Shown in pieces: positions 1 through 64,000 of a stretch of DNA of 64,000 nt (position 1 is the first letter of the stretch; each line of letters starts with the position of its first letter). A program made the position numbers and the translations under genes. The notes beneath the pieces were generated by a model, which was not told the origin of the DNA, searched no databases, and saw nothing but the letters and a program-made list of their open reading frames with translations. The stretch lies in the IMG/VR virus record IMGVR_UViG_3300021399_003599; one strand, 5' to 3'. The stretch comes from a virus (taxonomy: Duplodnaviria > Caudoviricetes).

Positions 1-3000
1 ATTGATATTAACGGAAATGCTGATACCACAGATGTTAAAATTTATGATATTATCCAAGAGTGTGTGAATCATTATGGAGAAGAAGATTTAGAGAATATTA
101 TAATTGACGATGTTCCTCTTCAAATAAAACAAGTTATGTCATGGAATAGTCCCACTCCTATTTATGGATATTATCAAACAGATACAAATACACAACAAGC
201 TAATTCTTATTTTTTGACATATGAAATTGACGATTCCGTTGTTGCTAATTATCAAACATATCAACAAGGAGATAACGTTGGTTACATTTACACAGATTTT
301 GTTTGGGTAGGAGAAGATTTAGTTGCGGCGCCTGGTGAAACAATCACCAGCATCCTAGATAAAATTAAATCTTTCTTAGGTAACTATGAATATTACTATG
401 ACGTATATGGAATATTTCATTTTCAAGAAATAAAAAATTATTTAAATACAACTCTTGCTAAAACAGTAACAGATATTCTAGAAGACACTAGATATATCAA
501 TAATATTCTTGGTCAATTAACAGAAAAAGATTATGTTATTGAAACTTCTGCACAAAAATCTGTATATAATTTTACAGACGGAAAAAATTTAACACAGCTA
601 ACAGTAAATCCTCAGTATGAAAATATTAGAAATGACTTTATTGTATTAGGTGAAACCGATGGAAATATTAAATCTAGCGTGCGGTATCACCTTGCTATTG
701 ACAACAAACCAGATACGAGTATAATTTACAATACGCCTATGATCTGCTATAAAAGATCAGACGGTTTAAAAGCTTTAAATATACCTGTCGCGGTTGATCA
801 AAGTAAAGTTGGAGCAGATGTAACTGCTTCTGTCTATAGTGATTTAAATACTTATAAAGATTTTTTAGATAAACAAAAACAAGATGCAATTAATCAAATA
901 AACGAACTCCAAAAACAAGAGGTTAATAATGCTTTTCAAACCTATTTAGATAGAGTTAATTCTGATGCATTAACAAGTAATCCTATATATACTTTTCAAG
1001 AAGACTTACAGTATCAAATAGTATCAGAAAATGGAAAAAATATTATTAAATTTAAAGATGGAGAAAATTATACTGATAATTGTCTTTATATAACAGATAG
1101 TCCATCTTGGTATGAAGAATATTTAAATCATATTGAAGAGTGTGAAAAAATAAAAGAGCAAGCTCAATTATTAAGTATTACACAAAACCAAATTACAGAA
1201 AGACATCAATTCGATTCACATTCTATGCTTCTTTTTGAGAGCGATCAAGAATTAAAAGAAAAAGCTTCTAAGTTAGAAGACGATTTATCTAAAGAAATTC
1301 TTTATTTTTCTGAGAACCATCCTCCGCAAGAAGATAAAGACTATAAAAAAGCTCAACTTGAAATTGCTATTGCTAATATTGCTAAGAATAGTATAGCAAA
1401 TAATTCTAATATTAACAATAATTATTCTTTAATTCATAAAATTGACACAAATACAAATGTTGAACAAGAGTTAAAACAAAAACAATTTGAAGAATGTGTT
1501 AGAGTCTTTATTCAAAACCAGATCTTACAAAAGACAGGCAATACTGGAATTATTTATTACTATAAAGATCCTTTTAGTGATGACTTCGATAAAAATATTT
1601 ATTTTTATTGGAATAATAATCATAAACAATATGAATTAATTGACTATATTGCAGAATATCCTGACGGATATCAAACAACAAATTGGCAAACCCATCTTTA
1701 TATTATGGGATTGATTAACCGTAATCTTGCTAAAGACAGTTCTCAATATCAAAACATTAAAAAGAGTATTATTAATAGTTCTTTTAATGTTTCTTCTACT
1801 CTTGGAAAACTTGTAAATGCAGATTATTATTTTGAAGAATTAAATGCATTTTGGCCTTTGGTATTTGACTTTGAAGCTAATGATTATTATGGGTCTAGCA
1901 TACACAAGGCTAATAACAATAATATATTGAATAATTTAAAAAATAAAAAAGAGATTTTAGAAAGTAATTTAGACATTGCTAAGGATATAAAAGAAGAAGC
2001 TGACGCGCAATCAATTGCGTTTTATACATACTTCTCTAAAGTAAAAGGAGAACTTGAAAAAGTAAATTCAACTATCAAAGATAACTTAGCATCAATAAAA
2101 ACAAGTCAATCAGATTATCGAAACTATACTTACTATAAACTAATCGCGGACCCTACTGTTTTACACTCTCCAACAAAATGGTTCCTTGATATATATGATT
2201 TTGCAAAAAATTTACATACTAATTTCTTTATGGGAAAAATTCCGGAGTCTGACTTCTTTAAAGATACTGATTATTTTATAGAAAATAATTTAGTAAATAG
2301 TGGTGAATTAGGAAATTCAGAAACATTTACTTCTCAAGTTTATCAAGAATTGTTACCTGCAGTTTATAATATTGTCACAACACTTCCAAGACTTTTATTA
2401 GACTGGATTAAAGATTGTCCTTACATATTAGGTATAGACGCAAGTAATCCAGATGCAACTCTTAATGAAGTAATTGACAATCAACAATTATGGTTTGAAA
2501 ATCAAAAAGAATCTTTTTATAAAATTCGCGGAAATGCTCAAACAATTTTTGAAGTTTTAATGCATACTAATGCAGGAGAAAAAATATTTGCAGAACAATA
2601 TTATGTTACTAAACAAAAGCTTGATCCTACAGCAATTCCTTTAACTTGGTTCTCTACTCTTGATAAAATTATAGAAATACTAGGGACAATGAAATCATTA
2701 TTAAATCCTACTTTCGATGAAGTAAAAGCAGTTTCAGAAAATGATAATGATAATCAGAAAGCAATAGTTTTAGAAAACGCAAAAATTTTTAACCCTTTAA
2801 TAGAGTCAAATCAATATTACTATGGCGAAGAAGATATATCTTTATTTAATGTAGAAGATATTTATAGTCGATGGCCCGCAATAAAAGAAAATTTAGTTGA
2901 CGCGCAAATAACTATTGACCCAAGAGATCCAGAAAATGAAACTTACCAACAATGGCTTCAAAGATGGTTCAATATAGCCCAAGAGCCAAAGAATTATTGG

Positions 3001-3606
3001 TTAACAAGACGTGACTATTGGGTAGATATGATTCAAACATTAACTGCGGCAATCGCTCAATGCGCGCAATCAATAGTGCAAGAAAACTTAAAACAAACTT
3101 CTAATCTATATGAGGGTGAATATTATCTTGACTTTATTGATCCTAGAGAATCTAAGATAGGAGAGTTTTGTGTTAACAACATCGGCCGCAGACAGTTAGT
3201 AGAAAAAAATACTAATATCAATTGTTTATTTGCTTTACCTATCCCTGACATTATTTTTATTAATGTAAATGCAGAGGACGCTTCTGAACAAGAGAATCAA
3301 GCTACTTCAAATGGATTAATATGGTCACAGGTTAGTCAAGAAATTTATCAGAACTTCGCTATTGGAGGATGGCGCAATCCTGCTTGGGAAGCAATTACAA
3401 ATAATTTATATTTACATACTACTTATCAAAAGACAGTTTCTATTACTGCACTTCCCGCATTCTATTTAGAACCCAATAGTAGGATAACTATTAATGATAG
3501 AAGTACTAACACATATGGTGATTATTTAATTACTTCTATTACTTTGCCTCTTGGTGCGGGCCAGCTTATGACCGCATCTGGATCTGAAATTCTTCAACAG
3601 CGATAA
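1..3606 (+). CDS. Large phage structural (tail/baseplate-type) protein, 5'-truncated by the window edge
   Basis: Frame is open from base 1 (IDINGNADTTDVKIYDIIQECVNHYGEE...), so the listed start at 64 is internal. The segments GETITSILDKIKSFLGNYEYYYDVYGIFHFQEIKNY and C-terminal PAFYLEPNSRITINDRSTNTYGDYLITSITLPL resemble phage tail/baseplate hub proteins; there are long coiled-coil insertions. Confidence 0.6.
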   Translation: MDINGNADTTDVKIYDIIQECVNHYGEEDLENIIIDDVPLQIKQVMSWNSPTPIYGYYQTDTNTQQANSYFLTYEIDDSVVANYQTYQQGDNVGYIYTDFVWVGEDLVAAPGETITSILDKIKSFLGNYEYYYDVYGIFHFQEIKNYLNTTLAKTVTDILEDTRYINNILGQLTEKDYVIETSAQKSVYNFTDGKNLTQLTVNPQYENIRNDFIVLGETDGNIKSSVRYHLAIDNKPDTSIIYNTPMICYKRSDGLKALNIPVAVDQSKVGADVTASVYSDLNTYKDFLDKQKQDAINQINELQKQEVNNAFQTYLDRVNSDALTSNPIYTFQEDLQYQIVSENGKNIIKFKDGENYTDNCLYITDSPSWYEEYLNHIEECEKIKEQAQLLSITQNQITERHQFDSHSMLLFESDQELKEKASKLEDDLSKEILYFSENHPPQEDKDYKKAQLEIAIANIAKNSIANNSNINNNYSLIHKIDTNTNVEQELKQKQFEECVRVFIQNQILQKTGNTGIIYYYKDPFSDDFDKNIYFYWNNNHKQYELIDYIAEYPDGYQTTNWQTHLYIMGLINRNLAKDSSQYQNIKKSIINSSFNVSSTLGKLVNADYYFEELNAFWPLVFDFEANDYYGSSIHKANNNNILNNLKNKKEILESNLDIAKDIKEEADAQSIAFYTYFSKVKGELEKVNSTIKDNLASIKTSQSDYRNYTYYKLIADPTVLHSPTKWFLDIYDFAKNLHTNFFMGKIPESDFFKDTDYFIENNLVNSGELGNSETFTSQVYQELLPAVYNIVTTLPRLLLDWIKDCPYILGIDASNPDATLNEVIDNQQLWFENQKESFYKIRGNAQTIFEVLMHTNAGEKIFAEQYYVTKQKLDPTAIPLTWFSTLDKIIEILGTMKSLLNPTFDEVKAVSENDNDNQKAIVLENAKIFNPLIESNQYYYGEEDISLFNVEDIYSRWPAIKENLVDAQITIDPRDPENETYQQWLQRWFNIAQEPKNYWLTRRDYWVDMIQTLTAAIAQCAQSIVQENLKQTSNLYEGEYYLDFIDPRESKIGEFCVNNIGRRQLVEKNTNINCLFALPIPDIIFINVNAEDASEQENQATSNGLIWSQVSQEIYQNFAIGGWRNPAWEAITNNLYLHTTYQKTVSITALPAFYLEPNSRITINDRSTNTYGDYLITSITLPLGAGQLMTASGSEILQQR

Positions 3607-3619
3607 AAGGAGATAATAA

Positions 3620-4732
3620 ATGAGTAAAATTTTAGCACAATTTTCAACAAGTGAACGCTTTGTTGAGAATGATCCTTTAGAAACAACTTATGCTTTGCTT
3701 CCAAATAATGAAACAACTAAAGATTTAGTTTATACTACAAGCACCACAGTTAATCAACCAAAGAATAAAGCTTACTACGTAAGAGCGAGTATGCCTTATA
3801 ATCAATATTCACCAACTGCTTTCCTTTTTAAAATTAGAAGTACTATTAATGAAAAAAATAGCAGTAGTGGTGTTGAAGATCCTAATATTTTAGACTATGA
3901 AAATGATACACATCAAGTTGTTAAGTATGCGGAAACTCCTTATAATAATTTAGGAACTACACAAAGCGTAAATTTTATTACTTGTAGTTATGATCGAGAT
4001 GGTGTTCGTCGTTATAACACATATACCTATCATCAATTAGAAACAGAAGCGGGACTTAATATTTCAGAGACTCAATTTAATAACATTCTTGAAGATGCTA
4101 ATGCGCAACTAGCAATAACTCAATATATTCAAGGTCAAGGGAGCTCTCTTACAAATGTTAGTTTTGATATTCAAGAATTAGATAATTCTAGTATTGATGG
4201 ATTAAGGAATTATATCATTTTTGATTTTATTTTTATTTCTAAGATTCCTTGGAATCAATTTATTTGCTGCTATGATCGTCGATATAGCGCGGATAAGCGT
4301 GTATTAAACGGGAACAATTCTAATATTTATGTACAGATATATCCTTTTAAAGAACATTCTGATTTAATTGATAATGGTAACGGTAAATTAGCTAGTTCAT
4401 CAAACCATACAATAAGTAAAGTTACAATAAGAGCTTATAATGGTGACACCCCATTAAAAGGAGTTCCTTTTTATATTAACAATCAGGGCCTTAAAACTGG
4501 ACCTGATGGAGAATATACTCTTAAAGATGTTCCTATTTATAATTTTGGTATACCTAATTTTGATGGCAACAAAAAGACTGAAACAGAGACAATATTCGTT
4601 CCAGATGGACCTACTACTACCGGTAGTACGGCTGGATCAGAAACTCATCCTTCTGAATCAGGCACTTCCACACAAGTAGAAGTACCTGCTTCATATCGTT
4701 ATGATATTGAATATGAATATGATAGTGATTAA
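3620..4732 (+). CDS. Hypothetical protein, probable virion structural protein
   Basis: 370-aa ORF with AAGGAG RBS, last gene of the operon, followed by a terminator. Confidence 0.5.
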   Translation: MSKILAQFSTSERFVENDPLETTYALLPNNETTKDLVYTTSTTVNQPKNKAYYVRASMPYNQYSPTAFLFKIRSTINEKNSSSGVEDPNILDYENDTHQVVKYAETPYNNLGTTQSVNFITCSYDRDGVRRYNTYTYHQLETEAGLNISETQFNNILEDANAQLAITQYIQGQGSSLTNVSFDIQELDNSSIDGLRNYIIFDFIFISKIPWNQFICCYDRRYSADKRVLNGNNSNIYVQIYPFKEHSDLIDNGNGKLASSSNHTISKVTIRAYNGDTPLKGVPFYINNQGLKTGPDGEYTLKDVPIYNFGIPNFDGNKKTETETIFVPDGPTTTGSTAGSETHPSESGTSTQVEVPASYRYDIEYEYDSD

Positions 4733-4739
4733 ATAAAGT

Positions 4740-4778
4740 AAAAAACCCTGTTATCTTAAAGATAACAGGGTTTTTTTT
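4740..4778. terminator. Bidirectional intrinsic terminator
   Basis: AAAAAACCCTGTTATCTT-aa-AGATAACAGGGTTTTTTTT between convergent genes. Confidence 0.9.
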
Positions 4779-4779
4779 A

Positions 4780-4962
4780 TTAGCTATTATTTCCACCAAT
4801 TTGACAAAGAGTTAATTCTTCATTTACAGTCTTAGCCATATACCATTGCATTTCATCTGTAGCTACGGCCAAATCTCCTTCTGACATTTCAGATAAATTT
4901 TTTAATAAATTTTCTTTAGTTCCTTGGTAGAAATTAATAAAATTTCCTTCTATTACTGACAT
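4780..4962 (-). CDS. Small hypothetical protein (fibre N-terminal-like domain)
   Basis: 60 aa with AAAGGAG RBS; NFYQG...GDLAVATD pattern shares NFYQG with 14041..14349. Confidence 0.6.
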   Translation of the reverse strand: MSVIEGNFINFYQGTKENLLKNLSEMSEGDLAVATDEMQWYMAKTVNEELTLCQIGGNNS

Positions 4963-4977
4963 AAGATCTCCTTTATG

Positions 4978-5014
4978 AAAAAAGGGATAATAGAATATAT
5001 ATTCTATTATCCCT
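4978..5014 (-). terminator. Intrinsic terminator (32-bp perfect palindrome)
   Basis: AGGGATAATAGAATAT/ATATTCTATTATCCCT at 4983-5014 with a U-tract on the - strand, directly after 5019..5285. Confidence 0.8.
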
Positions 5015-5018
5015 CGTT

Positions 5019-5285
5019 TTATTTATTAAGTTGTTCGGTTGAAATATCAATAACAAAATCTAAAATTGTTTGTTTTGATACGTCTTGTTCTTTTGCGCGA
5101 GCTGCTTTTAATACATCTAATAACATAGCTCCATGATGTTTTTCTTGATCAGCCATTGTCATAAACATTTTAGAGGCTTCAGGAAGACTTTTTTCCCATT
5201 TTTTAGCGCATTTTTGATACTGTTCTGCACCCTCTGATTCTTCCATAATCATTCCAACGAAGCCTTTAATATCTTCAATATTCAT
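5019..5285 (-). CDS. Half-ferritin/rubrerythrin-like helical protein
   Basis: 88 aa, helical; EE-x2-GA-x2-Y and DQEKHH (ExxH) resemble di-iron ligand motifs. Confidence 0.6.
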   Translation of the reverse strand: MNIEDIKGFVGMIMEESEGAEQYQKCAKKWEKSLPEASKMFMTMADQEKHHGAMLLDVLKAARAKEQDVSKQTILDFVIDISTEQLNK

Positions 5286-5296
5286 ACAAAAGCTCC

Positions 5297-5710
5297 TTAT
5301 TGACGTTCAGTGACAGTTGCGGCGTTATTTAAAACGACCTCTCCGCCAGTAAGTCTAAATTCTAATGTAGAAGATTCAGTATTACAACGACAACCTTGAA
5401 GTCTAATCATTGCGGGAAAGCTTAAATTAATAGTTGTATCTGCCGCAGCAACCGTTTCACTAGCAAGAGCTCCTGGCACGGCTACTCCATCTTGATATAG
5501 TTGGACAGTAATAGTACTTGCGGCGCTTGGTGTTAAGGTAAAAGAACCATTAAGGTCATAATACCCAGCTCCTTGTATTAAAATACCAAAACCATCTGTC
5601 CTGATATTAGATCCAAAACGTCTAACAGTCATGCCAACAGGAATACTAGCTCCATCTTGTAATGTTGGACTATTAGTATTAATACAATATAATGCAGATT
5701 TACAAGACAT
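5297..5710 (-). CDS. Beta-sandwich protein, BclA C-terminal/C1q-TNF-like
   Basis: 137 aa; GILIQGAGYYDLNGSFT and ITVQLYQDGVAVPGA patterns resemble BclA-CTD/C1q-like jelly rolls; Cys motifs MSCKS and GCRC. Confidence 0.5.
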   Translation of the reverse strand: MSCKSALYCINTNSPTLQDGASIPVGMTVRRFGSNIRTDGFGILIQGAGYYDLNGSFTLTPSAASTITVQLYQDGVAVPGALASETVAAADTTINLSFPAMIRLQGCRCNTESSTLEFRLTGGEVVLNNAATVTERQ

Positions 5711-5743
5711 AATTATATACCCCCAGTCAAATATGACTTATTT

Positions 5744-6448
5744 TTAAATATTGTTATATCCACAACCATTGTTACCACAGAAAGGAGAGGGGCCAGCATT
5801 GTAAGTGTAACCATTAGGATATCTTACTACATTTGATGTTGCTTCTCGAAGTTCAAGTTGACCAACGCGATCGCGCAGATTGGTAATTTCATTCTGATCC
5901 ATCTTACGTTCAAGCCTGTTACCAAGACCCTCAATAGCGTTCTGGGTTGCCATAGCACTCATTGCGGCATCATAACGATTCTGCGCGATGCCCGCGTTAA
6001 TGTTTGCGGCAATTTCTTGCAGTAGCATCTTAGTACTGCAGCAGCATTCATTCTGATTAGCAATTGATTGCTGGATAGCAGAATTAACACCTAGAACGTC
6101 ACGATCAAGTTCCGCATACTTATCCCCAATATACTGAACAGTATCATGGAAAGTTTGATTAGTTGCGGCAACCGCTTGAGCCGTACCAGAATTAACGGCC
6201 GAAAGGATTTCACGCTGATTAGCCATGGAATTTTGATTGTCAAATCCACGCTGAACCTCAGCGGAAGTAGCTAAATTTTCATAACCGATAGCATTAGCAA
6301 AACCATTATTGCCCCAGGCACCAAAGCCGCCATTTGCAAGGATGAGAAGAGCAAAAATCCACATAAATGAATTACTAGCCCAGTCACCACCATGACGATC
6401 AGTAAGTAAAGCAACATCAGAAGCTGACATACCATTGGAAGTATCCAT
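5744..6448 (-). CDS. Uncharacterised protein: hydrophobic Gly/aromatic segment, long coiled coil, CCC motif
   Basis: FMWIFALLILANGGFGAWGNNGF, heptad-rich Q/N/A region, NECCCST, C-terminal PFCGNNGCG; RBS GAAAGGCGG. Confidence 0.8.
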   Translation of the reverse strand: MDTSNGMSASDVALLTDRHGGDWASNSFMWIFALLILANGGFGAWGNNGFANAIGYENLATSAEVQRGFDNQNSMANQREILSAVNSGTAQAVAATNQTFHDTVQYIGDKYAELDRDVLGVNSAIQQSIANQNECCCSTKMLLQEIAANINAGIAQNRYDAAMSAMATQNAIEGLGNRLERKMDQNEITNLRDRVGQLELREATSNVVRYPNGYTYNAGPSPFCGNNGCGYNNI

Positions 6449-6453
6449 ATCCG

Positions 6454-6531
6454 GACCCGCCTTTCAGATAAGGAGATTCCTTTACAAGAATCTCAATTTA
6501 ACTTAATCCTTATATATCTGAAAGATAGGTC
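6454..6531 (-). promoter_or_regulatory. RBS-sequestering hairpin overlapping a candidate late promoter
   Basis: On the - strand GACCTATCTTTCAGATA (6531-6515) pairs with TATCTGAAAGGCGGGTC (6470-6454), which contains the RBS; inner GAGATTC/GAATCTC stem. Confidence 0.7.
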
Positions 6532-6558
6532 AATCAAATTATTTAATTATGTCCAATT

Positions 6559-6831
6559 TTATCTTAGCTGGCTAAGAATCTGATTTGGATCAACTCCCTT
6601 AGCTTTTGCAGCTGCATAGAATAAATCCTTATAACTCTGTCCTGCTTGCGCAGCTTGATTAACCATTGCAGCAACATTGGGATTTGATTGAAGCATGTTC
6701 ATCACCATTTGTTGCGGGTTGCCGCTATTCATTACTAAATTAAGAGCTTGCGCTATTGGATTGTTGCTGCCTGTTGGAGTTGGAGTTGGAGTTATTCTTT
6801 CCTGCATAGCTTGAAGAATAGGATTTACCAT
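6559..6831 (-). CDS. Small Q/N/M-rich helical protein (STI1/DP-repeat-like)
   Basis: 90 aa with repeated NP motifs (NPQQMVMNMLQSNPNVAAMV); GAGGAG RBS; overlaps the upstream gene by 92 bp. Confidence 0.7.
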   Translation of the reverse strand: MVNPILQAMQERITPTPTPTGSNNPIAQALNLVMNSGNPQQMVMNMLQSNPNVAAMVNQAAQAGQSYKDLFYAAAKAKGVDPNQILSQLR

Positions 6832-7213
6832 TATTAATCTTCTCCTCTATCTGTCGATACTGATCTTGTAACTGATTATATTGTTGTTCTATAGTTGCAA
6901 GACGATTTTCTAAAATATGATATTGATTTTGTTGTTGAGCTTGTTCAACTTCTTCTGCTGGTGTAATATAAAATTTATTTAGAGTAGGAAAACCACCGTC
7001 ATCAGTTGTTTTTAACCATACAACAGAATCCGTTTTATCTAGTAAAAGAATAGAAGACCCAGGTGGAATACTATAAGCTTGCGCGCCATCTTTTCCATAC
7101 ACTTCAGCTATATGAACTGCTAATTGTGGAACTTGATTTTGTGTCCAAGTTGGATTAGGCATATTTGGATTATTATAATTCCAATTTTGATTTGGATATC
7201 CTCCGTATGGCAT
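6740..7213 (-). CDS. Uncharacterised protein (low-complexity N-terminus, beta domain, coiled coil)
   Basis: 157 aa; AAGGAG RBS; core V-x-G-x2-GA-x-AY-x-IPPGSSILLLD...LKTTD. Confidence 0.75.
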   Translation of the reverse strand: MPYGGYPNQNWNYNNPNMPNPTWTQNQVPQLAVHIAEVYGKDGAQAYSIPPGSSILLLDKTDSVVWLKTTDDGGFPTLNKFYITPAEEVEQAQQQNQYHILENRLATIEQQYNQLQDQYRQIEEKINNGKSYSSSYAGKNNSNSNSNRQQQSNSASS

Positions 7214-7228
7214 AACTCCTTCTTTCTC

Positions 7229-8398
7229 TTATGAATTTAATAAAGCTAATAATGCTTGTAATTGAGTTTCATTAATTGTGGTCGAGCCGATGGTGATGCC
7301 GCCCGTGGAACTGACGGTGACGCCACCCGCCAGCCACTCGTTGCCGTTCCAGTCCAGCGTCCTGGCGTTGCTGCGCTTGCTATAGTCGCCGTTGCCGATG
7401 ATCTCGGCATACTTGTTGGCGGTGTCCTCGATGTTGTATCTACCGCCCGCGTGTTGATTCTGACTCGCCGCAATGGTGCCGTAACCCTCGGCGTGAGATT
7501 TTTGGCCGCTCGCGGTCGTGTTGTTACCCTCAGCGTGAGAGCACGCGCCACTTGCTGTCGTGCCGTTACCTTCGGCGTGAGAGTAATCGTTGCTTGCGGT
7601 CGTAGATTGTCCCTCAGCGTGAGAGGATTCGCTGCTGGCAATGGTGCTGCTACCTTCGGCATGGGAATCTGTGCCGCTCGCGGTCGTGTCGTAACCCTCG
7701 GCGTGAGATTTTTGGCCGCTCGCGGTAGTTCCTTTACCTTCGGCGTGAGACCACATGTCGCTTGCCACGTTTTCGGTGCTGTTGAACACGTCCGAGTTTT
7801 TCCCCGTGCCATTTGTAACTAGATGACCTTCAAAATACGCTGAATATGGGCCAATCTTTGAAAATGATGCCGCTCCGCTGATCTTGATCGTGAGCGGTCG
7901 CGATGTGTAGCCCTCTTTTGCAAAGAGTCCGGTGTCTTTCATGTATAGGAACGGCTCACCGGTATCCACGGATGGTGACCAGAATATAAATGCCGCTAGA
8001 TTCCCGATATACAGATTGCCGTTGCTTTCCTTGCACTCGACACTGTATGTCTCGCCGTCAAACTCGACCGTGTAAGTCATCCCCAATTCGATGTCTATGC
8101 TGCCAATGTCCGCGCCACCTGGATTACCGTGAGACATGTCTGGCGCAGCTATGGTCACTTCGCCCTCGTATAGCGTGTCATATCCAGTGATGCCGAACGG
8201 TCTGTTGGCGATGAATCCGCTCTCGCCATCGACGGCGTTCCAGTCGGCGCCGCCATTTGAACTTATTTGTTCAACAATATTAGAATCAAGCTTTTCTAAA
8301 GTAACAGCACCGTCTTGAATTTGATCTGTGCCAACACTTGTTATAGAAGATCCGCTGCCAGCATTTTTTCTAGCAAGAGCAATGTCAATAATATCCAT
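7229..8398 (-). CDS. Fibre/adhesin-like protein with 14-aa SHAEG (YadA head-like) repeats
   Basis: Likely start is ATG 8398 (MDIIDIALARK) with GGTGA SD and TAATG coupling; about seven SHAEGxxTxASG repeats; C-terminal RSNARTLDWNGNEWLAG. Confidence 0.75.
   Translation of the reverse strand: MDIIDIALARKNAGSGSSITSVGTDQIQDGAVTLEKLDSNIVEQISSNGGADWNAVDGESGFIANRPFGITGYDTLYEGEVTIAAPDMSHGNPGGADIGSIDIELGMTYTVEFDGETYSVECKESNGNLYIGNLAAFIFWSPSVDTGEPFLYMKDTGLFAKEGYTSRPLTIKISGAASFSKIGPYSAYFEGHLVTNGTGKNSDVFNSTENVASDMWSHAEGKGTTASGQKSHAEGYDTTASGTDSHAEGSSTIASSESSHAEGQSTTASNDYSHAEGNGTTASGACSHAEGNNTTASGQKSHAEGYGTIAASQNQHAGGRYNIEDTANKYAEIIGNGDYSKRSNARTLDWNGNEWLAGGVTVSSTGGITIGSTTINETQLQALLALLNS
7481..7750. repeat. 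42-bp period coding tandem repeats
   Basis: GTAACCCTCGGCGTGAGATTTTTGGCCGCTCGCGGT is exact at 7481-7516 and 7691-7726 (5 x 42 bp apart), with degenerate copies between. Confidence 0.9.
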
Positions 8399-8577
8399 TA
8401 TAACATCACCCACTTTTTACTAGAATTTAATATATATACATTTCCATCCGATAATACCAAACAATTTGTTCCCATAGGAGGATTAGTTTCCAAGAGTGCA
8501 GTTAAGTCTTCAACGTTATCAGCAATATAACTTATTTTACCATCAGGGCCATTGTTTTTTAAAACAGAATAACTCAT
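8398..8577 (-). CDS. 59-aa stand-alone copy of the shared N-terminal domain (absent from the ORF track)
   Basis: Translates as MSYSVLKNNGPDGKISYIADNVEDLTALLETNPPMGTNCLVLSDGNVYILNSSKKWVML; TAATG overlaps at both ends; clearly similar to the N-terminus of 8792..9802. Confidence 0.85.
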   Translation of the reverse strand: MSYSVLKNNGPDGKISYIADNVEDLTALLETNPPMGTNCLVLSDGNVYILNSSKKWVML

Positions 8578-8780
8578 TACAAATCACTCTCGTCTTTGTC
8601 TTGATTGTCATAAATCTGTTCAATCAGTTGCTCAAGTTCTGCTACTTGTTCATCTGTTAACACTCCTGCTTCTAACTGTTCATACATTCTCATAGTCCAA
8701 TATTCAACTTCTTGACCTTTAAGAATAGCAGACCGAATAGTTTTAAATACAATTCGTCTGCGGGCTTCGCTAACAATCAT
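8577..8780 (-). CDS. Small XkdX-like fibre-associated protein
   Basis: 67 aa; AGVLTDEQVAEL motif; follows a fibre-like gene; AGGAGG RBS. Confidence 0.55.
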   Translation of the reverse strand: MIVSEARRRIVFKTIRSAILKGQEVEYWTMRMYEQLEAGVLTDEQVAELEQLIEQIYDNQDKDESDL

Positions 8781-8791
8781 TTTAATCCTCC

Positions 8792-9802
8792 TTATGATTT
8801 ACTTACAATATCAGCTATTGCTTCCTCAAGATTATTAATAGCAAGATTAATATCTCGATAATAAGAAATAACTATATTAGCATCAATACTTGTATTATTT
8901 TCATCAGTTGCGACAATTTGTACCGTAGACGGATTTTCTGAAAACATTGGCATAGTAATACTAGGAATCACAAACGTTTCCACTGGTTTCCGCATTACAA
9001 CAGTTGCCCCAACTAATGCATCAAATGTTGCTTGTGTAGCACTAGACCCCGCATAAGCATAAAATCCAGTTTGTGTGGTGCCAACATATAGTCCATTTTT
9101 ATCAAACGCGCACTTAGAACAATAACCTACAATAGAATCTGTTGTATTTGTTTCTGCTCGCATAGCTTCCGCACTATCCCACAAAGGAATAGGTGAATCA
9201 AAAGTTAATAATGCAGATTTTTGTTTTCCATTTGTAACCATCGTTCCTACGCTAGTAATTGTACGCTTTGCCGCGCGTTCATAAAGTATACCTGAACCAT
9301 TTTCATCTATTATTAATTCATCACGTTTTCCATTTGGAACACTTTGTAATAAATGAACAACACCTTTATTATCTATTAATGTTAAAGGAACAGAAATAGA
9401 ATTATTAATATCTGCACCACTTATTTCTAAACTTATATTTGCGATACTCTTAATTGCTATTGGGTTACTTGCAGATGGAGTCCCAGTTTGGCTACAGCGA
9501 CCATAAATAGTTAATCCTGCTAAACGGGTTCCCGCAACCACATCATCTAATGTAATATCAATACCACTTTCAGTTCCTTTAAAATTATTGTTAGAGTATG
9601 AAGGAGAAGATCCTCCACCACCACCACTGTTTCCAAGAAGAGGAATCCATTGTTTATTTGAATTAATAATATACACTTCACCATTTGATAATACTAAGCA
9701 GGAAGCTCCCATTGGAGGATTCGTTTGCAAGATTAAAGGCAGATCATTAGGAGTGTCCGCAACATAAGTAGGTTTTTCATTATTACTTAAAATAGAATAC
9801 AT
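8792..9802 (-). CDS. Fibre-like protein with shared N-terminal domain
   Basis: N-terminal TYVADTPNDL...PPMGASCLVLSNGEVYIINSNKQW, a Gly linker, IYGRCSQTGTPSASNPIAIKS, and C-terminal RDINLAINNLEEAI coiled coil. Confidence 0.7.
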   Translation of the reverse strand: MYSILSNNEKPTYVADTPNDLPLILQTNPPMGASCLVLSNGEVYIINSNKQWIPLLGNSGGGGGSSPSYSNNNFKGTESGIDITLDDVVAGTRLAGLTIYGRCSQTGTPSASNPIAIKSIANISLEISGADINNSISVPLTLIDNKGVVHLLQSVPNGKRDELIIDENGSGILYERAAKRTITSVGTMVTNGKQKSALLTFDSPIPLWDSAEAMRAETNTTDSIVGYCSKCAFDKNGLYVGTTQTGFYAYAGSSATQATFDALVGATVVMRKPVETFVIPSITMPMFSENPSTVQIVATDENNTSIDANIVISYYRDINLAINNLEEAIADIVSKS

Positions 9803-9827
9803 TATGTGCTCTCCTTTTGTTTATTTA

Positions 9828-10445
9828 TTAAGATACATGGCCTGGGTTAAAGGTTTGGGGAGCATACCCTGGAATTCTTATAATCATTCCAAATGGTGTT
9901 TGCGCATTGATTTGATCGATTATTTTCTGACCAAAAGATAATCCTTCAGGAGAGTCACCGGGAATAAGACTACCAGCCAAGGGCACAATTGAATGCTCAG
10001 GATCAGAAAATGCTTGAACAGGCATATCATCAAAGCCACCAATAGTAATTCCTTGATGTCTAAGTACTCCTCTTTCTGGCTCTGCATCTATTCCTCCTAA
10101 TGGCTCAATTAATTGCCATTGACCAGGAATGATTACAACAAGCTCTTGAGGATTTTGTTGATATTTTTCAGTAAAAACATCCGTAGCTTTAAAATCTTTA
10201 AGATTAGCTACTTTTTGATCTTTAGAAAGAACTCCAAATTGAGGACCTTTATCTATTATATAACTATTAGGAGACCAAAGATAAAGCCCTCTAGGACTAA
10301 CGTTACCATCATCAATATTTAAATGAATACACTTGGTTCCTATTGGGAGGTCAGTTTTTATACAAATACCAAGCATATCATCCACTGTATCTGCAACATA
10401 AGTATTAGCACCCATTGAATTTTTATTTAATATATTATATGCCAT
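9828..10445 (-). CDS. Hypothetical protein with shared N-terminal domain
   Basis: MAYNILNKN...TYVADTVDD...LPIGTKC is paralogous to neighbouring genes. Confidence 0.75.
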   Translation of the reverse strand: MAYNILNKNSMGANTYVADTVDDMLGICIKTDLPIGTKCIHLNIDDGNVSPRGLYLWSPNSYIIDKGPQFGVLSKDQKVANLKDFKATDVFTEKYQQNPQELVVIIPGQWQLIEPLGGIDAEPERGVLRHQGITIGGFDDMPVQAFSDPEHSIVPLAGSLIPGDSPEGLSFGQKIIDQINAQTPFGMIIRIPGYAPQTFNPGHVS

Positions 10446-10464
10446 TTATATTCGCCTCCCCTTT

Positions 10465-11112
10465 CTAAAGCATCTGTTCATGACTAAAAACAAATACTAT
10501 TTGATCAGAAGCATATCCTTTAGATTGAAGAATTGGAACCCCTTCTGTCAAAAAATCAGAAGTAGAAATTTGTTTTACATTTCCAATATCTGCTATAGAT
10601 ACACTTTTTGCTAAATCTTCGCATGTAATAATTTCTAAGAAAGAAGTATTATCATTTACGTCTTCATATTTAGTTTTACCTATGTTTGCCCAATAAGAAC
10701 TAAAGAGTGATGTTGTTGCATCTATTTTTGGGATACCTATTAAGCCAAAATAACTAGAGCCACTACTGCCTTGACGATATAAAGCATCAGGATCATCCGA
10801 CATGAAGGAATCAGGTATTGAATCCAAAGTATATGTATCAGTAATCCATGCTCCTTGTCCTAAGCCTGCTATATCGGACCATATTCCACCTAACGTCCAT
10901 TCAAATTGATCTAAAGGAGCTAGTTCTGCTGTTGGATTAACTTCAAAAACCTTTTGCTTTGTAAACATATAAGTACTATATGGATTCATAACAATGGCTT
11001 TAGTACCCACAGGTAGCTTAGAATCCTTGCCTAACTCAGTTAAGTCATTTGTCGACTCACAAAGATAAGTTGGTATATTAGTTGATGTACGTTTAATTAT
11101 TTTATATGCCAT
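10465..11112 (-). CDS. Hypothetical protein with shared N-terminal domain
   Basis: MAYKIIKR...TYLCESTNDL...LPVGTKAIV is paralogous to neighbouring genes. Confidence 0.75.
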   Translation of the reverse strand: MAYKIIKRTSTNIPTYLCESTNDLTELGKDSKLPVGTKAIVMNPYSTYMFTKQKVFEVNPTAELAPLDQFEWTLGGIWSDIAGLGQGAWITDTYTLDSIPDSFMSDDPDALYRQGSSGSSYFGLIGIPKIDATTSLFSSYWANIGKTKYEDVNDNTSFLEIITCEDLAKSVSIADIGNVKQISTSDFLTEGVPILQSKGYASDQIVFVFSHEQML

Positions 11113-11133
11113 AATACCTCTTTTCTCATTTGG

Positions 11134-11619
11134 TTACCAAGCACTAACTTTTTTAGATATTAAACTAGTACCGATACAAATAGCGTCACTTTCATCTTCA
11201 GTAGCTTCAATATGATAATGCTCTTTTACAAAATTCATTGAAGCTTTTTTCTGTTCAGCTCTAAGCTTTCCAAAAGCAACACCATATATATCCTTTACGT
11301 TTTTACGCCAAACCATTGGAGGTACAATCTCATAATCCATTTTATTATTAACACACCATAACAAAATAGCACCCTGAACCTGAGCTAAAACCTTAAAAGT
11401 TTTAACATTACCATTTTGTTCTTGTATATCTTCAAATACAAGTCTATCAAAATGATATTTCTGCAGTAATTCATCCAATAGATCAGTGAGTTTCAATAAT
11501 CTCTTTTCTATCGGATGGTTTGCGGGCGAGCTTATATGACCATAATCAATTAGATGATCCTCATCAAATACACAATATCCGCTTACTTTACTACTTTGAT
11601 CCAGGGCTACAAAAAGCAT
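11134..11619 (-). CDS. RuvC-like Holliday junction resolvase
   Basis: RNase H-fold catalytic motifs ALDQSSKVSGY, VFEDIQ and DESDAICIG. Confidence 0.85.
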   Translation of the reverse strand: MLFVALDQSSKVSGYCVFDEDHLIDYGHISSPANHPIEKRLLKLTDLLDELLQKYHFDRLVFEDIQEQNGNVKTFKVLAQVQGAILLWCVNNKMDYEIVPPMVWRKNVKDIYGVAFGKLRAEQKKASMNFVKEHYHIEATEDESDAICIGTSLISKKVSAW

Positions 11620-11620
11620 T

Positions 11621-11674
11621 ATACCTCCTAAAATTATTTTAATATCCTAAGATATTTTTAATTTTAGGAGGTAT
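11621..11674 (-). promoter_or_regulatory. RBS-sequestering hairpin upstream of the resolvase gene
   Basis: Perfect 16-bp inverted repeat ATACCTCCTAAAATTA (11621-11636) / TAATTTTAGGAGGTAT (11659-11674) covering the AGGAGG RBS; inner AATATC/GATATT stem. Confidence 0.8.
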
Positions 11675-11696
11675 CTATTACTTTGTTATGTCCTAT

Positions 11697-11897
11697 TTAG
11701 TTATCAGTTAAAACATAAATTACAGGATCACCGTCTTCATTTATTACTGTTGTTACGAGCAAATCATCATAAGGAGTTTCAAATTCATCTCTACGAGTTG
11801 TCTGATAAATCTTTAAAAGCTTCTCATCGCTAGCATCTTTTACGGTAATTACTGCATACTTATCTTTAAGACTATTAAAAACTTCTTTAAAGTTCAT
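11697..11897 (-). CDS. Hypothetical protein
   Basis: 66 aa, AGGAG RBS, in operon. Confidence 0.65.
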   Translation of the reverse strand: MNFKEVFNSLKDKYAVITVKDASDEKLLKIYQTTRRDEFETPYDDLLVTTVINEDGDPVIYVLTDN

Positions 11898-11922
11898 ACT
11901 TGTCTCCTAAAATCAATTATTA

Positions 11923-12147
11923 TTAAAACTTTCTACCGCACATTGGACAATAATGAATTAAAACATGATCTTCAATATTAATTGGATGGTCAAAAATCAT
12001 ATCTTCTGCTTCATATCGAATACAAGGCACAGTAATACTCCAACCTTGATCATCACAAGTTTCATATCCAGCTAAATAAAATCTTCCTACTCCTCCTACG
12101 GTAGGGAGAAGAGCATCTTTACTTCCACTACAAAATTGACAGCTCAT
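11923..12147 (-). CDS. Small zinc-binding protein
   Basis: CQFC ... CPMCG Cys pairs. Confidence 0.7.
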   Translation of the reverse strand: MSCQFCSGSKDALLPTVGGVGRFYLAGYETCDDQGWSITVPCIRYEAEDMIFDHPINIEDHVLIHYCPMCGRKF

Positions 12148-12167
12148 TTATTAGCAGTCCTTTCGTA

Positions 12168-12614
12168 TTAAAGACCTGTTGATCCAAAACCTCCACGTGC
12201 TTCATTATGAAGATCATTTGTTTCCTGGAAACGGATTATAGGCTGAGTTGGAATTAATCTAAATTGGAAACAACGAGTTCCCGCAGGAATAGTAATGTCT
12301 CTAGTTGCATAAACGCAGACAAGCCATACATCATCATTACCATTATAAGCATTATCAATATAACCGACGCTATTGGTTAGGAGAATACCGTAACGCTTAA
12401 ACGTACTTGACCTCGGCAGAATAAGTGCATCAAACCCCTTTGGCAGCTCCATCGCTACACCAAGATTCATAAAACCCCATTCGCCCTTATGCAGAGTAAG
12501 CTCATCCCTGCTATAAAGATCGACACATCCACCTTTTTTAACCTGCTCAAGTGCGGGACTGCCATGATATTTAATTGGAATATCTACTGCTCCATTAATA
12601 GTATATGCAGACAT
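12168..12614 (-). CDS. dut: Trimeric dUTPase
   Basis: Motifs LILPRSS, GYIDNAYNG, CFQ and RGGFGSTG. Confidence 0.93.
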   Translation of the reverse strand: MSAYTINGAVDIPIKYHGSPALEQVKKGGCVDLYSRDELTLHKGEWGFMNLGVAMELPKGFDALILPRSSTFKRYGILLTNSVGYIDNAYNGNDDVWLVCVYATRDITIPAGTRCFQFRLIPTQPIIRFQETNDLHNEARGGFGSTGL

Positions 12615-12883
12615 TAAAACTCCTTTTCAAAATTATAACTGATATCTTCAATATAACGAACGATATCTTTTGGATCTTCAAAGATCTTTTTAATACTAAC
12701 TATATACCAACTCTCAACTACTTCACCCTTACTCTTCCGCTCCTTGAGTGAAATATTAAAAGTGTTAATTACATAACCAATTCGATCTGCCTCTTCCCGC
12801 TGCTCTTGCTTAAAACGATTAACATCATCTTCAGTTTCAAGGCGATAGCTTTCTACAGTAGACACTAAAGCTTTTGATACCAT
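12614..12883 (-). CDS. Hypothetical protein
   Basis: 89 aa, translationally coupled to neighbours. Confidence 0.7.
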   Translation of the reverse strand: MVSKALVSTVESYRLETEDDVNRFKQEQREEADRIGYVINTFNISLKERKSKGEVVESWYIVSIKKIFEDPKDIVRYIEDISYNFEKEF

Positions 12884-13134
12884 TACTTTCCTCCTAGCAT
12901 CTTAACCTGACAAGAAATATTCTTATCTTCTGAGAGTTTGCGGAATACCTTATCACTGATCTTGCTTAGGTTATTCACTAGAACAACATCAGCGTCGTAC
13001 TGCCGCACTAGTTCTTGAATCGTCTTATTCAGCTCAGAGAAGAAACTTGAAAAATGAAGATCCTCATCTGGGGTATGAACTATAATCACAATATACGTAG
13101 TAGTTGGATAAACAATAATTTCACTCTTTAGCAT
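12883..13134 (-). CDS. Hypothetical protein
   Basis: 83 aa, overlapping start/stop codons with neighbours. Confidence 0.65.
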   Translation of the reverse strand: MLKSEIIVYPTTTYIVIIVHTPDEDLHFSSFFSELNKTIQELVRQYDADVVLVNNLSKISDKVFRKLSEDKNISCQVKMLGGK

Positions 13135-13517
13135 GGAATCACAAATCCTCTCGCATCAAATAAAATATAAGCATTGGCTACCCCGCCAAGATTAACCCAC
13201 AGTTGCCAAACGTCATTCTCCTCATCATAGTCTGCCGCAATCCAATGCCCACGACTATCAAGCACACTTGCTACTTCTTTTACAAAACTAGTCGCAAGGA
13301 CATCTACACCATTGTACTTATTGGTGCATTCAAATACAGTATAATCGTTCTTTTCTCGACACAGTAGCATAAAATAATCAGTTGATGTTTCTAGCTTTGG
13401 ATAGGCCCAATCCCAAATTTCATCCTTTGTGTTCTCCCTTTTTTCCATTTTCATTGCCGGCCAATTTGCTCTCTCCGCGCAGCAAAGAGAGTATTTATCT
13501 GCAGAAAGCAAGTCCAT
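13128..13517 (-). CDS. Hypothetical protein
   Basis: 129 aa, GAAAGGAG RBS, directly downstream of a consensus promoter. Confidence 0.75.
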   Translation of the reverse strand: MDLLSADKYSLCCAERANWPAMKMEKRENTKDEIWDWAYPKLETSTDYFMLLCREKNDYTVFECTNKYNGVDVLATSFVKEVASVLDSRGHWIAADYDEENDVWQLWVNLGGVANAYILFDARGFVIPC

Positions 13518-13549
13518 TATTACTCCTTTCGTATTTATCTTACAAACAT

Positions 13550-13578
13550 ATTATATAATAAAATCTATTAATTGTCAA
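13550..13578 (-). promoter_or_regulatory. SigmaA/70-type promoter
   Basis: TTGACA-17 bp-TATAAT. Confidence 0.85.
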
Positions 13579-13665
13579 AATAAAATACTTGGGCAGAGTA
13601 AAATAAAAGTGAACATTTGCTTTTTATATAGAATAGGACTAGACCTGAAAAGAGAGAAGGTATGA

Positions 13666-14031
13666 ATGGATCCAATGACTTCTATAACTATCGCATTAAT
13701 ATCTGCATCTCCCGCAGTTATTGTTGCTATTATACAGTTATTTACAAATTACAGTAACAAAAAATATCGTATCCGCAAAGAGCAAGAAGAAAAAGAATTA
13801 ATTGAAAACACAAAGAAAAATGACAAGTTGCAGCTAGCTATGGCCCGTTTAATGCTTCTTGAAGAATATAAAAAATGTATAAAACAAGGTTACTATGATC
13901 TTGATGACCGCGCAGTCTACCATGAAATGTTTGAAGCTTATAAAGATAAGGGCGGTAATGGCATTATCGACAATATCAAAGAAAAAATACTTGCTTTGCC
14001 AACAGAACCGCCCAATTCTCATCCAGAATAA
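13666..14031 (+). CDS. Membrane protein, holin-like/lysis-module-associated family
   Basis: N-terminal TM helix (ITIALISASPAVIVAIIQLF) and C-terminal AYKDKGGNG motif seen in phage lysis-region proteins. Confidence 0.55.
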   Translation: MDPMTSITIALISASPAVIVAIIQLFTNYSNKKYRIRKEQEEKELIENTKKNDKLQLAMARLMLLEEYKKCIKQGYYDLDDRAVYHEMFEAYKDKGGNGIIDNIKEKILALPTEPPNSHPE

Positions 14032-14040
14032 GGTGATTAT

Positions 14041-14349
14041 ATGCCTTTAAATTTTTATCAAGGAATAGATAAAGCTTTACAAAAATTAGACTATACCTAT
14101 GCAAATAACGGTATATTATTTTCTAAAGATGCTTTAAGAATGTATGGAAAATTTTCTGATACCTTCATGCCTTTTGGTGAAAATAGAACACTAATTGAAG
14201 AAAATAATTATAATCTTTTATCAGAAGAAAAGCAAAAAAAAGTTAGACAAACTTATTATATTCCAGATGGTGAAATAGGATATATACATCCCGCATATAT
14301 CACAGCCAATAGACACAGTTTAATTATTCTTACTAATGAGGAATTATAA
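14041..14349 (+). CDS. Small hypothetical protein, paralogue of 14822..15160
   Basis: 102 aa; YGKFSDTF...YNLLS resembles FGHFEDSF...YNVLS. Confidence 0.7.
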   Translation: MPLNFYQGIDKALQKLDYTYANNGILFSKDALRMYGKFSDTFMPFGENRTLIEENNYNLLSEEKQKKVRQTYYIPDGEIGYIHPAYITANRHSLIILTNEEL

Positions 14350-14585
14350 TGGACTACATAGATAATCTTATTTATGGTAGTACTTTAACAGGTGAATCAA
14401 TAAAATATCAATTAAAAGATAGAGTACTACGCAATATGGTTGGAGCAATACAAGCAAAGACAGAAGAAGAAGCCAATACTTTTTTCCAAGAGGCTAAACA
14501 AGGTTTCTTTTCTGAAGGATCTTATTCGAGTGCGGCTGACGCTTTAAGTGCGGCGCTCCCTCGATGGCATATTTGTACTGAGTAA
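14349..14585 (+). CDS. Small hypothetical protein, paralogue of 14598..14822
   Basis: 78 aa ending ALPRWHICTE. Confidence 0.75.
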   Translation: MDYIDNLIYGSTLTGESIKYQLKDRVLRNMVGAIQAKTEEEANTFFQEAKQGFFSEGSYSSAADALSAALPRWHICTE

Positions 14586-14597
14586 AAAGGAGTTAAC

Positions 14598-14822
14598 ATG
14601 GCAGACATTGATACTATCAAATTAACACAAGATGGTATAACAACAACTTATTATATTAGAGACACAGAAGCTCGTAGTATCATGGAAGCTATGGGAACAA
14701 CCGCAGACCCAGATACAGAAATTGCTTTATTGCGGGCGGGCTTCACTGATAAGAACGGCGTTTATCCCAATGCGTTCGCCGCAATTAAAGACGCTCTCCC
14801 TAGATGGAAGGTGTGTGAATAA
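14598..14822 (+). CDS. Small hypothetical protein, paralogue of 14349..14585
   Basis: 74 aa ending ALPRWKVCE; N-terminal IDTIKL...YYIRDTEAR resembles fibre N-termini. Confidence 0.75.
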   Translation: MADIDTIKLTQDGITTTYYIRDTEARSIMEAMGTTADPDTEIALLRAGFTDKNGVYPNAFAAIKDALPRWKVCE

Positions 14823-15160
14823 TGGCTATTGATATTGCTACATCAACTGGTGGTTATCAAGCAATCAAAGAAGAGTCTGAAAGCAATGACGCTAGTATCT
14901 TTATCGATACTGAAAACTTTGATCTGTTTGGACACTTTGAAGATTCGTTTGACTTTTTAAACGAAAAAACTATAATGATTACTACCGCGGATTACAATGT
15001 GCTAAGCACCGCAGAAGAAGGCACAATAGATTATGAATTGTGGCATAATCCGCACATAACTTGGGTAGTACAAGACGACAATGAGCTAGAGACTGTTGGA
15101 TTAAACACAGTAAGTGTAACAGGTTCGACTCTCAATATAACATTAAGTACTAAAAAATAA
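14822..15160 (+). CDS. Small acidic hypothetical protein
   Basis: 112 aa, TAATG-coupled, followed by a terminator. Confidence 0.7.
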   Translation: MAIDIATSTGGYQAIKEESESNDASIFIDTENFDLFGHFEDSFDFLNEKTIMITTADYNVLSTAEEGTIDYELWHNPHITWVVQDDNELETVGLNTVSVTGSTLNITLSTKK

Positions 15161-15197
15161 AAAGGGAACTAACTAAAAAAATTAGTTCCCTTTTTTT
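15159..15197. terminator. Bidirectional intrinsic terminator
   Basis: AAAAAGGGAACTAA...TTAGTTCCCTTTTTT between convergent genes. Confidence 0.9.
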
Positions 15198-15744
15198 ATT
15201 CTGTATATAAAACTACTTTACCTTGTATAAAGCTTTGTTGAACATCTATTACTCTTTGATTACGGCTACCGCGCCATTTAAGAGTAATATCTTTCTCCTC
15301 TTGGATAAAAGGACCATCAATAAGAACGTCAACATTTCCTAAAATAGCAGCTAGTGCTTGCGCACTTAAATCTTTATAATATTCTTCGTCTGGTTGATCA
15401 TACTCTTTCATTAACTGATCCCAAGTATAACCTGTCCAAACCCAGATTTTAATTTTAGGATGCCTAAAACGAACTTCATTGAGTAAAAATCTTGCAAGTT
15501 GTGGTCGGTTTTGTTTTGCTAATGGTTCTCCTCCCAATAGAGAAAGTCTAGTTATGTGCGGCTGATCGAGTAATTGTAAAATAGCTTGTTGCGTTTCTTC
15601 AGTAAATTCTTTTCCGGCTTTAAAGTCCCAAGTCTCAGGATTGAAACATCCAACGCAATGTTTATCACAACCTTGTGTATATAGAGATACACCCCATCCT
15701 AAACCATTTACACAATCACATTTTAAAATATCTGCGTATCTCAT
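15196..15744 (-). CDS. nrdG: Anaerobic ribonucleotide reductase activating enzyme
   Basis: Radical SAM CxxxCxxC (CDKHCVGC), LLGGEP, DVLIDGPF, WRGSRNQR; adjacent to nrdD. Confidence 0.96.
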   Translation of the reverse strand: MRYADILKCDCVNGLGWGVSLYTQGCDKHCVGCFNPETWDFKAGKEFTEETQQAILQLLDQPHITRLSLLGGEPLAKQNRPQLARFLLNEVRFRHPKIKIWVWTGYTWDQLMKEYDQPDEEYYKDLSAQALAAILGNVDVLIDGPFIQEEKDITLKWRGSRNQRVIDVQQSFIQGKVVLYTE

Positions 15745-17984
15745 AGTTTGACCTGGCTATGCTTAATTCTAGCTTCTGTTTCAGCAATTTTGCCATTATT
15801 AAAAGCCGTCTTATAGTTCCCTGTTAAGTAGCCTGTCACTCGTCTTAGCTGCTGAATATTGTGGCTGCCGCACATAGGACAAGTATCATTAAACTCATCT
15901 GTATATCCACAATCTAGACAAGTGTCATTAGGAACATTCAAAGCGAAATACGGTATATCTTTATCCATTGCATAATTAACTAAAGTCTCAAGTGCTTCAA
16001 TATTGTTCTTTACGCTTCCGTCAAGCTCAACATATGTAATACAACCAGCACTTGAATATCCTGTTAACTGACTCTCAATGTCGATTTTTTCAAATGGAGA
16101 AATTTCTTTCCAGACAGGAACATGGATACTATTGGTGAAATAATCATGGTCACTTACATTAGGAATCTCACCATATAAAGCTTTAAATTTCTTCATGGCT
16201 GTATAGCATAGATTCTCGGCAGGAGTATAATATACACCAAAGTTTAAGCTATACTCTTGCTTAAACTCCGCACAACGATCCTTGAATAATTGTTCAATTT
16301 GCTTAGCAAGCTTCATTCCTCGTTCTTCGGTATGATCACATCCAATAAGGATTTGAAGAGTTTCCGCGAGACCTAATTGACCAATAACAATCGTTCCATG
16401 CTTTAAAGCAGAACGAATTCCTTCTTCTGGAATATATCCTGCCATCGTATTATTTTCATACATAAAGGATGCTGACTTAGGATCTTGCGCGCAAATCCAA
16501 TCAAAACGTTCAATCAACATATCCTTAGCTTCATGAATCTTTTTATCTAATCTTTTCATAAAAGTATCAATTAACAATTGATTATCATATCCATCTGGAT
16601 AAGTGATTCGATTAAGACTTTCTTTTACTTCCATTGCTAAAGTTGGCATAATAATAGTAACAGGGCAAATGTTCCCTCGACCATCTTTTAATTGTCCAAA
16701 ACCATTAATATCAAAGCCATTCGCAGTTCTGCAACCCATGGTGCTAAAGTATGTGCGGGGATCGTTAACATCATAGCCCGCATTTCCAGACCAATCTACA
16801 TTAGCATAATTAGGATAGAGTCTTTGCGCAGTAGATTTAAGAGCCAGTTGGAATAGATCATAATTAGGATCTCCTGGCTTACGATTTACCCCAGTCATGC
16901 ATTGGAAAATACCACAAGGGAAAATACTAGTTTTATGAAGTTTACCAAGTCCTTCAATCGATACATTTAACAGGGCTTTAGTAACCATACGTCCCTCTGG
17001 TAAAGTACAAGTCCCATAATTAATTGAAGTAAATGGTAGCTGGTTCCCGCTACGAGACTGTAATGTATTTAAATTATGATACATACCTTCTACTGCTTGA
17101 TGGGTTTCCTTGATAGTCATATCCATTGCGTATTTATAGATAGCAGAGTCTTCTTTAAAATAATCATCCTCAATAGAGAAATTCTTTTTTATAGCATGAG
17201 CTATAATTGTATCAGCTTCATCTTCTGAAAGATTACCAATATAAATACAAGCATCTTTATAATGCTTATAAAAACTCTTCCGAACATATGGAACCATTGT
17301 CCAATCAATATGAGTAGCACTTACACCACCAAATTGCTGAAGCGATTGTAGCTGGAAAATAACCGCTACTAGCTGCATAGCAGTATTAATACTGTTTGCG
17401 GGACGTACATCTGTTTGACGTGTGTTAAAACCATTAGCAAGTAAATCATCAAATGGTATAGATAAACAATTATGAGTACCAACAGCGTATTGATCTAAGT
17501 CATGGATATAGATTTCATTGTTTAGATGATTATCCCTTGACATCTTAGACATACAATGATTCAAAGCATAATCTTTTAACATAACAGATGTTGCTTCACC
17601 AATTCTTCCACCAAAAGAGTGTTCATCTACATTGGCATTTTGATTGTCTATCTGTTCAGAAAGAAGCTTCGCCGCGAACAATTTACTTAATTCATTCTGT
17701 CTGCGGAGCTCATGCTCATATCTATAACGAATAAAGCTTTGAGCTACATCTTTTCTGCGGGTGCTCATTAATCCATGTTCACAAAGATCTTGACATTTTT
17801 CAACCGAGATTTCTCCACCATTTTCCTCGGTATAGTTTTCAATATAATCTGCTATATTCCAAGCTTTTAGATCTGCATATTCTGTAATTTCACCATCTAC
17901 ATCATAAAAAGCTGCGATAATAGCATTATAAATTCTTTCTTTGTCAAAATTTTGTCTATCACCATTTCGTTTTATTACATACAT
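15741..17984 (-). CDS. nrdD: Class III anaerobic ribonucleoside-triphosphate reductase
   Basis: ATP cone (VIKRNG), MGCRT, two CxxC motifs and the glycyl-radical loop RRVTGYL. Confidence 0.97.
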   Translation of the reverse strand: MYVIKRNGDRQNFDKERIYNAIIAAFYDVDGEITEYADLKAWNIADYIENYTEENGGEISVEKCQDLCEHGLMSTRRKDVAQSFIRYRYEHELRRQNELSKLFAAKLLSEQIDNQNANVDEHSFGGRIGEATSVMLKDYALNHCMSKMSRDNHLNNEIYIHDLDQYAVGTHNCLSIPFDDLLANGFNTRQTDVRPANSINTAMQLVAVIFQLQSLQQFGGVSATHIDWTMVPYVRKSFYKHYKDACIYIGNLSEDEADTIIAHAIKKNFSIEDDYFKEDSAIYKYAMDMTIKETHQAVEGMYHNLNTLQSRSGNQLPFTSINYGTCTLPEGRMVTKALLNVSIEGLGKLHKTSIFPCGIFQCMTGVNRKPGDPNYDLFQLALKSTAQRLYPNYANVDWSGNAGYDVNDPRTYFSTMGCRTANGFDINGFGQLKDGRGNICPVTIIMPTLAMEVKESLNRITYPDGYDNQLLIDTFMKRLDKKIHEAKDMLIERFDWICAQDPKSASFMYENNTMAGYIPEEGIRSALKHGTIVIGQLGLAETLQILIGCDHTEERGMKLAKQIEQLFKDRCAEFKQEYSLNFGVYYTPAENLCYTAMKKFKALYGEIPNVSDHDYFTNSIHVPVWKEISPFEKIDIESQLTGYSSAGCITYVELDGSVKNNIEALETLVNYAMDKDIPYFALNVPNDTCLDCGYTDEFNDTCPMCGSHNIQQLRRVTGYLTGNYKTAFNNGKIAETEARIKHSQVKL

Positions 17985-18061
17985 TATATGTCCTCCTTTA
18001 TATAAATTAGTTTAAGGCTATAATAGTATATATATTTAAAAAATAACATACTCCATTTATC

Positions 18062-18622
18062 CTAAAATGCAAAAAAATGTCCGATTATGCGCACCGTAGA
18101 GTCAACGTCTTTGTTTTTAATTTTGTAACAAGTAATATAATTCTTTTCACAAAATCGTTTAAACTTTCTAAAGTTAATAAAATCTGCGATACCCCTTCTA
18201 AGCATTTGCAGATTAAAACCTTTTTCTCTTTTTATTGAGCGCATTAATCTGACAAAAAAATTTTCTGTTAAATAAAAGATAGTAAAATTATCTAACTTTT
18301 TTACAACAGAATATATACCACTCGGATTTAAGACTAGAATATTTTGACAATTTTCTTTTAAATTATTAATCGGTGTGCCATATCGCCAACCTCTAAAAAC
18401 TGTCTGTTCTAAATAATCATAGCTATCAAATTCTTTAAAGTTCGCGCAAAAATGATAATCTACATCTTGTTTCTCGCCTTGCCGCATTGGCCTTGTGGTA
18501 TTACTAATAACTAAATTACAATTCCGCCCAGTCTTCGATATAGCTGAATAAACAGCGCGGGCCACCGTGTCTTTACCTGCGGCAGATGGCCCGCAAAGAA
18601 TTATGTCCTTCCAATCATACAT
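18062..18622 (-). CDS. gmk: Guanylate kinase-like nucleotide kinase
   Basis: P-loop GPSAAGKDT, TTRPMRQGEKQDVDYHF, YGT. Confidence 0.85.
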   Translation of the reverse strand: MYDWKDIILCGPSAAGKDTVARAVYSAISKTGRNCNLVISNTTRPMRQGEKQDVDYHFCANFKEFDSYDYLEQTVFRGWRYGTPINNLKENCQNILVLNPSGIYSVVKKLDNFTIFYLTENFFVRLMRSIKREKGFNLQMLRRGIADFINFRKFKRFCEKNYITCYKIKNKDVDSTVRIIGHFFAF

Positions 18623-18827
18623 ACTTTTTCTTCCCTAAAACAAATTGAATTTCTCCACTATTGGAAGAAGTTATTGCTCTTTTACATTTAGGACATTCCC
18701 ACCCATAACGAGGTGGCTGTACAGGATAAACTATACCTGTTCTTTTCATTGGAGTCTTACAGCCAGGGCATAACTCAATCTCTCTATACATTTTTTTAAC
18801 ATATTGTCTTATTTTCTTTTTACCCAT
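18615..18827 (-). CDS. Zinc-ribbon protein
   Basis: CPGC...CPKC, 70 aa, overlaps neighbours. Confidence 0.7.
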   Translation of the reverse strand: MGKKKIRQYVKKMYREIELCPGCKTPMKRTGIVYPVQPPRYGWECPKCKRAITSSNSGEIQFVLGKKKYV

Positions 18828-21800
18828 TATAATCCTCTAATTCATCTGCTCTAGCATATTCCATCTCAATAGTTCCATTACTATGTACTTTATTTATTTT
18901 ATAAAATTGATGACTATTGGATCGCTTATAACTCTTTAAGAAAAACATATCTCCTCTTCGATATCCATTACAAACACAGAGAGTTCCCTTTTTAAAAAAA
19001 CTATCTTCAATATAATGTTTATCTCCATCTTCTCCAATTTGAGAAATCTTCTTTTTACGAGAAGCATAAAAATCTTTACTCATCTTTACAGTAACTACAC
19101 CACTATCTGTTGTTAATAAACTAACGCAAGATTTCATATCATCTTTTGCAATAATCGTTCCCATTATTCGATGAGTTTTATAAATTGGAATACTTGCGGC
19201 ACCCCGCTTAAACATATAATCTACTTCAGGATCTTCTGATAAACTATTAAAAGATACAATATTATACAAAGATTGATTCACATTAATAAGCTCGTGCGGT
19301 GAAGCATAAAAACTAAGACTATCCATTTCCCATTTTGCTAAGCTACCGCTTGCATACTTATCCCACATTTCATTAAACAAACTATTATTCAATTGCCGCA
19401 AAAGTTCTTCTGCGTGTTCTTTAATATATTGCTTTGCAACATCCATTGTTTTATCATACTGTTTTTTCCATACTGTTTTAGCAATAACTAAATCTCCATC
19501 ATCATCAACTTGGAGTAAATCAATGTTAAAAAACTTTTCATAAAATCTATAATAATTATCTTTGATAACAAAACTCTCACCTTTTTGAACTTCTTTTAAT
19601 GCTTTATTAAAAACAAAAGTTCTCTTTTGAAGATCTAACTCATCAGGTAATAAACCTTTTTGATTTAACCCATTAAAATTCTGCATCGTTAAACGCTTCT
19701 TAGGTTCACAAACCATCCAAATATAATCTCGCATAATTTGTTCTCTGTCATCAAATTCATCAAAGGCTCCCGATTTAATTAAAGCAACTGCTTGAGTTTT
19801 ATTTACTTTAACCTTATTTAGAAAATCTTCTAATGACTCATACGGACGATTATTAATTATCTCTTCAATAATCTCTCCATTAATACCAGTTAAGCCTTTC
19901 ATACCAAAAATAATTTGATTCTTTTTTGAATCTGGTTCAAACATATATTGTGATTGATTAATATCAATTAAAGATACTTTAATTCCTTTGCTTACCATAT
20001 TACCAATAGCTTTCGCTACCTTACTATAATTTGTTGATGAATCTTCTTCAAGCCCTGCGTCTACCCGCAAACACGCAGTATTCCAATAGATAGGATTAAA
20101 ATAAGTTGCTAAATACGCACACTGAACCGCAATCAATGAATAACTATATGTATGTTCCTTATTAAAAGCATATCCCATTTGTTCGTTAAATAAAACATCC
20201 CAAATATAATGTCCTAGTGCGGGCGACTTCGCTTTTTCAAGAACTATCTTATGAAGTTCTGGAATCTTATTCATTAATTTCTTACCGATTGTTTTTCTTG
20301 CGTCGTTTGTTGTTTTTAGATCAAAACCAAATAATCTTTCATCCATCATCATTAGCATTAAGTCATCTTGTAGTGGCAAAGTTCCATAACTGTAAGAACA
20401 ATATTCTTTAATAATATCCTGCTCTTCCTGCGTGAGCCCCGCACTTGTCATTTCATCATACCACTCATCAGGATTATTTTGAATACGATAATATCTGTCT
20501 ACAGGCGTTTCCGCGCCCTTTTCCTGTGCCATTAATCGAATTAACGCATTAATAGCTGCTAGCTCTTGGACTGATCGAGGCTTTAACTTCTTTACTGCTT
20601 GCCCACCTACTTGAGTATCAAACTGAAATAGATTTAAAACTTCTAGCTTATCAATTGCATCCCAAATCTTAGGATCCTCTAATGGTAAAACGTCTGGATG
20701 TAGATACTTATTATATAAATTCTTTAAGGATAGATCTTTATCTATTTCATTTTTTTCTTGTAACATTAAAAGACATTGAGTAATTTTTTCCATTACATCT
20801 GTAACAAGAGAATCAATCTTAACATACCCTGCGCTTTCAGAATCATGAAGACTCCATTGAGTAATGATTGTTCCATCAGGAGCAGTCATAACTGCTCCTC
20901 GACTATACTCTTGCCCTGGTTCGTTAAATACAATTCCCGATGCATGGATTGATCTACTGCTAATTGTACCTTCTAGCTTCCTAATAATATTCAAAAGTCC
21001 AGGATATTGATTAACCGCATTTAAGAAAGTTTTATTAGGCTTTAAATCTTTTTCTGGGTTTCCTTCAATCATATCTGTAATGGTATAAGTAAAACCTCTC
21101 TGTTGACCAACTAATGAAGTTAAATACTGAGCTTGATCAACATCAATACCATTAGGAAAATCCTCTGTTCGATATCCTCTACAAGCTGCGAGAATTGCTG
21201 CCTTGCTTGACATAGTTGAAAAAGTACAAATCTGAACTAGACCTAACTCTCCTCGTTCTTCCCTAATCTTTTCAAACCACTTAGGTCTAATTGTTGGCGG
21301 CAAATCAAAGTCAAGATCTGGTAACTCATACCTGCTTTTATTTAGATAACGGAAATAATTATTTACTCCTGCTTTAATAGGATCATACTGAGTTAGATTC
21401 ATTAAATAATTATCAAGACCCGCGGATGAACTACCACGACCAGTTCCAATGCAGCCGCCGCACTCCCAGATTAAGTCAAAATAATGCTGAAGAAAAATCG
21501 GATAACTAAAAATACAAGTTCCAAGAGCTTCACCAATTGTTAACTGAACATCCGCTTCGCTGTCTAACTCAGATAAATATTGATCATTATCAAGACCTTT
21601 TTCCTTTAACTTATCTACACAATAATTAACCCAATATCTTTCCTGCGGATTATCGCTATTATAAAGTTTATTTAAAAAGTTATATTTACTTTCCTTTTTC
21701 TGCTTTGGAAAATCTGGAACTACTACCTGCGGCACTTGCTGATTATGTAACAGAGAATACTCTTCTACCTTATCATACATTTCCATGCTATTGGCAAAAA

Positions 21801-22656
21801 GTTGATCTACATCACAACCAACTGGTTCTAGATGTTCGCGGATATCATCATATGATTGAAGATATGTAAACCCATAAAATGAATCAATATCTTCTCGCTC
21901 ACCCTGTTTACTATTTAATAATGCTTTGTGCGCAATAAAATCTTCCTGCGTTAAACGATGACTGTCATCTTGAACCGTAGCTTTAATTCCAAATACATTA
22001 CAAAGTTGAAGTGTTCTTTGATTAACAAAAATCTGATCTTTATAAGTTGCAGGTGCTATTTCAAAATAAAAATCATCTTCAAATTGTTCTTTACAAAATA
22101 AAACATGTTTAACAATTAGATCATGAGCTGTCTTACGAGCTAAATCATCTCCAACTTTTTCAGCCTGTTTCATTGCTAAAAGCTGTTGACCAATTAAAGA
22201 TCCGATACAAGCGCTCGACGCAATTAAATGACCTTTACCATACTCTTTAATAACACCAGCTAATTCATCATATAACAAAGGAACCCTTTGAAGTCCTCGA
22301 TCAAAATAACTATTTAACCATGCGATTGAGGACATTTTTCTTAACATTTCATGCCCTCGAGCATCTTTCGCACAAAGAAGAAAGTGATAATATCTTTGTT
22401 TACTATCTCTTGTTTCAGTTAAATAAATTTCATTTCCTAATGCAACTTTAAAATTAGGATAATCACTTTTTAACTCTTGCGCATACTTATTTAAAATGAT
22501 ATGACTTGATAAGGATTCATGTTCACTAATCCCAATCATATCAATTCCTAACTCAATTGCTTTATCTACAATCGCAGTAGGGGAAGATAAAGCATCTAAA
22601 AGACGTAAATTACTATAATAACTATGATTGTGAATTGATGCACGATGATTTGACAT
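18820..22656 (-). CDS. dnaE: DNA polymerase III alpha subunit (family C)
   Basis: PHP domain (HNHSYYS, SEHE, DDSH), GRGS, catalytic PDLDFD, SIHASG, GYAFNKEH; likely start ATG 22656 with AAGGAG RBS. Confidence 0.95.
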   Translation of the reverse strand: MSNHRASIHNHSYYSNLRLLDALSSPTAIVDKAIELGIDMIGISEHESLSSHIILNKYAQELKSDYPNFKVALGNEIYLTETRDSKQRYYHFLLCAKDARGHEMLRKMSSIAWLNSYFDRGLQRVPLLYDELAGVIKEYGKGHLIASSACIGSLIGQQLLAMKQAEKVGDDLARKTAHDLIVKHVLFCKEQFEDDFYFEIAPATYKDQIFVNQRTLQLCNVFGIKATVQDDSHRLTQEDFIAHKALLNSKQGEREDIDSFYGFTYLQSYDDIREHLEPVGCDVDQLFANSMEMYDKVEEYSLLHNQQVPQVVVPDFPKQKKESKYNFLNKLYNSDNPQERYWVNYCVDKLKEKGLDNDQYLSELDSEADVQLTIGEALGTCIFSYPIFLQHYFDLIWECGGCIGTGRGSSSAGLDNYLMNLTQYDPIKAGVNNYFRYLNKSRYELPDLDFDLPPTIRPKWFEKIREERGELGLVQICTFSTMSSKAAILAACRGYRTEDFPNGIDVDQAQYLTSLVGQQRGFTYTITDMIEGNPEKDLKPNKTFLNAVNQYPGLLNIIRKLEGTISSRSIHASGIVFNEPGQEYSRGAVMTAPDGTIITQWSLHDSESAGYVKIDSLVTDVMEKITQCLLMLQEKNEIDKDLSLKNLYNKYLHPDVLPLEDPKIWDAIDKLEVLNLFQFDTQVGGQAVKKLKPRSVQELAAINALIRLMAQEKGAETPVDRYYRIQNNPDEWYDEMTSAGLTQEEQDIIKEYCSYSYGTLPLQDDLMLMMMDERLFGFDLKTTNDARKTIGKKLMNKIPELHKIVLEKAKSPALGHYIWDVLFNEQMGYAFNKEHTYSYSLIAVQCAYLATYFNPIYWNTACLRVDAGLEEDSSTNYSKVAKAIGNMVSKGIKVSLIDINQSQYMFEPDSKKNQIIFGMKGLTGINGEIIEEIINNRPYESLEDFLNKVKVNKTQAVALIKSGAFDEFDDREQIMRDYIWMVCEPKKRLTMQNFNGLNQKGLLPDELDLQKRTFVFNKALKEVQKGESFVIKDNYYRFYEKFFNIDLLQVDDDGDLVIAKTVWKKQYDKTMDVAKQYIKEHAEELLRQLNNSLFNEMWDKYASGSLAKWEMDSLSFYASPHELINVNQSLYNIVSFNSLSEDPEVDYMFKRGAASIPIYKTHRIMGTIIAKDDMKSCVSLLTTDSGVVTVKMSKDFYASRKKKISQIGEDGDKHYIEDSFFKKGTLCVCNGYRRGDMFFLKSYKRSNSHQFYKINKVHSNGTIEMEYARADELEDYNG

Positions 22657-22695
22657 ATTACTCCTTATCAAATCTAAGAACTATATTATGTAATA

Positions 22696-22724
22696 ATTAT
22701 ACTACATATTTTAACTACTGTCAA
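22696..22724 (-). promoter_or_regulatory. SigmaA/70-type promoter for dnaE
   Basis: TTGACA-17 bp-TATAAT. Confidence 0.85.
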
Positions 22725-22725
22725 C

Positions 22726-24513
22726 TTAGAAAATCCACTCTTCTCTTAGTTCATAATCCTCTAACAGAATTTGTGGTTTACAATTACCGTTCCATTCATT
22801 AACGCTACAAGTACCAATAACAGTTAAAATTTTATTTGGTTTAATTAGTTCATTATAAAAATCTTCATCTGTAAAGAATCTAATAATCTCAACGCCACAG
22901 GGCAAAACAATCTTTACTGTGTTCTTTTTTGCTCCCATTAATTGAACAGAGCAGCGACTAAGATCTATATCTTCAATGCAGATATAAGGCTCTGAAACCC
23001 CTTGTCCCCAACATTGTTTCATATTTGCAATAGTTAAAATAGTTAACATAGCTACATTATCAATATCGTACATTGTCCAAATGTAATCAACATAATAAGT
23101 TGGTTCATGACTAACGCCTTCAAGTTTTTGATTTAAATATTTTATAAAATCAGGAACGTTTTCTACGGGGATAGAACATCCAAAAGCAGATGAATGTCCT
23201 TGCGCAAACTCTACTAAATTACTCTCTTCAATAATCTCTCTTAGATTATTAATTGAACTATAACTATTATTTCTTCCCGACCCACGATAACAATTAGTTT
23301 CTTTATCATAAGTTAAAACTAAAGCCGGCCGCTGATACTCATTTGCTATCTTTGTAGCAGCAAGCCCCGCAATTGCGGGAGATATTTCCCCAGGTGCGCA
23401 TAGGCATAAAATAAAATTATTATCAGTTAATTTATCTTCTTTGATAGAATCTTCCAAGAACATCATAGACAAATCTTGCTCTTTGTTTTGTCTTGCCTTT
23501 ACATTTGCGGCAACTCGCACAGCTTCTTCCCATAAAGGCACTTGCTCTCCTTTATGTCCCCTTTTGTTACTGGCAATTAATTCATTCGCATTTATCTCGA
23601 GCATAGCATCGAAAATCAAAAATCTTTCTTCGAGAGTTCCTGACCGGACGCACGCATTAATAAAAGGTGTAACATACCAAGCTACGCCATTAAAAGTACA
23701 TCCACCTTTTTTCTCCATTGAAAAACTATTCTTTTCAGCCATTCCTTTAAAGAAAGGATTTTGAATATTCTTTAGTCCAATATCAATGATAGCCTTATTT
23801 TCAACATTATTAAAAGGCATTACGTCTGAAAGAATTCCTAGTGCAGCTAAATCTATAAATTTATTTGCATAATTATATTTAAATTTTTCATCATAGCATC
23901 GACAAAACTGCCAAGTAACACCAGCTCCAGATAATCCTTTATTCCAATAGTCATCACTAAGTTGGTTATTAACAGTAATAACATAATCCAATTGCGCGGC
24001 TTGCCCCTCGTGGTGATCTAAAATAACAATATTCTTAATATCATATTTATCATGTAAAAGTATCATCTGATCATGGTCATTGGTTGCGGCGTCTGGGCAA
24101 AAAATAGTTGTAACATTTGAAGCAGCAGGAGGTTTGATTTCTTCCTTCTCTAGATATTCACAATAATCAGCAAGTCCATGCTCTTTTTCTTTATGCATAA
24201 AATAATGAACGTGATGATCCGCATATACTACATCGACATTAAAGATATAATTCATAAGTATCGCCGCGGAAGAAAAACCATCTGCGTCCGCGTCAACAAT
24301 AATTAAAATGTCTTCATGATTTTGCATAACTTTGTATAAAACATCTACAGCCTTTTCCATGTTATTTAATTTTGTCCAAGGCTCAATACTTTCAAATCCC
24401 GCATTCAACCATTGATATTGATCTTCTGATTTAATATTTCTATTATTTAGTATATATTCAACTGGACTATCAATATACTTTAAATTTTCTTCGTTAATAT
24501 ATTTGTACTGCAA
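22726..24513 (-). CDS. recJ: RecJ-like ssDNA exonuclease (DHH family)
   Basis: DADADG, LDHH, LSGAGV, GSGR, QGHSSAFG; TTG start with AGGAG RBS. Confidence 0.9.
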   Translation of the reverse strand: MQYKYINEENLKYIDSPVEYILNNRNIKSEDQYQWLNAGFESIEPWTKLNNMEKAVDVLYKVMQNHEDILIIVDADADGFSSAAILMNYIFNVDVVYADHHVHYFMHKEKEHGLADYCEYLEKEEIKPPAASNVTTIFCPDAATNDHDQMILLHDKYDIKNIVILDHHEGQAAQLDYVITVNNQLSDDYWNKGLSGAGVTWQFCRCYDEKFKYNYANKFIDLAALGILSDVMPFNNVENKAIIDIGLKNIQNPFFKGMAEKNSFSMEKKGGCTFNGVAWYVTPFINACVRSGTLEERFLIFDAMLEINANELIASNKRGHKGEQVPLWEEAVRVAANVKARQNKEQDLSMMFLEDSIKEDKLTDNNFILCLCAPGEISPAIAGLAATKIANEYQRPALVLTYDKETNCYRGSGRNNSYSSINNLREIIEESNLVEFAQGHSSAFGCSIPVENVPDFIKYLNQKLEGVSHEPTYYVDYIWTMYDIDNVAMLTILTIANMKQCWGQGVSEPYICIEDIDLSRCSVQLMGAKKNTVKIVLPCGVEIIRFFTDEDFYNELIKPNKILTVIGTCSVNEWNGNCKPQILLEDYELREEWIF

Positions 24514-24528
24514 TTGACGTCTCCTGTC

Positions 24529-25602
24529 TTATAGCATTATTCTATTCCTCCAAAGAAGTAAGAATACATCTTTTGTTCTATCTAAAGGACTTTCTTTATA
24601 ACCTAAAACTCCAAATTTGTCAAATAGAACACTTACATTAACTTTAGAAGAAAATTTATTCCCTAATTTCTCTAACTTAATAATTAATTTTTTATAATCT
24701 TCATCACCAAGTTCATGAAAATCTTTATCAAAACCAATACATAATTCTTTGATACCGCAATCTAAAAGTAAATCAAATTGATAATTACTAATGCTGCTGC
24801 CGCAAACAGCTACACATAAATTATTTTGTAAACCAAAAAAAGTCATGCTTTTAAATACTGACTTTTCTGCTTCAACAACAATAGCGGTTTTCGCTTGCTC
24901 AATATTATTTTTACTCCAATTTAATCCAAATAAATTAAATCCAAGAGGAGAGTTATAAAGTTTTCCATTAATTCTTGCGGGACGATACTTCCCATATTTT
25001 TCATTCTCTTTAATTAATGTTCTTTGTCTGATACCAATTAATCTATTATTCTCATCATAATGAGGAATAATTATTGCACCTTCTATTGGATTATATCGAA
25101 TACCTGCATAATCACAAACTTCTTTAGAGATACCTTCTTCCATCCAAGGAACAATAACCGGTTGCGGGAAATGCTCAATAACTTTTTTATCGACTTCTGG
25201 TAAAGCAATTTTTTGTTTATCTTTTATTTGCAGATTAGAAATATCTTGATACTTTTTTAATATCTTCCAATCTTCTTCTACTATTGGATCAAATATATCT
25301 TTTAATTTCCAAGTTAAGTTAGCTTGTTGAACAACAAAATAAATTGCAGTATTTAAATCGACATTTTTCACTTTCATGATCAATTGAAAGATATCCATCG
25401 TTTCATCGCAGTGAGTCCAACATTTAAATAACTGTGTATTAAAATAATAATATAGTTTTCTACTATCTCCGCCATGACAAATCGTTAAACATTCAATATG
25501 ATCATTTACTAATTGCGGCTCTGCTCCGATTAATTCAAGAATATCAAATACATCTTCATCTGTCAAAGACTCTTTAACTTCGTCTTTATTATAAGTTATC
25601 AT
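24529..25602 (-). CDS. DNA primase (Zn finger + TOPRIM)
   Basis: CLTICHGG...CWTHC, IIIPHYD, VVEAEKS, GFDKD; next to helicase. Confidence 0.85.
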   Translation of the reverse strand: MITYNKDEVKESLTDEDVFDILELIGAEPQLVNDHIECLTICHGGDSRKLYYYFNTQLFKCWTHCDETMDIFQLIMKVKNVDLNTAIYFVVQQANLTWKLKDIFDPIVEEDWKILKKYQDISNLQIKDKQKIALPEVDKKVIEHFPQPVIVPWMEEGISKEVCDYAGIRYNPIEGAIIIPHYDENNRLIGIRQRTLIKENEKYGKYRPARINGKLYNSPLGFNLFGLNWSKNNIEQAKTAIVVEAEKSVFKSMTFFGLQNNLCVAVCGSSISNYQFDLLLDCGIKELCIGFDKDFHELGDEDYKKLIIKLEKLGNKFSSKVNVSVLFDKFGVLGYKESPLDRTKDVFLLLWRNRIML

Positions 25603-27132
25603 TTACACCCCCACTTCTATTTCTAATGGTCTAATATCTGTAATTAATTCATAGTTATAATTTGTAACAAAAACAGTTTCAAATCTACAAGTCGCTTTAT
25701 TCGCTATCTGCCAAAGATAACATCTAACAAAACCGCCTCTTCTGTTTTTATACACGGCTAATTTAGTATTAGGAACATCACAACCTAAATCTCGAACTAT
25801 ATTTTCAATTTTTTCTTTGTCTTGTTGAGTTACATCAAGAAGAATCGCACCAAGATCTGCTCGGTCAGAAATAGCTTTTGCTCCTCTTAATAGATTCTGA
25901 TCTGGTTGCGTGTCTGTTTTCCACTCAGAGCTTAACTGAGTACTCGTTAATACAAATACATTAAATTGATTAGCAATGTCTTTTAATTTTGCAGATAACA
26001 AAAACAGAACATTATCTTCGCGTAATCCTTTTACACCTGCTTTACCGCTAACTTCACTTAAAATAGATAACGTTGATTGTAAATAATCTAAGAAAATAAA
26101 CTGACAACCATTCAATCTAATATTTCTTTTAATACAATTCTCTACATCTTTTAAAGAATAATCTGGCATATCAACAACATATAACAATGAATCTTTTAAA
26201 ACTTGAATCGCTTTAGTAATCCGTTCACGTTCATGAAATTGAACCTGCCCATTTAATATTTTACCTTCATCTACTCCTGAGATAAAGGCTAATGCCATTG
26301 TTTGAACTTCTGTTAAGTCTAACTCTGTGCTAATATATAATACTGGCTGACTAATACCAATGCTTTTCCACTTATTCAATTTTACATCATATATTTCATT
26401 GCAAGCAATATAACAAGCATCCGCAATCATAGTTCTTGTTTTGCCCACGCCAGTTGCGGCGCTCCTAATATAATAACATCCTAACCTTGCTCCTCGACAA
26501 ACCGTATTAAAAAAACTATCATATAAAGGAGTACCAACATCAGGTTCTTGTTCTAGTTTTTCAAATAGTAAGTCTAAGTTTTCTCCAATAGACCGACTCT
26601 CATCTATTGAATTATCTACTTTTTCAGCTCGAATATTTAAAATTTTATTTTCAATTAAATCTGCTAATTCATTCAAATTATATTTATCTAGAGTATCTTC
26701 TTGATGTTCTTGTAATTTAGTATTAAAAACATCATCTGGATCATATATCCAAGATACATCTACTCCTACTTCTTCATATGCACGAAGAAGAGTCATCTTT
26801 TTCATTCGAGAATAATAATATTCAAAATTATCAAGATCCGCGGATCTAGCTATTTCCGCAACCCATTCATTCCCTCTATTAGCTGAATAAATACCATAAC
26901 TATTTGGTCGATTCTTTAAATAGTCTTCTATTGATTGCGGGGTCACGTGATTAGTCCCCATTTGATGTAGATTAAAAATCGCACCAAAAACTACTTTATG
27001 TAAATCATTTGTAAAATCTTCTTCGTTATAAAAATGACTACCATCTTCTGTTAACAAATTAGGATTTTGAATTGTGCATCCAATAACTTGGAGCGCCGCA
27101 GTCGTATCAATATATTTTGAATTTTTCAACAT
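25603..27132 (-). CDS. DnaB-like replicative helicase
   Basis: Walker A AATGVGKT, ISTEL, Walker B FLDY, TSTQL, KNRRG. Confidence 0.9.
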   Translation of the reverse strand: MLKNSKYIDTTAALQVIGCTIQNPNLLTEDGSHFYNEEDFTNDLHKVVFGAIFNLHQMGTNHVTPQSIEDYLKNRPNSYGIYSANRGNEWVAEIARSADLDNFEYYYSRMKKMTLLRAYEEVGVDVSWIYDPDDVFNTKLQEHQEDTLDKYNLNELADLIENKILNIRAEKVDNSIDESRSIGENLDLLFEKLEQEPDVGTPLYDSFFNTVCRGARLGCYYIRSAATGVGKTRTMIADACYIACNEIYDVKLNKWKSIGISQPVLYISTELDLTEVQTMALAFISGVDEGKILNGQVQFHERERITKAIQVLKDSLLYVVDMPDYSLKDVENCIKRNIRLNGCQFIFLDYLQSTLSILSEVSGKAGVKGLREDNVLFLLSAKLKDIANQFNVFVLTSTQLSSEWKTDTQPDQNLLRGAKAISDRADLGAILLDVTQQDKEKIENIVRDLGCDVPNTKLAVYKNRRGGFVRCYLWQIANKATCRFETVFVTNYNYELITDIRPLEIEVGV

Positions 27133-27140
27133 CAGCCCTC

Positions 27141-27644
27141 CTAATTTAACTTAAAGAATTTTAGCCTTTTAGGTTTTGCTATTGGAGTTGGTTTAATTGT
27201 AAGTTTAATTGAATCAGATAAATTTTGTTTAACAACTTGATAATCAATATCTTTATTTAATTTTTTATTCTCAGCTTGATTTTTATAATACTGGTATGCT
27301 TCTCCAAATACATAATCTAAAATAGCTATACCACCATTTGCTTTTTCTGGACCACCTTGACGAACTTCAACCCAATACTTTAAAGCTTGGTAAATTTCTT
27401 CGGGAGTCTTACCTTCTTTAATAAAATGTCTATATTGTATATTATATTTTCCTATATTTAAACTATCTCCTAACCATTTAGAAGCTAGTTCAAAAGTTTG
27501 TTTTTTAATTACTTCAATCTGTCCTTGATTTTCTGCACAAGTTTTATGAGCATATCTTTTCGCGGAAACCTGCACATATTCAGTTTCTTCTCTTCTAAAG
27601 CTTTCTCCGCAATAAAGACATTTAACTGGAGCTAGTCTTGCCAT
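27141..27644 (-). CDS. Zn-finger hypothetical protein upstream of helicase (possible loader/regulator)
   Basis: CLYC...HKTC; has its own promoter; gene position. Confidence 0.6.
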   Translation of the reverse strand: MARLAPVKCLYCGESFRREETEYVQVSAKRYAHKTCAENQGQIEVIKKQTFELASKWLGDSLNIGKYNIQYRHFIKEGKTPEEIYQALKYWVEVRQGGPEKANGGIAILDYVFGEAYQYYKNQAENKKLNKDIDYQVVKQNLSDSIKLTIKPTPIAKPKRLKFFKLN

Positions 27645-27672
27645 TATACCTCCTTAAAATATATTCTAATAA

Positions 27673-27701
27673 ATTATAACATAATTTAAAGAAGTCGTCA
27701 A
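27673..27701 (-). promoter_or_regulatory. SigmaA/70-type promoter
   Basis: TTGACG-17 bp-TATAAT with extended TG. Confidence 0.8.
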
Positions 27702-27703
27702 AC

Positions 27704-27738
27704 AAAAAAGGTCTACCTTTCAGATAGAAAGGTAGACC
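27704..27738 (-). terminator. Intrinsic terminator
   Basis: GGTCTACCTTTC-5 nt-GAAAGGTAGACC with a U-tract on the - strand. Confidence 0.85.
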
Positions 27739-27752
27739 CAAGAGAAAAGGTA

Positions 27753-28754
27753 TTATAGTCCGTTACCTACTTGTTCAACAAGTTCATTATAACATACTTC
27801 AAGAAGTTCTACCTGATCAGGAGTAAGATCACTAACTCGCTTACCCTTACCAAGTACTCGATTTGTAATTTCTACAATCTTAGGAGCCCAAACAGTTGAG
27901 AACTTATCTCCAGTAGCTCCTTGAATCTTCTTAACAAGAGTACTAAAATCAGTCTTTAGCTGATCAAAATCAGGCTTTTCTTCAGTATAAATTTCAGCTT
28001 TCTTATCAGTAACAAACTGTCCATTATTAGCTTCTGCTTCTTTATCGATGGCGTCACCAATAGCATCAACAAGATTTTGGTAATTAAATTCAATCACGTT
28101 AGGAGTGAATCTAAATCTTGATCCAGCAACAAAACGAGGAGTTCCGCGCATAAAGAGCATAGTCTTTACTTCTCCATCTTCATTCTGAATTGGGTGCGCG
28201 TAACCGATAATGTCTGCCATACGGTCAACAACAAGTCGAGGACTATTGCTCAACGTAGGTACAATTTGATTGTACTCATTTCCATTCTCGTCCTTGAAAG
28301 TTTTATCTTGAGCATGGCTAATCATAATTAGACCATAACCCATTTGCGGGATCGACCTTAAAGCTTCATCAAACTCTCGACGAGCTTGAGCATAACCTCC
28401 GCCATAAGGTACGTCCGCAATTTTATCTTTCTCATTCTGTTGACAGATATATTTCTCGCAAAGATCATAAGCAATATCCGCGGTATCTACAATAACATTT
28501 TCATACATTTGATGCGCTTCATCGCTTTTAAGCTGCTTTAAAATATTTTTAAACTCAGACCATCTTGTAACAGGAGTTGCCATAACATTAGGTAGGGCTA
28601 GGTAACCAATTTCAAAACCTAGAAGAAGAGCTTTATTAAATTTTGACGCAATGGTTGTTTTTCCAGTCTTTGGAGCTCCGTAAAATAAAATTGTATAGCC
28701 CTTTAGATCTCTAGAGATTTCGTGTGGTTGAATTTTTAAAATATCAATAGCCAT
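27753..28754 (-). CDS. AAA-family ATPase, Sak4-like recombinase
   Basis: Walker A YGAPKTGKTT, VIVDT, MISH, ADIIGY; adjacent to SSB. Confidence 0.8.
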   Translation of the reverse strand: MAIDILKIQPHEISRDLKGYTILFYGAPKTGKTTIASKFNKALLLGFEIGYLALPNVMATPVTRWSEFKNILKQLKSDEAHQMYENVIVDTADIAYDLCEKYICQQNEKDKIADVPYGGGYAQARREFDEALRSIPQMGYGLIMISHAQDKTFKDENGNEYNQIVPTLSNSPRLVVDRMADIIGYAHPIQNEDGEVKTMLFMRGTPRFVAGSRFRFTPNVIEFNYQNLVDAIGDAIDKEAEANNGQFVTDKKAEIYTEEKPDFDQLKTDFSTLVKKIQGATGDKFSTVWAPKIVEITNRVLGKGKRVSDLTPDQVELLEVCYNELVEQVGNGL

Positions 28755-28799
28755 TTGTGCTCCTTTCTAATTAATTAAAATAATTAAATAATTAATTAA

Positions 28800-29726
28800 T
28801 TAGAATTCAAAATTAGCCATTGAAGTCGGGGCAGCCTTCTGCTTAGGCTTCTCATCAAAAGGAAGCTCCGAAGTAAAGCTATTGCCTCCCCTATTTGCCT
28901 GATATTCATCATGACGCTGCTTTACGTCAGCAAGATGTTCCTGACGAGCCTGCATCTTCGCCTTAAACTCTTCCTGAGTAATTGTGTCTTCGTCCCAAAG
29001 ATCCATCTGAGTTACAGCGCAACCAACAATATCCCATGAACGGACAGTTCTAGTAGAAACATTTACACTAGGAGCACCCCAAGCAGATTCAACTTCCTGC
29101 TTAGTCTCAATTGTTGTTGAGATAATATTGCCCCAGAGATTAGTTAACATAGGATTCGCGTTAGAAATATCTTCATCCTGGAAATACTTAATACCACCCT
29201 TATCACGGACATTAAAGTCTACAGGGACAAGATCGTTGCGGAAGTTAAAGACATAGCCACGAATAGTTAGATAATCATCGCCATCTTCCACTTCCTTCTC
29301 AGCGGTTCCCGCAATCAGCATATCAACATCAAAATTAGCTCCAAAGTTTGGAGTTCCAGTCAGCTCATGGATAAATCCACCTTCAGGACGCTTAGCTGAT
29401 ACCATATTGCCGTCACGACCAATAAAGTCATTAATTCCAATAGCAGAATCAATTCTAACCTTCATTGCATTCTGACCATCAGACTGATAAGTAGGAGCAC
29501 CATTAATCAGCTTCATCATAATAGGCCACTTGCTATTCGCGGTGCCGCTGTTAAAAGTCTCTGTCTCATAAATATATGAAACTGAAACTACATTCATTGC
29601 ATTTTCATCAACTGCAACTTGAATATCTCCACGAATATACTCTACACCCTTCGCGGAGACTCGCTTCTCTAGAGTATGACCAAAAACATAACCTTCAACA
29701 TGAACAGTATTCTTAAAATTTCGCAT
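28800..29726 (-). CDS. Single-stranded DNA-binding protein (putative)
   Basis: OB-like N-terminus (NTVHVEGYV), acidic/aromatic C-terminal tail (LPFDE...FEF), position in the replication block. Confidence 0.65.
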   Translation of the reverse strand: MRNFKNTVHVEGYVFGHTLEKRVSAKGVEYIRGDIQVAVDENAMNVVSVSYIYETETFNSGTANSKWPIMMKLINGAPTYQSDGQNAMKVRIDSAIGINDFIGRDGNMVSAKRPEGGFIHELTGTPNFGANFDVDMLIAGTAEKEVEDGDDYLTIRGYVFNFRNDLVPVDFNVRDKGGIKYFQDEDISNANPMLTNLWGNIISTTIETKQEVESAWGAPSVNVSTRTVRSWDIVGCAVTQMDLWDEDTITQEEFKAKMQARQEHLADVKQRHDEYQANRGGNSFTSELPFDEKPKQKAAPTSMANFEF

Positions 29727-29764
29727 TAAAATCCTCTTTCTATATTCTCATTAAGTCAAATAAT

Positions 29765-29793
29765 ATAATATCATAAAAATTTTATTTAGTCAA
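29765..29793 (-). promoter_or_regulatory. SigmaA/70-type promoter
   Basis: TTGACT-17 bp-TATTAT with extended TG. Confidence 0.7.
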
Positions 29794-29794
29794 A

Positions 29795-30469
29795 TTAAAC
29801 TTCTTTAGCAGGATAACGTCCGCAGCTATATTCCTCTGCGCAGTATCCGTATTTATCACACTTACAAATCATAATCATATCGCATAAAGTGTTCCATTCG
29901 TATGAATACTCAGAAAGAGCTTCAATAAGATCATGCATTAGATCCCGATATTCACTATACGCTCGAGTGCACAAACGCTGATTAGCCATATTCTCTAAAG
30001 TTCTAGCATTCATATGGACACTTGTTCCGCTATGCATTCCAAGAGGTAGGATATTTGCGGCGTCCTCTTTAGAAATACCTAGTTGTAGTAGCTCTTTAAA
30101 GTTTTCCTGAATTGAATCCATCGCAGCGAGATAATGCTTTGATGCTTCTTTATTATCTGCAATCGCTGTAGGTACATAATAAGTAAAGTCTGAATAATTA
30201 ATATAACGTGTTGACTCTTGGACACGAGTAGGCGCTCCGCCAATATGAGTATAAAATTCTCGAATCACTCTAGCAGAATAATTTTGAAGCATAAAGAATG
30301 CATCTGCAAATTCTAGCACTCTACCATGACCAGCTTTAATACAATTAATTCCTCGTTTATAGTTTTTCTCTTGATTAGACACATCTGATCCATAACAAAG
30401 ACCAATCATTTTACCAATAGTTGATATGGGATGTGTATTTGTTTCTTCCTGAATTATTACCTGACCCAT
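29795..30469 (-). CDS. thyX: Flavin-dependent thymidylate synthase
   Basis: GHGRVLEF, QESTRY, EDAANILPLG, MNARTL, RLCTRAYSE. Confidence 0.9.
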   Translation of the reverse strand: MGQVIIQEETNTHPISTIGKMIGLCYGSDVSNQEKNYKRGINCIKAGHGRVLEFADAFFMLQNYSARVIREFYTHIGGAPTRVQESTRYINYSDFTYYVPTAIADNKEASKHYLAAMDSIQENFKELLQLGISKEDAANILPLGMHSGTSVHMNARTLENMANQRLCTRAYSEYRDLMHDLIEALSEYSYEWNTLCDMIMICKCDKYGYCAEEYSCGRYPAKEV

Positions 30470-31404
30470 TATTTATTTCCCTTCGTAATATTATAACCGC
30501 TTGTATCACTTTGATATAAACCAATGAAATATTTTTCTTTTGCATTTAATTCAGAAGAAGAACAGGCTTCAATTAATTCAAAGGCAAAATTCTGTATTCC
30601 ATATCGTTGAATAGCTTGGTATAATTTATTTGTTACACTTGCTTCAGTTGCGCCAACGCCTGCTTTAATGTGCTCTGAAAATCTATCTTTAATATTAACA
30701 CTTTGTCCAATGTAGCATTCTTGAGTTAAAATATTCGTTATCTTATAAATGCCGCAAACTTTATCTGATGTTTTTAATCTTGCCGCGCAGAAATTATTCA
30801 TCTTCTTTTGGATGAATACACTCCATATTACTTTTCCAAGAGCAGTTGGATAATTTAATTGTGAGCGGAGATCGTTAAGTAATTTTATATCATGAAGCTC
30901 CTGTGCGGAAAACGGTATACAAAAATCTTCTGGTTTACTTTGTAACTCCGCTTCCTTTTTTAAGGCTTCAATTGCGGCCTTACGTGTTGCTTTTAAGGAA
31001 TCAAGTTCTGATTGAATAAAAGTTTTTTGTATACCTGCATTAAGTCTTGCATTGTGAACTTCTTCATCGATTGACGCAATTTCTTCATCAGCTTCTTTTT
31101 GGCGGCTTTCTACTAAGTTGTGTATAACAGTTATATCATGATTAAGAGTTTCTCTATGAGATAACTGCGCTCTTGCGAATTTCTTTTCTTCTTCTTCAGT
31201 TTCATCTTTTATTAATTTTTGTTGCTCATAAAGAAGAGATATTGATGTGTTTAAAAGATTTAATTGAGATTGTAATTCTTGCTGCTCTTGCCGCAAAGGC
31301 TCATTATCAATATACTCTTGAGTTGTTTTTGCGCGCTTACCAAAATAATAACCAACAATACAAAAAACGACTATTAATATAATTAAAATAATTTCAATTA
31401 TCAC
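30469..31404 (-). CDS. Membrane-anchored coiled-coil GIY-YIG endonuclease
   Basis: N-terminal TM helix, about 130-aa coiled coil, C-terminal GIYKITN...YIGQS...R...H...E...GYN; GTG start with AGGAG RBS. Confidence 0.85.
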   Translation of the reverse strand: MIIEIILIILIVVFCIVGYYFGKRAKTTQEYIDNEPLRQEQQELQSQLNLLNTSISLLYEQQKLIKDETEEEEKKFARAQLSHRETLNHDITVIHNLVESRQKEADEEIASIDEEVHNARLNAGIQKTFIQSELDSLKATRKAAIEALKKEAELQSKPEDFCIPFSAQELHDIKLLNDLRSQLNYPTALGKVIWSVFIQKKMNNFCAARLKTSDKVCGIYKITNILTQECYIGQSVNIKDRFSEHIKAGVGATEASVTNKLYQAIQRYGIQNFAFELIEACSSSELNAKEKYFIGLYQSDTSGYNITKGNK

Positions 31405-31417
31405 ATGAGCACTCCTA

Positions 31418-31453
31418 TAAAAAAAAGGAGGGCGTAATTAAACACCCTCCTTT
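31418..31453 (-). terminator. Intrinsic terminator
   Basis: AAAGGAGGG...CCCTCCTTT stem with a U8 tract on the - strand. Confidence 0.8.
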
Positions 31454-31476
31454 CAAAAGTTAATATTAGTTAATAA

Positions 31477-31743
31477 TTACTCAGCGTCCTCAGACTCAGG
31501 CTTCTCCATATCGGGATCGATGTTCTCACCCAGAGAAGTGCAACGAATAACCTTCTTCTCAATACCATCAATCTCTACACGCTCAACAAAGCCCTTCTTC
31601 TGAAGGCCAGTGGCGATACCATTGATCTGACGGCTGGTGAACTCAAGGGCCTCAGCCAGATCATCAGCGGTTAGATTAGCATTGGGGTTATTCTGAAGAT
31701 AACGAAGGACCGCAGCGGAATTCTCAGTAAGTAGACGAGCCAT
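31477..31743 (-). CDS. Small winged-helix DNA-binding protein
   Basis: Likely start ATG 31743 with AAAAGGAG RBS; LTADDLAEALEFTSRQINGIATGLQKKGFVER wHTH; own promoter and terminator. Confidence 0.8.
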   Translation of the reverse strand: MARLLTENSAAVLRYLQNNPNANLTADDLAEALEFTSRQINGIATGLQKKGFVERVEIDGIEKKVIRCTSLGENIDPDMEKPESEDAE

Positions 31744-31821
31744 AACACATTCTCCTTTTCCGAAAGCATTTGCTTTCAAACCGTGAGGGGGTTCTTCCCC
31801 TCTTAACTAATTTACAAACAT

Positions 31822-31850
31822 ATTATATATTATTATTTTTTAAAAAGCAA
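31822..31850 (-). promoter_or_regulatory. SigmaA/70-type promoter
   Basis: TTGCTT-17 bp-TATAAT. Confidence 0.7.
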
Positions 31851-31857
31851 ATTATTT

Positions 31858-32895
31858 TTATAATTCGCTCAACTTACAATCTTGAGCAGACTTGTCAGGA
31901 CGCATCTGCTTAAAGAAAGGATGGCGCATAACGTATTGATTTGCGGCAATACCTAGTTCCATACATTGAAAAGACGCAACCTTATTTAAATAATTTTCTG
32001 GATGCTCCGCCATATCACTCTTCATAAAATCAGTGATACCTGATGATACTGTTCCTATTGGAATAAGCTTGTTATTATCATCATAAGCAGAAACTTCTAC
32101 AGCATTTTTCCAACCAAAGAACGCAGCTTTGGTAATTGGAATACCATCACTATTTACATAAGGCCAATGTTCAGAATCTTTACCAGCATAATAGTATTCA
32201 GGATCAAGTAACTTAGTAATTACGAGGTCAATGTCATCCTTCTCCTTTTTTACTTTAAAGTTATCCATAGGACGCTTATCTGGCATATATTTCCCGGTGA
32301 TTAGCTTTGCTACAATTCCCTCTCCTCCTCTTGCAAAGATTGTATTTAATACCTCATTTAAATCTCCATCTTCCTTACTATAAGCTTGGAGAAGATGAAT
32401 ATTATCTCTGAACGAAATCTTACTTAACATATTATATCTTTCTTTAAAAGTTTTGTCAAGTAAAATTTCATTATCATATTGAATACAATCATGTACATAA
32501 TAGTGAATCCAGGGTAATGTACCTCGTTCCTGGCGCCGGACAGCTTCGGGTCCCTTGCATCCCATAATTTTTGTGGCGTCGTTGCTATGCCCCCCAGGGT
32601 ATGCAATCTCGCCAATAAGCGTTGTATTGTTAGGAACATATTCTTCTGCCCAGCGCACAATATGCGGAACGTTTTCAGCTTTATTTAAATAAAACTTTGT
32701 TACAGTAGAGGGAGATCTACCAAAAAGGTAAACTTGATTATCTTCTTTCATAAGCTGGAACCAAGCACCGTCAATTTTTTCTTGAATTAAATAATTACCA
32801 CTATTTAAGCGTTGCTCAATAACAGATGGTGTCGGCTGCTTATAAATTTTCATAGCTGGTATAACATCAATACCGGGAAATAATTCTGACTGCAT
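31858..32895 (-). CDS. ATP-dependent DNA ligase
   Basis: Motif I EKIDG, III LIGEI, IIIa VHDC, IV EGIVAK, V KVK, OB domain with RHPFFKQMRPDK. Confidence 0.9.
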   Translation of the reverse strand: MQSELFPGIDVIPAMKIYKQPTPSVIEQRLNSGNYLIQEKIDGAWFQLMKEDNQVYLFGRSPSTVTKFYLNKAENVPHIVRWAEEYVPNNTTLIGEIAYPGGHSNDATKIMGCKGPEAVRRQERGTLPWIHYYVHDCIQYDNEILLDKTFKERYNMLSKISFRDNIHLLQAYSKEDGDLNEVLNTIFARGGEGIVAKLITGKYMPDKRPMDNFKVKKEKDDIDLVITKLLDPEYYYAGKDSEHWPYVNSDGIPITKAAFFGWKNAVEVSAYDDNNKLIPIGTVSSGITDFMKSDMAEHPENYLNKVASFQCMELGIAANQYVMRHPFFKQMRPDKSAQDCKLSEL

Positions 32896-32924
32896 ATAAT
32901 ATCCTTTCGTTAATTATTAAAGAT

Positions 32925-32953
32925 ATTATATATTAATTTTTTTATTCCGTCAA
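32925..32953 (-). promoter_or_regulatory. SigmaA/70-type promoter
   Basis: TTGACG-17 bp-TATAAT. Confidence 0.8.
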
Positions 32954-35056
32954 CTAAATTTTTATACCTACTCCATTACGATGTTGCCGCACAATTTTCT
33001 TAGCAGCATTAGGAAGTAACACTTCTGCTTTAACAATATATTCATTCTCTTTTAGATTCATTGCTTGTAAGCCAGAAGCAACTTTTCCTTGTGTGGTAAT
33101 TTCATCAGAACTAAAACAAATGTAGTGAGTATTAGAAGTTAACATTACATCTTCTTCATCCAATAGAAGGTAAGTAAGTAATGAATCTCCTTCTTTAAAC
33201 TTAATTGCGGGAGCGCCTTTAAGGTTGCGAGTAACACCTGCATAATCCTGAATAGCAGTTTTCTTCGCTTTACCCTTTTTAGTAATAAACATTATATATT
33301 TATTTTTTATATTGTCAAGATCGCAGATAAAAATAATTTTTTCGTTATCTCCTAGTTGAAGAATACTGCCTGCGGCAGCACCCTTATCGCGGGGCCCGCA
33401 CATAGGAATATCTTTACCCGTTAATCTATATACTTTTCCTGCGTCAGAAAAAGCATAAAACATGCTCAAAGTTGTAATTGGAATTGCGAAAAGATTATCT
33501 GTTAAATTCTTATACTGCGTCTTAGGAATATTCCTGAAATAGCCATTCTTAGTTAAACAGACAACAACATCTTGAGCTATCTCTTTCTGTTTTTCTGCTG
33601 TAGCGTTTCGCGCAATCTGCTTCTGCTCAACCTTAGTGCGGCGAGCATCACCAAACTTAGAGCTTACCTCTTGGAACTTCTTAATCATTTCTTGCTTTAG
33701 CAGATCATCAGACCCAAGAATAGCTTCAACAATTGCGATTCGCGCAAGTAGTTGATCTCTTTCTTCAATGAATTTATCAATTTCAAGTTTAGCTAAACGA
33801 GATAGCTTCATATCAAGGATAGCTTTAGCTTGCTCTTCATCAATCTCAAGTAATTTTTGAAGATTAATATTTGCTTCTTTAGTGCTTGCGGAGCCCTTAA
33901 TGATATTAATAACTTCATTGATATTATTAATTGCTTTAATAATTGCTTCTACAATTTTTAAACGATGCTTAAGATTTGCTAGTTCTTCCTTATAAAGATT
34001 AATATAAACTGTTTTTTCATGATTAAGGTGCGCAAGAAGAGCCTGTCTCCAACCAAACACTTTTGGAAAACGTCCATCTTCAAGCATAGTCATATTAATA
34101 CTATACGACTTCTGTAGAGAGGTATTAGCATATAAGAATTGTTTAATAAAATCTTGATCTATTCCTTTGTCAAGATAAATTTTAATACAAACATCTTCGC
34201 CTGTAAGATCGTTAATACCAATAATTCCTAGCGCGGAGTTATCCTCGACTAACTTCGCAACCTCTCCACAAATAGTATTAGTGTAAACTCCATAAGGTAG
34301 TTCTGTAACGACTAATGCATGTTCTTTTTTATCATATTCAATTGTAGCTTGAAGCACGCAAGCACTACCCTTACCGGCTTTCAAACTTGCGGCGACTTCT
34401 GCTTTATTAATAATAGTAGCTCCAGTAGCGAAATCTGGATAGCATAAAATTTCATCATCAGAAATTTTATCGTCTTTAAGTAATGCAATTAAAGCATTAT
34501 TAACCTCAGTTAAATTAAACTGAGGAATGCTTGACGCAAGACCAACAGCAATTCCTGTTGACCCATTTACAATATTATAAAATCCAAGAGAAGAAAGAAC
34601 CCTTGGATATTGTTCAGTGTCATCATAATTATCTATCCATTCATCAATGGTAGCTTTATTCGTATCTTGTAATAGATAATTAGAAATTTGAGATAGACGA
34701 GAAGAAGTATAACGACTTGCCGCCCAGTTACCTGTTTCAGTTAGCGTACCATAAGAACCTTCTATTTCAATAAGCGGATACCGCATAGCGAATGGCTGAC
34801 CGGATCGCATGATAATACCTTCGCAAGAAGCATCTCCATGAATATAAAAACGCATAGCCGATCCAATAGCCTTGAGTGTTTTCTTAAAAGGTTTATCCGC
34901 AGTAAACTTATCTGTAAAAAGACTATAATACACCTGTCGCGCGGATGGCTTAACGCAATCTCGTACATCAACAAGAGCTCGTGATTGAATAACAGCTCCG
35001 GCATATTGAGTAAAAGATTGTTTGATTACATCTTCAAACTCTAATACTTCGTTCAT
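32954..35056 (-). CDS. Type IIA topoisomerase subunit A (GyrA/ParC-like)
   Basis: RALVDVRDCVKP, HGD, catalytic AASRYT, NGSTGIAVG, PDFATG, shortened beta-pinwheel CTD. Confidence 0.95.
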   Translation of the reverse strand: MNEVLEFEDVIKQSFTQYAGAVIQSRALVDVRDCVKPSARQVYYSLFTDKFTADKPFKKTLKAIGSAMRFYIHGDASCEGIIMRSGQPFAMRYPLIEIEGSYGTLTETGNWAASRYTSSRLSQISNYLLQDTNKATIDEWIDNYDDTEQYPRVLSSLGFYNIVNGSTGIAVGLASSIPQFNLTEVNNALIALLKDDKISDDEILCYPDFATGATIINKAEVAASLKAGKGSACVLQATIEYDKKEHALVVTELPYGVYTNTICGEVAKLVEDNSALGIIGINDLTGEDVCIKIYLDKGIDQDFIKQFLYANTSLQKSYSINMTMLEDGRFPKVFGWRQALLAHLNHEKTVYINLYKEELANLKHRLKIVEAIIKAINNINEVINIIKGSASTKEANINLQKLLEIDEEQAKAILDMKLSRLAKLEIDKFIEERDQLLARIAIVEAILGSDDLLKQEMIKKFQEVSSKFGDARRTKVEQKQIARNATAEKQKEIAQDVVVCLTKNGYFRNIPKTQYKNLTDNLFAIPITTLSMFYAFSDAGKVYRLTGKDIPMCGPRDKGAAAGSILQLGDNEKIIFICDLDNIKNKYIMFITKKGKAKKTAIQDYAGVTRNLKGAPAIKFKEGDSLLTYLLLDEEDVMLTSNTHYICFSSDEITTQGKVASGLQAMNLKENEYIVKAEVLLPNAAKKIVRQHRNGVGIKI

Positions 35057-35057
35057 A

Positions 35058-36914
35058 TTACTCCCTTACTTGGCTGAAATCGATCTTATTAAACACGAAC
35101 TCTTTGCGGGCAACGCCTGAGCTGCCCATCAAATCTTCAAGAAGTTTAGTTGCTTGTTTAGTTGGATTAAGAATATCCATTCGTTGATTCTTACCAAACA
35201 TAGACGCTTTAGCTTGGTCCGCGCTCAACGAACCCAAACCCTTGTTACGTTGTACCTCACCATTAATCGTCCCACGAGCAGCATCCATCTCTTCATCAGT
35301 GAAATAATATTCTTCACCTTTCTTTGTCTTTACAATATAGAGCGGTGACCGCAACCAACATAGACGCTGTTCCTCAATAAAATCAGGACAGAAATGTTGA
35401 AGTGCGGTCGCAATTAGAAGAGCGATATGATATCCATCGCTGTCTGAGTCTGTACAAATAGCAACTCGGCCATAACGCAACTCTGTAGGATCATAATTAT
35501 TAGGCGTGATATTAAGTGCCTTTAGTAAAAGCTGAATTTCTTCATTCTTACTTAACTTTTCATCGCTATTGGAAAAAGCATTAATTAGCTTACCGCGCAA
35601 CATTAGAATCCCATATTTCTTTCTATCTCGAGCAACCGCCATACTCGCTCCAGCAGAAAGACCTTCTACGACCAAGAGAGTGGAATCTTGTCCAAGGTAC
35701 TCAGCATCCTTTAATTTATCTGGATGAAGAATTTTAATTTTACTAGTAGCTTTTTTCGCTTTTCCTTCTCGTACCGCTTCTCGAGCTTTCTTTGCGGCTT
35801 CTGCTGCTTTGCGCGCAATGATCGCTTTCTCTAGGATAATCTTACCTTCATTTGGATTATTATCTAGCCAAATCTCAAAAGCGTCACCAAAGTTTGAAGA
35901 AATAAAACTTGTATCAATTTTTGTAACATTTGTCTTTACTTGCGCGTCATACGCTACACCTTCTGCGGTGATATTACAAACAAGAACAAGCCCTTCTTGT
36001 AGAGCAGATCCTTCAAGATTTTTATCTTTTTCTTTAAGAATTCCTTGCTCTTTTGCCCATTTATTCAAGACTCTTGTCAAAGTACTTTTAATGCCTGTGA
36101 TGTGCGGACCATTTGTAGTTAAGCCGCAATTAACATAAGCAGAAAATTCAGAAGAAGTTTTAGAAGTATAAGTTAAAGCTAAATCGATTTTCTGTTTATC
36201 TTTTTGCTTTTGAACTACTAATGGTTTATTAATGATCTCAATACTATCACCAATATTTTTCTTTAATAGATCAATAATCCCATTATTATGTTCAATTAAT
36301 TTATCATTGAAAATAATTTTTAACCCAGGACAAAGACAAGTGATATCTTCGCAAAAGTTATAAAGTTTCTTCTGATTAACTCTTGGATCTGTAAAGAATT
36401 TTTCGCTTGGTTGAAATGTTACTTTTGTTCCATCAGGGATATCTTTTCCTGAAAACAACGTCCTTCCAACACAGACGCCTTCCTTAAAATTAACTGTTTC
36501 TCCTTGACCATCATGAAAACTATTAACAGTTAACCAATGGGAAAGAAAGTTAGCAAGCTTTGCGCCAATACCATTCAAACCAATTGCGGTACCTTCATAT
36601 ACTCCATCATCACGATATTTACCAGAAGTATTAATTACGTCAAAAGAAGCTTGAAGGACACTTTCTCCATCTTCACGTATAACGTTAATAGGAAAACCTT
36701 GTCCGTTATCCGCAATCATAACTTCTTTATCTGAAACATTTACATGAATAGTATCTCCATGTCCAATATTATATTCATCAATAGCATTACCAAGAATTTC
36801 AATAGCTAGCTGGGTAGCATCAGCTGTATCTCCTACATACATACCTGGTCTAAGTCGAACATGCTCTAAAGGAGATAAACTTTCAATAGAATCTTTTGTA
36901 TAAGTATTATTCAT
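35058..36914 (-). CDS. Type IIA topoisomerase subunit B (GyrB/ParE-like)
   Basis: HVRLRPGMY, NAIDE, DNGQG, GLNGIG, VEGLSA, LRGK, TDSDSDG, RNKGLG. Confidence 0.95.
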   Translation of the reverse strand: MNNTYTKDSIESLSPLEHVRLRPGMYVGDTADATQLAIEILGNAIDEYNIGHGDTIHVNVSDKEVMIADNGQGFPINVIREDGESVLQASFDVINTSGKYRDDGVYEGTAIGLNGIGAKLANFLSHWLTVNSFHDGQGETVNFKEGVCVGRTLFSGKDIPDGTKVTFQPSEKFFTDPRVNQKKLYNFCEDITCLCPGLKIIFNDKLIEHNNGIIDLLKKNIGDSIEIINKPLVVQKQKDKQKIDLALTYTSKTSSEFSAYVNCGLTTNGPHITGIKSTLTRVLNKWAKEQGILKEKDKNLEGSALQEGLVLVCNITAEGVAYDAQVKTNVTKIDTSFISSNFGDAFEIWLDNNPNEGKIILEKAIIARKAAEAAKKAREAVREGKAKKATSKIKILHPDKLKDAEYLGQDSTLLVVEGLSAGASMAVARDRKKYGILMLRGKLINAFSNSDEKLSKNEEIQLLLKALNITPNNYDPTELRYGRVAICTDSDSDGYHIALLIATALQHFCPDFIEEQRLCWLRSPLYIVKTKKGEEYYFTDEEMDAARGTINGEVQRNKGLGSLSADQAKASMFGKNQRMDILNPTKQATKLLEDLMGSSGVARKEFVFNKIDFSQVRE

Positions 36915-36939
36915 TAGACTCCTTTCTTTTATTTATTTA

Positions 36940-37139
36940 ATTATATAATATAAAAGAGATGTTGTCAAATGTTTTATTCTTATCATGAAACAATCGATGT
37001 TTTGATATTATATAAAAATTTTTATTATTGTCAATTTATGTGCTTTCTTGACAAAATATAAAATAATATATAACTTATTAATAGATAATCACGGTCCTAA
37101 GAAAAACACTTGACAGTACATCTACTTTTATGATATAAT
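36940..37139. promoter_or_regulatory. Divergent promoter cluster at the strand switch
   Basis: - strand TTGACA-17-TATAAT (36968-36940) and TTGACA-16-TATAAT (37034-37007); + strand TTGACA-18-TATAAT (37110-37139) and a further TTGACA at 37048. Confidence 0.85.
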
Positions 37140-37172
37140 ATATTTGTAAACAAAGAGGAAAGGAAAATAAAA

Positions 37173-37463
37173 ATGCTTATGAACAACCAGCCGAATCTTA
37201 CTCTTGCAGCTTTTTGCGCGAATCTTGCTTATGTAGATATCGCATCATATGTGCAGATTACACTTGTTCTTCCAAACAAGACGATAAATAGTCGTGGTGA
37301 CATGGAAGAGGAGTATGTTACTCTGGAGAAGGGAGCTACCGCACGAAACATTGCTATTTATGGACAGTGGTTTGTGACCTCAATTGATTTTACTGACTCA
37401 GGATTTGATATTATTGTTGAAGCGAATCCCGCGTATCCTGTAACTTTTTATAACAAGGAGTAA
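37173..37463 (+). CDS. Hypothetical protein
   Basis: 96 aa, GAAAGGA RBS, first gene after the promoter. Confidence 0.7.
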   Translation: MLMNNQPNLTLAAFCANLAYVDIASYVQITLVLPNKTINSRGDMEEEYVTLEKGATARNIAIYGQWFVTSIDFTDSGFDIIVEANPAYPVTFYNKE

Positions 37464-37466
37464 GTA

Positions 37467-38399
37467 ATGTATAGAAGCTATACTCATGTAGAAGCACTTA
37501 ATAAGTATCCTGATTATCTCCTTGGAGATATCTATATTACCCCTAAGCTCGATGGAACCAATGCTTGTGTCTATTGGGAGAATGGAGAGATAAAGGCTGG
37601 TTCCCGCAAGCGCGCAATTAATATCGATAGTGATAATGCTGGCTTCGCTCTTTGGGTGCAGACTTCAAAGAATGATGAAGCCATCGCTCTCCGAGAGTTT
37701 TTTACCAATAGTGGTCGTACTAATTGGATCATCTATGGCGAGTTTGGTGTTGGTAGTGTAGCGACTATTAAGCGTTATATTCCTGGCACCGCAAGTCAGA
37801 TGTGGATTTTTGACGTATACGATATCCAAGAGCAGAAGTTTGTCTCTCGTAATGACTGGGCTCCTGTTCTTACTCAGTGGGATCTTAATGAGTGGATCAT
37901 CCCTATTATTGGTGCTCTTCATAATCCAACCATGAATGATGTAGTTGCGTATCTTGATCGCAATCATTTCCGTCTTGCGGACGACGATCCTGAGCCTGGT
38001 GAGGGTATCGTTATTCGTAACGAAGATTATCGTGATAAGTTTGGAAAGTATATTATTACTAAGATTGTACGTGCGGAGTTCCGTGCTGGCAAGTCTGTCA
38101 ATAAGAGCGCTCCTAAGAAGCTTCCTGATAATCTTGAAGCCGCTATTGTAAATGAGTATATTGTAGAGTCTGACATCCTTAAGACAAAGGCTAAGATCGC
38201 TCTCGATTGCGGGACTCCTGAATTTGATCTTTCTTCCGGTAAGCAAATCGGTATGCTTCTTAATTATGTTTATCGAGATCTTCTTGTTGAGGAAATTCCT
38301 TATATTGTAACTAAGCGATATAAGGGTTGCACTATTAACTTTGGGGAGCTTCGTCATTGCAGCGATACTAAGGTAAGGTCTTTCCTGTTTGGAGTATAA
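37467..38399 (+). CDS. ATP-dependent RNA ligase (Rnl2-like)
   Basis: Motif I PKLDGTN, GSR, YGEF, IFDV, EGIVIR, TKIV. Confidence 0.85.
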   Translation: MYRSYTHVEALNKYPDYLLGDIYITPKLDGTNACVYWENGEIKAGSRKRAINIDSDNAGFALWVQTSKNDEAIALREFFTNSGRTNWIIYGEFGVGSVATIKRYIPGTASQMWIFDVYDIQEQKFVSRNDWAPVLTQWDLNEWIIPIIGALHNPTMNDVVAYLDRNHFRLADDDPEPGEGIVIRNEDYRDKFGKYIITKIVRAEFRAGKSVNKSAPKKLPDNLEAAIVNEYIVESDILKTKAKIALDCGTPEFDLSSGKQIGMLLNYVYRDLLVEEIPYIVTKRYKGCTINFGELRHCSDTKVRSFLFGV

Positions 38400-38627
38400 A
38401 TGGGATATTGCATTTATGGCAAACGAATTAAACCAGTAAGGTACTATTCCCCTCTAGGTAGTCACCTAGAGGGGCCTGATTCTATGTTCCGCGCACTTGA
38501 TGCAGAGGGACATAGAGTTAACACTCTTTCTAAAGCAGCAGTTTATGAAACCAAAGAACAAGCTTTATCAATTATAAAAAATTATCAAAATGATGGAATT
38601 TTATTAGAAGTTAGGAAAATGTCTTAA
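38400..38627 (+). CDS. Hypothetical protein
   Basis: 75 aa, abuts neighbours. Confidence 0.6.
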   Translation: MGYCIYGKRIKPVRYYSPLGSHLEGPDSMFRALDAEGHRVNTLSKAAVYETKEQALSIIKNYQNDGILLEVRKMS

Positions 38628-40177
38628 TGAAAAATTTGCTAGATGCGATTTCTGAAGAAGATAAAGAGTGTATGATTCATTGGATTAATGCGTATGCTCG
38701 TTGCTATCCTGATAAAATTGAAACAGTTCTCCAGAGTTGGAGCGCAAATAAGAAAAAGCTGTATAAGGCTCTTGGATATAATCTAAGAGTCTCCTATCCT
38801 ATTGAAATAAAAAAGGACAATAAAGTTTTTTATCGAGAATTAACTAAGATATATAAGCCTCTTCCAAAAGATATAGGTCTATCTGTTCCTGGATATTATT
38901 ATTCTGTAATAGAAGATAATCATCCTTTTATAAAAGATTTGTATAATTTTTTCTCTAAATGGTATGATAGTTCTTTCGTTCCATATGAAGTTAAAGAAAA
39001 TTATCTAAATTTAGCAACACTATTATGTTATAAATATATTCAAGATAATGTATATACAAATAATTCTTCTTTAATTTTTTATCGTCAAGATCATAAGACT
39101 AAAACTGTAAAGCAGGGTGTGCGCACAATGCGCACTATTCAAAGCGTTCTCAAGTTTTTAAACTATGATAAGATGGAAAATTTTAATAAGTGGCGTAATG
39201 CAATTAGTGATCTGAATAACGCTCGTAGTATTAAATGTAATCTTGTTTTTAGTATTCATCCTCTTGACTTTATGACTATGAGCGATAATGCCTGTAATTG
39301 GCGTAGTTGTATGGCATGGAAAGATGGCGGTTCTTATTCAAGCGGCACTATTGAAATGCTTAATAGCAATGATACAATGATAACTTATCTTGAAAGTGAT
39401 AAGCCTTTTATTTGGAATGATTATACTATTCCTAATAAGAGTTGGCGTTGTCTTCTCTATGTACATAAGGATATTCTTTGTTTAGGTAAATCATACCCTT
39501 ATTATCATAAAGAACTTGATTTAGAAGTTTTAAAAATCGCGCAGCGATTTTTAAAACAAAATCTAAATTGGAAATACCAATATCAATATCAGCAATATAA
39601 AGATCTAAAGCACTTTTATAATAATAATTATATTCGATATGATCTTCGCGCGCATAAAAAAGGAAGTCATAATATCTTTTTATACACTCATGGAATGTAT
39701 GCGGATCTTGTTGAGGACCAAGAGTCAGTCTATTGGTGTTGTCGCAATTGGGTACCAGACGATATTAAGATTAGCGTTTCTGGTCGCGCGACCTGCATGA
39801 ATTGCGGCGGACCGCTAGATGAAGATTTGGATGAACCAGACAATGCGCAAAGCGCGCGAAAGTTCTGTTGTCATTGTGAAGAAAAGATGTGTTCTACTTG
39901 TGGAGCAGTTAATTCTCACATAAAGCATTTTAAAGTTCGTATATATAAACCTTATACTGGAGCATATGTTTTAAAGCATAGTAAGCCTAGTTTAGTTTGC
40001 GAAGACTGTTTTATTAATGATATGTTTTTTGATACCGCAAATGAACTTTTTGTTCATACGAATGATAGACTTTTTTATGAAGATAAAATTAGAAACAAGT
40101 CTCTAGCACCATTAGAACCTCCTATATGGATACGCGCGAAATATATGATTGGAAGTGATGAAGTTGTTCAATGTTAG
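38627..40177 (+). CDS. Hypothetical protein with SIHPLDFxTMS...WRSC motif and C-terminal Cys clusters
   Basis: 516 aa; four CxxC pairs in the C-terminal region. Confidence 0.7.
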   Translation: MKNLLDAISEEDKECMIHWINAYARCYPDKIETVLQSWSANKKKLYKALGYNLRVSYPIEIKKDNKVFYRELTKIYKPLPKDIGLSVPGYYYSVIEDNHPFIKDLYNFFSKWYDSSFVPYEVKENYLNLATLLCYKYIQDNVYTNNSSLIFYRQDHKTKTVKQGVRTMRTIQSVLKFLNYDKMENFNKWRNAISDLNNARSIKCNLVFSIHPLDFMTMSDNACNWRSCMAWKDGGSYSSGTIEMLNSNDTMITYLESDKPFIWNDYTIPNKSWRCLLYVHKDILCLGKSYPYYHKELDLEVLKIAQRFLKQNLNWKYQYQYQQYKDLKHFYNNNYIRYDLRAHKKGSHNIFLYTHGMYADLVEDQESVYWCCRNWVPDDIKISVSGRATCMNCGGPLDEDLDEPDNAQSARKFCCHCEEKMCSTCGAVNSHIKHFKVRIYKPYTGAYVLKHSKPSLVCEDCFINDMFFDTANELFVHTNDRLFYEDKIRNKSLAPLEPPIWIRAKYMIGSDEVVQC

Positions 40178-40955
40178 CTTGCCATATAAATATAATCATC
40201 CTTTAATGAACGAAGTGTCTGAATTTAATATTAACTATAATAGTAATAAAAACGATTTTCAAAAATTAATTCAATTTGTTGAAGAGTATCAAGATAAACG
40301 AATTAATATTTCCATATCGTCAGCCGCGGATTTAGAAAATTTAAAAGTTATTAATAAACTTCATAAAAATATTTATATAAAAGTAGATGACTTTAATTTT
40401 CTTGAACAATTAAATAATTTTAAATATTATCTTTCTATACCTATTACTAACTATACTCTCTTGGACCATGTTATTAATCTTCCAATTAGTGATATTTATA
40501 TTGGAGGAGATCTATATCATTCTTTAAGTGAAGTAAAAGCGTTATGTGAAAAGCATAATATAGGAACTCGGTTAGTGGTAAATAAGATACCAATGATAGG
40601 TTTGTCTCCAAGAGACGCAATCTATCGTCCTGAAGATGGAGAATATTTATCAAATTATATTGATACTATTGAATTTGATTGCGGGAACGACTGGAAAAAA
40701 ATTGAAGTACTGTATAAAGTATGGATAGAAACACAAACTTGGTCTGGCAACTTGCAAGAAATAAATTCTGATCTCGCATTTTATTTTCCTAATCGACAAA
40801 TTATTCCTTATCTTTATCGACGTCGTTATAATTGTAACTTTGAATGTATAAGGGGAGATAGCACTTGTACTGCTTGTGAAGATGTAATTTCTTTAGCTTT
40901 GGAAGCAGAGCAAGAAAATGTAATTTTTAACAAACAATTTAACCAAAGGAGTTAA
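40158..40955 (+). CDS. Peptidase U32-like TIM-barrel protein (putative Fe-S)
   Basis: ISDIYIGGDLYHSL...TRLVVN and C-terminal CNFEC-x5-CTAC; likely start ATG 40158. Confidence 0.5.
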   Translation: MKLFNVSLPYKYNHPLMNEVSEFNINYNSNKNDFQKLIQFVEEYQDKRINISISSAADLENLKVINKLHKNIYIKVDDFNFLEQLNNFKYYLSIPITNYTLLDHVINLPISDIYIGGDLYHSLSEVKALCEKHNIGTRLVVNKIPMIGLSPRDAIYRPEDGEYLSNYIDTIEFDCGNDWKKIEVLYKVWIETQTWSGNLQEINSDLAFYFPNRQIIPYLYRRRYNCNFECIRGDSTCTACEDVISLALEAEQENVIFNKQFNQRS

Positions 40956-40956
40956 T

Positions 40957-41328
40957 ATGAATTTTTACGATCTACTTGATCAATATGCATATAGCAATCT
41001 AGACGAGGATATTCTTGAAGATATTCCTGATAATTTTGGTATAGATCTAAATTTCTCGGGCGTGAAAGAAAAAGGTGTTTTCACCATGGGACTTCATTAC
41101 CATGATTCTCAGGGTGCTGATTTTGGAGTTGAAGCCAGCGGTAAAACGACTAAAGAATTAATAAATAATCTTGATATTAATTTAAAAAAGATAGAAGAAG
41201 ATCAAGAAGGTCCTGATTATAAGGAGCTTTATGATAAGTATGTTAAGCTTTATGATGAATATGAATCACTAAAAAATGATCATGAATTTTTACTTGAAAC
41301 TCTTTATGCGGCTATGGGCAAACGGTAA
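40957..41328 (+). CDS. Acidic hypothetical protein with C-terminal coiled coil
   Basis: 123 aa, AAGGAG RBS. Confidence 0.7.
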   Translation: MNFYDLLDQYAYSNLDEDILEDIPDNFGIDLNFSGVKEKGVFTMGLHYHDSQGADFGVEASGKTTKELINNLDINLKKIEEDQEGPDYKELYDKYVKLYDEYESLKNDHEFLLETLYAAMGKR

Positions 41329-41338
41329 TAATTAATTG

Positions 41339-41424
41339 ATAATAACTTTTATATTATATGTCTACGAAGAAGGACTTCGATAGATCTGGAAGAAATAGGA
41401 TTTTCTAGAAAGGAAGTTATTATG
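41339..41424 (+). promoter_or_regulatory. RBS/start-codon-sequestering multibranch hairpin
   Basis: ATAATAACTT (41339-48) / AAGTTATTAT (41414-23) enclose two inner stems (TCTACGAAG/CTTCGATAGA and TCTGGAAGA/TTTTCTAGA). Confidence 0.6.
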
Positions 41425-41715
41425 CGTTTTTATAGTGATGAATTAAAGCAACTTTTTAATTCAGAAAAAGAGTTAGTAGAAGCCGAGAAAGCTCATGCAG
41501 ACGCGGAAAAAGCTAAGAAGCTGAAGGAGGCTCAAGCGACCGCAGAAAGAAAAGCTGATGCTGCTAAGGTTGAAAAGGCTTTTGAAAATCTTGGTAAAGC
41601 AACAGAAGCTTATAAGGCTGAGTTAAATCGCTTCGTTGAAAAGTGGGGACAATATCATTACTCAACCGCTGATCCTAACTTTAAGTATTTTCTAAACCTT
41701 TGGGATTTATTTTAA
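41422..41715 (+). CDS. Small coiled-coil hypothetical protein
   Basis: 97 aa, A/E/K-rich. Confidence 0.75.
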   Translation: MRFYSDELKQLFNSEKELVEAEKAHADAEKAKKLKEAQATAERKADAAKVEKAFENLGKATEAYKAELNRFVEKWGQYHYSTADPNFKYFLNLWDLF

Positions 41716-41738
41716 TTAAAATAAAATAACAAAAGAGG

Positions 41739-41774
41739 AAAGGCAGTTATATTAACATATAACTGCCTTTTTTT
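41739..41774 (+). terminator. Intrinsic terminator
   Basis: AAAGGCAGTTATAT-taac-ATATAACTGCCTTTTTTT. Confidence 0.9.
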
Positions 41775-41815
41775 ATATATAAAATTTTATAGTCATTTTA
41801 AGGAAGTGATGTTTA

Positions 41816-44800
41816 GTGGCGAAAATTTTTAAAGACGGTATTGAAATAGCTAATACTACCCCTATTAGCAATAATATAAATGATACGAGCACCGAACACG
41901 TTCCTAGTATGGCCGTGATAGATGAACTATCAAAAAATGTAGAAGATGCAATTGAAGAAGCGGTTGCGCCTTTAGCTACAAAAGAAGAGCTTCAAGCAGT
42001 TGAAGATCATGTTGAAGATATTGACGCAGACGTACAGAATATCTATAATAGTTTTGCAACTAAACTAGAGTTAAACGAGGTTTCCGCGAACCAAGCAGAA
42101 ATTGAAGACTTAATTGCTAGTAAAGCAGATATAGATGATCTAACTGCGGCTGTTGGTCGAATTAACACATTAGAAAGCAATAGCATTACTACTGCTACTT
42201 TTGAAGCTGAACAAGGTAGAGTTAATAATTTAATTGCAGGTAAACTTGATTCTGGATCTTTGACAGCTATTGAAGGAGATATTGAAAATCTTAAAGCAAA
42301 AGATATTGCTACAGATGAGATATTAGCTCAAAAAGCTTCTGTCCAAGATTTAACAGCTGCGAATGGTAGAATTAATACCCTTGAAACAACGACAGCAAGT
42401 ATCAATCAAGCTTTAATTGACAAAGCTAGTGTGAGCAGTCTCAGTGCAGTACAAGCCACAATAGACTCTCTTGATAGCACATATATGACAACTGATTTTT
42501 CTAATGCAAATGTTAGCTGGATTAATCAAGGAACAATTGCTTCTGGTGCTATTGGTACTGCGCAAATTGCGGATGGTGCTATTACTAGCGCAAAGATAGG
42601 TAGCTTAGACGCTGGAAAGATTACCACGGGTAAATTAAACGCGGCAAACGTTGAAATTACAAATTTAAATGCAGATAATATTACTGTTGGTACTATCAAT
42701 GGTCAACGTATTGGTAATGCTTCAATTGACCTAAACAAGTTATCTACAGAAGTTCCAACTAAAGAAGCCTTTGACAATGCAATTGACAGATTATCTGATC
42801 AAATTTCAGGAGCTATCGAATCTTGGTCTGGTCCTTATGATCCTTCTTTTGGTAACGAGCCCGCAAATGCTTGGCTTGATGATGAAACTAGACATGACCA
42901 TATCGGTGATATTTTCTACAATACAGAAACAGGAAAAAGCTATCGTTTTGTAGATAATGGTAATGGTGAATATGCTTGGACTCTGATTAGAGACAATGAT
43001 CTTCAACAAGCTTTAGCAGATATTGCATCTCAAGGTGGACAAATTGATCGAATAGATCAAGACTATTGGTCATTTAAAACCGATGTTAACGGTGAACTTG
43101 ATGAAGTAAAAGGAAAGATGACCACTGTTGAAGGAAAGATAACTACAGCCGAAGCAAATGCTTCTGATGCTGTTACTACAGCAAACGCGGCAATGGCTAA
43201 ATCTGGAATCAAATCAACAGAAGTTGTTTATCAAACTGGCGCAAGTGCTACTTCCGCTCCAACAGGAACTTGGTATAGTACACCTCAGCCAGTTCAGCCA
43301 GGTGAATTTCTTTGGACAAGAACTACTGTAGTTTATAACGATGATACGCAAACTGTATCTTACTCAGTTGGTTCTCAAGGAGCAGATGGTGCTCCCGGTC
43401 CGGCCGGTGCACAAGGTCCCGCAGGTCCGCAAGGTGAAAAAGGCGAGGATGGCGCGCAAGGTCCAAAAGGTGATCCCGGAGAAAAAGGTGAAGACGGTGC
43501 CCCAGGCCCTAAAGGTGATCCCGGTGAGAAGGGTGAAAAAGGCGATCCTGGCGAAAAAGGCGCAGATGGTGAAAAAGGTGAAAAGGGCGATAAGGGTGAC
43601 AAAGGTGACCGTGGATACGATGTATCGGACGCCCGCATTCAATATTACCTTTCTACATCCAATAGCGAACTTCAAGGTGGATCATGGTCAGATACTCCTC
43701 CTGCGTTTGTAGAAGGTTGTTTCTATTGGGAAAGACTTGCGACAACGCTGTCTGATGGTACAACTAAATATTCTAATCCTGTTATTTCAAAAGAATTAAA
43801 TGAAGCTTATTTACAAATTAAAAATACTTCAACAACATTAAGTCAAACAATTGATACAGTTAACGAGCATGGTAGATCAATTACTACATTAGGACAAACG
43901 GTTGCCACAAAAGTAGATGGCGATGAATTTAATACATATAAAACCACTACAACAAATGCAATCAATAATGTAAAACAAACCGCGGATGCTAACTCTGCTG
44001 ACATTACTTCATTAACTCAAACAGTAACAGACAACGAAACAGATATTGAAAATAAATATTCAAGTTTAGTTCAAACAGTTAACGGTCTTACTTCTAGAGT
44101 TGGAGCAACAGAAAGTTCTATTACTACAATTAATGGTAATATGGAACAAATTAGAATCGGTGGTAGAAACTTATTGTTAAATACCGCGGAGTCTATTAAC
44201 GCAACTGACATTGGCTTTGATTGGAATTTATCTACTGCCATAGCTGACGTTACTGAGAATGATCCAATAGTCCTATCTGGTTATATCAAAACTACATCAG
44301 ACCATTGGTTCGATGCTTATTGGGTTTCAGAAGATACTGCATACCCTGGCTCATTAAATGTGTTTCAACATATTGATACTCCTAATACGTGGGTAAGATT
44401 TGAACTTGGAGCAATTGCGGGAATACGTGCGGCGACTGCTACAAAATTACACATTCGTTTAAACAACGCTCAACAAGGACAAGCTACTTCTCATACAGTT
44501 GAGCTTAGAAATCTTAAACTTGAGCGTGGAACTCGAGCTACAGATTGGACGCCCGCTCCTGAAGATACGGTTGCATCTATTAATGCTATCAATACTACAG
44601 TTAATCAGCAACAAACAGAAATTAATCAAACTAAAGAGGCTATTGAATTAAGAGCAACTAAGCAAGAAGTTACAAACGTATCAAATAAACTCAATAATGA
44701 TTATTATAATAAGAGTGCTATTGATAGTAAATTTTCTGTTTCTGAAGAAGGTATTCTTGCTTCTGTTGGTAGTAATTATGCAACAAAGTCAAGTGTTGAT

Positions 44801-47800
44801 GTATTAACTCCTGAATTAATTGTAGGTACTCATGGAACCACGGCAACTGCTACATGGACAGGTACTTCTCAATTTTTAACAGAGATTAAAGCTGGTACTC
44901 GTATTCAATATAAGTTAAGTTCGCCAGGTGCGGCAAACGTTACATTGAATTTACGGTTAAAAGATGATGCAAATAATAATCCTGTTACGACTGGTCCTAA
45001 ATCAGTTTACTATAATGGAACAACTAGATTAGGTACTCAGTATGATAAAGGTGCTATTGTTGATCTTGTTTATGATGGTACTTCTTGGTATGTATCTAAT
45101 CCATATACTAATACGACATATGACCTTGGTGAAGTGCGTTGGTCTAACGCAGTTTCCGCATTAGAAGACATCGCGGCCGGAGTTATTATCTGCGGAACTA
45201 GCGATGGATATAAGCGAGTTGCCGCAAACATTTCATTCAATCTTGCTTATCCTATTCTGTGGACGCCTAGTGTTATTCATGATGGAAGAACTTCAACAGA
45301 TACTTATATCTCACATCCATCTACTAACTTCTCAACGACCGCTACTGTTCAAGGTGGCTCCGCAAATTTAACGGTATACTTAAAAGGAGCTTTAGTTGGT
45401 AACGTATTTACGATTGCCGCGACTAATTTCTTAACTACAATCCAACCTACAGAAGCAGATGGAATGTATTACATTCCTCTTGGATTATTATCTGATTCTA
45501 CAACCGGTTATTTCCAAAGTTCTGATCGTTTATATGCTTTTATTAATGGTCAATTCCAGCCTGTTGATCTTGCTGCTAAAGGAACTGCTGATAAAGCAGC
45601 TAATGATTTAGCTAATTACAAAACAACTGTTGAAAATACATATTTGACACAAGCCTCTTGGAATACAACTAAAGAAGGAATTGATGGTAAGTTTTCAAGT
45701 ATTGAATCTAATGTTACTAATATAACAACAAATCTTTCTAACTTACAAGATGAAAATGTAGCTGGTTCTTTAGCTTCTCGTTTAAAGACGGCTGAAGCTG
45801 GTATCCAAGCTAATAAAGAAGGCATTGATTTACGTTATACTAAAAACGAAGTTGATAGTTTAAAATCAAATTTACAAAATGATATCGCAACTGTTCAAAG
45901 TAACTTAGATAATCTTGAAATTGGTGGACGTAATCTTGTTCCATCTGCTACGCTAAAAGCAAGAGGTATGGCTTCTGGTGGAGAATTTTCTGGAAATACT
46001 TATGAGTGTACTTTAACTAAGTGCGTTTCAGGAAATGCTACTTCATTAATATTTGATAAAATTTTTGAGCCTGGTACTTATACATTAAATTTTAAATATG
46101 ATATTAATGGAGACCCCAAACCAATAGGTGGAGCAACTCATCGTATGATTGCTAGCGTTCAAGTTGATGATGGATATACTGATAACTCAACTTATGCTTC
46201 TCATCTTGGAGAAAGTCATGGTTATTGGAAATATATTAAACCACCTTATACTTTTACTTTAACTGAATCTGCTAAGTTAGGAATTAATTTTGTTAATTCA
46301 ACTTCTAACGCAGAAATAACAGTGCATGAAATTAAGCTTGAAAAAGGTAATCGTGCAACTGACTGGACACCTGCGCCTGAAGATATGGATGCCGCAAATT
46401 CAGTACTAGCTGAACGAGTGACTCAAACAGAAGCAGCTTTAACTGTTGGTGACGGTATGATTTCAAGCGTTGCTTCATATGTTGAAAATGCTAAACAAGA
46501 AGCTATTAGTAGTGCTAATAACAATACTACAACTCAATTAGCTAATTATACTACTACCACAGATATGAATAGTGTGATTGATGCTAAAACAGGCACAATG
46601 AAAGATACTATCGAAAGTAATATTGCTAGTACTTATCAAACTAAAACTGAAGCAGCAAATGCGGCAACCGCATTACAGCAAACCCTTCAAGGTATGCAAG
46701 ATCAAATTGATGGAGCTATTGAAACTTGGTCATACGCGGGAGTACCTACTAATTCTAATGCACCGGCAGTAGATTGGGATAATGATACTCTTAAAGATGC
46801 TCACGTTGGTGACTTGTATTTTGATACTGATACCAATAAAACGTATCGTTATAAGAAAGAAGGTAATACTTATTCTTGGGGTGAGATTACTGATTCTGAA
46901 ATTAGTGCAGTAAGTGCATTGGCTTCATCTAAAAAACGTATCTTTACAGCCACACCAACTTCACCTTATGATATCGGTGATCTTTGGATTCAAGGCGCTA
47001 ATGGTGATATTAAATATGCTAAAGTCGCAAAGACAAAAGATCAAGCATATGCGGCTGCTGACTGGGATTTAGCTAGCAAATATACTGATGATAGTGAATT
47101 AAATAATTTTAAAACTAATACTTTTGAAACTTATAAAACAGAAGTTACTAAAGCATTAGATAATGTTAGTATTGATGTAAGTAAGAAGATACGTCAAGAA
47201 GTAGCAGGCCCACAACTTAATTTATTAGATAATGCTAATAAAGTTTATGATTATGGTACTGGAAATGGAACTATTGATAAAACAAATTATGATTCCAATA
47301 GGTCAGTGGTAATTACAAAAACTGCAACCAATGCAAACGCATGGGGCTTTTATTGTACATTGTATAGTGCTTACGCAGGCAATACTAATTACACAGTTAA
47401 GTTCAATATGCGGCAACACGCAGATTCCGCTAACAATATAACACGTATTCATTTTTATTCAACTAATCCTAATAATACAGCTACAAGCGTCGTATATATA
47501 GATGGTGTTAATGTTGGTCAAGTAAATGAAAATATTGAATTTGATTTTAGTGATAAAACTTATCACGAAATAGAAGTTAAATTTAAATCAATTACATCTC
47601 CGACTACAGGAGTAGAACGGGGTCTCGGCTGTACAATAATGCGCTCTCTCGCGGGAACTTGGAAAGCAGAAATTACAAACTTAATGTGGACTAAAGATGC
47701 TGATGTTGACGAATATTCAGCTCATTCAACATTCAAAGTAATGTCTGATAATATCTCATCTAAGGTTTCTGCAAATGGTGTTATTTCATCTATTAATCAA

Positions 47801-50800
47801 TCACCTGAAGAAATCACCATTGATGCTGATCGTGTTAATATTAATGGAGCTGCCATCTTTACAAGTGGTCGTTTAAGCGAGAGTTCATTAAATAGTGCTT
47901 ATGATAGCAAAGGGAGCGCGGCAACTGCAGAAAGTAATGCCAAAACGGCCGCACAAGGTTATGCAACTACTGCTCAGAGTAATGCTATAAGTGCCGCCGC
48001 TACAGATGCTACTTCAAAAGCTAATGCCGCAGAGGCAGCAGCTAAACAAGACACTGCTACAAAACTTCAATCATATTCAACTACAGAACAAATGAATACT
48101 GCTATTGGAACTGCTGTTGATAATATTGAAATTGGTGGAAAAAATTTATTATTTAAAACTAATAATGAATACACAGCAACAGTAAATTCTTATTATTATG
48201 CTGAATTTACTTATCAAAATAACCTGTTAATAAAAAATCAATATCATTTACAGCCAGATGTAACTTATACATTTTCTGCGGATGTAGAAAGTACAATTGA
48301 ACCATTCTCTCTAACTATTGGTGTAGGAACAGGTGGTTATTCAAAAGATATTGCTGATTCTACATCTAAATTATATAATGGACGAGTATCTATTACTTTT
48401 ACTCCAACTGAAAGTCAATTAGCATCTTATGATATATTTGCCTTTAGAACTCCAAGATATGGTTCTAAAAAAGATTTTACCTATAAAGTAGGTCATATTA
48501 AACTTGAAAAAGGTACTAAAGCAACCGATTGGACACCAGCTCCCGAAGATGTTGAAGAAGAAATAGCTGCCGCAAATGCAGAAGAACAAACAATTTATAT
48601 TCCAGCAGCATCGTTAACTTCATCAATAACAACTCCTACAACATGGGTTACCAAGAGTAATGCCAATGGTAAAACAAGTGAATGGAGTATCAATCGACCA
48701 CCTTATGACTCAAGCCTTCCAATTCTTTTTGTTGCAACACAAAGAAAAACAGTTGGTGGAGCAATTACTTGCACCACACCTGTTAAAGATGATACAACTA
48801 CTATCATTGATGGTGGACATATCATTACAGGAACAATTGATGCCAATAAATTAAATGCTAATGACGTTAAAGCTAATATAGTTCAAACAACTAAAATTTT
48901 AGCTTCACAAATTGATGCTAATGTCATTACAACTAGTATGCTTCCTGATGATGTTAAGAACAGCAATATTGAAATTGGTGGTAGAAACTTACTTCACAAT
49001 ACAGAATGGAATGAACAAACCATTCAAAGATTTATTAATGGAGTTCCAGCAGTTGGTCAAGCTCTTGGACAATGGTATAAAGAAACTGCTACTACAATAA
49101 GTATCAACAATAATTACATGATTATGACAGCTCCTTCAGGCCAAACCGCTAGATATGGTATCGTTCAAGATGTATATTTAACAACAGGAACTTATGTTTT
49201 TAGTATTGATAATGGCGAAGCAAACGGGACTGGTTTTGCTTGCGGTAGAGAAACTTTTCCAACTAGCATTACTAGTAGAATAATTCAAAATACTGGTTTT
49301 TATTCATACCTTATTAATATTTCTGAAGATAATTATTATAGATTTTATCTGTTTGATAGTGGTGGTAGTACAGAACTATTTACTGGACAGCATGTTAAAC
49401 TTGAAAAAGGTAATAAAGCTACAGATTGGTCCCCGGCTCCAGAAGATGTAAATCAAAATATTACTAACGCAATAAATAATATTCATATTGGTGGAAGAAA
49501 TTTATTAAAATTTACGTCAAAACCAACATTAAGTAATACTTATACAAAAAATTCTAGCGCACTTGATTGGACTTCATGGACTAGATATACCACTGCGGTG
49601 ACTCTTGAAAAAACAGCAGAAGGTGTTAAAGTTACTCATAATACTACTTCAACTTCTGATGGTCTTGTTATTCCTTTTGTTTACGACAATGCTGTTATAG
49701 GTAAAGAAGAAGTAACTATTTCATTTGAATATAGATCAAATATGACTTCTATTGGAATTCCATACTTATTAAGAAAAACAAAAGCTAATGTACCATTGGG
49801 TACCCCTCTTACTATTACTGCGTCTGAAACAGATTGGGTTCCTTTTACTGCGACAATAACTTTTCCAACTACTGCTGGTGATGATGTAAATGCATTATTA
49901 TTAACCTATGTAACTACATCAGGCGGATGGATTGAATTTAAAGATAAAACCGTCAAACTTGAAAAAGGTAATAAAGCAACTGAATGGACACCAGCTCCAG
50001 AAGATACAGATACAGCTCTTGCGGCAATTGAAAATACCGCTAATATGCAAGAACAACTAATCTATATTTCAAAAGCTAAAAACACTACATCAGTTTCAGT
50101 AAATAATACTTGGGTTGCAGATGCTAGCGGTGCTCAAGGAAAATGGACAACTAAACGTCCTAAGTATGATTCAAGTTATCCTGTTTTATTTGTAGCAACT
50201 CAGCGTAAAACTCTTGGTGGAACTGTTACCTGCACAACACCAATGATTGACGATACAACAACAGTTATTGATGGTGGAAATATTATTACTGGTACTGTTA
50301 CCGCAGGAGCTATCAATGCGCAATCTGGTACGTTTAATGTAGCTAATATTCCTGATTTAACTGCTGAAAAAATTACATCAGGTGAATTAAAGTCAGCTAA
50401 TTTCTCTGACGCAGGAGCAGTTGGAACTCCATATTCCTTTAAGGGAACAAAATTAGATTTAAATACTGGTAACTTTTATACACCTGCTTTTGGTATTGTT
50501 AATAGTACAACTGGTATGAATGCGGGCATCGGTGTTGGACTTTATCTTAATGATGGTTTCGTTGCTCGAAGCGGTAAATTAGGTTGGAGCGAAAATAATT
50601 ATTGGGATATAGCAACTGCGCCCTTACTTACAACTGGACTCACTACAAATGAAGATGATACAACAGGTTTAGTTGCTACTGGTAATGCTTTAATTAATGT
50701 TGGTGAACTTATACTTGAATCAAATGATGATACTGGTAATAGATCAAGTTTACATACTGGAACGGTAACTAAGAATAGTACTGGTTATACAAAAACGTAT

Positions 50801-53800
50801 TTAAAAGATACAGATAACTATTATCGAGATTATGGTTTAATGGCTCCTACCTTTGGTGATGAGGATACAGTATCAGATTATGATAAAAGTTTTCTCTATA
50901 TTAGAAAAGCAAAAACCACTGATACAATGCCTTCTCTAGAAAAGAGTTGGGATTACTTATTTAGAGTAGATAGAGACGGTAATGTTTACACTAAAGGTAA
51001 TATGTATATTAATGACCAACTAGTACAAAGTGGTGGCAACTTTGTTAAAGTTAACGGTAATTCAACAATCACTGGTAAGCTTACTATTAGCCAAGGTTTA
51101 GCTGGAAATCTAAAATTCTCAGATGGTACTATATATAATGGTTCTGGAAATGAAACTATAACAATCTCTTATAGTAATGTTGGAGCCGCGGCAAGCGGAC
51201 ATAATCACGATAGTACCTACTTAAAACTTAGTGGTGGAGATATTACTGGTCCAGTAAGTTTTCAATCAAGTAGTTCTGCCATAGATTTAACAGATGGTAT
51301 TAATTTTAAAATTAACAATGCTGTCAATGGACATATAGGATTAAATAATTCTGGTCGTTTAGGTATTTATAGTAAAGATGCAGTTTATATCCAGCCCGGA
51401 GCTGGTACTATGAGTATTGATAATCATGGAATAAGTATTTCTACAACTGCTTTATCTCCAACAGCAAACAATATTCAGACATTAGGAACTTCTTCTCTTA
51501 AATGGAGCAATGTTTATGCTACAACCTTTACTGGTAATTTAAGCGGTAACGCCACAAGTGCGGGCAAAGCTACAAATGATAGCGATGGTAACGCAATTAA
51601 TACAACTTACTTAAAACGTAGCGGCGGAACTATGACAGGTAAACTTACCACTACAGATATTGATGTTAGTGATGAGTTAACTGTTAATGGAGATTTTTAT
51701 GCTAATGGTTCAAGCCATTTTGATAGTATAGATACCGGACAATTAGTAGTTACTGGTAATGCTTCATTTGCTAACGGAATAAGTGGAACAGCTTCAAATG
51801 CCTTAAAAGATAATAGAGATCAACAAATTGATAGTACTTATATCAAAGGATTGTCTGTAAGTGGAAAAACCATTACTTATACTAGAGGCGATGGAACAAC
51901 TGGAACTATCACTACACAAGATACGAATACAACGTATAGTGCTGGTACTGGTCTTACATTAAGTAGCACCACTTTCTCAGTAACTTCTGCTAATGTTTCA
52001 ACTATGATTAATCTTCTTAGCGAAGGAACTAGCCCCGCAAACAGAGAAGATTATGCAGTTGTACAATATGCAGGTGGCGGAACTTCGACTACTACTTATC
52101 ATCGTAGAAAATTAAGTAATGTTTTTGGAGCATTAAATAGTTCAGATATTACAAATGCTCTTGGATTTACTCCGTATAATGCAACTAATCCTAATGGATA
52201 TACAACTAATAAAGGTACAGTCACTTCTATTACGATAGGTGCTGGTGACGGTATTGCTATTGATGCTACAGGAGCTATTACAACAAGCGGAACTCGTACT
52301 ATTTCACACGGAGATACCTCTAGCCAAGCAAGTATTACCGCAAATGGTAGAACATATATTACAGGCGTTACATTAGACGATTATGGTCATGTTACCGGTT
52401 TAACAACTGGGACAGAAACAGTAACCAATACGCACAATACAGCTTATCTATATGCTGGAGCTTCTAATGGAACTGCGAACGCGGCAACTACAAATGGGAA
52501 TACCTATTTAATCCTTATAGATGGTGGAACTGCTACCACTAGAAGAAAAATAGCTGGTAATGGAACTGTTACAGTTGCTAGCAATGCGAGCGGTGATATT
52601 ACTATTACAGGAAGCGCGCACCCAACATCATTAAAGAATCCTAACGCTCTTAAACTTAATGTTTATAGTGGAACAACAACAGCAGCAACAACAACTTATG
52701 ATGGTAGCACAGCTAATCAAAGCGTTAATGTTGCTGGCAACAATGCTTTTACTGATGTTAGCGCTTCTGAAATTGGATCAGCTGGTAGCACAACATTTAC
52801 ATTTACAACAGCCGCAGGTGGAACAAAAACCCTTACAGTTGACATTACTGGTGCTGTTACAACAGGTGCTACAAAATTAACTGATACCGATGGAACAGCA
52901 ATAGCCGCAGGTGGAGCAACAACAACACCCGTTTATTTTGAAAATGGTCTCCCAGCAGAAGTAACATCAATTCCATATACTTTGATATCTGGAACTTCAA
53001 TGACGCTTAATGGTTCTTTAAATGCTTCTCCTTCTTGGTATGCTCCTACTACAGCAGGCACTTCTACATATGTACTTACTTCTTCTGGATCAGGCGCCCC
53101 AAGTTGGACTGCGCAAACAGCTTTAACAAGTGTTTTTCAAACTTTATCTTCAAGTACCAATACTCTTACTGTTAAAGTTGGAGGAACACAAAAAACTGCT
53201 AATTTAGTAAATTCAGTATCTAATACATGGACAGCAGGCACTACTACAGGACCAACTATTAAAACAGCAGTAAATGGAATTGAAGGAACAGCCATCGCTA
53301 TCCCTTCTGCTACAGGTTCCGCATCTGGAGTTGTAACTACTACTACTCAAACTTTTGCAGGAGTAAAAACTTTTAGTAATACAACTGCTTCAACATCTAC
53401 AACGACAGGAGCTGTTTTAATTTCTGGTGGCGCAGGAATAGCAGGACGAGTTACTGCATCTGAAATTAATGCTACTAGAACAATGGTTGTTTCTGCAGGT
53501 AAAGTATATAGCAATATTAGTGGAAGCAATGTAATTCTTCCTGCAAAAACATCTATGTTATTTGCTAATGGTTTAGCTATTGCTAACCCTGGATTAGCGG
53601 CAGCAAATGATGTAGGATGGATACGAGTAACAGGTACCAGTGAATCAGACATGGTGTTAGAAATTGCAACAGGAGATGATGCGGGCGCGGGCGAAGCAAT
53701 AACAGTTAGACAATATAACACCAGCAATGCAATTGCAAAAGAAATTTATCTATTAAATACAGATGGTAATAGTGTAATGCGTAATATTCTACCCGGTACG

Positions 53801-54988
53801 AATAATACTTATTCATTAGGTAATACTTCACATTACTGGGCAAATGCATATATTACAAATGTACATATAGGTACACAAGATAGCTATGGTAGCTCAACAA
53901 CTCCAATATATTGGAATTCAGGAGTACCAACCGCATCAACCGCTACTGTTGGAGCTTTATACAATCCAATCTACTTAAATGGAGGAACATTAACACCATC
54001 TAATGGTTACACAATTGAATATATAGTAGGCACGCAAACTGAAGCTACTGGCACTTGGACAGGAATAACACAAGATTCTGAGCTTTATATTGGAAAAATG
54101 ATTGCATATAAATTACCAAAAGCTGGTAGTGGTAACGCTACTTTAACATTAACAATGGCAGATAATTCTACAACTGCAGCAATACCAGTTTATGCAGGCA
54201 CAGTCCGATTAACTACTCATTATGGAGCAGAGAGTGTTCTAATCATGACTTATGATGGAACAGCTTGGCGTACTAACCCATATTATAATACTAACACCAA
54301 TACTTTACTACGTGTTTATTCAAGTGCTACAAACCTTGATGTTCCATTAATTGGACAAAGCTCTGCTAATAGCACAACAGCTGCTTGGGCAAATTATACA
54401 GGAACATATAAAGATTGGTATGGAGCTATTCCTAATGATAATAGTTTACGACCAAAGATGAATTTGTCAACAGGTGTTTTAACGGTTCCAGGAGGAATCG
54501 TCGGTAACGCTAGTACTGCAACAGCATTTAATTCATCTCGAACAATTACTTTAACAGGGGACATTGGCGGTTCAAATTCAGCAACAGGAGCTTCTGGATG
54601 GAGTATTGCAACAACTCTTGCTAATTCAGGTGTTACAGCTGGCACATATGGCCTGACTGCTAATGCCACACCTGGGTATGGAGCCACTTTTAATGTTCCT
54701 GAAATTATAGTAGATGCAAAAGGTAGAGTAACTAGTGCTGCAACTCATACTGTAAAAATTCCTGCATCTGATAATACAGACACTAAAAACACTGCAGGAA
54801 GTACTAATAGCGATTCTAAGCTATTCTTAATTGGCGCGGGTTCTCAAGCAGCTAATCCACAAACATATTCAGATAGTGATGTTTATACCACAAATGGAAC
54901 ATTGAGAGCTTTAAAATATAAAGTTGCAAATAATGTTATTTTAGAATACGATGAATCAGCTGAATGTTTAAACTTCGTGTTTGACTAG
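41816..54988 (+). CDS. Giant modular tail fibre/host-specificity protein (4390 aa)
   Basis: Coiled-coil segments, collagen-like Gly-X-Y tract, five IGG(R/K)NL...KLE(K/R)G..AT.W.PAPED carbohydrate-binding-like modules, several duplicated modules, T/G/S-rich beta-repeat C-terminal half. Confidence 0.85.
43379..43615 (+). repeat. Collagen-like Gly-X-Y repeat tract
   Basis: [25 protein letters not shown]...GDKGDRG with a 45-bp internal duplication; locally GC-rich. Confidence 0.95.
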
Positions 54989-55000
54989 GACAAAATTTTA

Positions 55001-55020
55001 TTATACAATTAATTGTATAA
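55001..55020. promoter_or_regulatory. 20-bp perfect palindrome (operator-like)
   Basis: TTATACAATTAATTGTATAA in the intergenic region. Confidence 0.5.
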
Positions 55021-55040
55021 TTAAAATATATATAAAAAGG

Positions 55041-55078
55041 AGGGAGGTAGCAGGCGGGATGCCCTACCTCCCTTTTTT
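55041..55078 (+). terminator. Terminator/attenuator-like hairpin
   Basis: AGGGAGGTAG...CTACCTCCCT followed by a T-run, just upstream of the next RBS. Confidence 0.7.
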
Positions 55079-55095
55079 AATTTGAAAGGAGGAAA

Positions 55096-56913
55096 ATGTC
55101 TTTACGTGTTTGGCTTCCTTTAAATGGAGATTTAAAAAACCAAGGATTAGATGATGTAACTGTTATAAATAATGGAGCTACTGTAAATAGTTCTGGTAAA
55201 ATAGGTAGTTGTTATTATTTTGATGGTAGTGATGATTATATTTCTTTAGGTAACATCAGTAATTATTTTACTGGAAATAATTTTTCTATTAGCTTTTGGA
55301 TAAAAAGTCTTGAAAATACAACTAGAGGAGTTGTTTTTTCTAGTTATGGATTATCTAGTACTGCTAATTTTTTTAGTCTTGAAATAAACAGCGGAACTGT
55401 CACAAACAACTCTTTACGTTTTGACTGGGTAGGTAGTGATATTTACTATACAGATGCAAATAGCATAACATATAATATTTGGTTGCATATCGCAATAACA
55501 TATGATGGTACATATATAAAAACTTATCAAAATGGAATACTAATAAAAAATGTTACTAAAACTTTGGCAGGGATTACTACTGGAAACACTTATTACTTAG
55601 GAAGAGATAATAGGACAGGATCCACTTCTTTTAATGGCTATTTAAATGATTTTAGAGTTTACGACCATTGTCTATCACCTAAAGAAGTTAAGCTATTAGC
55701 TCAAGGCTTAGTATGCCATTATCCTTTAAATAATAATGGTCAAGGTAATTGGAATTTATTAACTGGAACTAAAGATTTTAGTGGATGGTATATTAATACT
55801 ACTATGAAAGTTGACGGAGATGTTTTTACCTATGAAGCTCATACTTCTAAAGCATGGCATGCTTTAAGTTCTCCTGTGATTCCTTTTTCTGATATTGTAG
55901 GCAAAGATTTAACCATATCTTTTGAAGCTAGATCTGATGATCAAGATTCTTTACCAGATGGAAATTATCCTGAATTGACATTAGTCATAAAAAACACAGG
56001 TCCACAAGCAACAAATTATAATACTAGAATACGAGAACAAATACTCGTAAAAAGTTTACCTGCTACAAATAATTGGAAAAGATATAGTTATACCATGAAA
56101 AATATTACTTTAGATAGTTTTTCTACAGTACATAATAATAATAGCCCTGATTGGGTTGGAGTTATGATGTGGCTATATCAATTACCTTCTGTTCAATTTA
56201 GACATTTCAAAATGGAATTTGGGGATAAAGCAACTCCTTGGTGCGTAGCTCAATCTGAAGCTCCAGATGATATAGTATATGACACATCAGGTTATTGCTT
56301 CAATGGTACTGCTAAAGGCACATTAACCACATTAAGTGATACACCGCGATACAATGTAAGTACATATTTTGGATCAGGTAATAATTATATTGATATTGGT
56401 TTAGCTAGTATTCGTCCAAAAGACGAAATAACTGTTTCAATGTGGGTTAAATATACTACATGGGGAACAGCTATATCTTGCACTGAAGGCGGAGGTTGGA
56501 ATTTTGAAAATGGAACCAATGGTATTCGATTTCCTGTCTATGTTTATGGAGTAGGATATAAATATACTGATTCAGACGTAAAACCAGCAGCTTTAAGTGA
56601 TGGCAACTGGCATCTGTTAACAGGAACTATGGATTCTACTAATATAAAATTTTATGTTGACGGTGAATTAAAAACCACCACCGCTAAAGGTAGTACTAAC
56701 GGTATTGGTTATAATACAAGTAATCATATTCATATTGGTGCTGAGGCCGCAGGCGGTGAAAATATTGCTTCCGCAGCTTATGTGGGTAGCATAAGCGATG
56801 TTCGCATTTATTGTACCGCCCTTTCTGCGGAAGACATCCTTGAACTTTATAACATCGGAGCCTCCATCGATAATGATGGTAATTTATACGCCGCAATGAT
56901 TCAGGAGTCATAA
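55096..56913 (+). CDS. LamG/concanavalin-like lectin domain tail protein (two LamG domains and a CBM-like module)
   Basis: FDGSDDYI, FSISFWIK, WLHIAITYDG, LNDFRVYDHCLS; second copy ITVSMWVK, WHLLTGT, ISDVRIY. Confidence 0.85.
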   Translation: MSLRVWLPLNGDLKNQGLDDVTVINNGATVNSSGKIGSCYYFDGSDDYISLGNISNYFTGNNFSISFWIKSLENTTRGVVFSSYGLSSTANFFSLEINSGTVTNNSLRFDWVGSDIYYTDANSITYNIWLHIAITYDGTYIKTYQNGILIKNVTKTLAGITTGNTYYLGRDNRTGSTSFNGYLNDFRVYDHCLSPKEVKLLAQGLVCHYPLNNNGQGNWNLLTGTKDFSGWYINTTMKVDGDVFTYEAHTSKAWHALSSPVIPFSDIVGKDLTISFEARSDDQDSLPDGNYPELTLVIKNTGPQATNYNTRIREQILVKSLPATNNWKRYSYTMKNITLDSFSTVHNNNSPDWVGVMMWLYQLPSVQFRHFKMEFGDKATPWCVAQSEAPDDIVYDTSGYCFNGTAKGTLTTLSDTPRYNVSTYFGSGNNYIDIGLASIRPKDEITVSMWVKYTTWGTAISCTEGGGWNFENGTNGIRFPVYVYGVGYKYTDSDVKPAALSDGNWHLLTGTMDSTNIKFYVDGELKTTTAKGSTNGIGYNTSNHIHIGAEAAGGENIASAAYVGSISDVRIYCTALSAEDILELYNIGASIDNDGNLYAAMIQES

Positions 56914-58148
56914 TGTCAGATCCAACTAACTTAATATATAATGGTGATTTTTCACAAGGTACTGATTCATGGACTGGTGGTAGTAATTTATCTGTATCAA
57001 ATGGTGTATTAACAGTAACAGGAGACTTACATCAAGATATTTATATTCCAACAGCAACAGATAGACGTTATCGTTTAACATATGATTTAAAAGTAACCAA
57101 TAATGACGGTAGTAATTCTTTTTATATTGCTTTATATCCCTACGATAATATGCATAATTTTATTAGTATAGCTAATGTTAATCGATATTCTAATACCGCT
57201 ACTACACTCGCAGCGGCTCTTAATCCTGGTAATACAACTGTTTCATTAACGAGCTCCGCGAATTGGACAGCAAATAAAAAACTTGGTATTTGTGATAAAT
57301 TAGCTTGGGGATATTATCGAGCAACTAATATTTATAATTATACTACAATTTCTGGAAATACAATTACGTTATCGGCTGCATATAATGGTACTGCGAAAGC
57401 CGCAGGAACAAAAGTAGAATCTTTTACTAGTGGAGGAGGTTATTATTATCCTCATTATTTAAATAATTCTCATTTGCCGACAGAATGGACAACTTACTCA
57501 GTTGAATTTAATGGCGGTAATAATATGAGATATTCATGTCAATATTTTCGTTTCTGTACTCTTGGATATAGTCACACATATCAAATGCGAAATATACGTT
57601 TAGAATGTATTTCAAACTCTCAGTTTTGTCCAAAAGAAACACCTAATGTAAACATTACTAAACAGAGTGAAGTATTTGCCAATAGGTTCGATGAAGTAGG
57701 TATGAAGATTAGATATGTGCGGGACACCATACATGGAAGTACTGCAAATGGAGCTAACCATTGGTGTGAGGTTAAAATTTTTAATGATGTAGGAGAAAAC
57801 CTTGCATGGGGTCACACCTTTACAGAAAATGGTACTCACACTGATGGGAAGTGTGTTGATGGTATTGTAGATAACAGTTATTATGATGCTAGTACTCGCA
57901 CTACAATAACTTTTGACCTTGGCTATGTTGAAAATATTGAAAAGATTCAAATATGGCATTATTATCCTGATGGCCGCACTTACTATAATAATGTAACAGA
58001 AGTATCTGTTGATGGTACGAATTGGATTCCTGTTTATCAAGGTGAAAAACCTGAAACGAGTGCGGGCAACACGATATATTTATACCCCCATCAAGCACAA
58101 ATATATAAAGCAGGCATTATTAAAGCTAAAGACTTTTACGAGATTTAA
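56913..58148 (+). CDS. Carbohydrate-binding protein with discoidin (F5/8 type C)-like domain
   Basis: N-terminal NLIYNGDFSQG..W; C-terminal TITFDLG...IQIW...EVSVDGTNW. Confidence 0.7.
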   Translation: MSDPTNLIYNGDFSQGTDSWTGGSNLSVSNGVLTVTGDLHQDIYIPTATDRRYRLTYDLKVTNNDGSNSFYIALYPYDNMHNFISIANVNRYSNTATTLAAALNPGNTTVSLTSSANWTANKKLGICDKLAWGYYRATNIYNYTTISGNTITLSAAYNGTAKAAGTKVESFTSGGGYYYPHYLNNSHLPTEWTTYSVEFNGGNNMRYSCQYFRFCTLGYSHTYQMRNIRLECISNSQFCPKETPNVNITKQSEVFANRFDEVGMKIRYVRDTIHGSTANGANHWCEVKIFNDVGENLAWGHTFTENGTHTDGKCVDGIVDNSYYDASTRTTITFDLGYVENIEKIQIWHYYPDGRTYYNNVTEVSVDGTNWIPVYQGEKPETSAGNTIYLYPHQAQIYKAGIIKAKDFYEI

Positions 58149-58154
58149 ACACTA

Positions 58155-58183
58155 TTGACTTTTTAATTATTTTTTGATACAAT
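58155..58183 (+). promoter_or_regulatory. SigmaA/70-type promoter
   Basis: TTGACT-17 bp-TACAAT with extended TG. Confidence 0.7.
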
Positions 58184-58215
58184 AATTAAAACTGTAAATA
58201 AAATAAGGAGGGTAT

Positions 58216-59049
58216 ATGGCTAATTTTACTGTAAGAGTTGATGAATCTGATGATAAAATATTTGAACTAAATAACTTTAGCGCGAATATTTTTGAAGCTA
58301 ATCAAACTTTTTCAATTAATTCAAGCAATCTAGGACAAGTTAAAAACGCTTTCGCGCATTTTCACAAGCTTGAAGTTTTTCATGAGAACCAATTAATTGC
58401 GGAATATGCTATGTTTAATAGCTATGATAATATTTCTTATCGTGGTGAAAGCTTTAATGCTGCTACAAATACTTTCTATGATAACCTTGAAGTTATTTTA
58501 ACTAAAGTTAATCTTGTTGAGCAAGTAGAAGCGCTTAATGCGCAGATTAATCCTATTATCGATATGGATGCTATGTCTCTCCAAGAGCTAAAGCAATATA
58601 AGCTAGATCTTATCGGTGCTGCTTGTCAGCAAGACGTATATAATGGAATTGACATTGATACCTCTATTGGAGTACATCATTATTCTTATCAACCAGAAGA
58701 TCAACGTAATCTTGATTCATTTATTACTACGATGCTTTTGTGCGGGCAACTCAGTGTTACAAGCGTAACTGAATTACCTTATCACTATGATGGTGGTATT
58801 TGCGAGCTTATGCCTGTATCTGATATCTTTATTATCTTCAGCCAGATGAAGGCTGCACTTGTTTCAAAGATTACTTATGGTAACCTTCTTAAAACGATGA
58901 TTCGTCATTCAGAAGATGTTGAATGGCTCAAAGCTGTTAAGTATGGTGATGATCTATCCCCTGAATATCAAGTTGTTCTTAATTCTATTAACACCTCAAC
59001 TGCCACAGCTATGACGCAAATTCAAAACGCTCTTAACCCCGAGGATTAA
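58216..59049 (+). CDS. Tail-fibre-associated protein (DUF4376-like C-terminal domain)
   Basis: LKQYKL..IGAACQQDVYNGIDI...HYSYQPEDQRNL...PYH pattern; location. Confidence 0.55.
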   Translation: MANFTVRVDESDDKIFELNNFSANIFEANQTFSINSSNLGQVKNAFAHFHKLEVFHENQLIAEYAMFNSYDNISYRGESFNAATNTFYDNLEVILTKVNLVEQVEALNAQINPIIDMDAMSLQELKQYKLDLIGAACQQDVYNGIDIDTSIGVHHYSYQPEDQRNLDSFITTMLLCGQLSVTSVTELPYHYDGGICELMPVSDIFIIFSQMKAALVSKITYGNLLKTMIRHSEDVEWLKAVKYGDDLSPEYQVVLNSINTSTATAMTQIQNALNPED

Positions 59050-59051
59050 TT

Positions 59052-59513
59052 ATGAAAAGAGAACTATTCCTAAAATACATAACTCTATTTTGCATAGGAG
59101 CTTTTTTATATACGACAATAGAGATATGTTTTAGAGGGTATAGTTTTTATGCGATGATGCTTTTAGGTGGCGCTCTTTTCGTTGCTATTGATAGTATCAA
59201 CGATTATCTTCCCTGGGATCTTGATTTAACTATTCAAGCTCTTATAGGAGCAAGCTTAATAACTTTATCTGAATTAATTATTGGTGAGGTTACTAAGCTT
59301 GCGGGCGCTGCTCCTATGTGGGATTATAGTAATCTTCCTTTTAATTTTGATAGTGTTATTTGTATACCATTCTTTTTAATTTGGATTTTACTAAGCGTCG
59401 CCGCAATTATACTCTCAGATTCAATAAACTATTATTTACTTCATATCGAAGATGTTCCTCAATATAAAATATTTAATAAAGAAATTAGATTTCCGGAAAT
59501 AAAAGGAGAATAA
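59052..59513 (+). CDS. Four-TM membrane protein (DUF1113/CmpB-like)
   Basis: Hydrophobic helices; IE..FRGYS...GG, ELIIG, WDYSNLPFNF...IC. Confidence 0.7.
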   Translation: MKRELFLKYITLFCIGAFLYTTIEICFRGYSFYAMMLLGGALFVAIDSINDYLPWDLDLTIQALIGASLITLSELIIGEVTKLAGAAPMWDYSNLPFNFDSVICIPFFLIWILLSVAAIILSDSINYYLLHIEDVPQYKIFNKEIRFPEIKGE

Positions 59514-59993
59514 ATGAATACCAAAGATATAGAATTAACAACCGCAGAAGTTGTAAATCTCGTTAGTTTCTTCAACCAAGAGAATGAAGATCAAAAGACA
59601 AACGATAAAGCTTTTTTCAATACACTTCCTAATTTAATGCTTTGGAAGCTTCGCCGCAATATAAAGACTCTAGAGCCTACCGCGCAAGAGTTTGAATCAA
59701 TGAAAGACTCTATGCAATCTGATATTCAAATTAAATGGTTTGATGAAGAGCATTCTGATCCTGTTGAAGAAGAAGGACAAGAGAACGTTCGCCGCATTAA
59801 ACCCGAGTATCTTGACGAATATCAAAAGGTAATAGCGGAAGCTAATGCAAAGTTAAATGAAGTCCTTGACGAAAAAGAAACATATACAATTCAAACAATG
59901 GATATGAATACTGAAATTGAAAATTGTATTGAAAATATTGATTCTAAGGACTTTGATAAAATTGAAATGTTAATGTTCATGGACAACGAATAA
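59514..59993 (+). CDS. Acidic hypothetical protein
   Basis: 159 aa, AAGGAG RBS. Confidence 0.7.
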   Translation: MNTKDIELTTAEVVNLVSFFNQENEDQKTNDKAFFNTLPNLMLWKLRRNIKTLEPTAQEFESMKDSMQSDIQIKWFDEEHSDPVEEEGQENVRRIKPEYLDEYQKVIAEANAKLNEVLDEKETYTIQTMDMNTEIENCIENIDSKDFDKIEMLMFMDNE

Positions 59994-60022
59994 GCGTCCT
60001 ATTATCCAAGAGGAGGTAAGAT

Positions 60023-63000
60023 ATGGCTATACTTGGTGACCTCTTGGTTCAAGGAAGCTCACGTTTTTTACAACATATTTACGCATCAAGCTTAACAATA
60101 AGTGATGATTTCACGGCAACTGGTGATTTAAATGTTGGTGGAGCTGCTACAATTGCGGGAACGCTTACATTAACTAAAAATACAGGTTTAGCTTATAACT
60201 CCAATACTGGTCCTGCATTAATTGTAGGAGGTCTTGCAAGCGCACAACATCTTGAGTTTGACCCAAATGAGATTCAAAGCAAATCAAATGCTAGCACAAC
60301 GGCAGACTTATATTTAAATGCTGGAGGGAATAAAGTTGTTATTGGAGTAAGCAGTGCTACCACGGAAGTTCTTAATGTAAGAGGCAAAGCTACATTCGCG
60401 CAACCGGTTACTTTTTCAAGCGCAGTTACTCATAGTAGTAATTTAACAGTTAATGGCACAACTTCATTAAAGGGTACTGGTGTTAGTGGTACTTTAAGTG
60501 TTTCTGGATTAACTACAATTCAAAATTCTTTAATTGTTGAAGAAGAAATTCGTTCTCCTAAATGGATTATTGATAATATAGCTAATCTTGGTGGCGAATT
60601 TGTCGTTGCTCCAACTATTGTTTGCACAGAACCCACTGTTGCAGTTAGTGGTACAACTATTACAATTACAGACTCTAGTATCACTGGTGCTGAGTTCGCG
60701 GGAACTACTTGGACAAATGGTTCAATAGTTAAAGTATCAGGAACAATTAAGAATGTTGTACTAACTAGTGTTAATGGTACTATGACCCGTGAATTGAATG
60801 CTACAACTACACATACAATTCAATTTACTGTTCCTAGTGGGACTACACTTCCCGCGAATGGAACTTATAGTGGAGCAAATGTTAAAAATCTTCATATTAT
60901 GCTATATAAAAGAGGAGGAACTGCTCCTGTTGGTATTTTCATGACCTCATATGGTAATACCAAAAAACCATATATTGAAATATATGATGGTACTCTTGAA
61001 GCAAATCAAACTTTTTATACCCCTAGAGTAAGACTTGGTCATTTAGCTAACTTAAAAAATAGTGCTGGCACACAAGTTACTATTAATGGATTAACCCCTG
61101 AAGGATGGGGATTATACACCGATAGAGGATATTTTAGCGGTGTTATTGTTTCTAAACAAGGCAATATCGGAGGATGGACTATCGATGATGCCGCTCTATA
61201 TAAAGGAACAGATAGTTTAGATTCTAAAACAAAAGGTTTATTTTTAGGCACAAATGGTATCAGAAATTATGAATCTGATACTCAATATGTTAATATTACA
61301 GCGGGTAAAATTACTGCTTTAGGTGTTGATCTTACTGGAGAGATAACAGCTACAAGTGGAACCATCGGTGGTCTTACAATTAAAAATTCTTATATTACTA
61401 GTAATACAAGTAAAACAACTTATAACAATACAAGCGTTGACGGAGTATTTATTGGTCCAACCGGTATTGGATTAGGTAAAGGTAAATTTTATGTCTCTAA
61501 TGCAGGCGCTTTAACAGCTACATCAGGAACAATAGCTGGATGGACTATTGGAGCTAATACAATATCTCATGGCACACTTGGTGCGACTAATGGTTATATG
61601 TTAAATTCTGCTGGCAATAGTAGTACAACTATTAATAATACCTCAAAAACAAATTGGGCTTTAACTATTGGCAATAAATTTGGTGTTGATAATGAAGGTA
61701 ATTTATACGCTAATGGTGCTAATATTACTAATATAACAATTGGTAATACTGATCTTCAAATTGGTGGAAAAAATTTACTTGGTAATACTGGAAATTCTAA
61801 GGTTACAATTCTTAACAACTCAAGTACTTCTGCTACTTTTATGAGTATTGGAAATTATAATGATGCTGAAACATTATATTCATTTATAAATTATGATGGT
61901 TATTCAAATGCTATATCTGTAGGCTCTTCTACAAGTACAGGTAATAGAGGAGTTTCATGGTATACAAAACCAGGAAAAATAATTGCTGGACAAAAGTATA
62001 CGTTTTCTTGTAAAATAAAATGTTCTGTTGCTACTAGTGTTCACATGCATACTGCTTGGCGTAATGGTTCTGCCACAGCTGTTTATACTGGATGGACGTC
62101 TGAAGGTGTAAAAGCAATTTCTGCTAATGTTTGGACTGATTATGTATGTACTTTTACCCCAAATAGTAGCGCAAATCTTAATTATGAATTCCTTGTTGCT
62201 ATTTGTATTACAGGAGTATCTGGAGGAGCAATATATCAAGTTGCTCATGCTAAACTTGAAAAAGGGAATATAGCTACTGCTTGGACACCGGCTCCTGAAG
62301 ATACTGTTAATGGAGGAGGGGAAAATTTATTAAAGAAAGATTATACTGCCTTTAATCAAACAAGCTATCTCGTTTATAACATTCCAACAACTGTATCTTT
62401 AACGGAAATGGGAGAAGGAACAATCTTAACCTTTCAAGCCTGGGGAGTCGTTCCTGATAATAATAGCTCTGGTATTTATGTTTATTGGGGCGGAGGATCA
62501 ATTAATCTTTTTAATAAAATGCTTCCTGATGAAAATGGATATATATGTCAAACAATTACAATAACTTCTTCACAAGCATCTCATTCTAATGCGAGTAATA
62601 AATTTATTCATATTTATAATTTTGTATCTGGTCATAGCGGTATGAATTTAACTATTGATCATTGGAAGCTCGAACAAGGAAGTATTCCAACTCCTTGGTC
62701 GCTTGCATCAGAAGACGTTGATTATTCAATAACTCACATTGATGGTGGTAACATTACAACAGGTAATATTTCAGCAGACCGTATAAAGACAAATTTATTG
62801 ACAGCTATAAATGCTTCAATAACTAAATTATCTGCGTTAACAGCTACTATTGGTGGTTTTACTATTAAAGATACGTATATTACCAGTAACACCAATAAAA
62901 CAACCTATAATAACACAAGTGTTGATGGAGTATTTATTGGAACAACAGGCATCGGATTAGGCAAGGGTAAATTTTATGTATCTAACACAGGCGCTTTAAC

Positions 63001-64000
63001 AGCTACATCTGCAACTATCACAGGAACAATTAATGCTACCAACGGATATATAGGTAGCAGCGCTACCGCGGGCTGGGATATTGATGGTAATATTATTAAG
63101 CATGTTACTACCACAAATGCTGGGGCAGGAAAAACAAGTAATTATATATTAAATGCTGCTGGTAATACGTCAGCGACTATCAACGGAACACCAAGATCTA
63201 ATTTAGCATTAACTATTGGTAGTAAATTTGGTGTTGACAATGATGGCAACTTATATGCAAGTGGACTTAATATTACCAATATAGATATTAATAATACTAA
63301 TCTTGAAATTGGTGGTAGAAACTTAATTAGATATAGTAATCAATTTAAAGCAGGAAGTGTTGCTTCTTCTTCTGTAATGCAGCAAACAGTTGATGAAAAT
63401 GGTTGGTATAAAATGGTTATCTCTGGAACCAATAATAATTGGAATGCTGGTTGGTATTTACCCCAAACTGGAGGGTGGCTCGTTGATGATAACCTTAATG
63501 AAGGAGATCCTTTTACTGTTTCGTTTATTATGAAAGCTACAGGATCTACCATTATACCAACTATTTATTTAAAAAATGGTTTAGGATATTTCCAATTACA
63601 AGGAGAATTATCAGAAAATTGGTCTACTGTTTCTTATTCTGGCACATGGCAAAAAGCAAATAACATGGAACCTCACTTGGGATGGGGAGCTATAAACACA
63701 AATTCAACTTATTGGATCAAGGCATGGAAACTTGAAAAAGGTAACGTTGCAACTGTTTGGACTCCTGCTCCTGAAGATGTAACTGATTTTGTTAATACTC
63801 GTAATAGTGAAACTGGAGCAATTATTGATTCTGCTCTTGATGCTATTACTAGTGCACAATCTGCGGCAGATAATGCTGCAGCGGCAGCCTTATTAGCTCA
63901 ATCAACAGCTGATGATGCTTTGCAAGATGCAAATACCGCCAATACAGCTGCTGCAAACGCTCAAAACAAAGCAGATCAAACCGCATCAGATCTTAGATCG
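60023..64000 (+). CDS. Second giant tail fibre-like protein, 3'-truncated (absent from the ORF track)
   Basis: AGGAGG RBS, ATG 60023 (MAILGDLLVQGSSRF...); still in frame at 63722 (AWKLEKGNVATVWTPAPED); three CBM-like modules and IGGW(T/F)I repeats. Confidence 0.85.
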   Translation, partial: MAILGDLLVQGSSRFLQHIYASSLTISDDFTATGDLNVGGAATIAGTLTLTKNTGLAYNSNTGPALIVGGLASAQHLEFDPNEIQSKSNASTTADLYLNAGGNKVVIGVSSATTEVLNVRGKATFAQPVTFSSAVTHSSNLTVNGTTSLKGTGVSGTLSVSGLTTIQNSLIVEEEIRSPKWIIDNIANLGGEFVVAPTIVCTEPTVAVSGTTITITDSSITGAEFAGTTWTNGSIVKVSGTIKNVVLTSVNGTMTRELNATTTHTIQFTVPSGTTLPANGTYSGANVKNLHIMLYKRGGTAPVGIFMTSYGNTKKPYIEIYDGTLEANQTFYTPRVRLGHLANLKNSAGTQVTINGLTPEGWGLYTDRGYFSGVIVSKQGNIGGWTIDDAALYKGTDSLDSKTKGLFLGTNGIRNYESDTQYVNITAGKITALGVDLTGEITATSGTIGGLTIKNSYITSNTSKTTYNNTSVDGVFIGPTGIGLGKGKFYVSNAGALTATSGTIAGWTIGANTISHGTLGATNGYMLNSAGNSSTTINNTSKTNWALTIGNKFGVDNEGNLYANGANITNITIGNTDLQIGGKNLLGNTGNSKVTILNNSSTSATFMSIGNYNDAETLYSFINYDGYSNAISVGSSTSTGNRGVSWYTKPGKIIAGQKYTFSCKIKCSVATSVHMHTAWRNGSATAVYTGWTSEGVKAISANVWTDYVCTFTPNSSANLNYEFLVAICITGVSGGAIYQVAHAKLEKGNIATAWTPAPEDTVNGGGENLLKKDYTAFNQTSYLVYNIPTTVSLTEMGEGTILTFQAWGVVPDNNSSGIYVYWGGGSINLFNKMLPDENGYICQTITITSSQASHSNASNKFIHIYNFVSGHSGMNLTIDHWKLEQGSIPTPWSLASEDVDYSITHIDGGNITTGNISADRIKTNLLTAINASITKLSALTATIGGFTIKDTYITSNTNKTTYNNTSVDGVFIGTTGIGLGKGKFYVSNTGALTATSATITGTINATNGYIGSSATAGWDIDGNIIKHVTTTNAGAGKTSNYILNAAGNTSATINGTPRSNLALTIGSKFGVDNDGNLYASGLNITNIDINNTNLEIGGRNLIRYSNQFKAGSVASSSVMQQTVDENGWYKMVISGTNNNWNAGWYLPQTGGWLVDDNLNEGDPFTVSFIMKATGSTIIPTIYLKNGLGYFQLQGELSENWSTVSYSGTWQKANNMEPHLGWGAINTNSTYWIKAWKLEKGNVATVWTPAPEDVTDFVNTRNSETGAIIDSALDAITSAQSAADNAAAAALLAQSTADDALQDANTANTAAANAQNKADQTASDLRS
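61360..63780 (+). repeat. Diverged internal tandem duplication (about 1.5-kb period)
   Basis: YITSNT.KTTYNNTSVDGVFIG.TGIGLGKGKFYVSN.GALTATS is encoded at about 61391 and about 62876 (offset 1485 bp); ALTIG.KFGVDN.GNLYA is also duplicated. Confidence 0.85.

Follow-up and report, generated by a model that had tools for sequence, protein, structure and literature searches.

Two short words dispersed through a rumen phage with an SPbeta-type replication module and through related gut phages

The window analyzed here, the entire 64-kb stretch of DNA, is a portion of a ~146-kb sheep-rumen phage that looks lytic and has an SPbeta-type replication module. Two words are dispersed over both of its strands, TGCGG/CCGCA (word 1) and the heptamer CT(C/A)TTGG (word 2), and for both of them a near second copy is disfavored on the same strand and not on the opposite strand. 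We propose, at a probability of about 0.35, that ~140-kb SPbeta-like gut phages write two strand-polar address codes: CTCTTGG for a Sak4/YorH/DnaB machine, and a GCGG-core word that would be either the Chi of a gut-anaerobe host or the signal of a second phage reader. Weak genome-wide selection would keep the two different polar signals on each strand.

Abundance and conservation of the two words

1..64000, both strands: word 1, dispersed TGCGG (88 on the plus strand) and CCGCA (91 on the plus strand, equal to TGCGG on the minus strand), from counts and shuffles
54..63219, both strands: word 2, dispersed CT(C/A)TTGG, 44 on the plus strand (first 1799, last 63213) and 39 on the minus strand (first 54, last 60006), from counts

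A preliminary description had reported, from hand counts, a window-wide excess of CCGC/GCGG on both strands, built by codon choice. Both counts proved exact, with 12 CCGC/GCGG in positions 1-3600 (9 of them CCGCA/TGCGG) and 14 in 32980-34950 (9 of them CCGCA/TGCGG). The window holds 184 CCGC, 169 GCGG, 91 CCGCA, 88 TGCGG, 59 GCGCA and 41 TGCGC, and no 4-mer stands out more than CCGC/GCGG when a maximal-order Markov model sets the expectation (353 versus 200 expected, z 14.7); it is at 3.1-fold over base composition. Strand skew is absent (91/88) and word 1 is evenly spread (homogeneity P 0.08), with a mean gap of 358 bp pooled and ~710 bp per strand. The role of codon choice was borne out by per-gene synonymous shuffling, which gave 180 expected CCGC for 351 observed (z 16.6) and 65 expected CCGCA/TGCGG for 179 observed (z 17.1). 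A junction-aware null, set beforehand as the refuting test, left the enrichment in place (CCGC 351 versus 265, z 11.4), and with the codon-junction base fixed too, CCGCA stood at 179 versus 109 (z 10.0). Under a motif-free codon baseline word 1 occurs 168 times versus 35, and 161 of its 1005 synonymous opportunities are filled versus 55 under neutrality.

We reject the idea that word 1 is a by-product of codon-pair bias or of restriction-site avoidance turning TGCA into CGCA/TGCG. TGCA is indeed depleted in the window (197 versus 281 expected), but ACGCA (62) and TCGCA (57), escapes that are open to it just as readily, show no enrichment, in contrast to CCGCA (179), and relatives without a TGCA deficit still have CCGCA at 6-8 fold; the excess under the junction-aware null speaks against codon-pair bias. 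Separately, GGAAC/GTTCC is a Markov outlier but reaches just 1.2-1.3 fold under codon nulls.

The specificity of word 1 is graded around a consensus (T)YGCG[GC][GC] (YGCGSS), with TTGCG[CG][CG] at 84 versus 15 expected, CGCGG at 3.3-fold and TGCGCG at 5.6-fold in the window. GCGCA, included in the motif as first described, is enriched, but as a weaker variant found mainly in this lineage. At silent positions the motif bases C1, C2, G3 and C4 are each ~2-7 fold enriched, in every frame and in both coding senses. Among strains, silent C/G bases inside CCGCA/TGCGG differ at 2 of 57 positions versus 62 of 309 outside (P 0.001), so that silent changes are about six times rarer inside word 1; in the comparison with L003, 19/38 differ inside versus 146/201 outside (P 0.008). 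Copies of TGCGG persist from strain to strain, and from one species to another they turn over. The codon-null excess, the silent-base enrichment and the between-strain conservation together support the earlier proposal of a selected DNA-level signal.

Lower silent divergence would also be expected from a lower mutation rate, as under motif-directed repair or mutation protection (a Vsr- or HIP1-like drive) that lifts the frequency of word 1 without selection, and the odds boost for word 1 is unequal between frames (3 to 35 in the window). We consider such a drive improbable: all four C/G positions are enriched, which excluded a single-base repair model, the transversion neighbors CAGCA, CCTCA and CCGAA are depleted as strongly as the transition neighbors, a methyltransferase is not conserved, and same-strand avoidance is not predicted.

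Word 2, overlooked in the preliminary description, is a second and independent word, at 80 versus 18 expected (CTCTTGG 32 versus 6, CTATTGG 48 versus 12-14) with a copy roughly every 1.5 kb on each strand of the window.

Strand polarity and spacing

TGCGG pairs 6-60 bp apart number 83 versus 138 expected on the same strand and 130 versus 112 expected on opposite strands, contrary to the control word AGCAG, which clusters on the same strand. Both orientations of the words are kept equally often. Avoidance restricted to the same strand suggests a reader that is polar and scans one strand at a time, and it speaks against a methyl mark or a packing protein. We infer that the reader of either word is an enzyme moving directionally along one strand, for which the first copy met would suffice. 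Sense and antisense counts of word 1 are near equal (78/90, 202/225, 243/215) versus ~2:1 under neutrality; the unequal odds boost between frames makes this equalization no more than suggestive. Orientations of word 2 alternate beyond chance in the window (51/82, P 0.02) and across 12 loci (z 4.4), and its per-strand gaps are even in Enterococcus phage EF1 (CV 0.63, P<0.001) and in the relative G004 (CV 0.79, P 0.005), with no such evenness in the relative G006. Alternation of TGCGG is not significant within the window alone.

These data bear on two readings already raised in the preliminary description. That word 1 is a site of host or phage modification (methyl or phosphorothioate) marking the DNA as self is about as improbable as the drive, or slightly more so. 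Such marks typically sit at short, non-palindromic words on both strands, and one relative (G347) carries a C5 methyltransferase; however, PF00145 is found in 1/5 and PF01555 (N6/N4) in 0/5 near-complete relatives, in a search with these two profiles, and word 1 is present in all five, so that a phage C5-methyltransferase is not its cause. Moreover, the specificity is graded and not all-or-none, host systems are patchy whereas word 1 is clade-wide, and same-strand-only avoidance is left unexplained. A double-strand binder that coats the genome at these words, such as a packing or nucleoid protein, the MarR-type HTH protein or terminase, is more improbable still: it would account for the even coverage in both orientations and for the graded flanks, but a symmetric binder does not predict that same-strand close pairs are depleted while opposite-strand pairs stay at expectation, and in many of the loci that bear the word no HTH gene was detected. 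The packing-protein site is therefore disfavored.

Relatives and the host of word 1

The form of word 1 shifts along the phage tree, from YGCGSS in the window to TGCGGC in G004 and G006, GGCGCGC in clade II and GCGGCG in Phass-1. This drift would fit a phage-encoded reader as well, and counts against a host Chi. In G004, a TGA-recoded genome, TGCGG occurs 458 times versus 119 and CTCTTGG 65 versus 10 (codon null with TGA as W). Phass-1, EF1 and PMBT24 belong to a group of ~100-145 kb phages (PMC10607447). PMBT24, a cultured, pac-type Enterocloster phage (PMC11035940), is more distant from the window's clade than EF1 and has GCGGC at 107 versus 25 and TGCGGC at 43 versus 9. EF1 lacks word 1, and word 2 is its top 7-mer (48 versus 10); in the VRE9_1 segment word 2 ranks second among 7-mers (12 versus 2). 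A heptamer variant, CTCTTGA, stands at 80 versus 22 in G842, and word 2 is absent from SPbeta, Phass-1, PMBT24 and G841. By crude counts against reversed words, Butyrivibrio phage Ceridwen has 30 TGCGGC versus 6, and four other small gut phages give no clear excess of word 1. Word 2 thus follows phage descent, being carried by the cultured Enterococcus phages EF1 and VRE9, and word 1 follows host type (gut anaerobes), being absent from EF1, present in PMBT24 and crudely so in Ceridwen. Since EF1 and VRE9 carry the heptamer only and PMBT24 the GCGGC word only, each is separately testable in culture; synonymous recoding of such phages would wipe out both signals.

Chi sequences read by AddAB in Firmicutes are AGCGG in B. 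subtilis, GAAGCGG in S. aureus and GCGCGTG in L. lactis. Our best guess, at a little short of even odds, is that word 1 is a Chi-like signal of a gut-anaerobe host. It resembles these words in being short, GC-rich and non-palindromic, in its apparent polar reading and in its GCGG core, which AGCGG and GAAGCGG have in common (bioRxiv 2021.07.08.451572). It differs in that it starts with T or C, its 3' extension is graded and the tested candidate-host chromosomes show no polar excess. The Chi mimicry proposed earlier accordingly holds for core and polar behavior, but not for the known words themselves: in the window AGCGG is not enriched (67 versus 59, 1.14-fold), and GAAGCGG (6 versus 4) and GCGCGTG (1 versus 1) are at about expectation. 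Nor do SPbeta-type phages enrich the Chi of their hosts, with AGCGG at 0.71-fold in SPbeta and GAAGCGG at 6 versus 3 in a Staphylococcus SPbeta-like phage; Lactococcus 949 is without GCGCGTG.

Matches to PF12705 form an addB/addA pair in 5/5 Lachnospiraceae genomes tested. No replication-polar excess of TGCGG was found in ~1 Mb of nine Lachnospiraceae (score 0.02, rank 462/1024), which may not be the true host, in a test that barely detects its positive control, the known Chi of S. aureus (19 versus 11). Five Coriobacteriia likewise gave none with the same weak test, and the phage's host may be another. GCGGC was marginal in the Lachnospiraceae (rank 22/1024, z 2.8), and an apparent leading-strand excess of TGCGG/TGCGGC there was a sense-strand codon-pair effect, equally large in head-on genes. 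The endolysin of G006 points to Coriobacteriia; when 20 kb of G006 were compared with 301 Coriobacteriia genomes, no CRISPR spacer was found, only matches in lysin and NrdD genes and a single match of 27 bp outside any spacer. For the heptamer, CTCTTGG in the E. faecalis chromosome stood at 1 versus 1 and 0 versus 2 in just 42 kb of coding DNA, too little to decide, and an apparent strand skew in the host genome G116 (33/33 plus) was an artefact, as genome DNA has no skew. Our literature search found nothing relevant on these words or on clostridial Chi.

Candidate readers and known systems

The most likely reader of word 1 would be a host AddAB-type helicase-nuclease, an enzyme that binds Chi on the 3'-ended strand (PMC4824097), with TGCGG(C/G) acting as a Chi-like stop in the gut-anaerobe host. 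A terminally redundant, circularly permuted genome would need word 1 everywhere and in both orientations. The sites are not gathered at an end, which sets them apart from those of P1 and LLS and counts against a Chi: their spread is even in PMBT24 (P 0.91) and G006 (P 0.34) and mildly uneven in G004 (P 0.02). Resection from an injected or broken end would halt within a few hundred bases at word 1, and the 3' tail left could enter recombination for circularization and concatemer formation, as has been proposed for P1. Should word 1 prove to be host Chi, phage genomes would read out Chi far more strongly (3-5 fold) than host chromosomes, and would yield both Chi sequences and a marker of the host for gut anaerobes, which so far have none.

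Chi-rich phages include P1 and its relatives, the lambdoid LLS class and Pseudomonas MD8 (PMC12315714; bioRxiv 2021.07.08.451572). As in these, a short word tops its length class and codon usage is insufficient to explain it; as in P1, whose genome is terminally redundant, the word lies on both strands (50 Chi in P1, 31 of them on the top strand; bioRxiv 2021.07.08.451572). However, word 1 equals no demonstrated Chi, is accompanied by a second, independent word, and is uniform where the sites of P1 and LLS are end-concentrated and two-sided where those of LLS (20/23) and MD8 (32/32) are one-sided. It is also about five times denser than Chi in P1 (one per 0.36 kb versus 1.9 kb). In a further difference from the LLS class, the rumen phage has its own recombination parts in the form of Sak4-like, YorF-like, RecJ and RuvC-like genes, and RecA, RecD-like and Gam-like genes are annotated in PMBT24; both facts count against a host Chi.

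11134..11619, minus strand: RuvC-like resolvase (PF02075 on the syntenic 161-aa gene in L130-L135)
18820..29726, minus strand: SPbeta yorF-yorL-type replication module, from Pfam and PHROG matches and gene order as in SPbeta, as for its genes below
18820-22671, minus strand: DnaE
22726-24513, minus strand: RecJ
24529-25602, minus strand: primase with CHC2-type zinc domain (YorJ-type)
25603-27132, minus strand: DnaB
27141-27644, minus strand: YorH-like gene
27753-28754, minus strand: Sak4-like AAA_24 ATPase (YorG position)
28800-29726, minus strand: YorF-like gene
31477..36914, minus strand: type II topoisomerase/ligase/HTH block, from profile matches
31477-31746, minus strand: MarR-type HTH gene
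31858-32895, minus strand: ATP-dependent ligase
32954-35056, minus strand: type II topoisomerase A subunit
35058-36914, minus strand: type II topoisomerase B subunit

It is doubtful, though less so than for the other alternatives, that word 1 too is read by a phage-encoded strand scanner (primase, primosome/helicase loading or recombinase nucleation) that evolves with the lineage. Such a reader would suit the smooth drift of specificity with phylogeny over GC 0.30-0.48 and recoded genomes, the lack of signal in candidate host chromosomes, and per-strand gaps of 500-700 nt with same-strand avoidance, as at priming sites. In EF1, without word 1, the primase is strongly diverged (30% over 114 aa); on the other side, the primase zinc domain is very similar in SPbeta and in the Staphylococcus SPbeta-like phage, both of which lack word 1, and Ceridwen, an unrelated phage, may bear word 1. 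Topoisomerase II fits as a reader in clades I and II and Phass-1, but is ruled out in general by PMBT24, which has the GCGGC word and for which no topoisomerase II is annotated.

The most probable reader of word 2 is a phage protein from the YorG(Sak4)-YorH-DnaB part of the replication module, and the module is the candidate origin of this reader. The heptamer may be a loading or stop signal each 1.5-4 kb per strand. The module matches yorF-yorL of SPbeta in gene order and homologous proteins (28-38% identity for the replication proteins), whereas SPbeta has neither word. EF1, whose Sak4 is 50% identical to that of the window and which is sister to the window's clade in the Sak4 and DnaB trees (support 1.00), shares the heptamer but lacks word 1 and topoisomerase II; Phass-1 differs in having GCGGCG in place of word 1 and in missing the heptamer.

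T7/T4 primase and primosome sites are read on a single-stranded template, are polar, and have to occur on either strand roughly once for every Okazaki fragment; known primase recognition sites have a three-base core. The heptamer's per-strand spacing of 1.5-4 kb is of the same order, but it persists in EF1 despite the very diverged primase, and SPbeta is wordless with a similar zinc domain. A sigma factor (phrog_5767 in G006, of similar distribution) was rejected as the reader, as intragenic copies on both strands are not promoter-like. We know of no described precedent for a dispersed signal of a phage's own that is read by a phage loading or recombination machine, and a phage protein reading either word would define a new class of dispersed replication/recombination signal.

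A selected GC-rich word

The preliminary description reported, from hand counts, an excess of CCGC/GCGG on both strands. The counts proved exact on recount, and the excess outlasted every null model tried, namely a Markov model (z = 14.7), a synonymous shuffle and the codon-level check proposed there in a junction-aware form. The window contains 179 copies of CCGCA/TGCGG (the GC word), compared with 65 and 109 expected from the synonymous and junction-aware shuffles, respectively, and its 168 genic copies compare with 35 expected from a motif-free codon baseline. Silent positions are enriched at each of C1, C2, G3 and C4, in all frames, sense and antisense, which rules out both one-base repair and TGCA escape as sources. 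The GC word has a graded consensus, (T)YGCG[GC][GC], and AGCGG, the Chi of B. subtilis, is not enriched in the window. Silent C/G differences between strains amount to 2/57 inside GC-word sites versus 62/309 outside, and between genomes whose proteins share 50-70% identity the sites turn over. We conclude that the GC word is a real, selected signal. An origin in drive is improbable, and a mere by-product is scarcely credible.

Palindromes are depleted in the window (TGCA, 197 vs 281 expected; GTAC, 132 vs 190; TTCGAA, 0 vs 11; CTTAAG, 2 vs 13), which suggests restriction avoidance. GATC is almost missing from human-gut relatives and TTAA is missing from one related locus, L007.

A second word and apparent strand polarity

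A heptamer, CT(C/A)TTGG, behaves like the GC word in the window (CTCTTGG, 32 vs 6 expected; CTATTGG, 48 vs 12-14), with no positioning of either form relative to it. With sites drawn from places where TGCGG can be written synonymously, same-strand TGCGG pairs 6-60 bp apart numbered 83 vs 138 expected and opposite-strand pairs 130 vs 112, while a control word shows same-strand clustering. Heptamer spacing per strand is even (CV 0.63 in Enterococcus phage EF1, 0.79 in the relative G004) and its orientation alternates (51/82 in the window; z = 4.4 over 12 loci); the pattern was not seen in the human-gut relative G006, where the heptamer is densest. The GC-word signal is apparently polar. The simplest reading is a diminishing return per strand, in which an enzyme would scan one strand and act at the first copy met. 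Same- and opposite-strand pairs should be equivalent to a methyl mark, and likewise to a coat protein bound to the double strand. A modification mark is slightly less probable than drive, and no conserved methyltransferase (PF00145, PF01555) was found among five near-complete relatives; binding by a coat protein is very improbable.

Distribution among relatives and candidate readers

CCGCA is enriched 2.4- to 5.1-fold in every locus of the window's clade (topoisomerase A at least 54% identical to, and grouping with, that of the window) and CCAAGAG, the reverse complement of CTCTTGG, in most. In a clade further removed, CCGCA gives way to CGCGC/GGCGCGC or CGGCCGC. Complete relatives carry both orientations genome-wide, without a flip at GC skew changes. 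By Sak4, the nearest cultured kin are the Enterococcus phages EF1, H1 and VRE9 (50%), and trees of Sak4 and of DnaB both place EF1 as the sister of the window's clade; a published grouping puts EF1 together with Phass-1, an Enterocloster phage and genomes of this type (PMC10607447). In EF1, CTCTTGG is the top 7-mer (48 vs 10) and TGCGG is not in excess (37 vs 36); the relative G842 has a variant, CTCTTGA (80 vs 22). PMBT24 infects Enterocloster bolteae and has a circularly permuted genome of the pac type (PMC11035940); it lacks topoisomerase II and over-uses GCGGC (107 vs 25) and TGCGGC (43 vs 9), and the heptamer was not found in it. Taken together with the sister position of EF1, these patterns indicate, on few independent contrasts, that the heptamer tracks phage descent across very different hosts and that the GC word splits by host, being missing from the sole close relative that infects Bacilli and present in a distant phage that infects a member of the Lachnospiraceae. 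Of the small gut phages counted, five in all, Butyrivibrio phage Ceridwen alone has a TGCGGC excess, crudely estimated. PMBT24 (L265, L287) also over-uses GGGGC/GCCGGG (75 vs 27; 20 vs 2), possibly its own second word.

We tentatively favor host AddAB as reader of the GC word, with a probability of about 0.45. Among candidate hosts, Lachnospiraceae possess addAB. Replication-polar TGCGG was found neither in Lachnospiraceae, with gene orientation controlled, nor in Coriobacteriia, a weak negative since the same test barely detects S. aureus Chi and chromosomal Chi frequency has been argued to follow mostly codon usage (bioRxiv 2021.07.08.451572). Several records labeled 'phage' in GenBank (L288-L292; OR844988, OR846603) are really host chromosome contigs and served as controls. 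Reading by a phage strand-scanning protein is less likely; the primase, one such candidate, has a zinc domain near-identical in Bacillus phage SPbeta, which lacks both words. In SPbeta, a Staphylococcus SPbeta-like phage and Lactococcus phage 949, neither word is enriched and the Chi of their own hosts is not in excess. In behavior the GC word resembles the Chi stock of P1, which occupies both strands of a genome with terminal redundancy. Unlike the described Chi-rich class, however, this phage has its own recombination genes and does not concentrate the word at its ends. In view of these two differences, and because the word equals no known Chi, we do not class it as Chi. New here are a tested second word, same-strand avoidance, negative findings on SPbeta-type phages and on methyltransferases, and a pair of cultured systems in which the two words occur apart.

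Gene content and variation

The window encodes DnaE, RecJ, primase, DnaB, an AAA_24 (Sak4-like) ATPase, NrdDG, both topoisomerase II subunits, DNA and RNA ligases and large tail proteins, with YorF-YorG-YorH-DnaB-primase-RecJ-DnaE in SPbeta order. Sheep-rumen contigs of 146-148 kb carry identical proteins, and four further metagenome studies, three labeled sheep or cattle gut, contain strains about 95-97% alike. The lysin of G006 most resembles Coriobacteriia and Bifidobacterium prophage lysins. Further features are as follows.

5019-7213, minus strand: small-gene cluster, conserved in G004 and G006, with a rubrerythrin-like gene (88 aa) at its end
8398-11112, minus strand: four ORFs (59, 336, 205 and 215 aa) sharing a similar N-terminal segment of ~50 residues
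41816-54988, plus strand: tail-type protein of 4390 aa with collagen-like repeats, length differing between strains
60023-64000, plus strand: open-ended ORF of 1326 aa, length differing between strains
L127:4074-5162, minus strand: phage sigma-factor-like gene (phrog_5767) of G006, just upstream of packaging genes

TGCGG is thinner in the last window ORF (60023-64000; 0.75 per kb). The 205- and 215-aa genes form a variable cassette, present in strain locus L130 and missing from L131-L135. A GIY-YIG gene lies within nrdD in two strain variants (L131:1-1365, L134:135-1812), and the nrdD of the window is uninterrupted. The Sak4-like gene (27753-28754) is just 50% identical to that of the related locus L003, versus 82-95% for flanking genes, which marks a gene swap; two types of Sak4 are in circulation within the clade. 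Stop recoding varies within the family: recoding of TGA opens G004 (L113-L119), raising its coding density from 0.45 to 0.72, and G841, G842 and Phass-1 open with TAG recoded, unlike the window and G006, which use the standard code. The best outside match of the G006 sigma-factor-like gene is in EF1.

Follow-up and report, generated by a model that had tools for sequence, protein, structure and literature searches.

An optional A-B-C gene module of tailed viruses with a predicted trimeric coiled-coil protein and exchangeable knob and ferritin-like partners

BclA-type proteins carry a trimeric knob on a thin stalk and are defined by a collagen stalk together with an exosporium leader (PMC12357932). 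Class I fusion proteins, such as retroviral TM, coronavirus S2, and influenza HA2, have a hydrophobic N-terminus, a trimeric coil, and cysteines in common with the central protein of the module described here. In poxviruses (A-type inclusion, A26, and A27 proteins) and in baculovirus occlusion bodies, optional, abundant, late coiled-coil proteins linked by cysteines embed or tether virions, which serves their survival away from the host; we know of no body of the inclusion or occlusion type in tailed phages. For the module itself we found, as far as the literature could be searched, no study and no described function. Three of its genes (C, A, and B) correspond to PHROG 16490, 21718, and 22984, and a four-gene enterobacterial version to PHROG 9288, 9157, 8329, and 7239, all of them with no function attached. 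Public labels given to its relatives (‘spike protein/glycoprotein’, ‘outer capsid protein/viral fiber’, and ‘putative sugar-binding protein’) look like coil-driven guesses; the first of these, borne by crAss homologs, is best understood as a coil-to-coil match and is probably misleading.

The locus lies in a 64,000-nt window (the whole stretch of DNA analyzed), which is part of a large AT-rich tailed gut phage. The minus strand of the window codes for an anaerobic ribonucleotide reductase, DnaE, a helicase, a primase, a gyrase, and a resolvase, and the plus strand carries tail-type genes. Genes A to E are five minus-strand open reading frames at positions 5019–7213 and close the minus-strand run, directly after a YadA-repeat fiber gene; all features given below are on the minus strand. 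The initial annotation of five co-oriented genes was accurate in coordinates and lengths and in the motifs that it listed: the CCC and Cys-Gly tail of C, SCK and CRC in D, E..Y and ExxH in E, and the NP repeats of B. Independent gene calls agree. Gut-metagenome contigs, the longest of 148 kb, code for an identical C protein within an unchanged gene order, and in four other contigs with this protein the same A, C, D, and E are called, with B called in one of the four. The unit had also been described as closed by its own terminator. An intrinsic terminator does follow E (4982–5015; z −4.9), but the 5′ end is not closed, with A starting 15 nt past the upstream fiber gene.

Gene A (6740–7213) codes for a 157-aa protein with a prion-like, low-complexity N-terminus rich in N, Q, P, and Y, a small beta-alpha-beta-beta-beta core (residues 30–89), and a helix (91–129). 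It matches PHROG 21718 (E 9e-13); fold searches returned just uncharacterized phage relatives and a weak match to collagen XV/XVIII trimerization domains (best, collagen XVIII: Z 4.6, rmsd 3.1, 53 residues aligned), and a link between the A core and a small domain shared by upstream genes (8398–11112) was not significant. Gene B (6559–6831) starts 92 nt inside A and codes for a 90-aa M/Q/N-rich helical protein with four NP motifs. It has a ribosome-binding site of its own, which is why frameshifting from A into B was considered but discarded. The STI1 likeness first suggested for B is tentative: among 74 B relatives, three match the STI1-HOP_DP profile (best E 0.006) and four the XPC-binding profile (best E 7e-6); the window B matches neither, and a search of the PDB with B gave no match to an STI1 protein.

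Gene C (5744–6448) codes for a 234-aa protein with an acidic N-terminus, a Gly/aromatic hydrophobic segment (residues 28–50), the CCC motif (135–137), a conserved RYP..Y.AG..PF motif, and the C-terminal Cys-Gly tail; it matches PHROG 16490 (E 6e-9). Of 150 C members, 61% have a hydrophobic segment at the N-terminus; it is flanked by net acidic residues and is not a signal peptide. We infer that it inserts in a membrane; its hydrophobic core, of 11 residues here (KD19 1.54), may be too short to span one. Modeled in three copies, C scores 0.65, compared to 0.00 for the best of three controls; 20 of 30 solved homo-pairs reach the score mark, as does 1 of 23 single chains, a calibration that is only rough here. 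The runs gave at least 57% contact agreement and pLDDT values of at least 68. In the trimer model the best contacts join residue i to about residue i, unbroken over residues 63–194 and showing an 11-residue periodicity over their first half; C135 and C136 lie in the predicted interface, with CCC in the core of a rod about 20 nm long (132 residues at 1.5 Å). C therefore models as a continuous, parallel, in-register trimer rod, not as a trimer of hairpins. The trimeric coiled coil proposed initially is borne out at the level of this model, and its hydrophobic segment, coil, and CCC are all present, but the two heptad regions are one continuous coil. Much of this coil is an 11-residue (hendecad) repeat, and the CCC-to-RYP spacings across C relatives (45, 52, 56, 63, 67, 74, 78, 85, and 92 residues) differ from one another in steps built solely from 7 and 11 residues, a pattern that a coil tolerant of length changes should show. 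Sequence searches of the PDB with C, A, B, and the ferritin-like F of related loci returned nothing real; the best match of C, an HR1 mimic (E 0.08), is a generic coil match.

Gene D (5297–5710) codes for a stand-alone knob of 137 aa with neither a collagen stalk nor an exosporium leader. Its model (pLDDT 93) is a ten-stranded C1q/TNF jelly roll, in which the cysteines are N-terminal and in a loop. The closest solved fold is BclA-CTD (Z 18.1, rmsd 2.2, 127 of 137 residues aligned), followed by F-BclA-CTD (Z 17.6), and then by TNF/C1q heads, ExsFA (Z 14.9), and phage fiber knobs, so that the predicted fold agrees with the C1q/BclA-like head first suggested; D scores 23.5 against a Pfam cutoff of 38 for the BclA C-terminal family (PF18573). 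A D filament was also considered from PDB 9H38, which is filament-like with 21 chains, and was dropped because that entry is a crystal of the F-BclA tip domain. Gene E (5019–5285) codes for an 88-aa protein that passes the Pfam Rubrerythrin cutoff (36.4 bits) across half the model and keeps the E..Y and ExxH ligands (E16, Y23, and E48-x-x-H51), and its assignment as half of a ferritin-like four-helix bundle stands. It scores below the cutoffs of the encapsulated-ferritin models (26.8 against 90 for EncB, and 18.8 against 125), and there is no encapsulin-like neighbor among the recurrent genes of related loci. Signal or membrane segments are lacking in A, B, and E, and almost never occur in D. 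None of the five genes matches a PADLOC model, and the module proteins have no NCBIfam match above cutoff.

An RNA stem-loop precedes C (6454–6531), and its outer stem pairs over the C ribosome-binding site. It is stronger than all 200 shuffles (0/200; z −3.0), so the hairpin described as dedicated to the third gene is real in this locus, but it is not conserved. Across 88 related loci a structured region follows B in 16%, compared to 14% of coding controls, and a hairpin follows C in 59%; we take the hairpin before C to be local control and the one after C to be a family trait. A 17-nt motif before the stem (6538–6554; GGACA-N6-WRTWAT) recurs before the Holliday-junction resolvase gene and a tail-type gene; this candidate phage promoter motif, a pattern fitted after the fact, hints at late timing. 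The codon bias of C is stronger than that of A in 83 of 92 loci, of D in 59 of 71, of E or F in 42 of 50, and of other genes in 76 of 89, with no accompanying shift in control codons. Judged by codon usage, C is probably the most abundant product of the module. We note that metatranscriptome contigs from two gut studies, which are short, of low depth, and possibly DNA, cover E, D, and part of C.

Related loci show which parts of this unit are constant. We fetched 108 loci with C, 80 viral and 28 from genome bins, which have common ancestry and are not independent. Of the 106 that have a C frame, 93 keep the A-B-C order, whereas D and E are swappable or absent, so the synteny expected for A to E holds for its first three genes: A-B-C is the fixed core, and the five-gene set is one of many variants. 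At the knob position, 90 distinct loci divide into 38 with the BclA-type D, 36 with a beta protein, D2, whose relation to D is remote at most and which matches nothing known, and 16 with neither. E is replaced elsewhere by a full-length ferritin-like protein or by a small helical protein. Frequent additions are a second membrane coil, G, and, upstream, a helix-turn-helix gene. Twelve related loci carry A as a fusion with an NlpC/P60-like wall hydrolase that bears Cys and His motifs, and this ties the module to the envelope. The site of the module varies as for a moron, after lysis genes, tail fibers, terminase, or antirepressor; it frequently adjoins holin/endolysin genes and is often adjacent to tail-fiber genes. 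No C-D or other long fusions were found, which is a weak test.

Among loci that have a knob gene, 66 of 74 encode a C with the Cys-Gly tail, compared to 3 of the 16 that have none. On the tree this amounts to about six independent contrasts (3.1 in the same direction and 0.2 in the opposite; sign test p 0.25), so coupling of C to D through the Cys tail is suggested rather than established. Some enterobacterial C versions have a Cys tail with no recognizable knob, and the knob is thus not the core function.

The module is distributed across viruses of three bacterial phyla and one archaeal order. Among 8000 candidates scored, 7343 are C relatives, forming 1119 clusters at 50% identity; the Atlas look-alike clusters of C are 100% viral, and plasmids gave no C match. 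The whole gene string is present in cultured virulent Clostridium perfringens phages, and C relatives are found among crAss-like phages and in one cultured phage of Bacteroides; besides Bacteroides, the hosts of cultured phages with C include Escherichia coli, Salmonella, Yersinia, Edwardsiella, and Aeromonas. Two further viruses with a C relative (E 2e-15 and 8e-13) have Methanomassiliicoccales as host according to their records, which are unchecked. Enterobacterial phages account for 230 records, among them T1-like Tempevirinae, 9NA-like phages, eiAU, and PY100; here the module is a four-gene unit with no knob, whose C matches our profile at 97.9% (E 5e-13) and whose partner genes gave no link to A, B, or E when profiles were compared. 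A PNS..D...Y..D..G-like pattern is common to A and one of these partners. Within the BASEL collection, the module is carried by Bas06 and related E. coli K-12 phages. It is present in JenK1, JenP2, and VogelGryff, did not turn up in the part of their relative 9g that was examined (41 of 57 kb), and is decayed in T5-like phages. Loci in which D occurs with non-spore-forming hosts are confined to metagenome-assembled genome bins. The module is therefore an optional viral accessory. Because many carriers are virulent, lysogenic conversion is not its general role and it acts in the lytic cycle or after it; because many hosts make no spores, neither is coat building.

These observations bear unequally on the roles that could be proposed. 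The layout of hydrophobic peptide, HR1, Cys loop, and HR2 had been read as that of a class I fusion-like spike. In favor of this, a trimeric coil preceded by an N-terminal Gly/aromatic segment looks like an extended pre-hairpin, and RefSeq names the crAss homologs accordingly. That reading fails its defining tests: the single predicted state has no HR2 fold-back, a C-terminal membrane anchor occurs in 1 of 150 members (the window C reaches a maximum KD19 of −0.39), and the CX6CC loop and a cleavage-type priming motif occur in 3 and 1 of 150, respectively. We regard it as hardly credible, and a spore-coat or exosporium modifier acting on the host as very improbable. The latter, also put forward in the initial annotation, draws on the nearest solved folds of D (BclA-CTD, F-BclA-CTD, and ExsFA) and on cysteine clusters and a ferritin-like partner that echo coat chemistry. 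It is refuted as a general role by relatives in phages of Bacteroides and enterobacteria and in archaeal viruses, D has no collagen stalk or exosporium leader, and carriers are often virulent. By analogy with PRD1 P5 or short tail fibers, C and D could instead form a stoichiometric virion appendage—a whisker, spike, or head fiber—with C as stalk and D as receptor-binding knob. A trimeric stalk and a TNF-like knob are standard fiber parts, D matches the PRD1 P5 and cyanophage fiber knobs at Z 13, and tail-fiber genes are often beside the module; yet the same C accompanies unrelated siphoviral, myoviral, and podoviral capsids in shifting positions, and it has a membrane-type N-terminus and no capsid- or baseplate-binding domain. 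We consider an appendage unlikely.

Slightly more doubtful is a counter-defense role or a metal/redox sink, in which an abundant Cys-rich rod and a ferritin-like helper would bind metal or a host signal or protein and so weaken a defense. Patchy presence among close relatives (JenK1, JenP2, and VogelGryff compared to the examined part of 9g, with decay in T5-like phages) is in its favor, as are high expression, a Cys3 site on the three-fold axis, and the ferritin-like nature of E and F; the candidate late timing, the multi-part structural anatomy, and the absence of a PADLOC or known anti-defense match speak against it. A somewhat stronger contender, although still on the unlikely side, is an intracellular membrane module, in which C rods sit at the inner membrane alongside A, B, and a helper that binds metal, and in which the knob serves as a binding adaptor and not as an adhesin; such a module would prevent superinfection, stabilize the membrane, or adjust when lysis occurs. 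The core is independent of host type, occurring with Gram-positive, Gram-negative, and wall-less archaeal hosts, for all of which the cytoplasmic membrane is the one shared structure, and the frequent company of lysis genes, the second membrane coil G, and the wall-hydrolase fusions fit as well. However, an intracellular role leaves unexplained the C1q/TNF knob and the conserved cysteine clusters, which suit an oxidized extracellular state, and the carriers retain their own full lysis genes.

The reading we favor, and hold only tentatively, is that the module makes a late, abundant, membrane-tethered stalk that is cysteine-locked to an optional knob and that stays with the debris of lysis or with virions, where it promotes adhesion, clustering, or survival. 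The N-terminal hydrophobic/Gly segment of C would enter the host cytoplasmic membrane, and C would form the parallel trimeric rod of the model, with a cysteine ring at its middle. Since the partners have no signal peptide or membrane segment, assembly of the complex would take place late in infection at the cytoplasmic face of the membrane, A and B acting as putative scaffold or chaperone. A swappable trimeric knob, either D or D2, may then dock at the C-terminal motif of C and be locked by the Cys-Gly tail, with the ferritin-like E perhaps supplying metal or oxidizing chemistry for the cross-links. The least certain step is the last, in which stalk and knob would remain after lysis on membrane remnants or loosely on virions, so that progeny stick, cluster, or persist outside cells. 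In a bolder version, which we think quite improbable, tailed viruses of bacteria and archaea would build a cross-linked matrix or coat around progeny virions or lysis vesicles from C rods, an A/B low-complexity scaffold, E-driven oxidation, and D knobs; this would be a phage counterpart of spore crusts and of poxvirus and baculovirus inclusion bodies, with particles protected in transit between animal hosts.

The likeness to poxvirus and baculovirus bodies is drawn as an analogy rather than from sequence or fold. D has the same jelly roll as the BclA-CTD, F-BclA CTD, and ExsFA (BxpB) proteins (PF18573; PDB 1WCK, 3TWI, 9H38, and 7R1M), but it is a separate and optional polypeptide, and the stalk here is an alpha-helical coil from another gene; unlike the BclA nap or the F-ENA tip, the core of the module is not restricted to endospore formers. 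C differs from class I fusion proteins in lacking a hairpin, a C-terminal anchor, CX6CC, and a processing site, and tailed viruses are unenveloped. E shares the two-helix half bundle and the ligand spacing of EncFtn/EncB (PF22277, NF058679, and TIGR04535) and of rubrerythrin half-domains, but it is far under the EncB cutoff, has no encapsulin nearby, and is replaceable. A function useful in hosts this diverse would belong to phage biology in general, and the module can be tested directly, being carried by BASEL phages of E. coli K-12 and by C. perfringens phages in culture. It is a gene system without a characterized counterpart in the literature searched, in which two of the parts, D and E, are of known fold.

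Genes A and B of the fixed core overlap by 92 nt in the window (6740-6831). Among the 90 related loci compared, the median A/B overlap is ~68 nt and the relative frame of the two genes is identical in 87; long overlaps favour that frame in any case, and its constancy across loci is striking despite this bias. In 12 loci (L027, L028, L030, L044, L047, L055, L057, L060, L063, L093, L095, and L099), which probably constitute a single clade, A is preceded by an in-frame fused wall-hydrolase domain, which is NlpC/P60-like (ELLD) and contains Cys and His motifs, and some of these loci additionally code for a separate endolysin.

An intergenic motif, GGACA-N6-WRTWAT, is common to three sites in the window, lying before C (6538-6554), a resolvase gene (11677-11693), and a tail-type gene (54988-55004). 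The copies at C and the resolvase are followed by stems that hide the ribosome-binding site; the motif is a possible candidate for a phage late promoter. The YadA-head-repeat fibre gene (7229-8413) has a GC3 of 0.56, compared with ~0.2 elsewhere, and varies from 358 to 603 aa across contigs carrying an identical C; we therefore interpret it as a swapped segment. Four genes at 8398-11112 share an N-terminal domain of ~55 aa, whose link to the core of A is not significant, and a 60-aa ORF 3′ of the terminator (4780-4962) looks similar to this domain in topology.

The genes accompanying C vary among relatives (coordinates within each locus). In viruses assigned to Methanomassiliicoccales (L121, 3141-5742; L122, 3132-6246), the genes next after C encode a helical protein and a Listeria-Bacteroides-repeat protein with a membrane anchor; in vir215, one of these viruses, the helical protein carries no annotation and a reverse transcriptase lies immediately upstream. 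In enterobacterial phages, the product of the gene downstream of C (L114, 4078-4401; L115, 4068-4436; L110, 5394-5759; L118, 3485-3856) has an N-terminus rich in His and Asp, and its paired helices bear ExxEL and ELxDL motifs, an arrangement that recalls MazG-type metal-binding bundles. T5-like Salmonella phages retain a broken C remnant, decayed to differing degrees, directly after the L-shaped fibre gene (L119, 2791-3430). At several loci, homing-endonuclease-like or other insertions separate C from the knob gene D (L018, 6736-7344; L020, 6714-7361; and further loci), and L061, L077, L080, and L089 are among the loci with split cassette genes, which may reflect stop-codon recoding.

C itself carries an S-x-x-D-x-A motif at its N-terminus (residues 7-21), ahead of a Gly pair. 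No transporter matching a double-glycine leader is present among the module genes. Together with the Gly pair, the motif resembles double-glycine leader peptides; the motif also resembles an ordinary helix cap.
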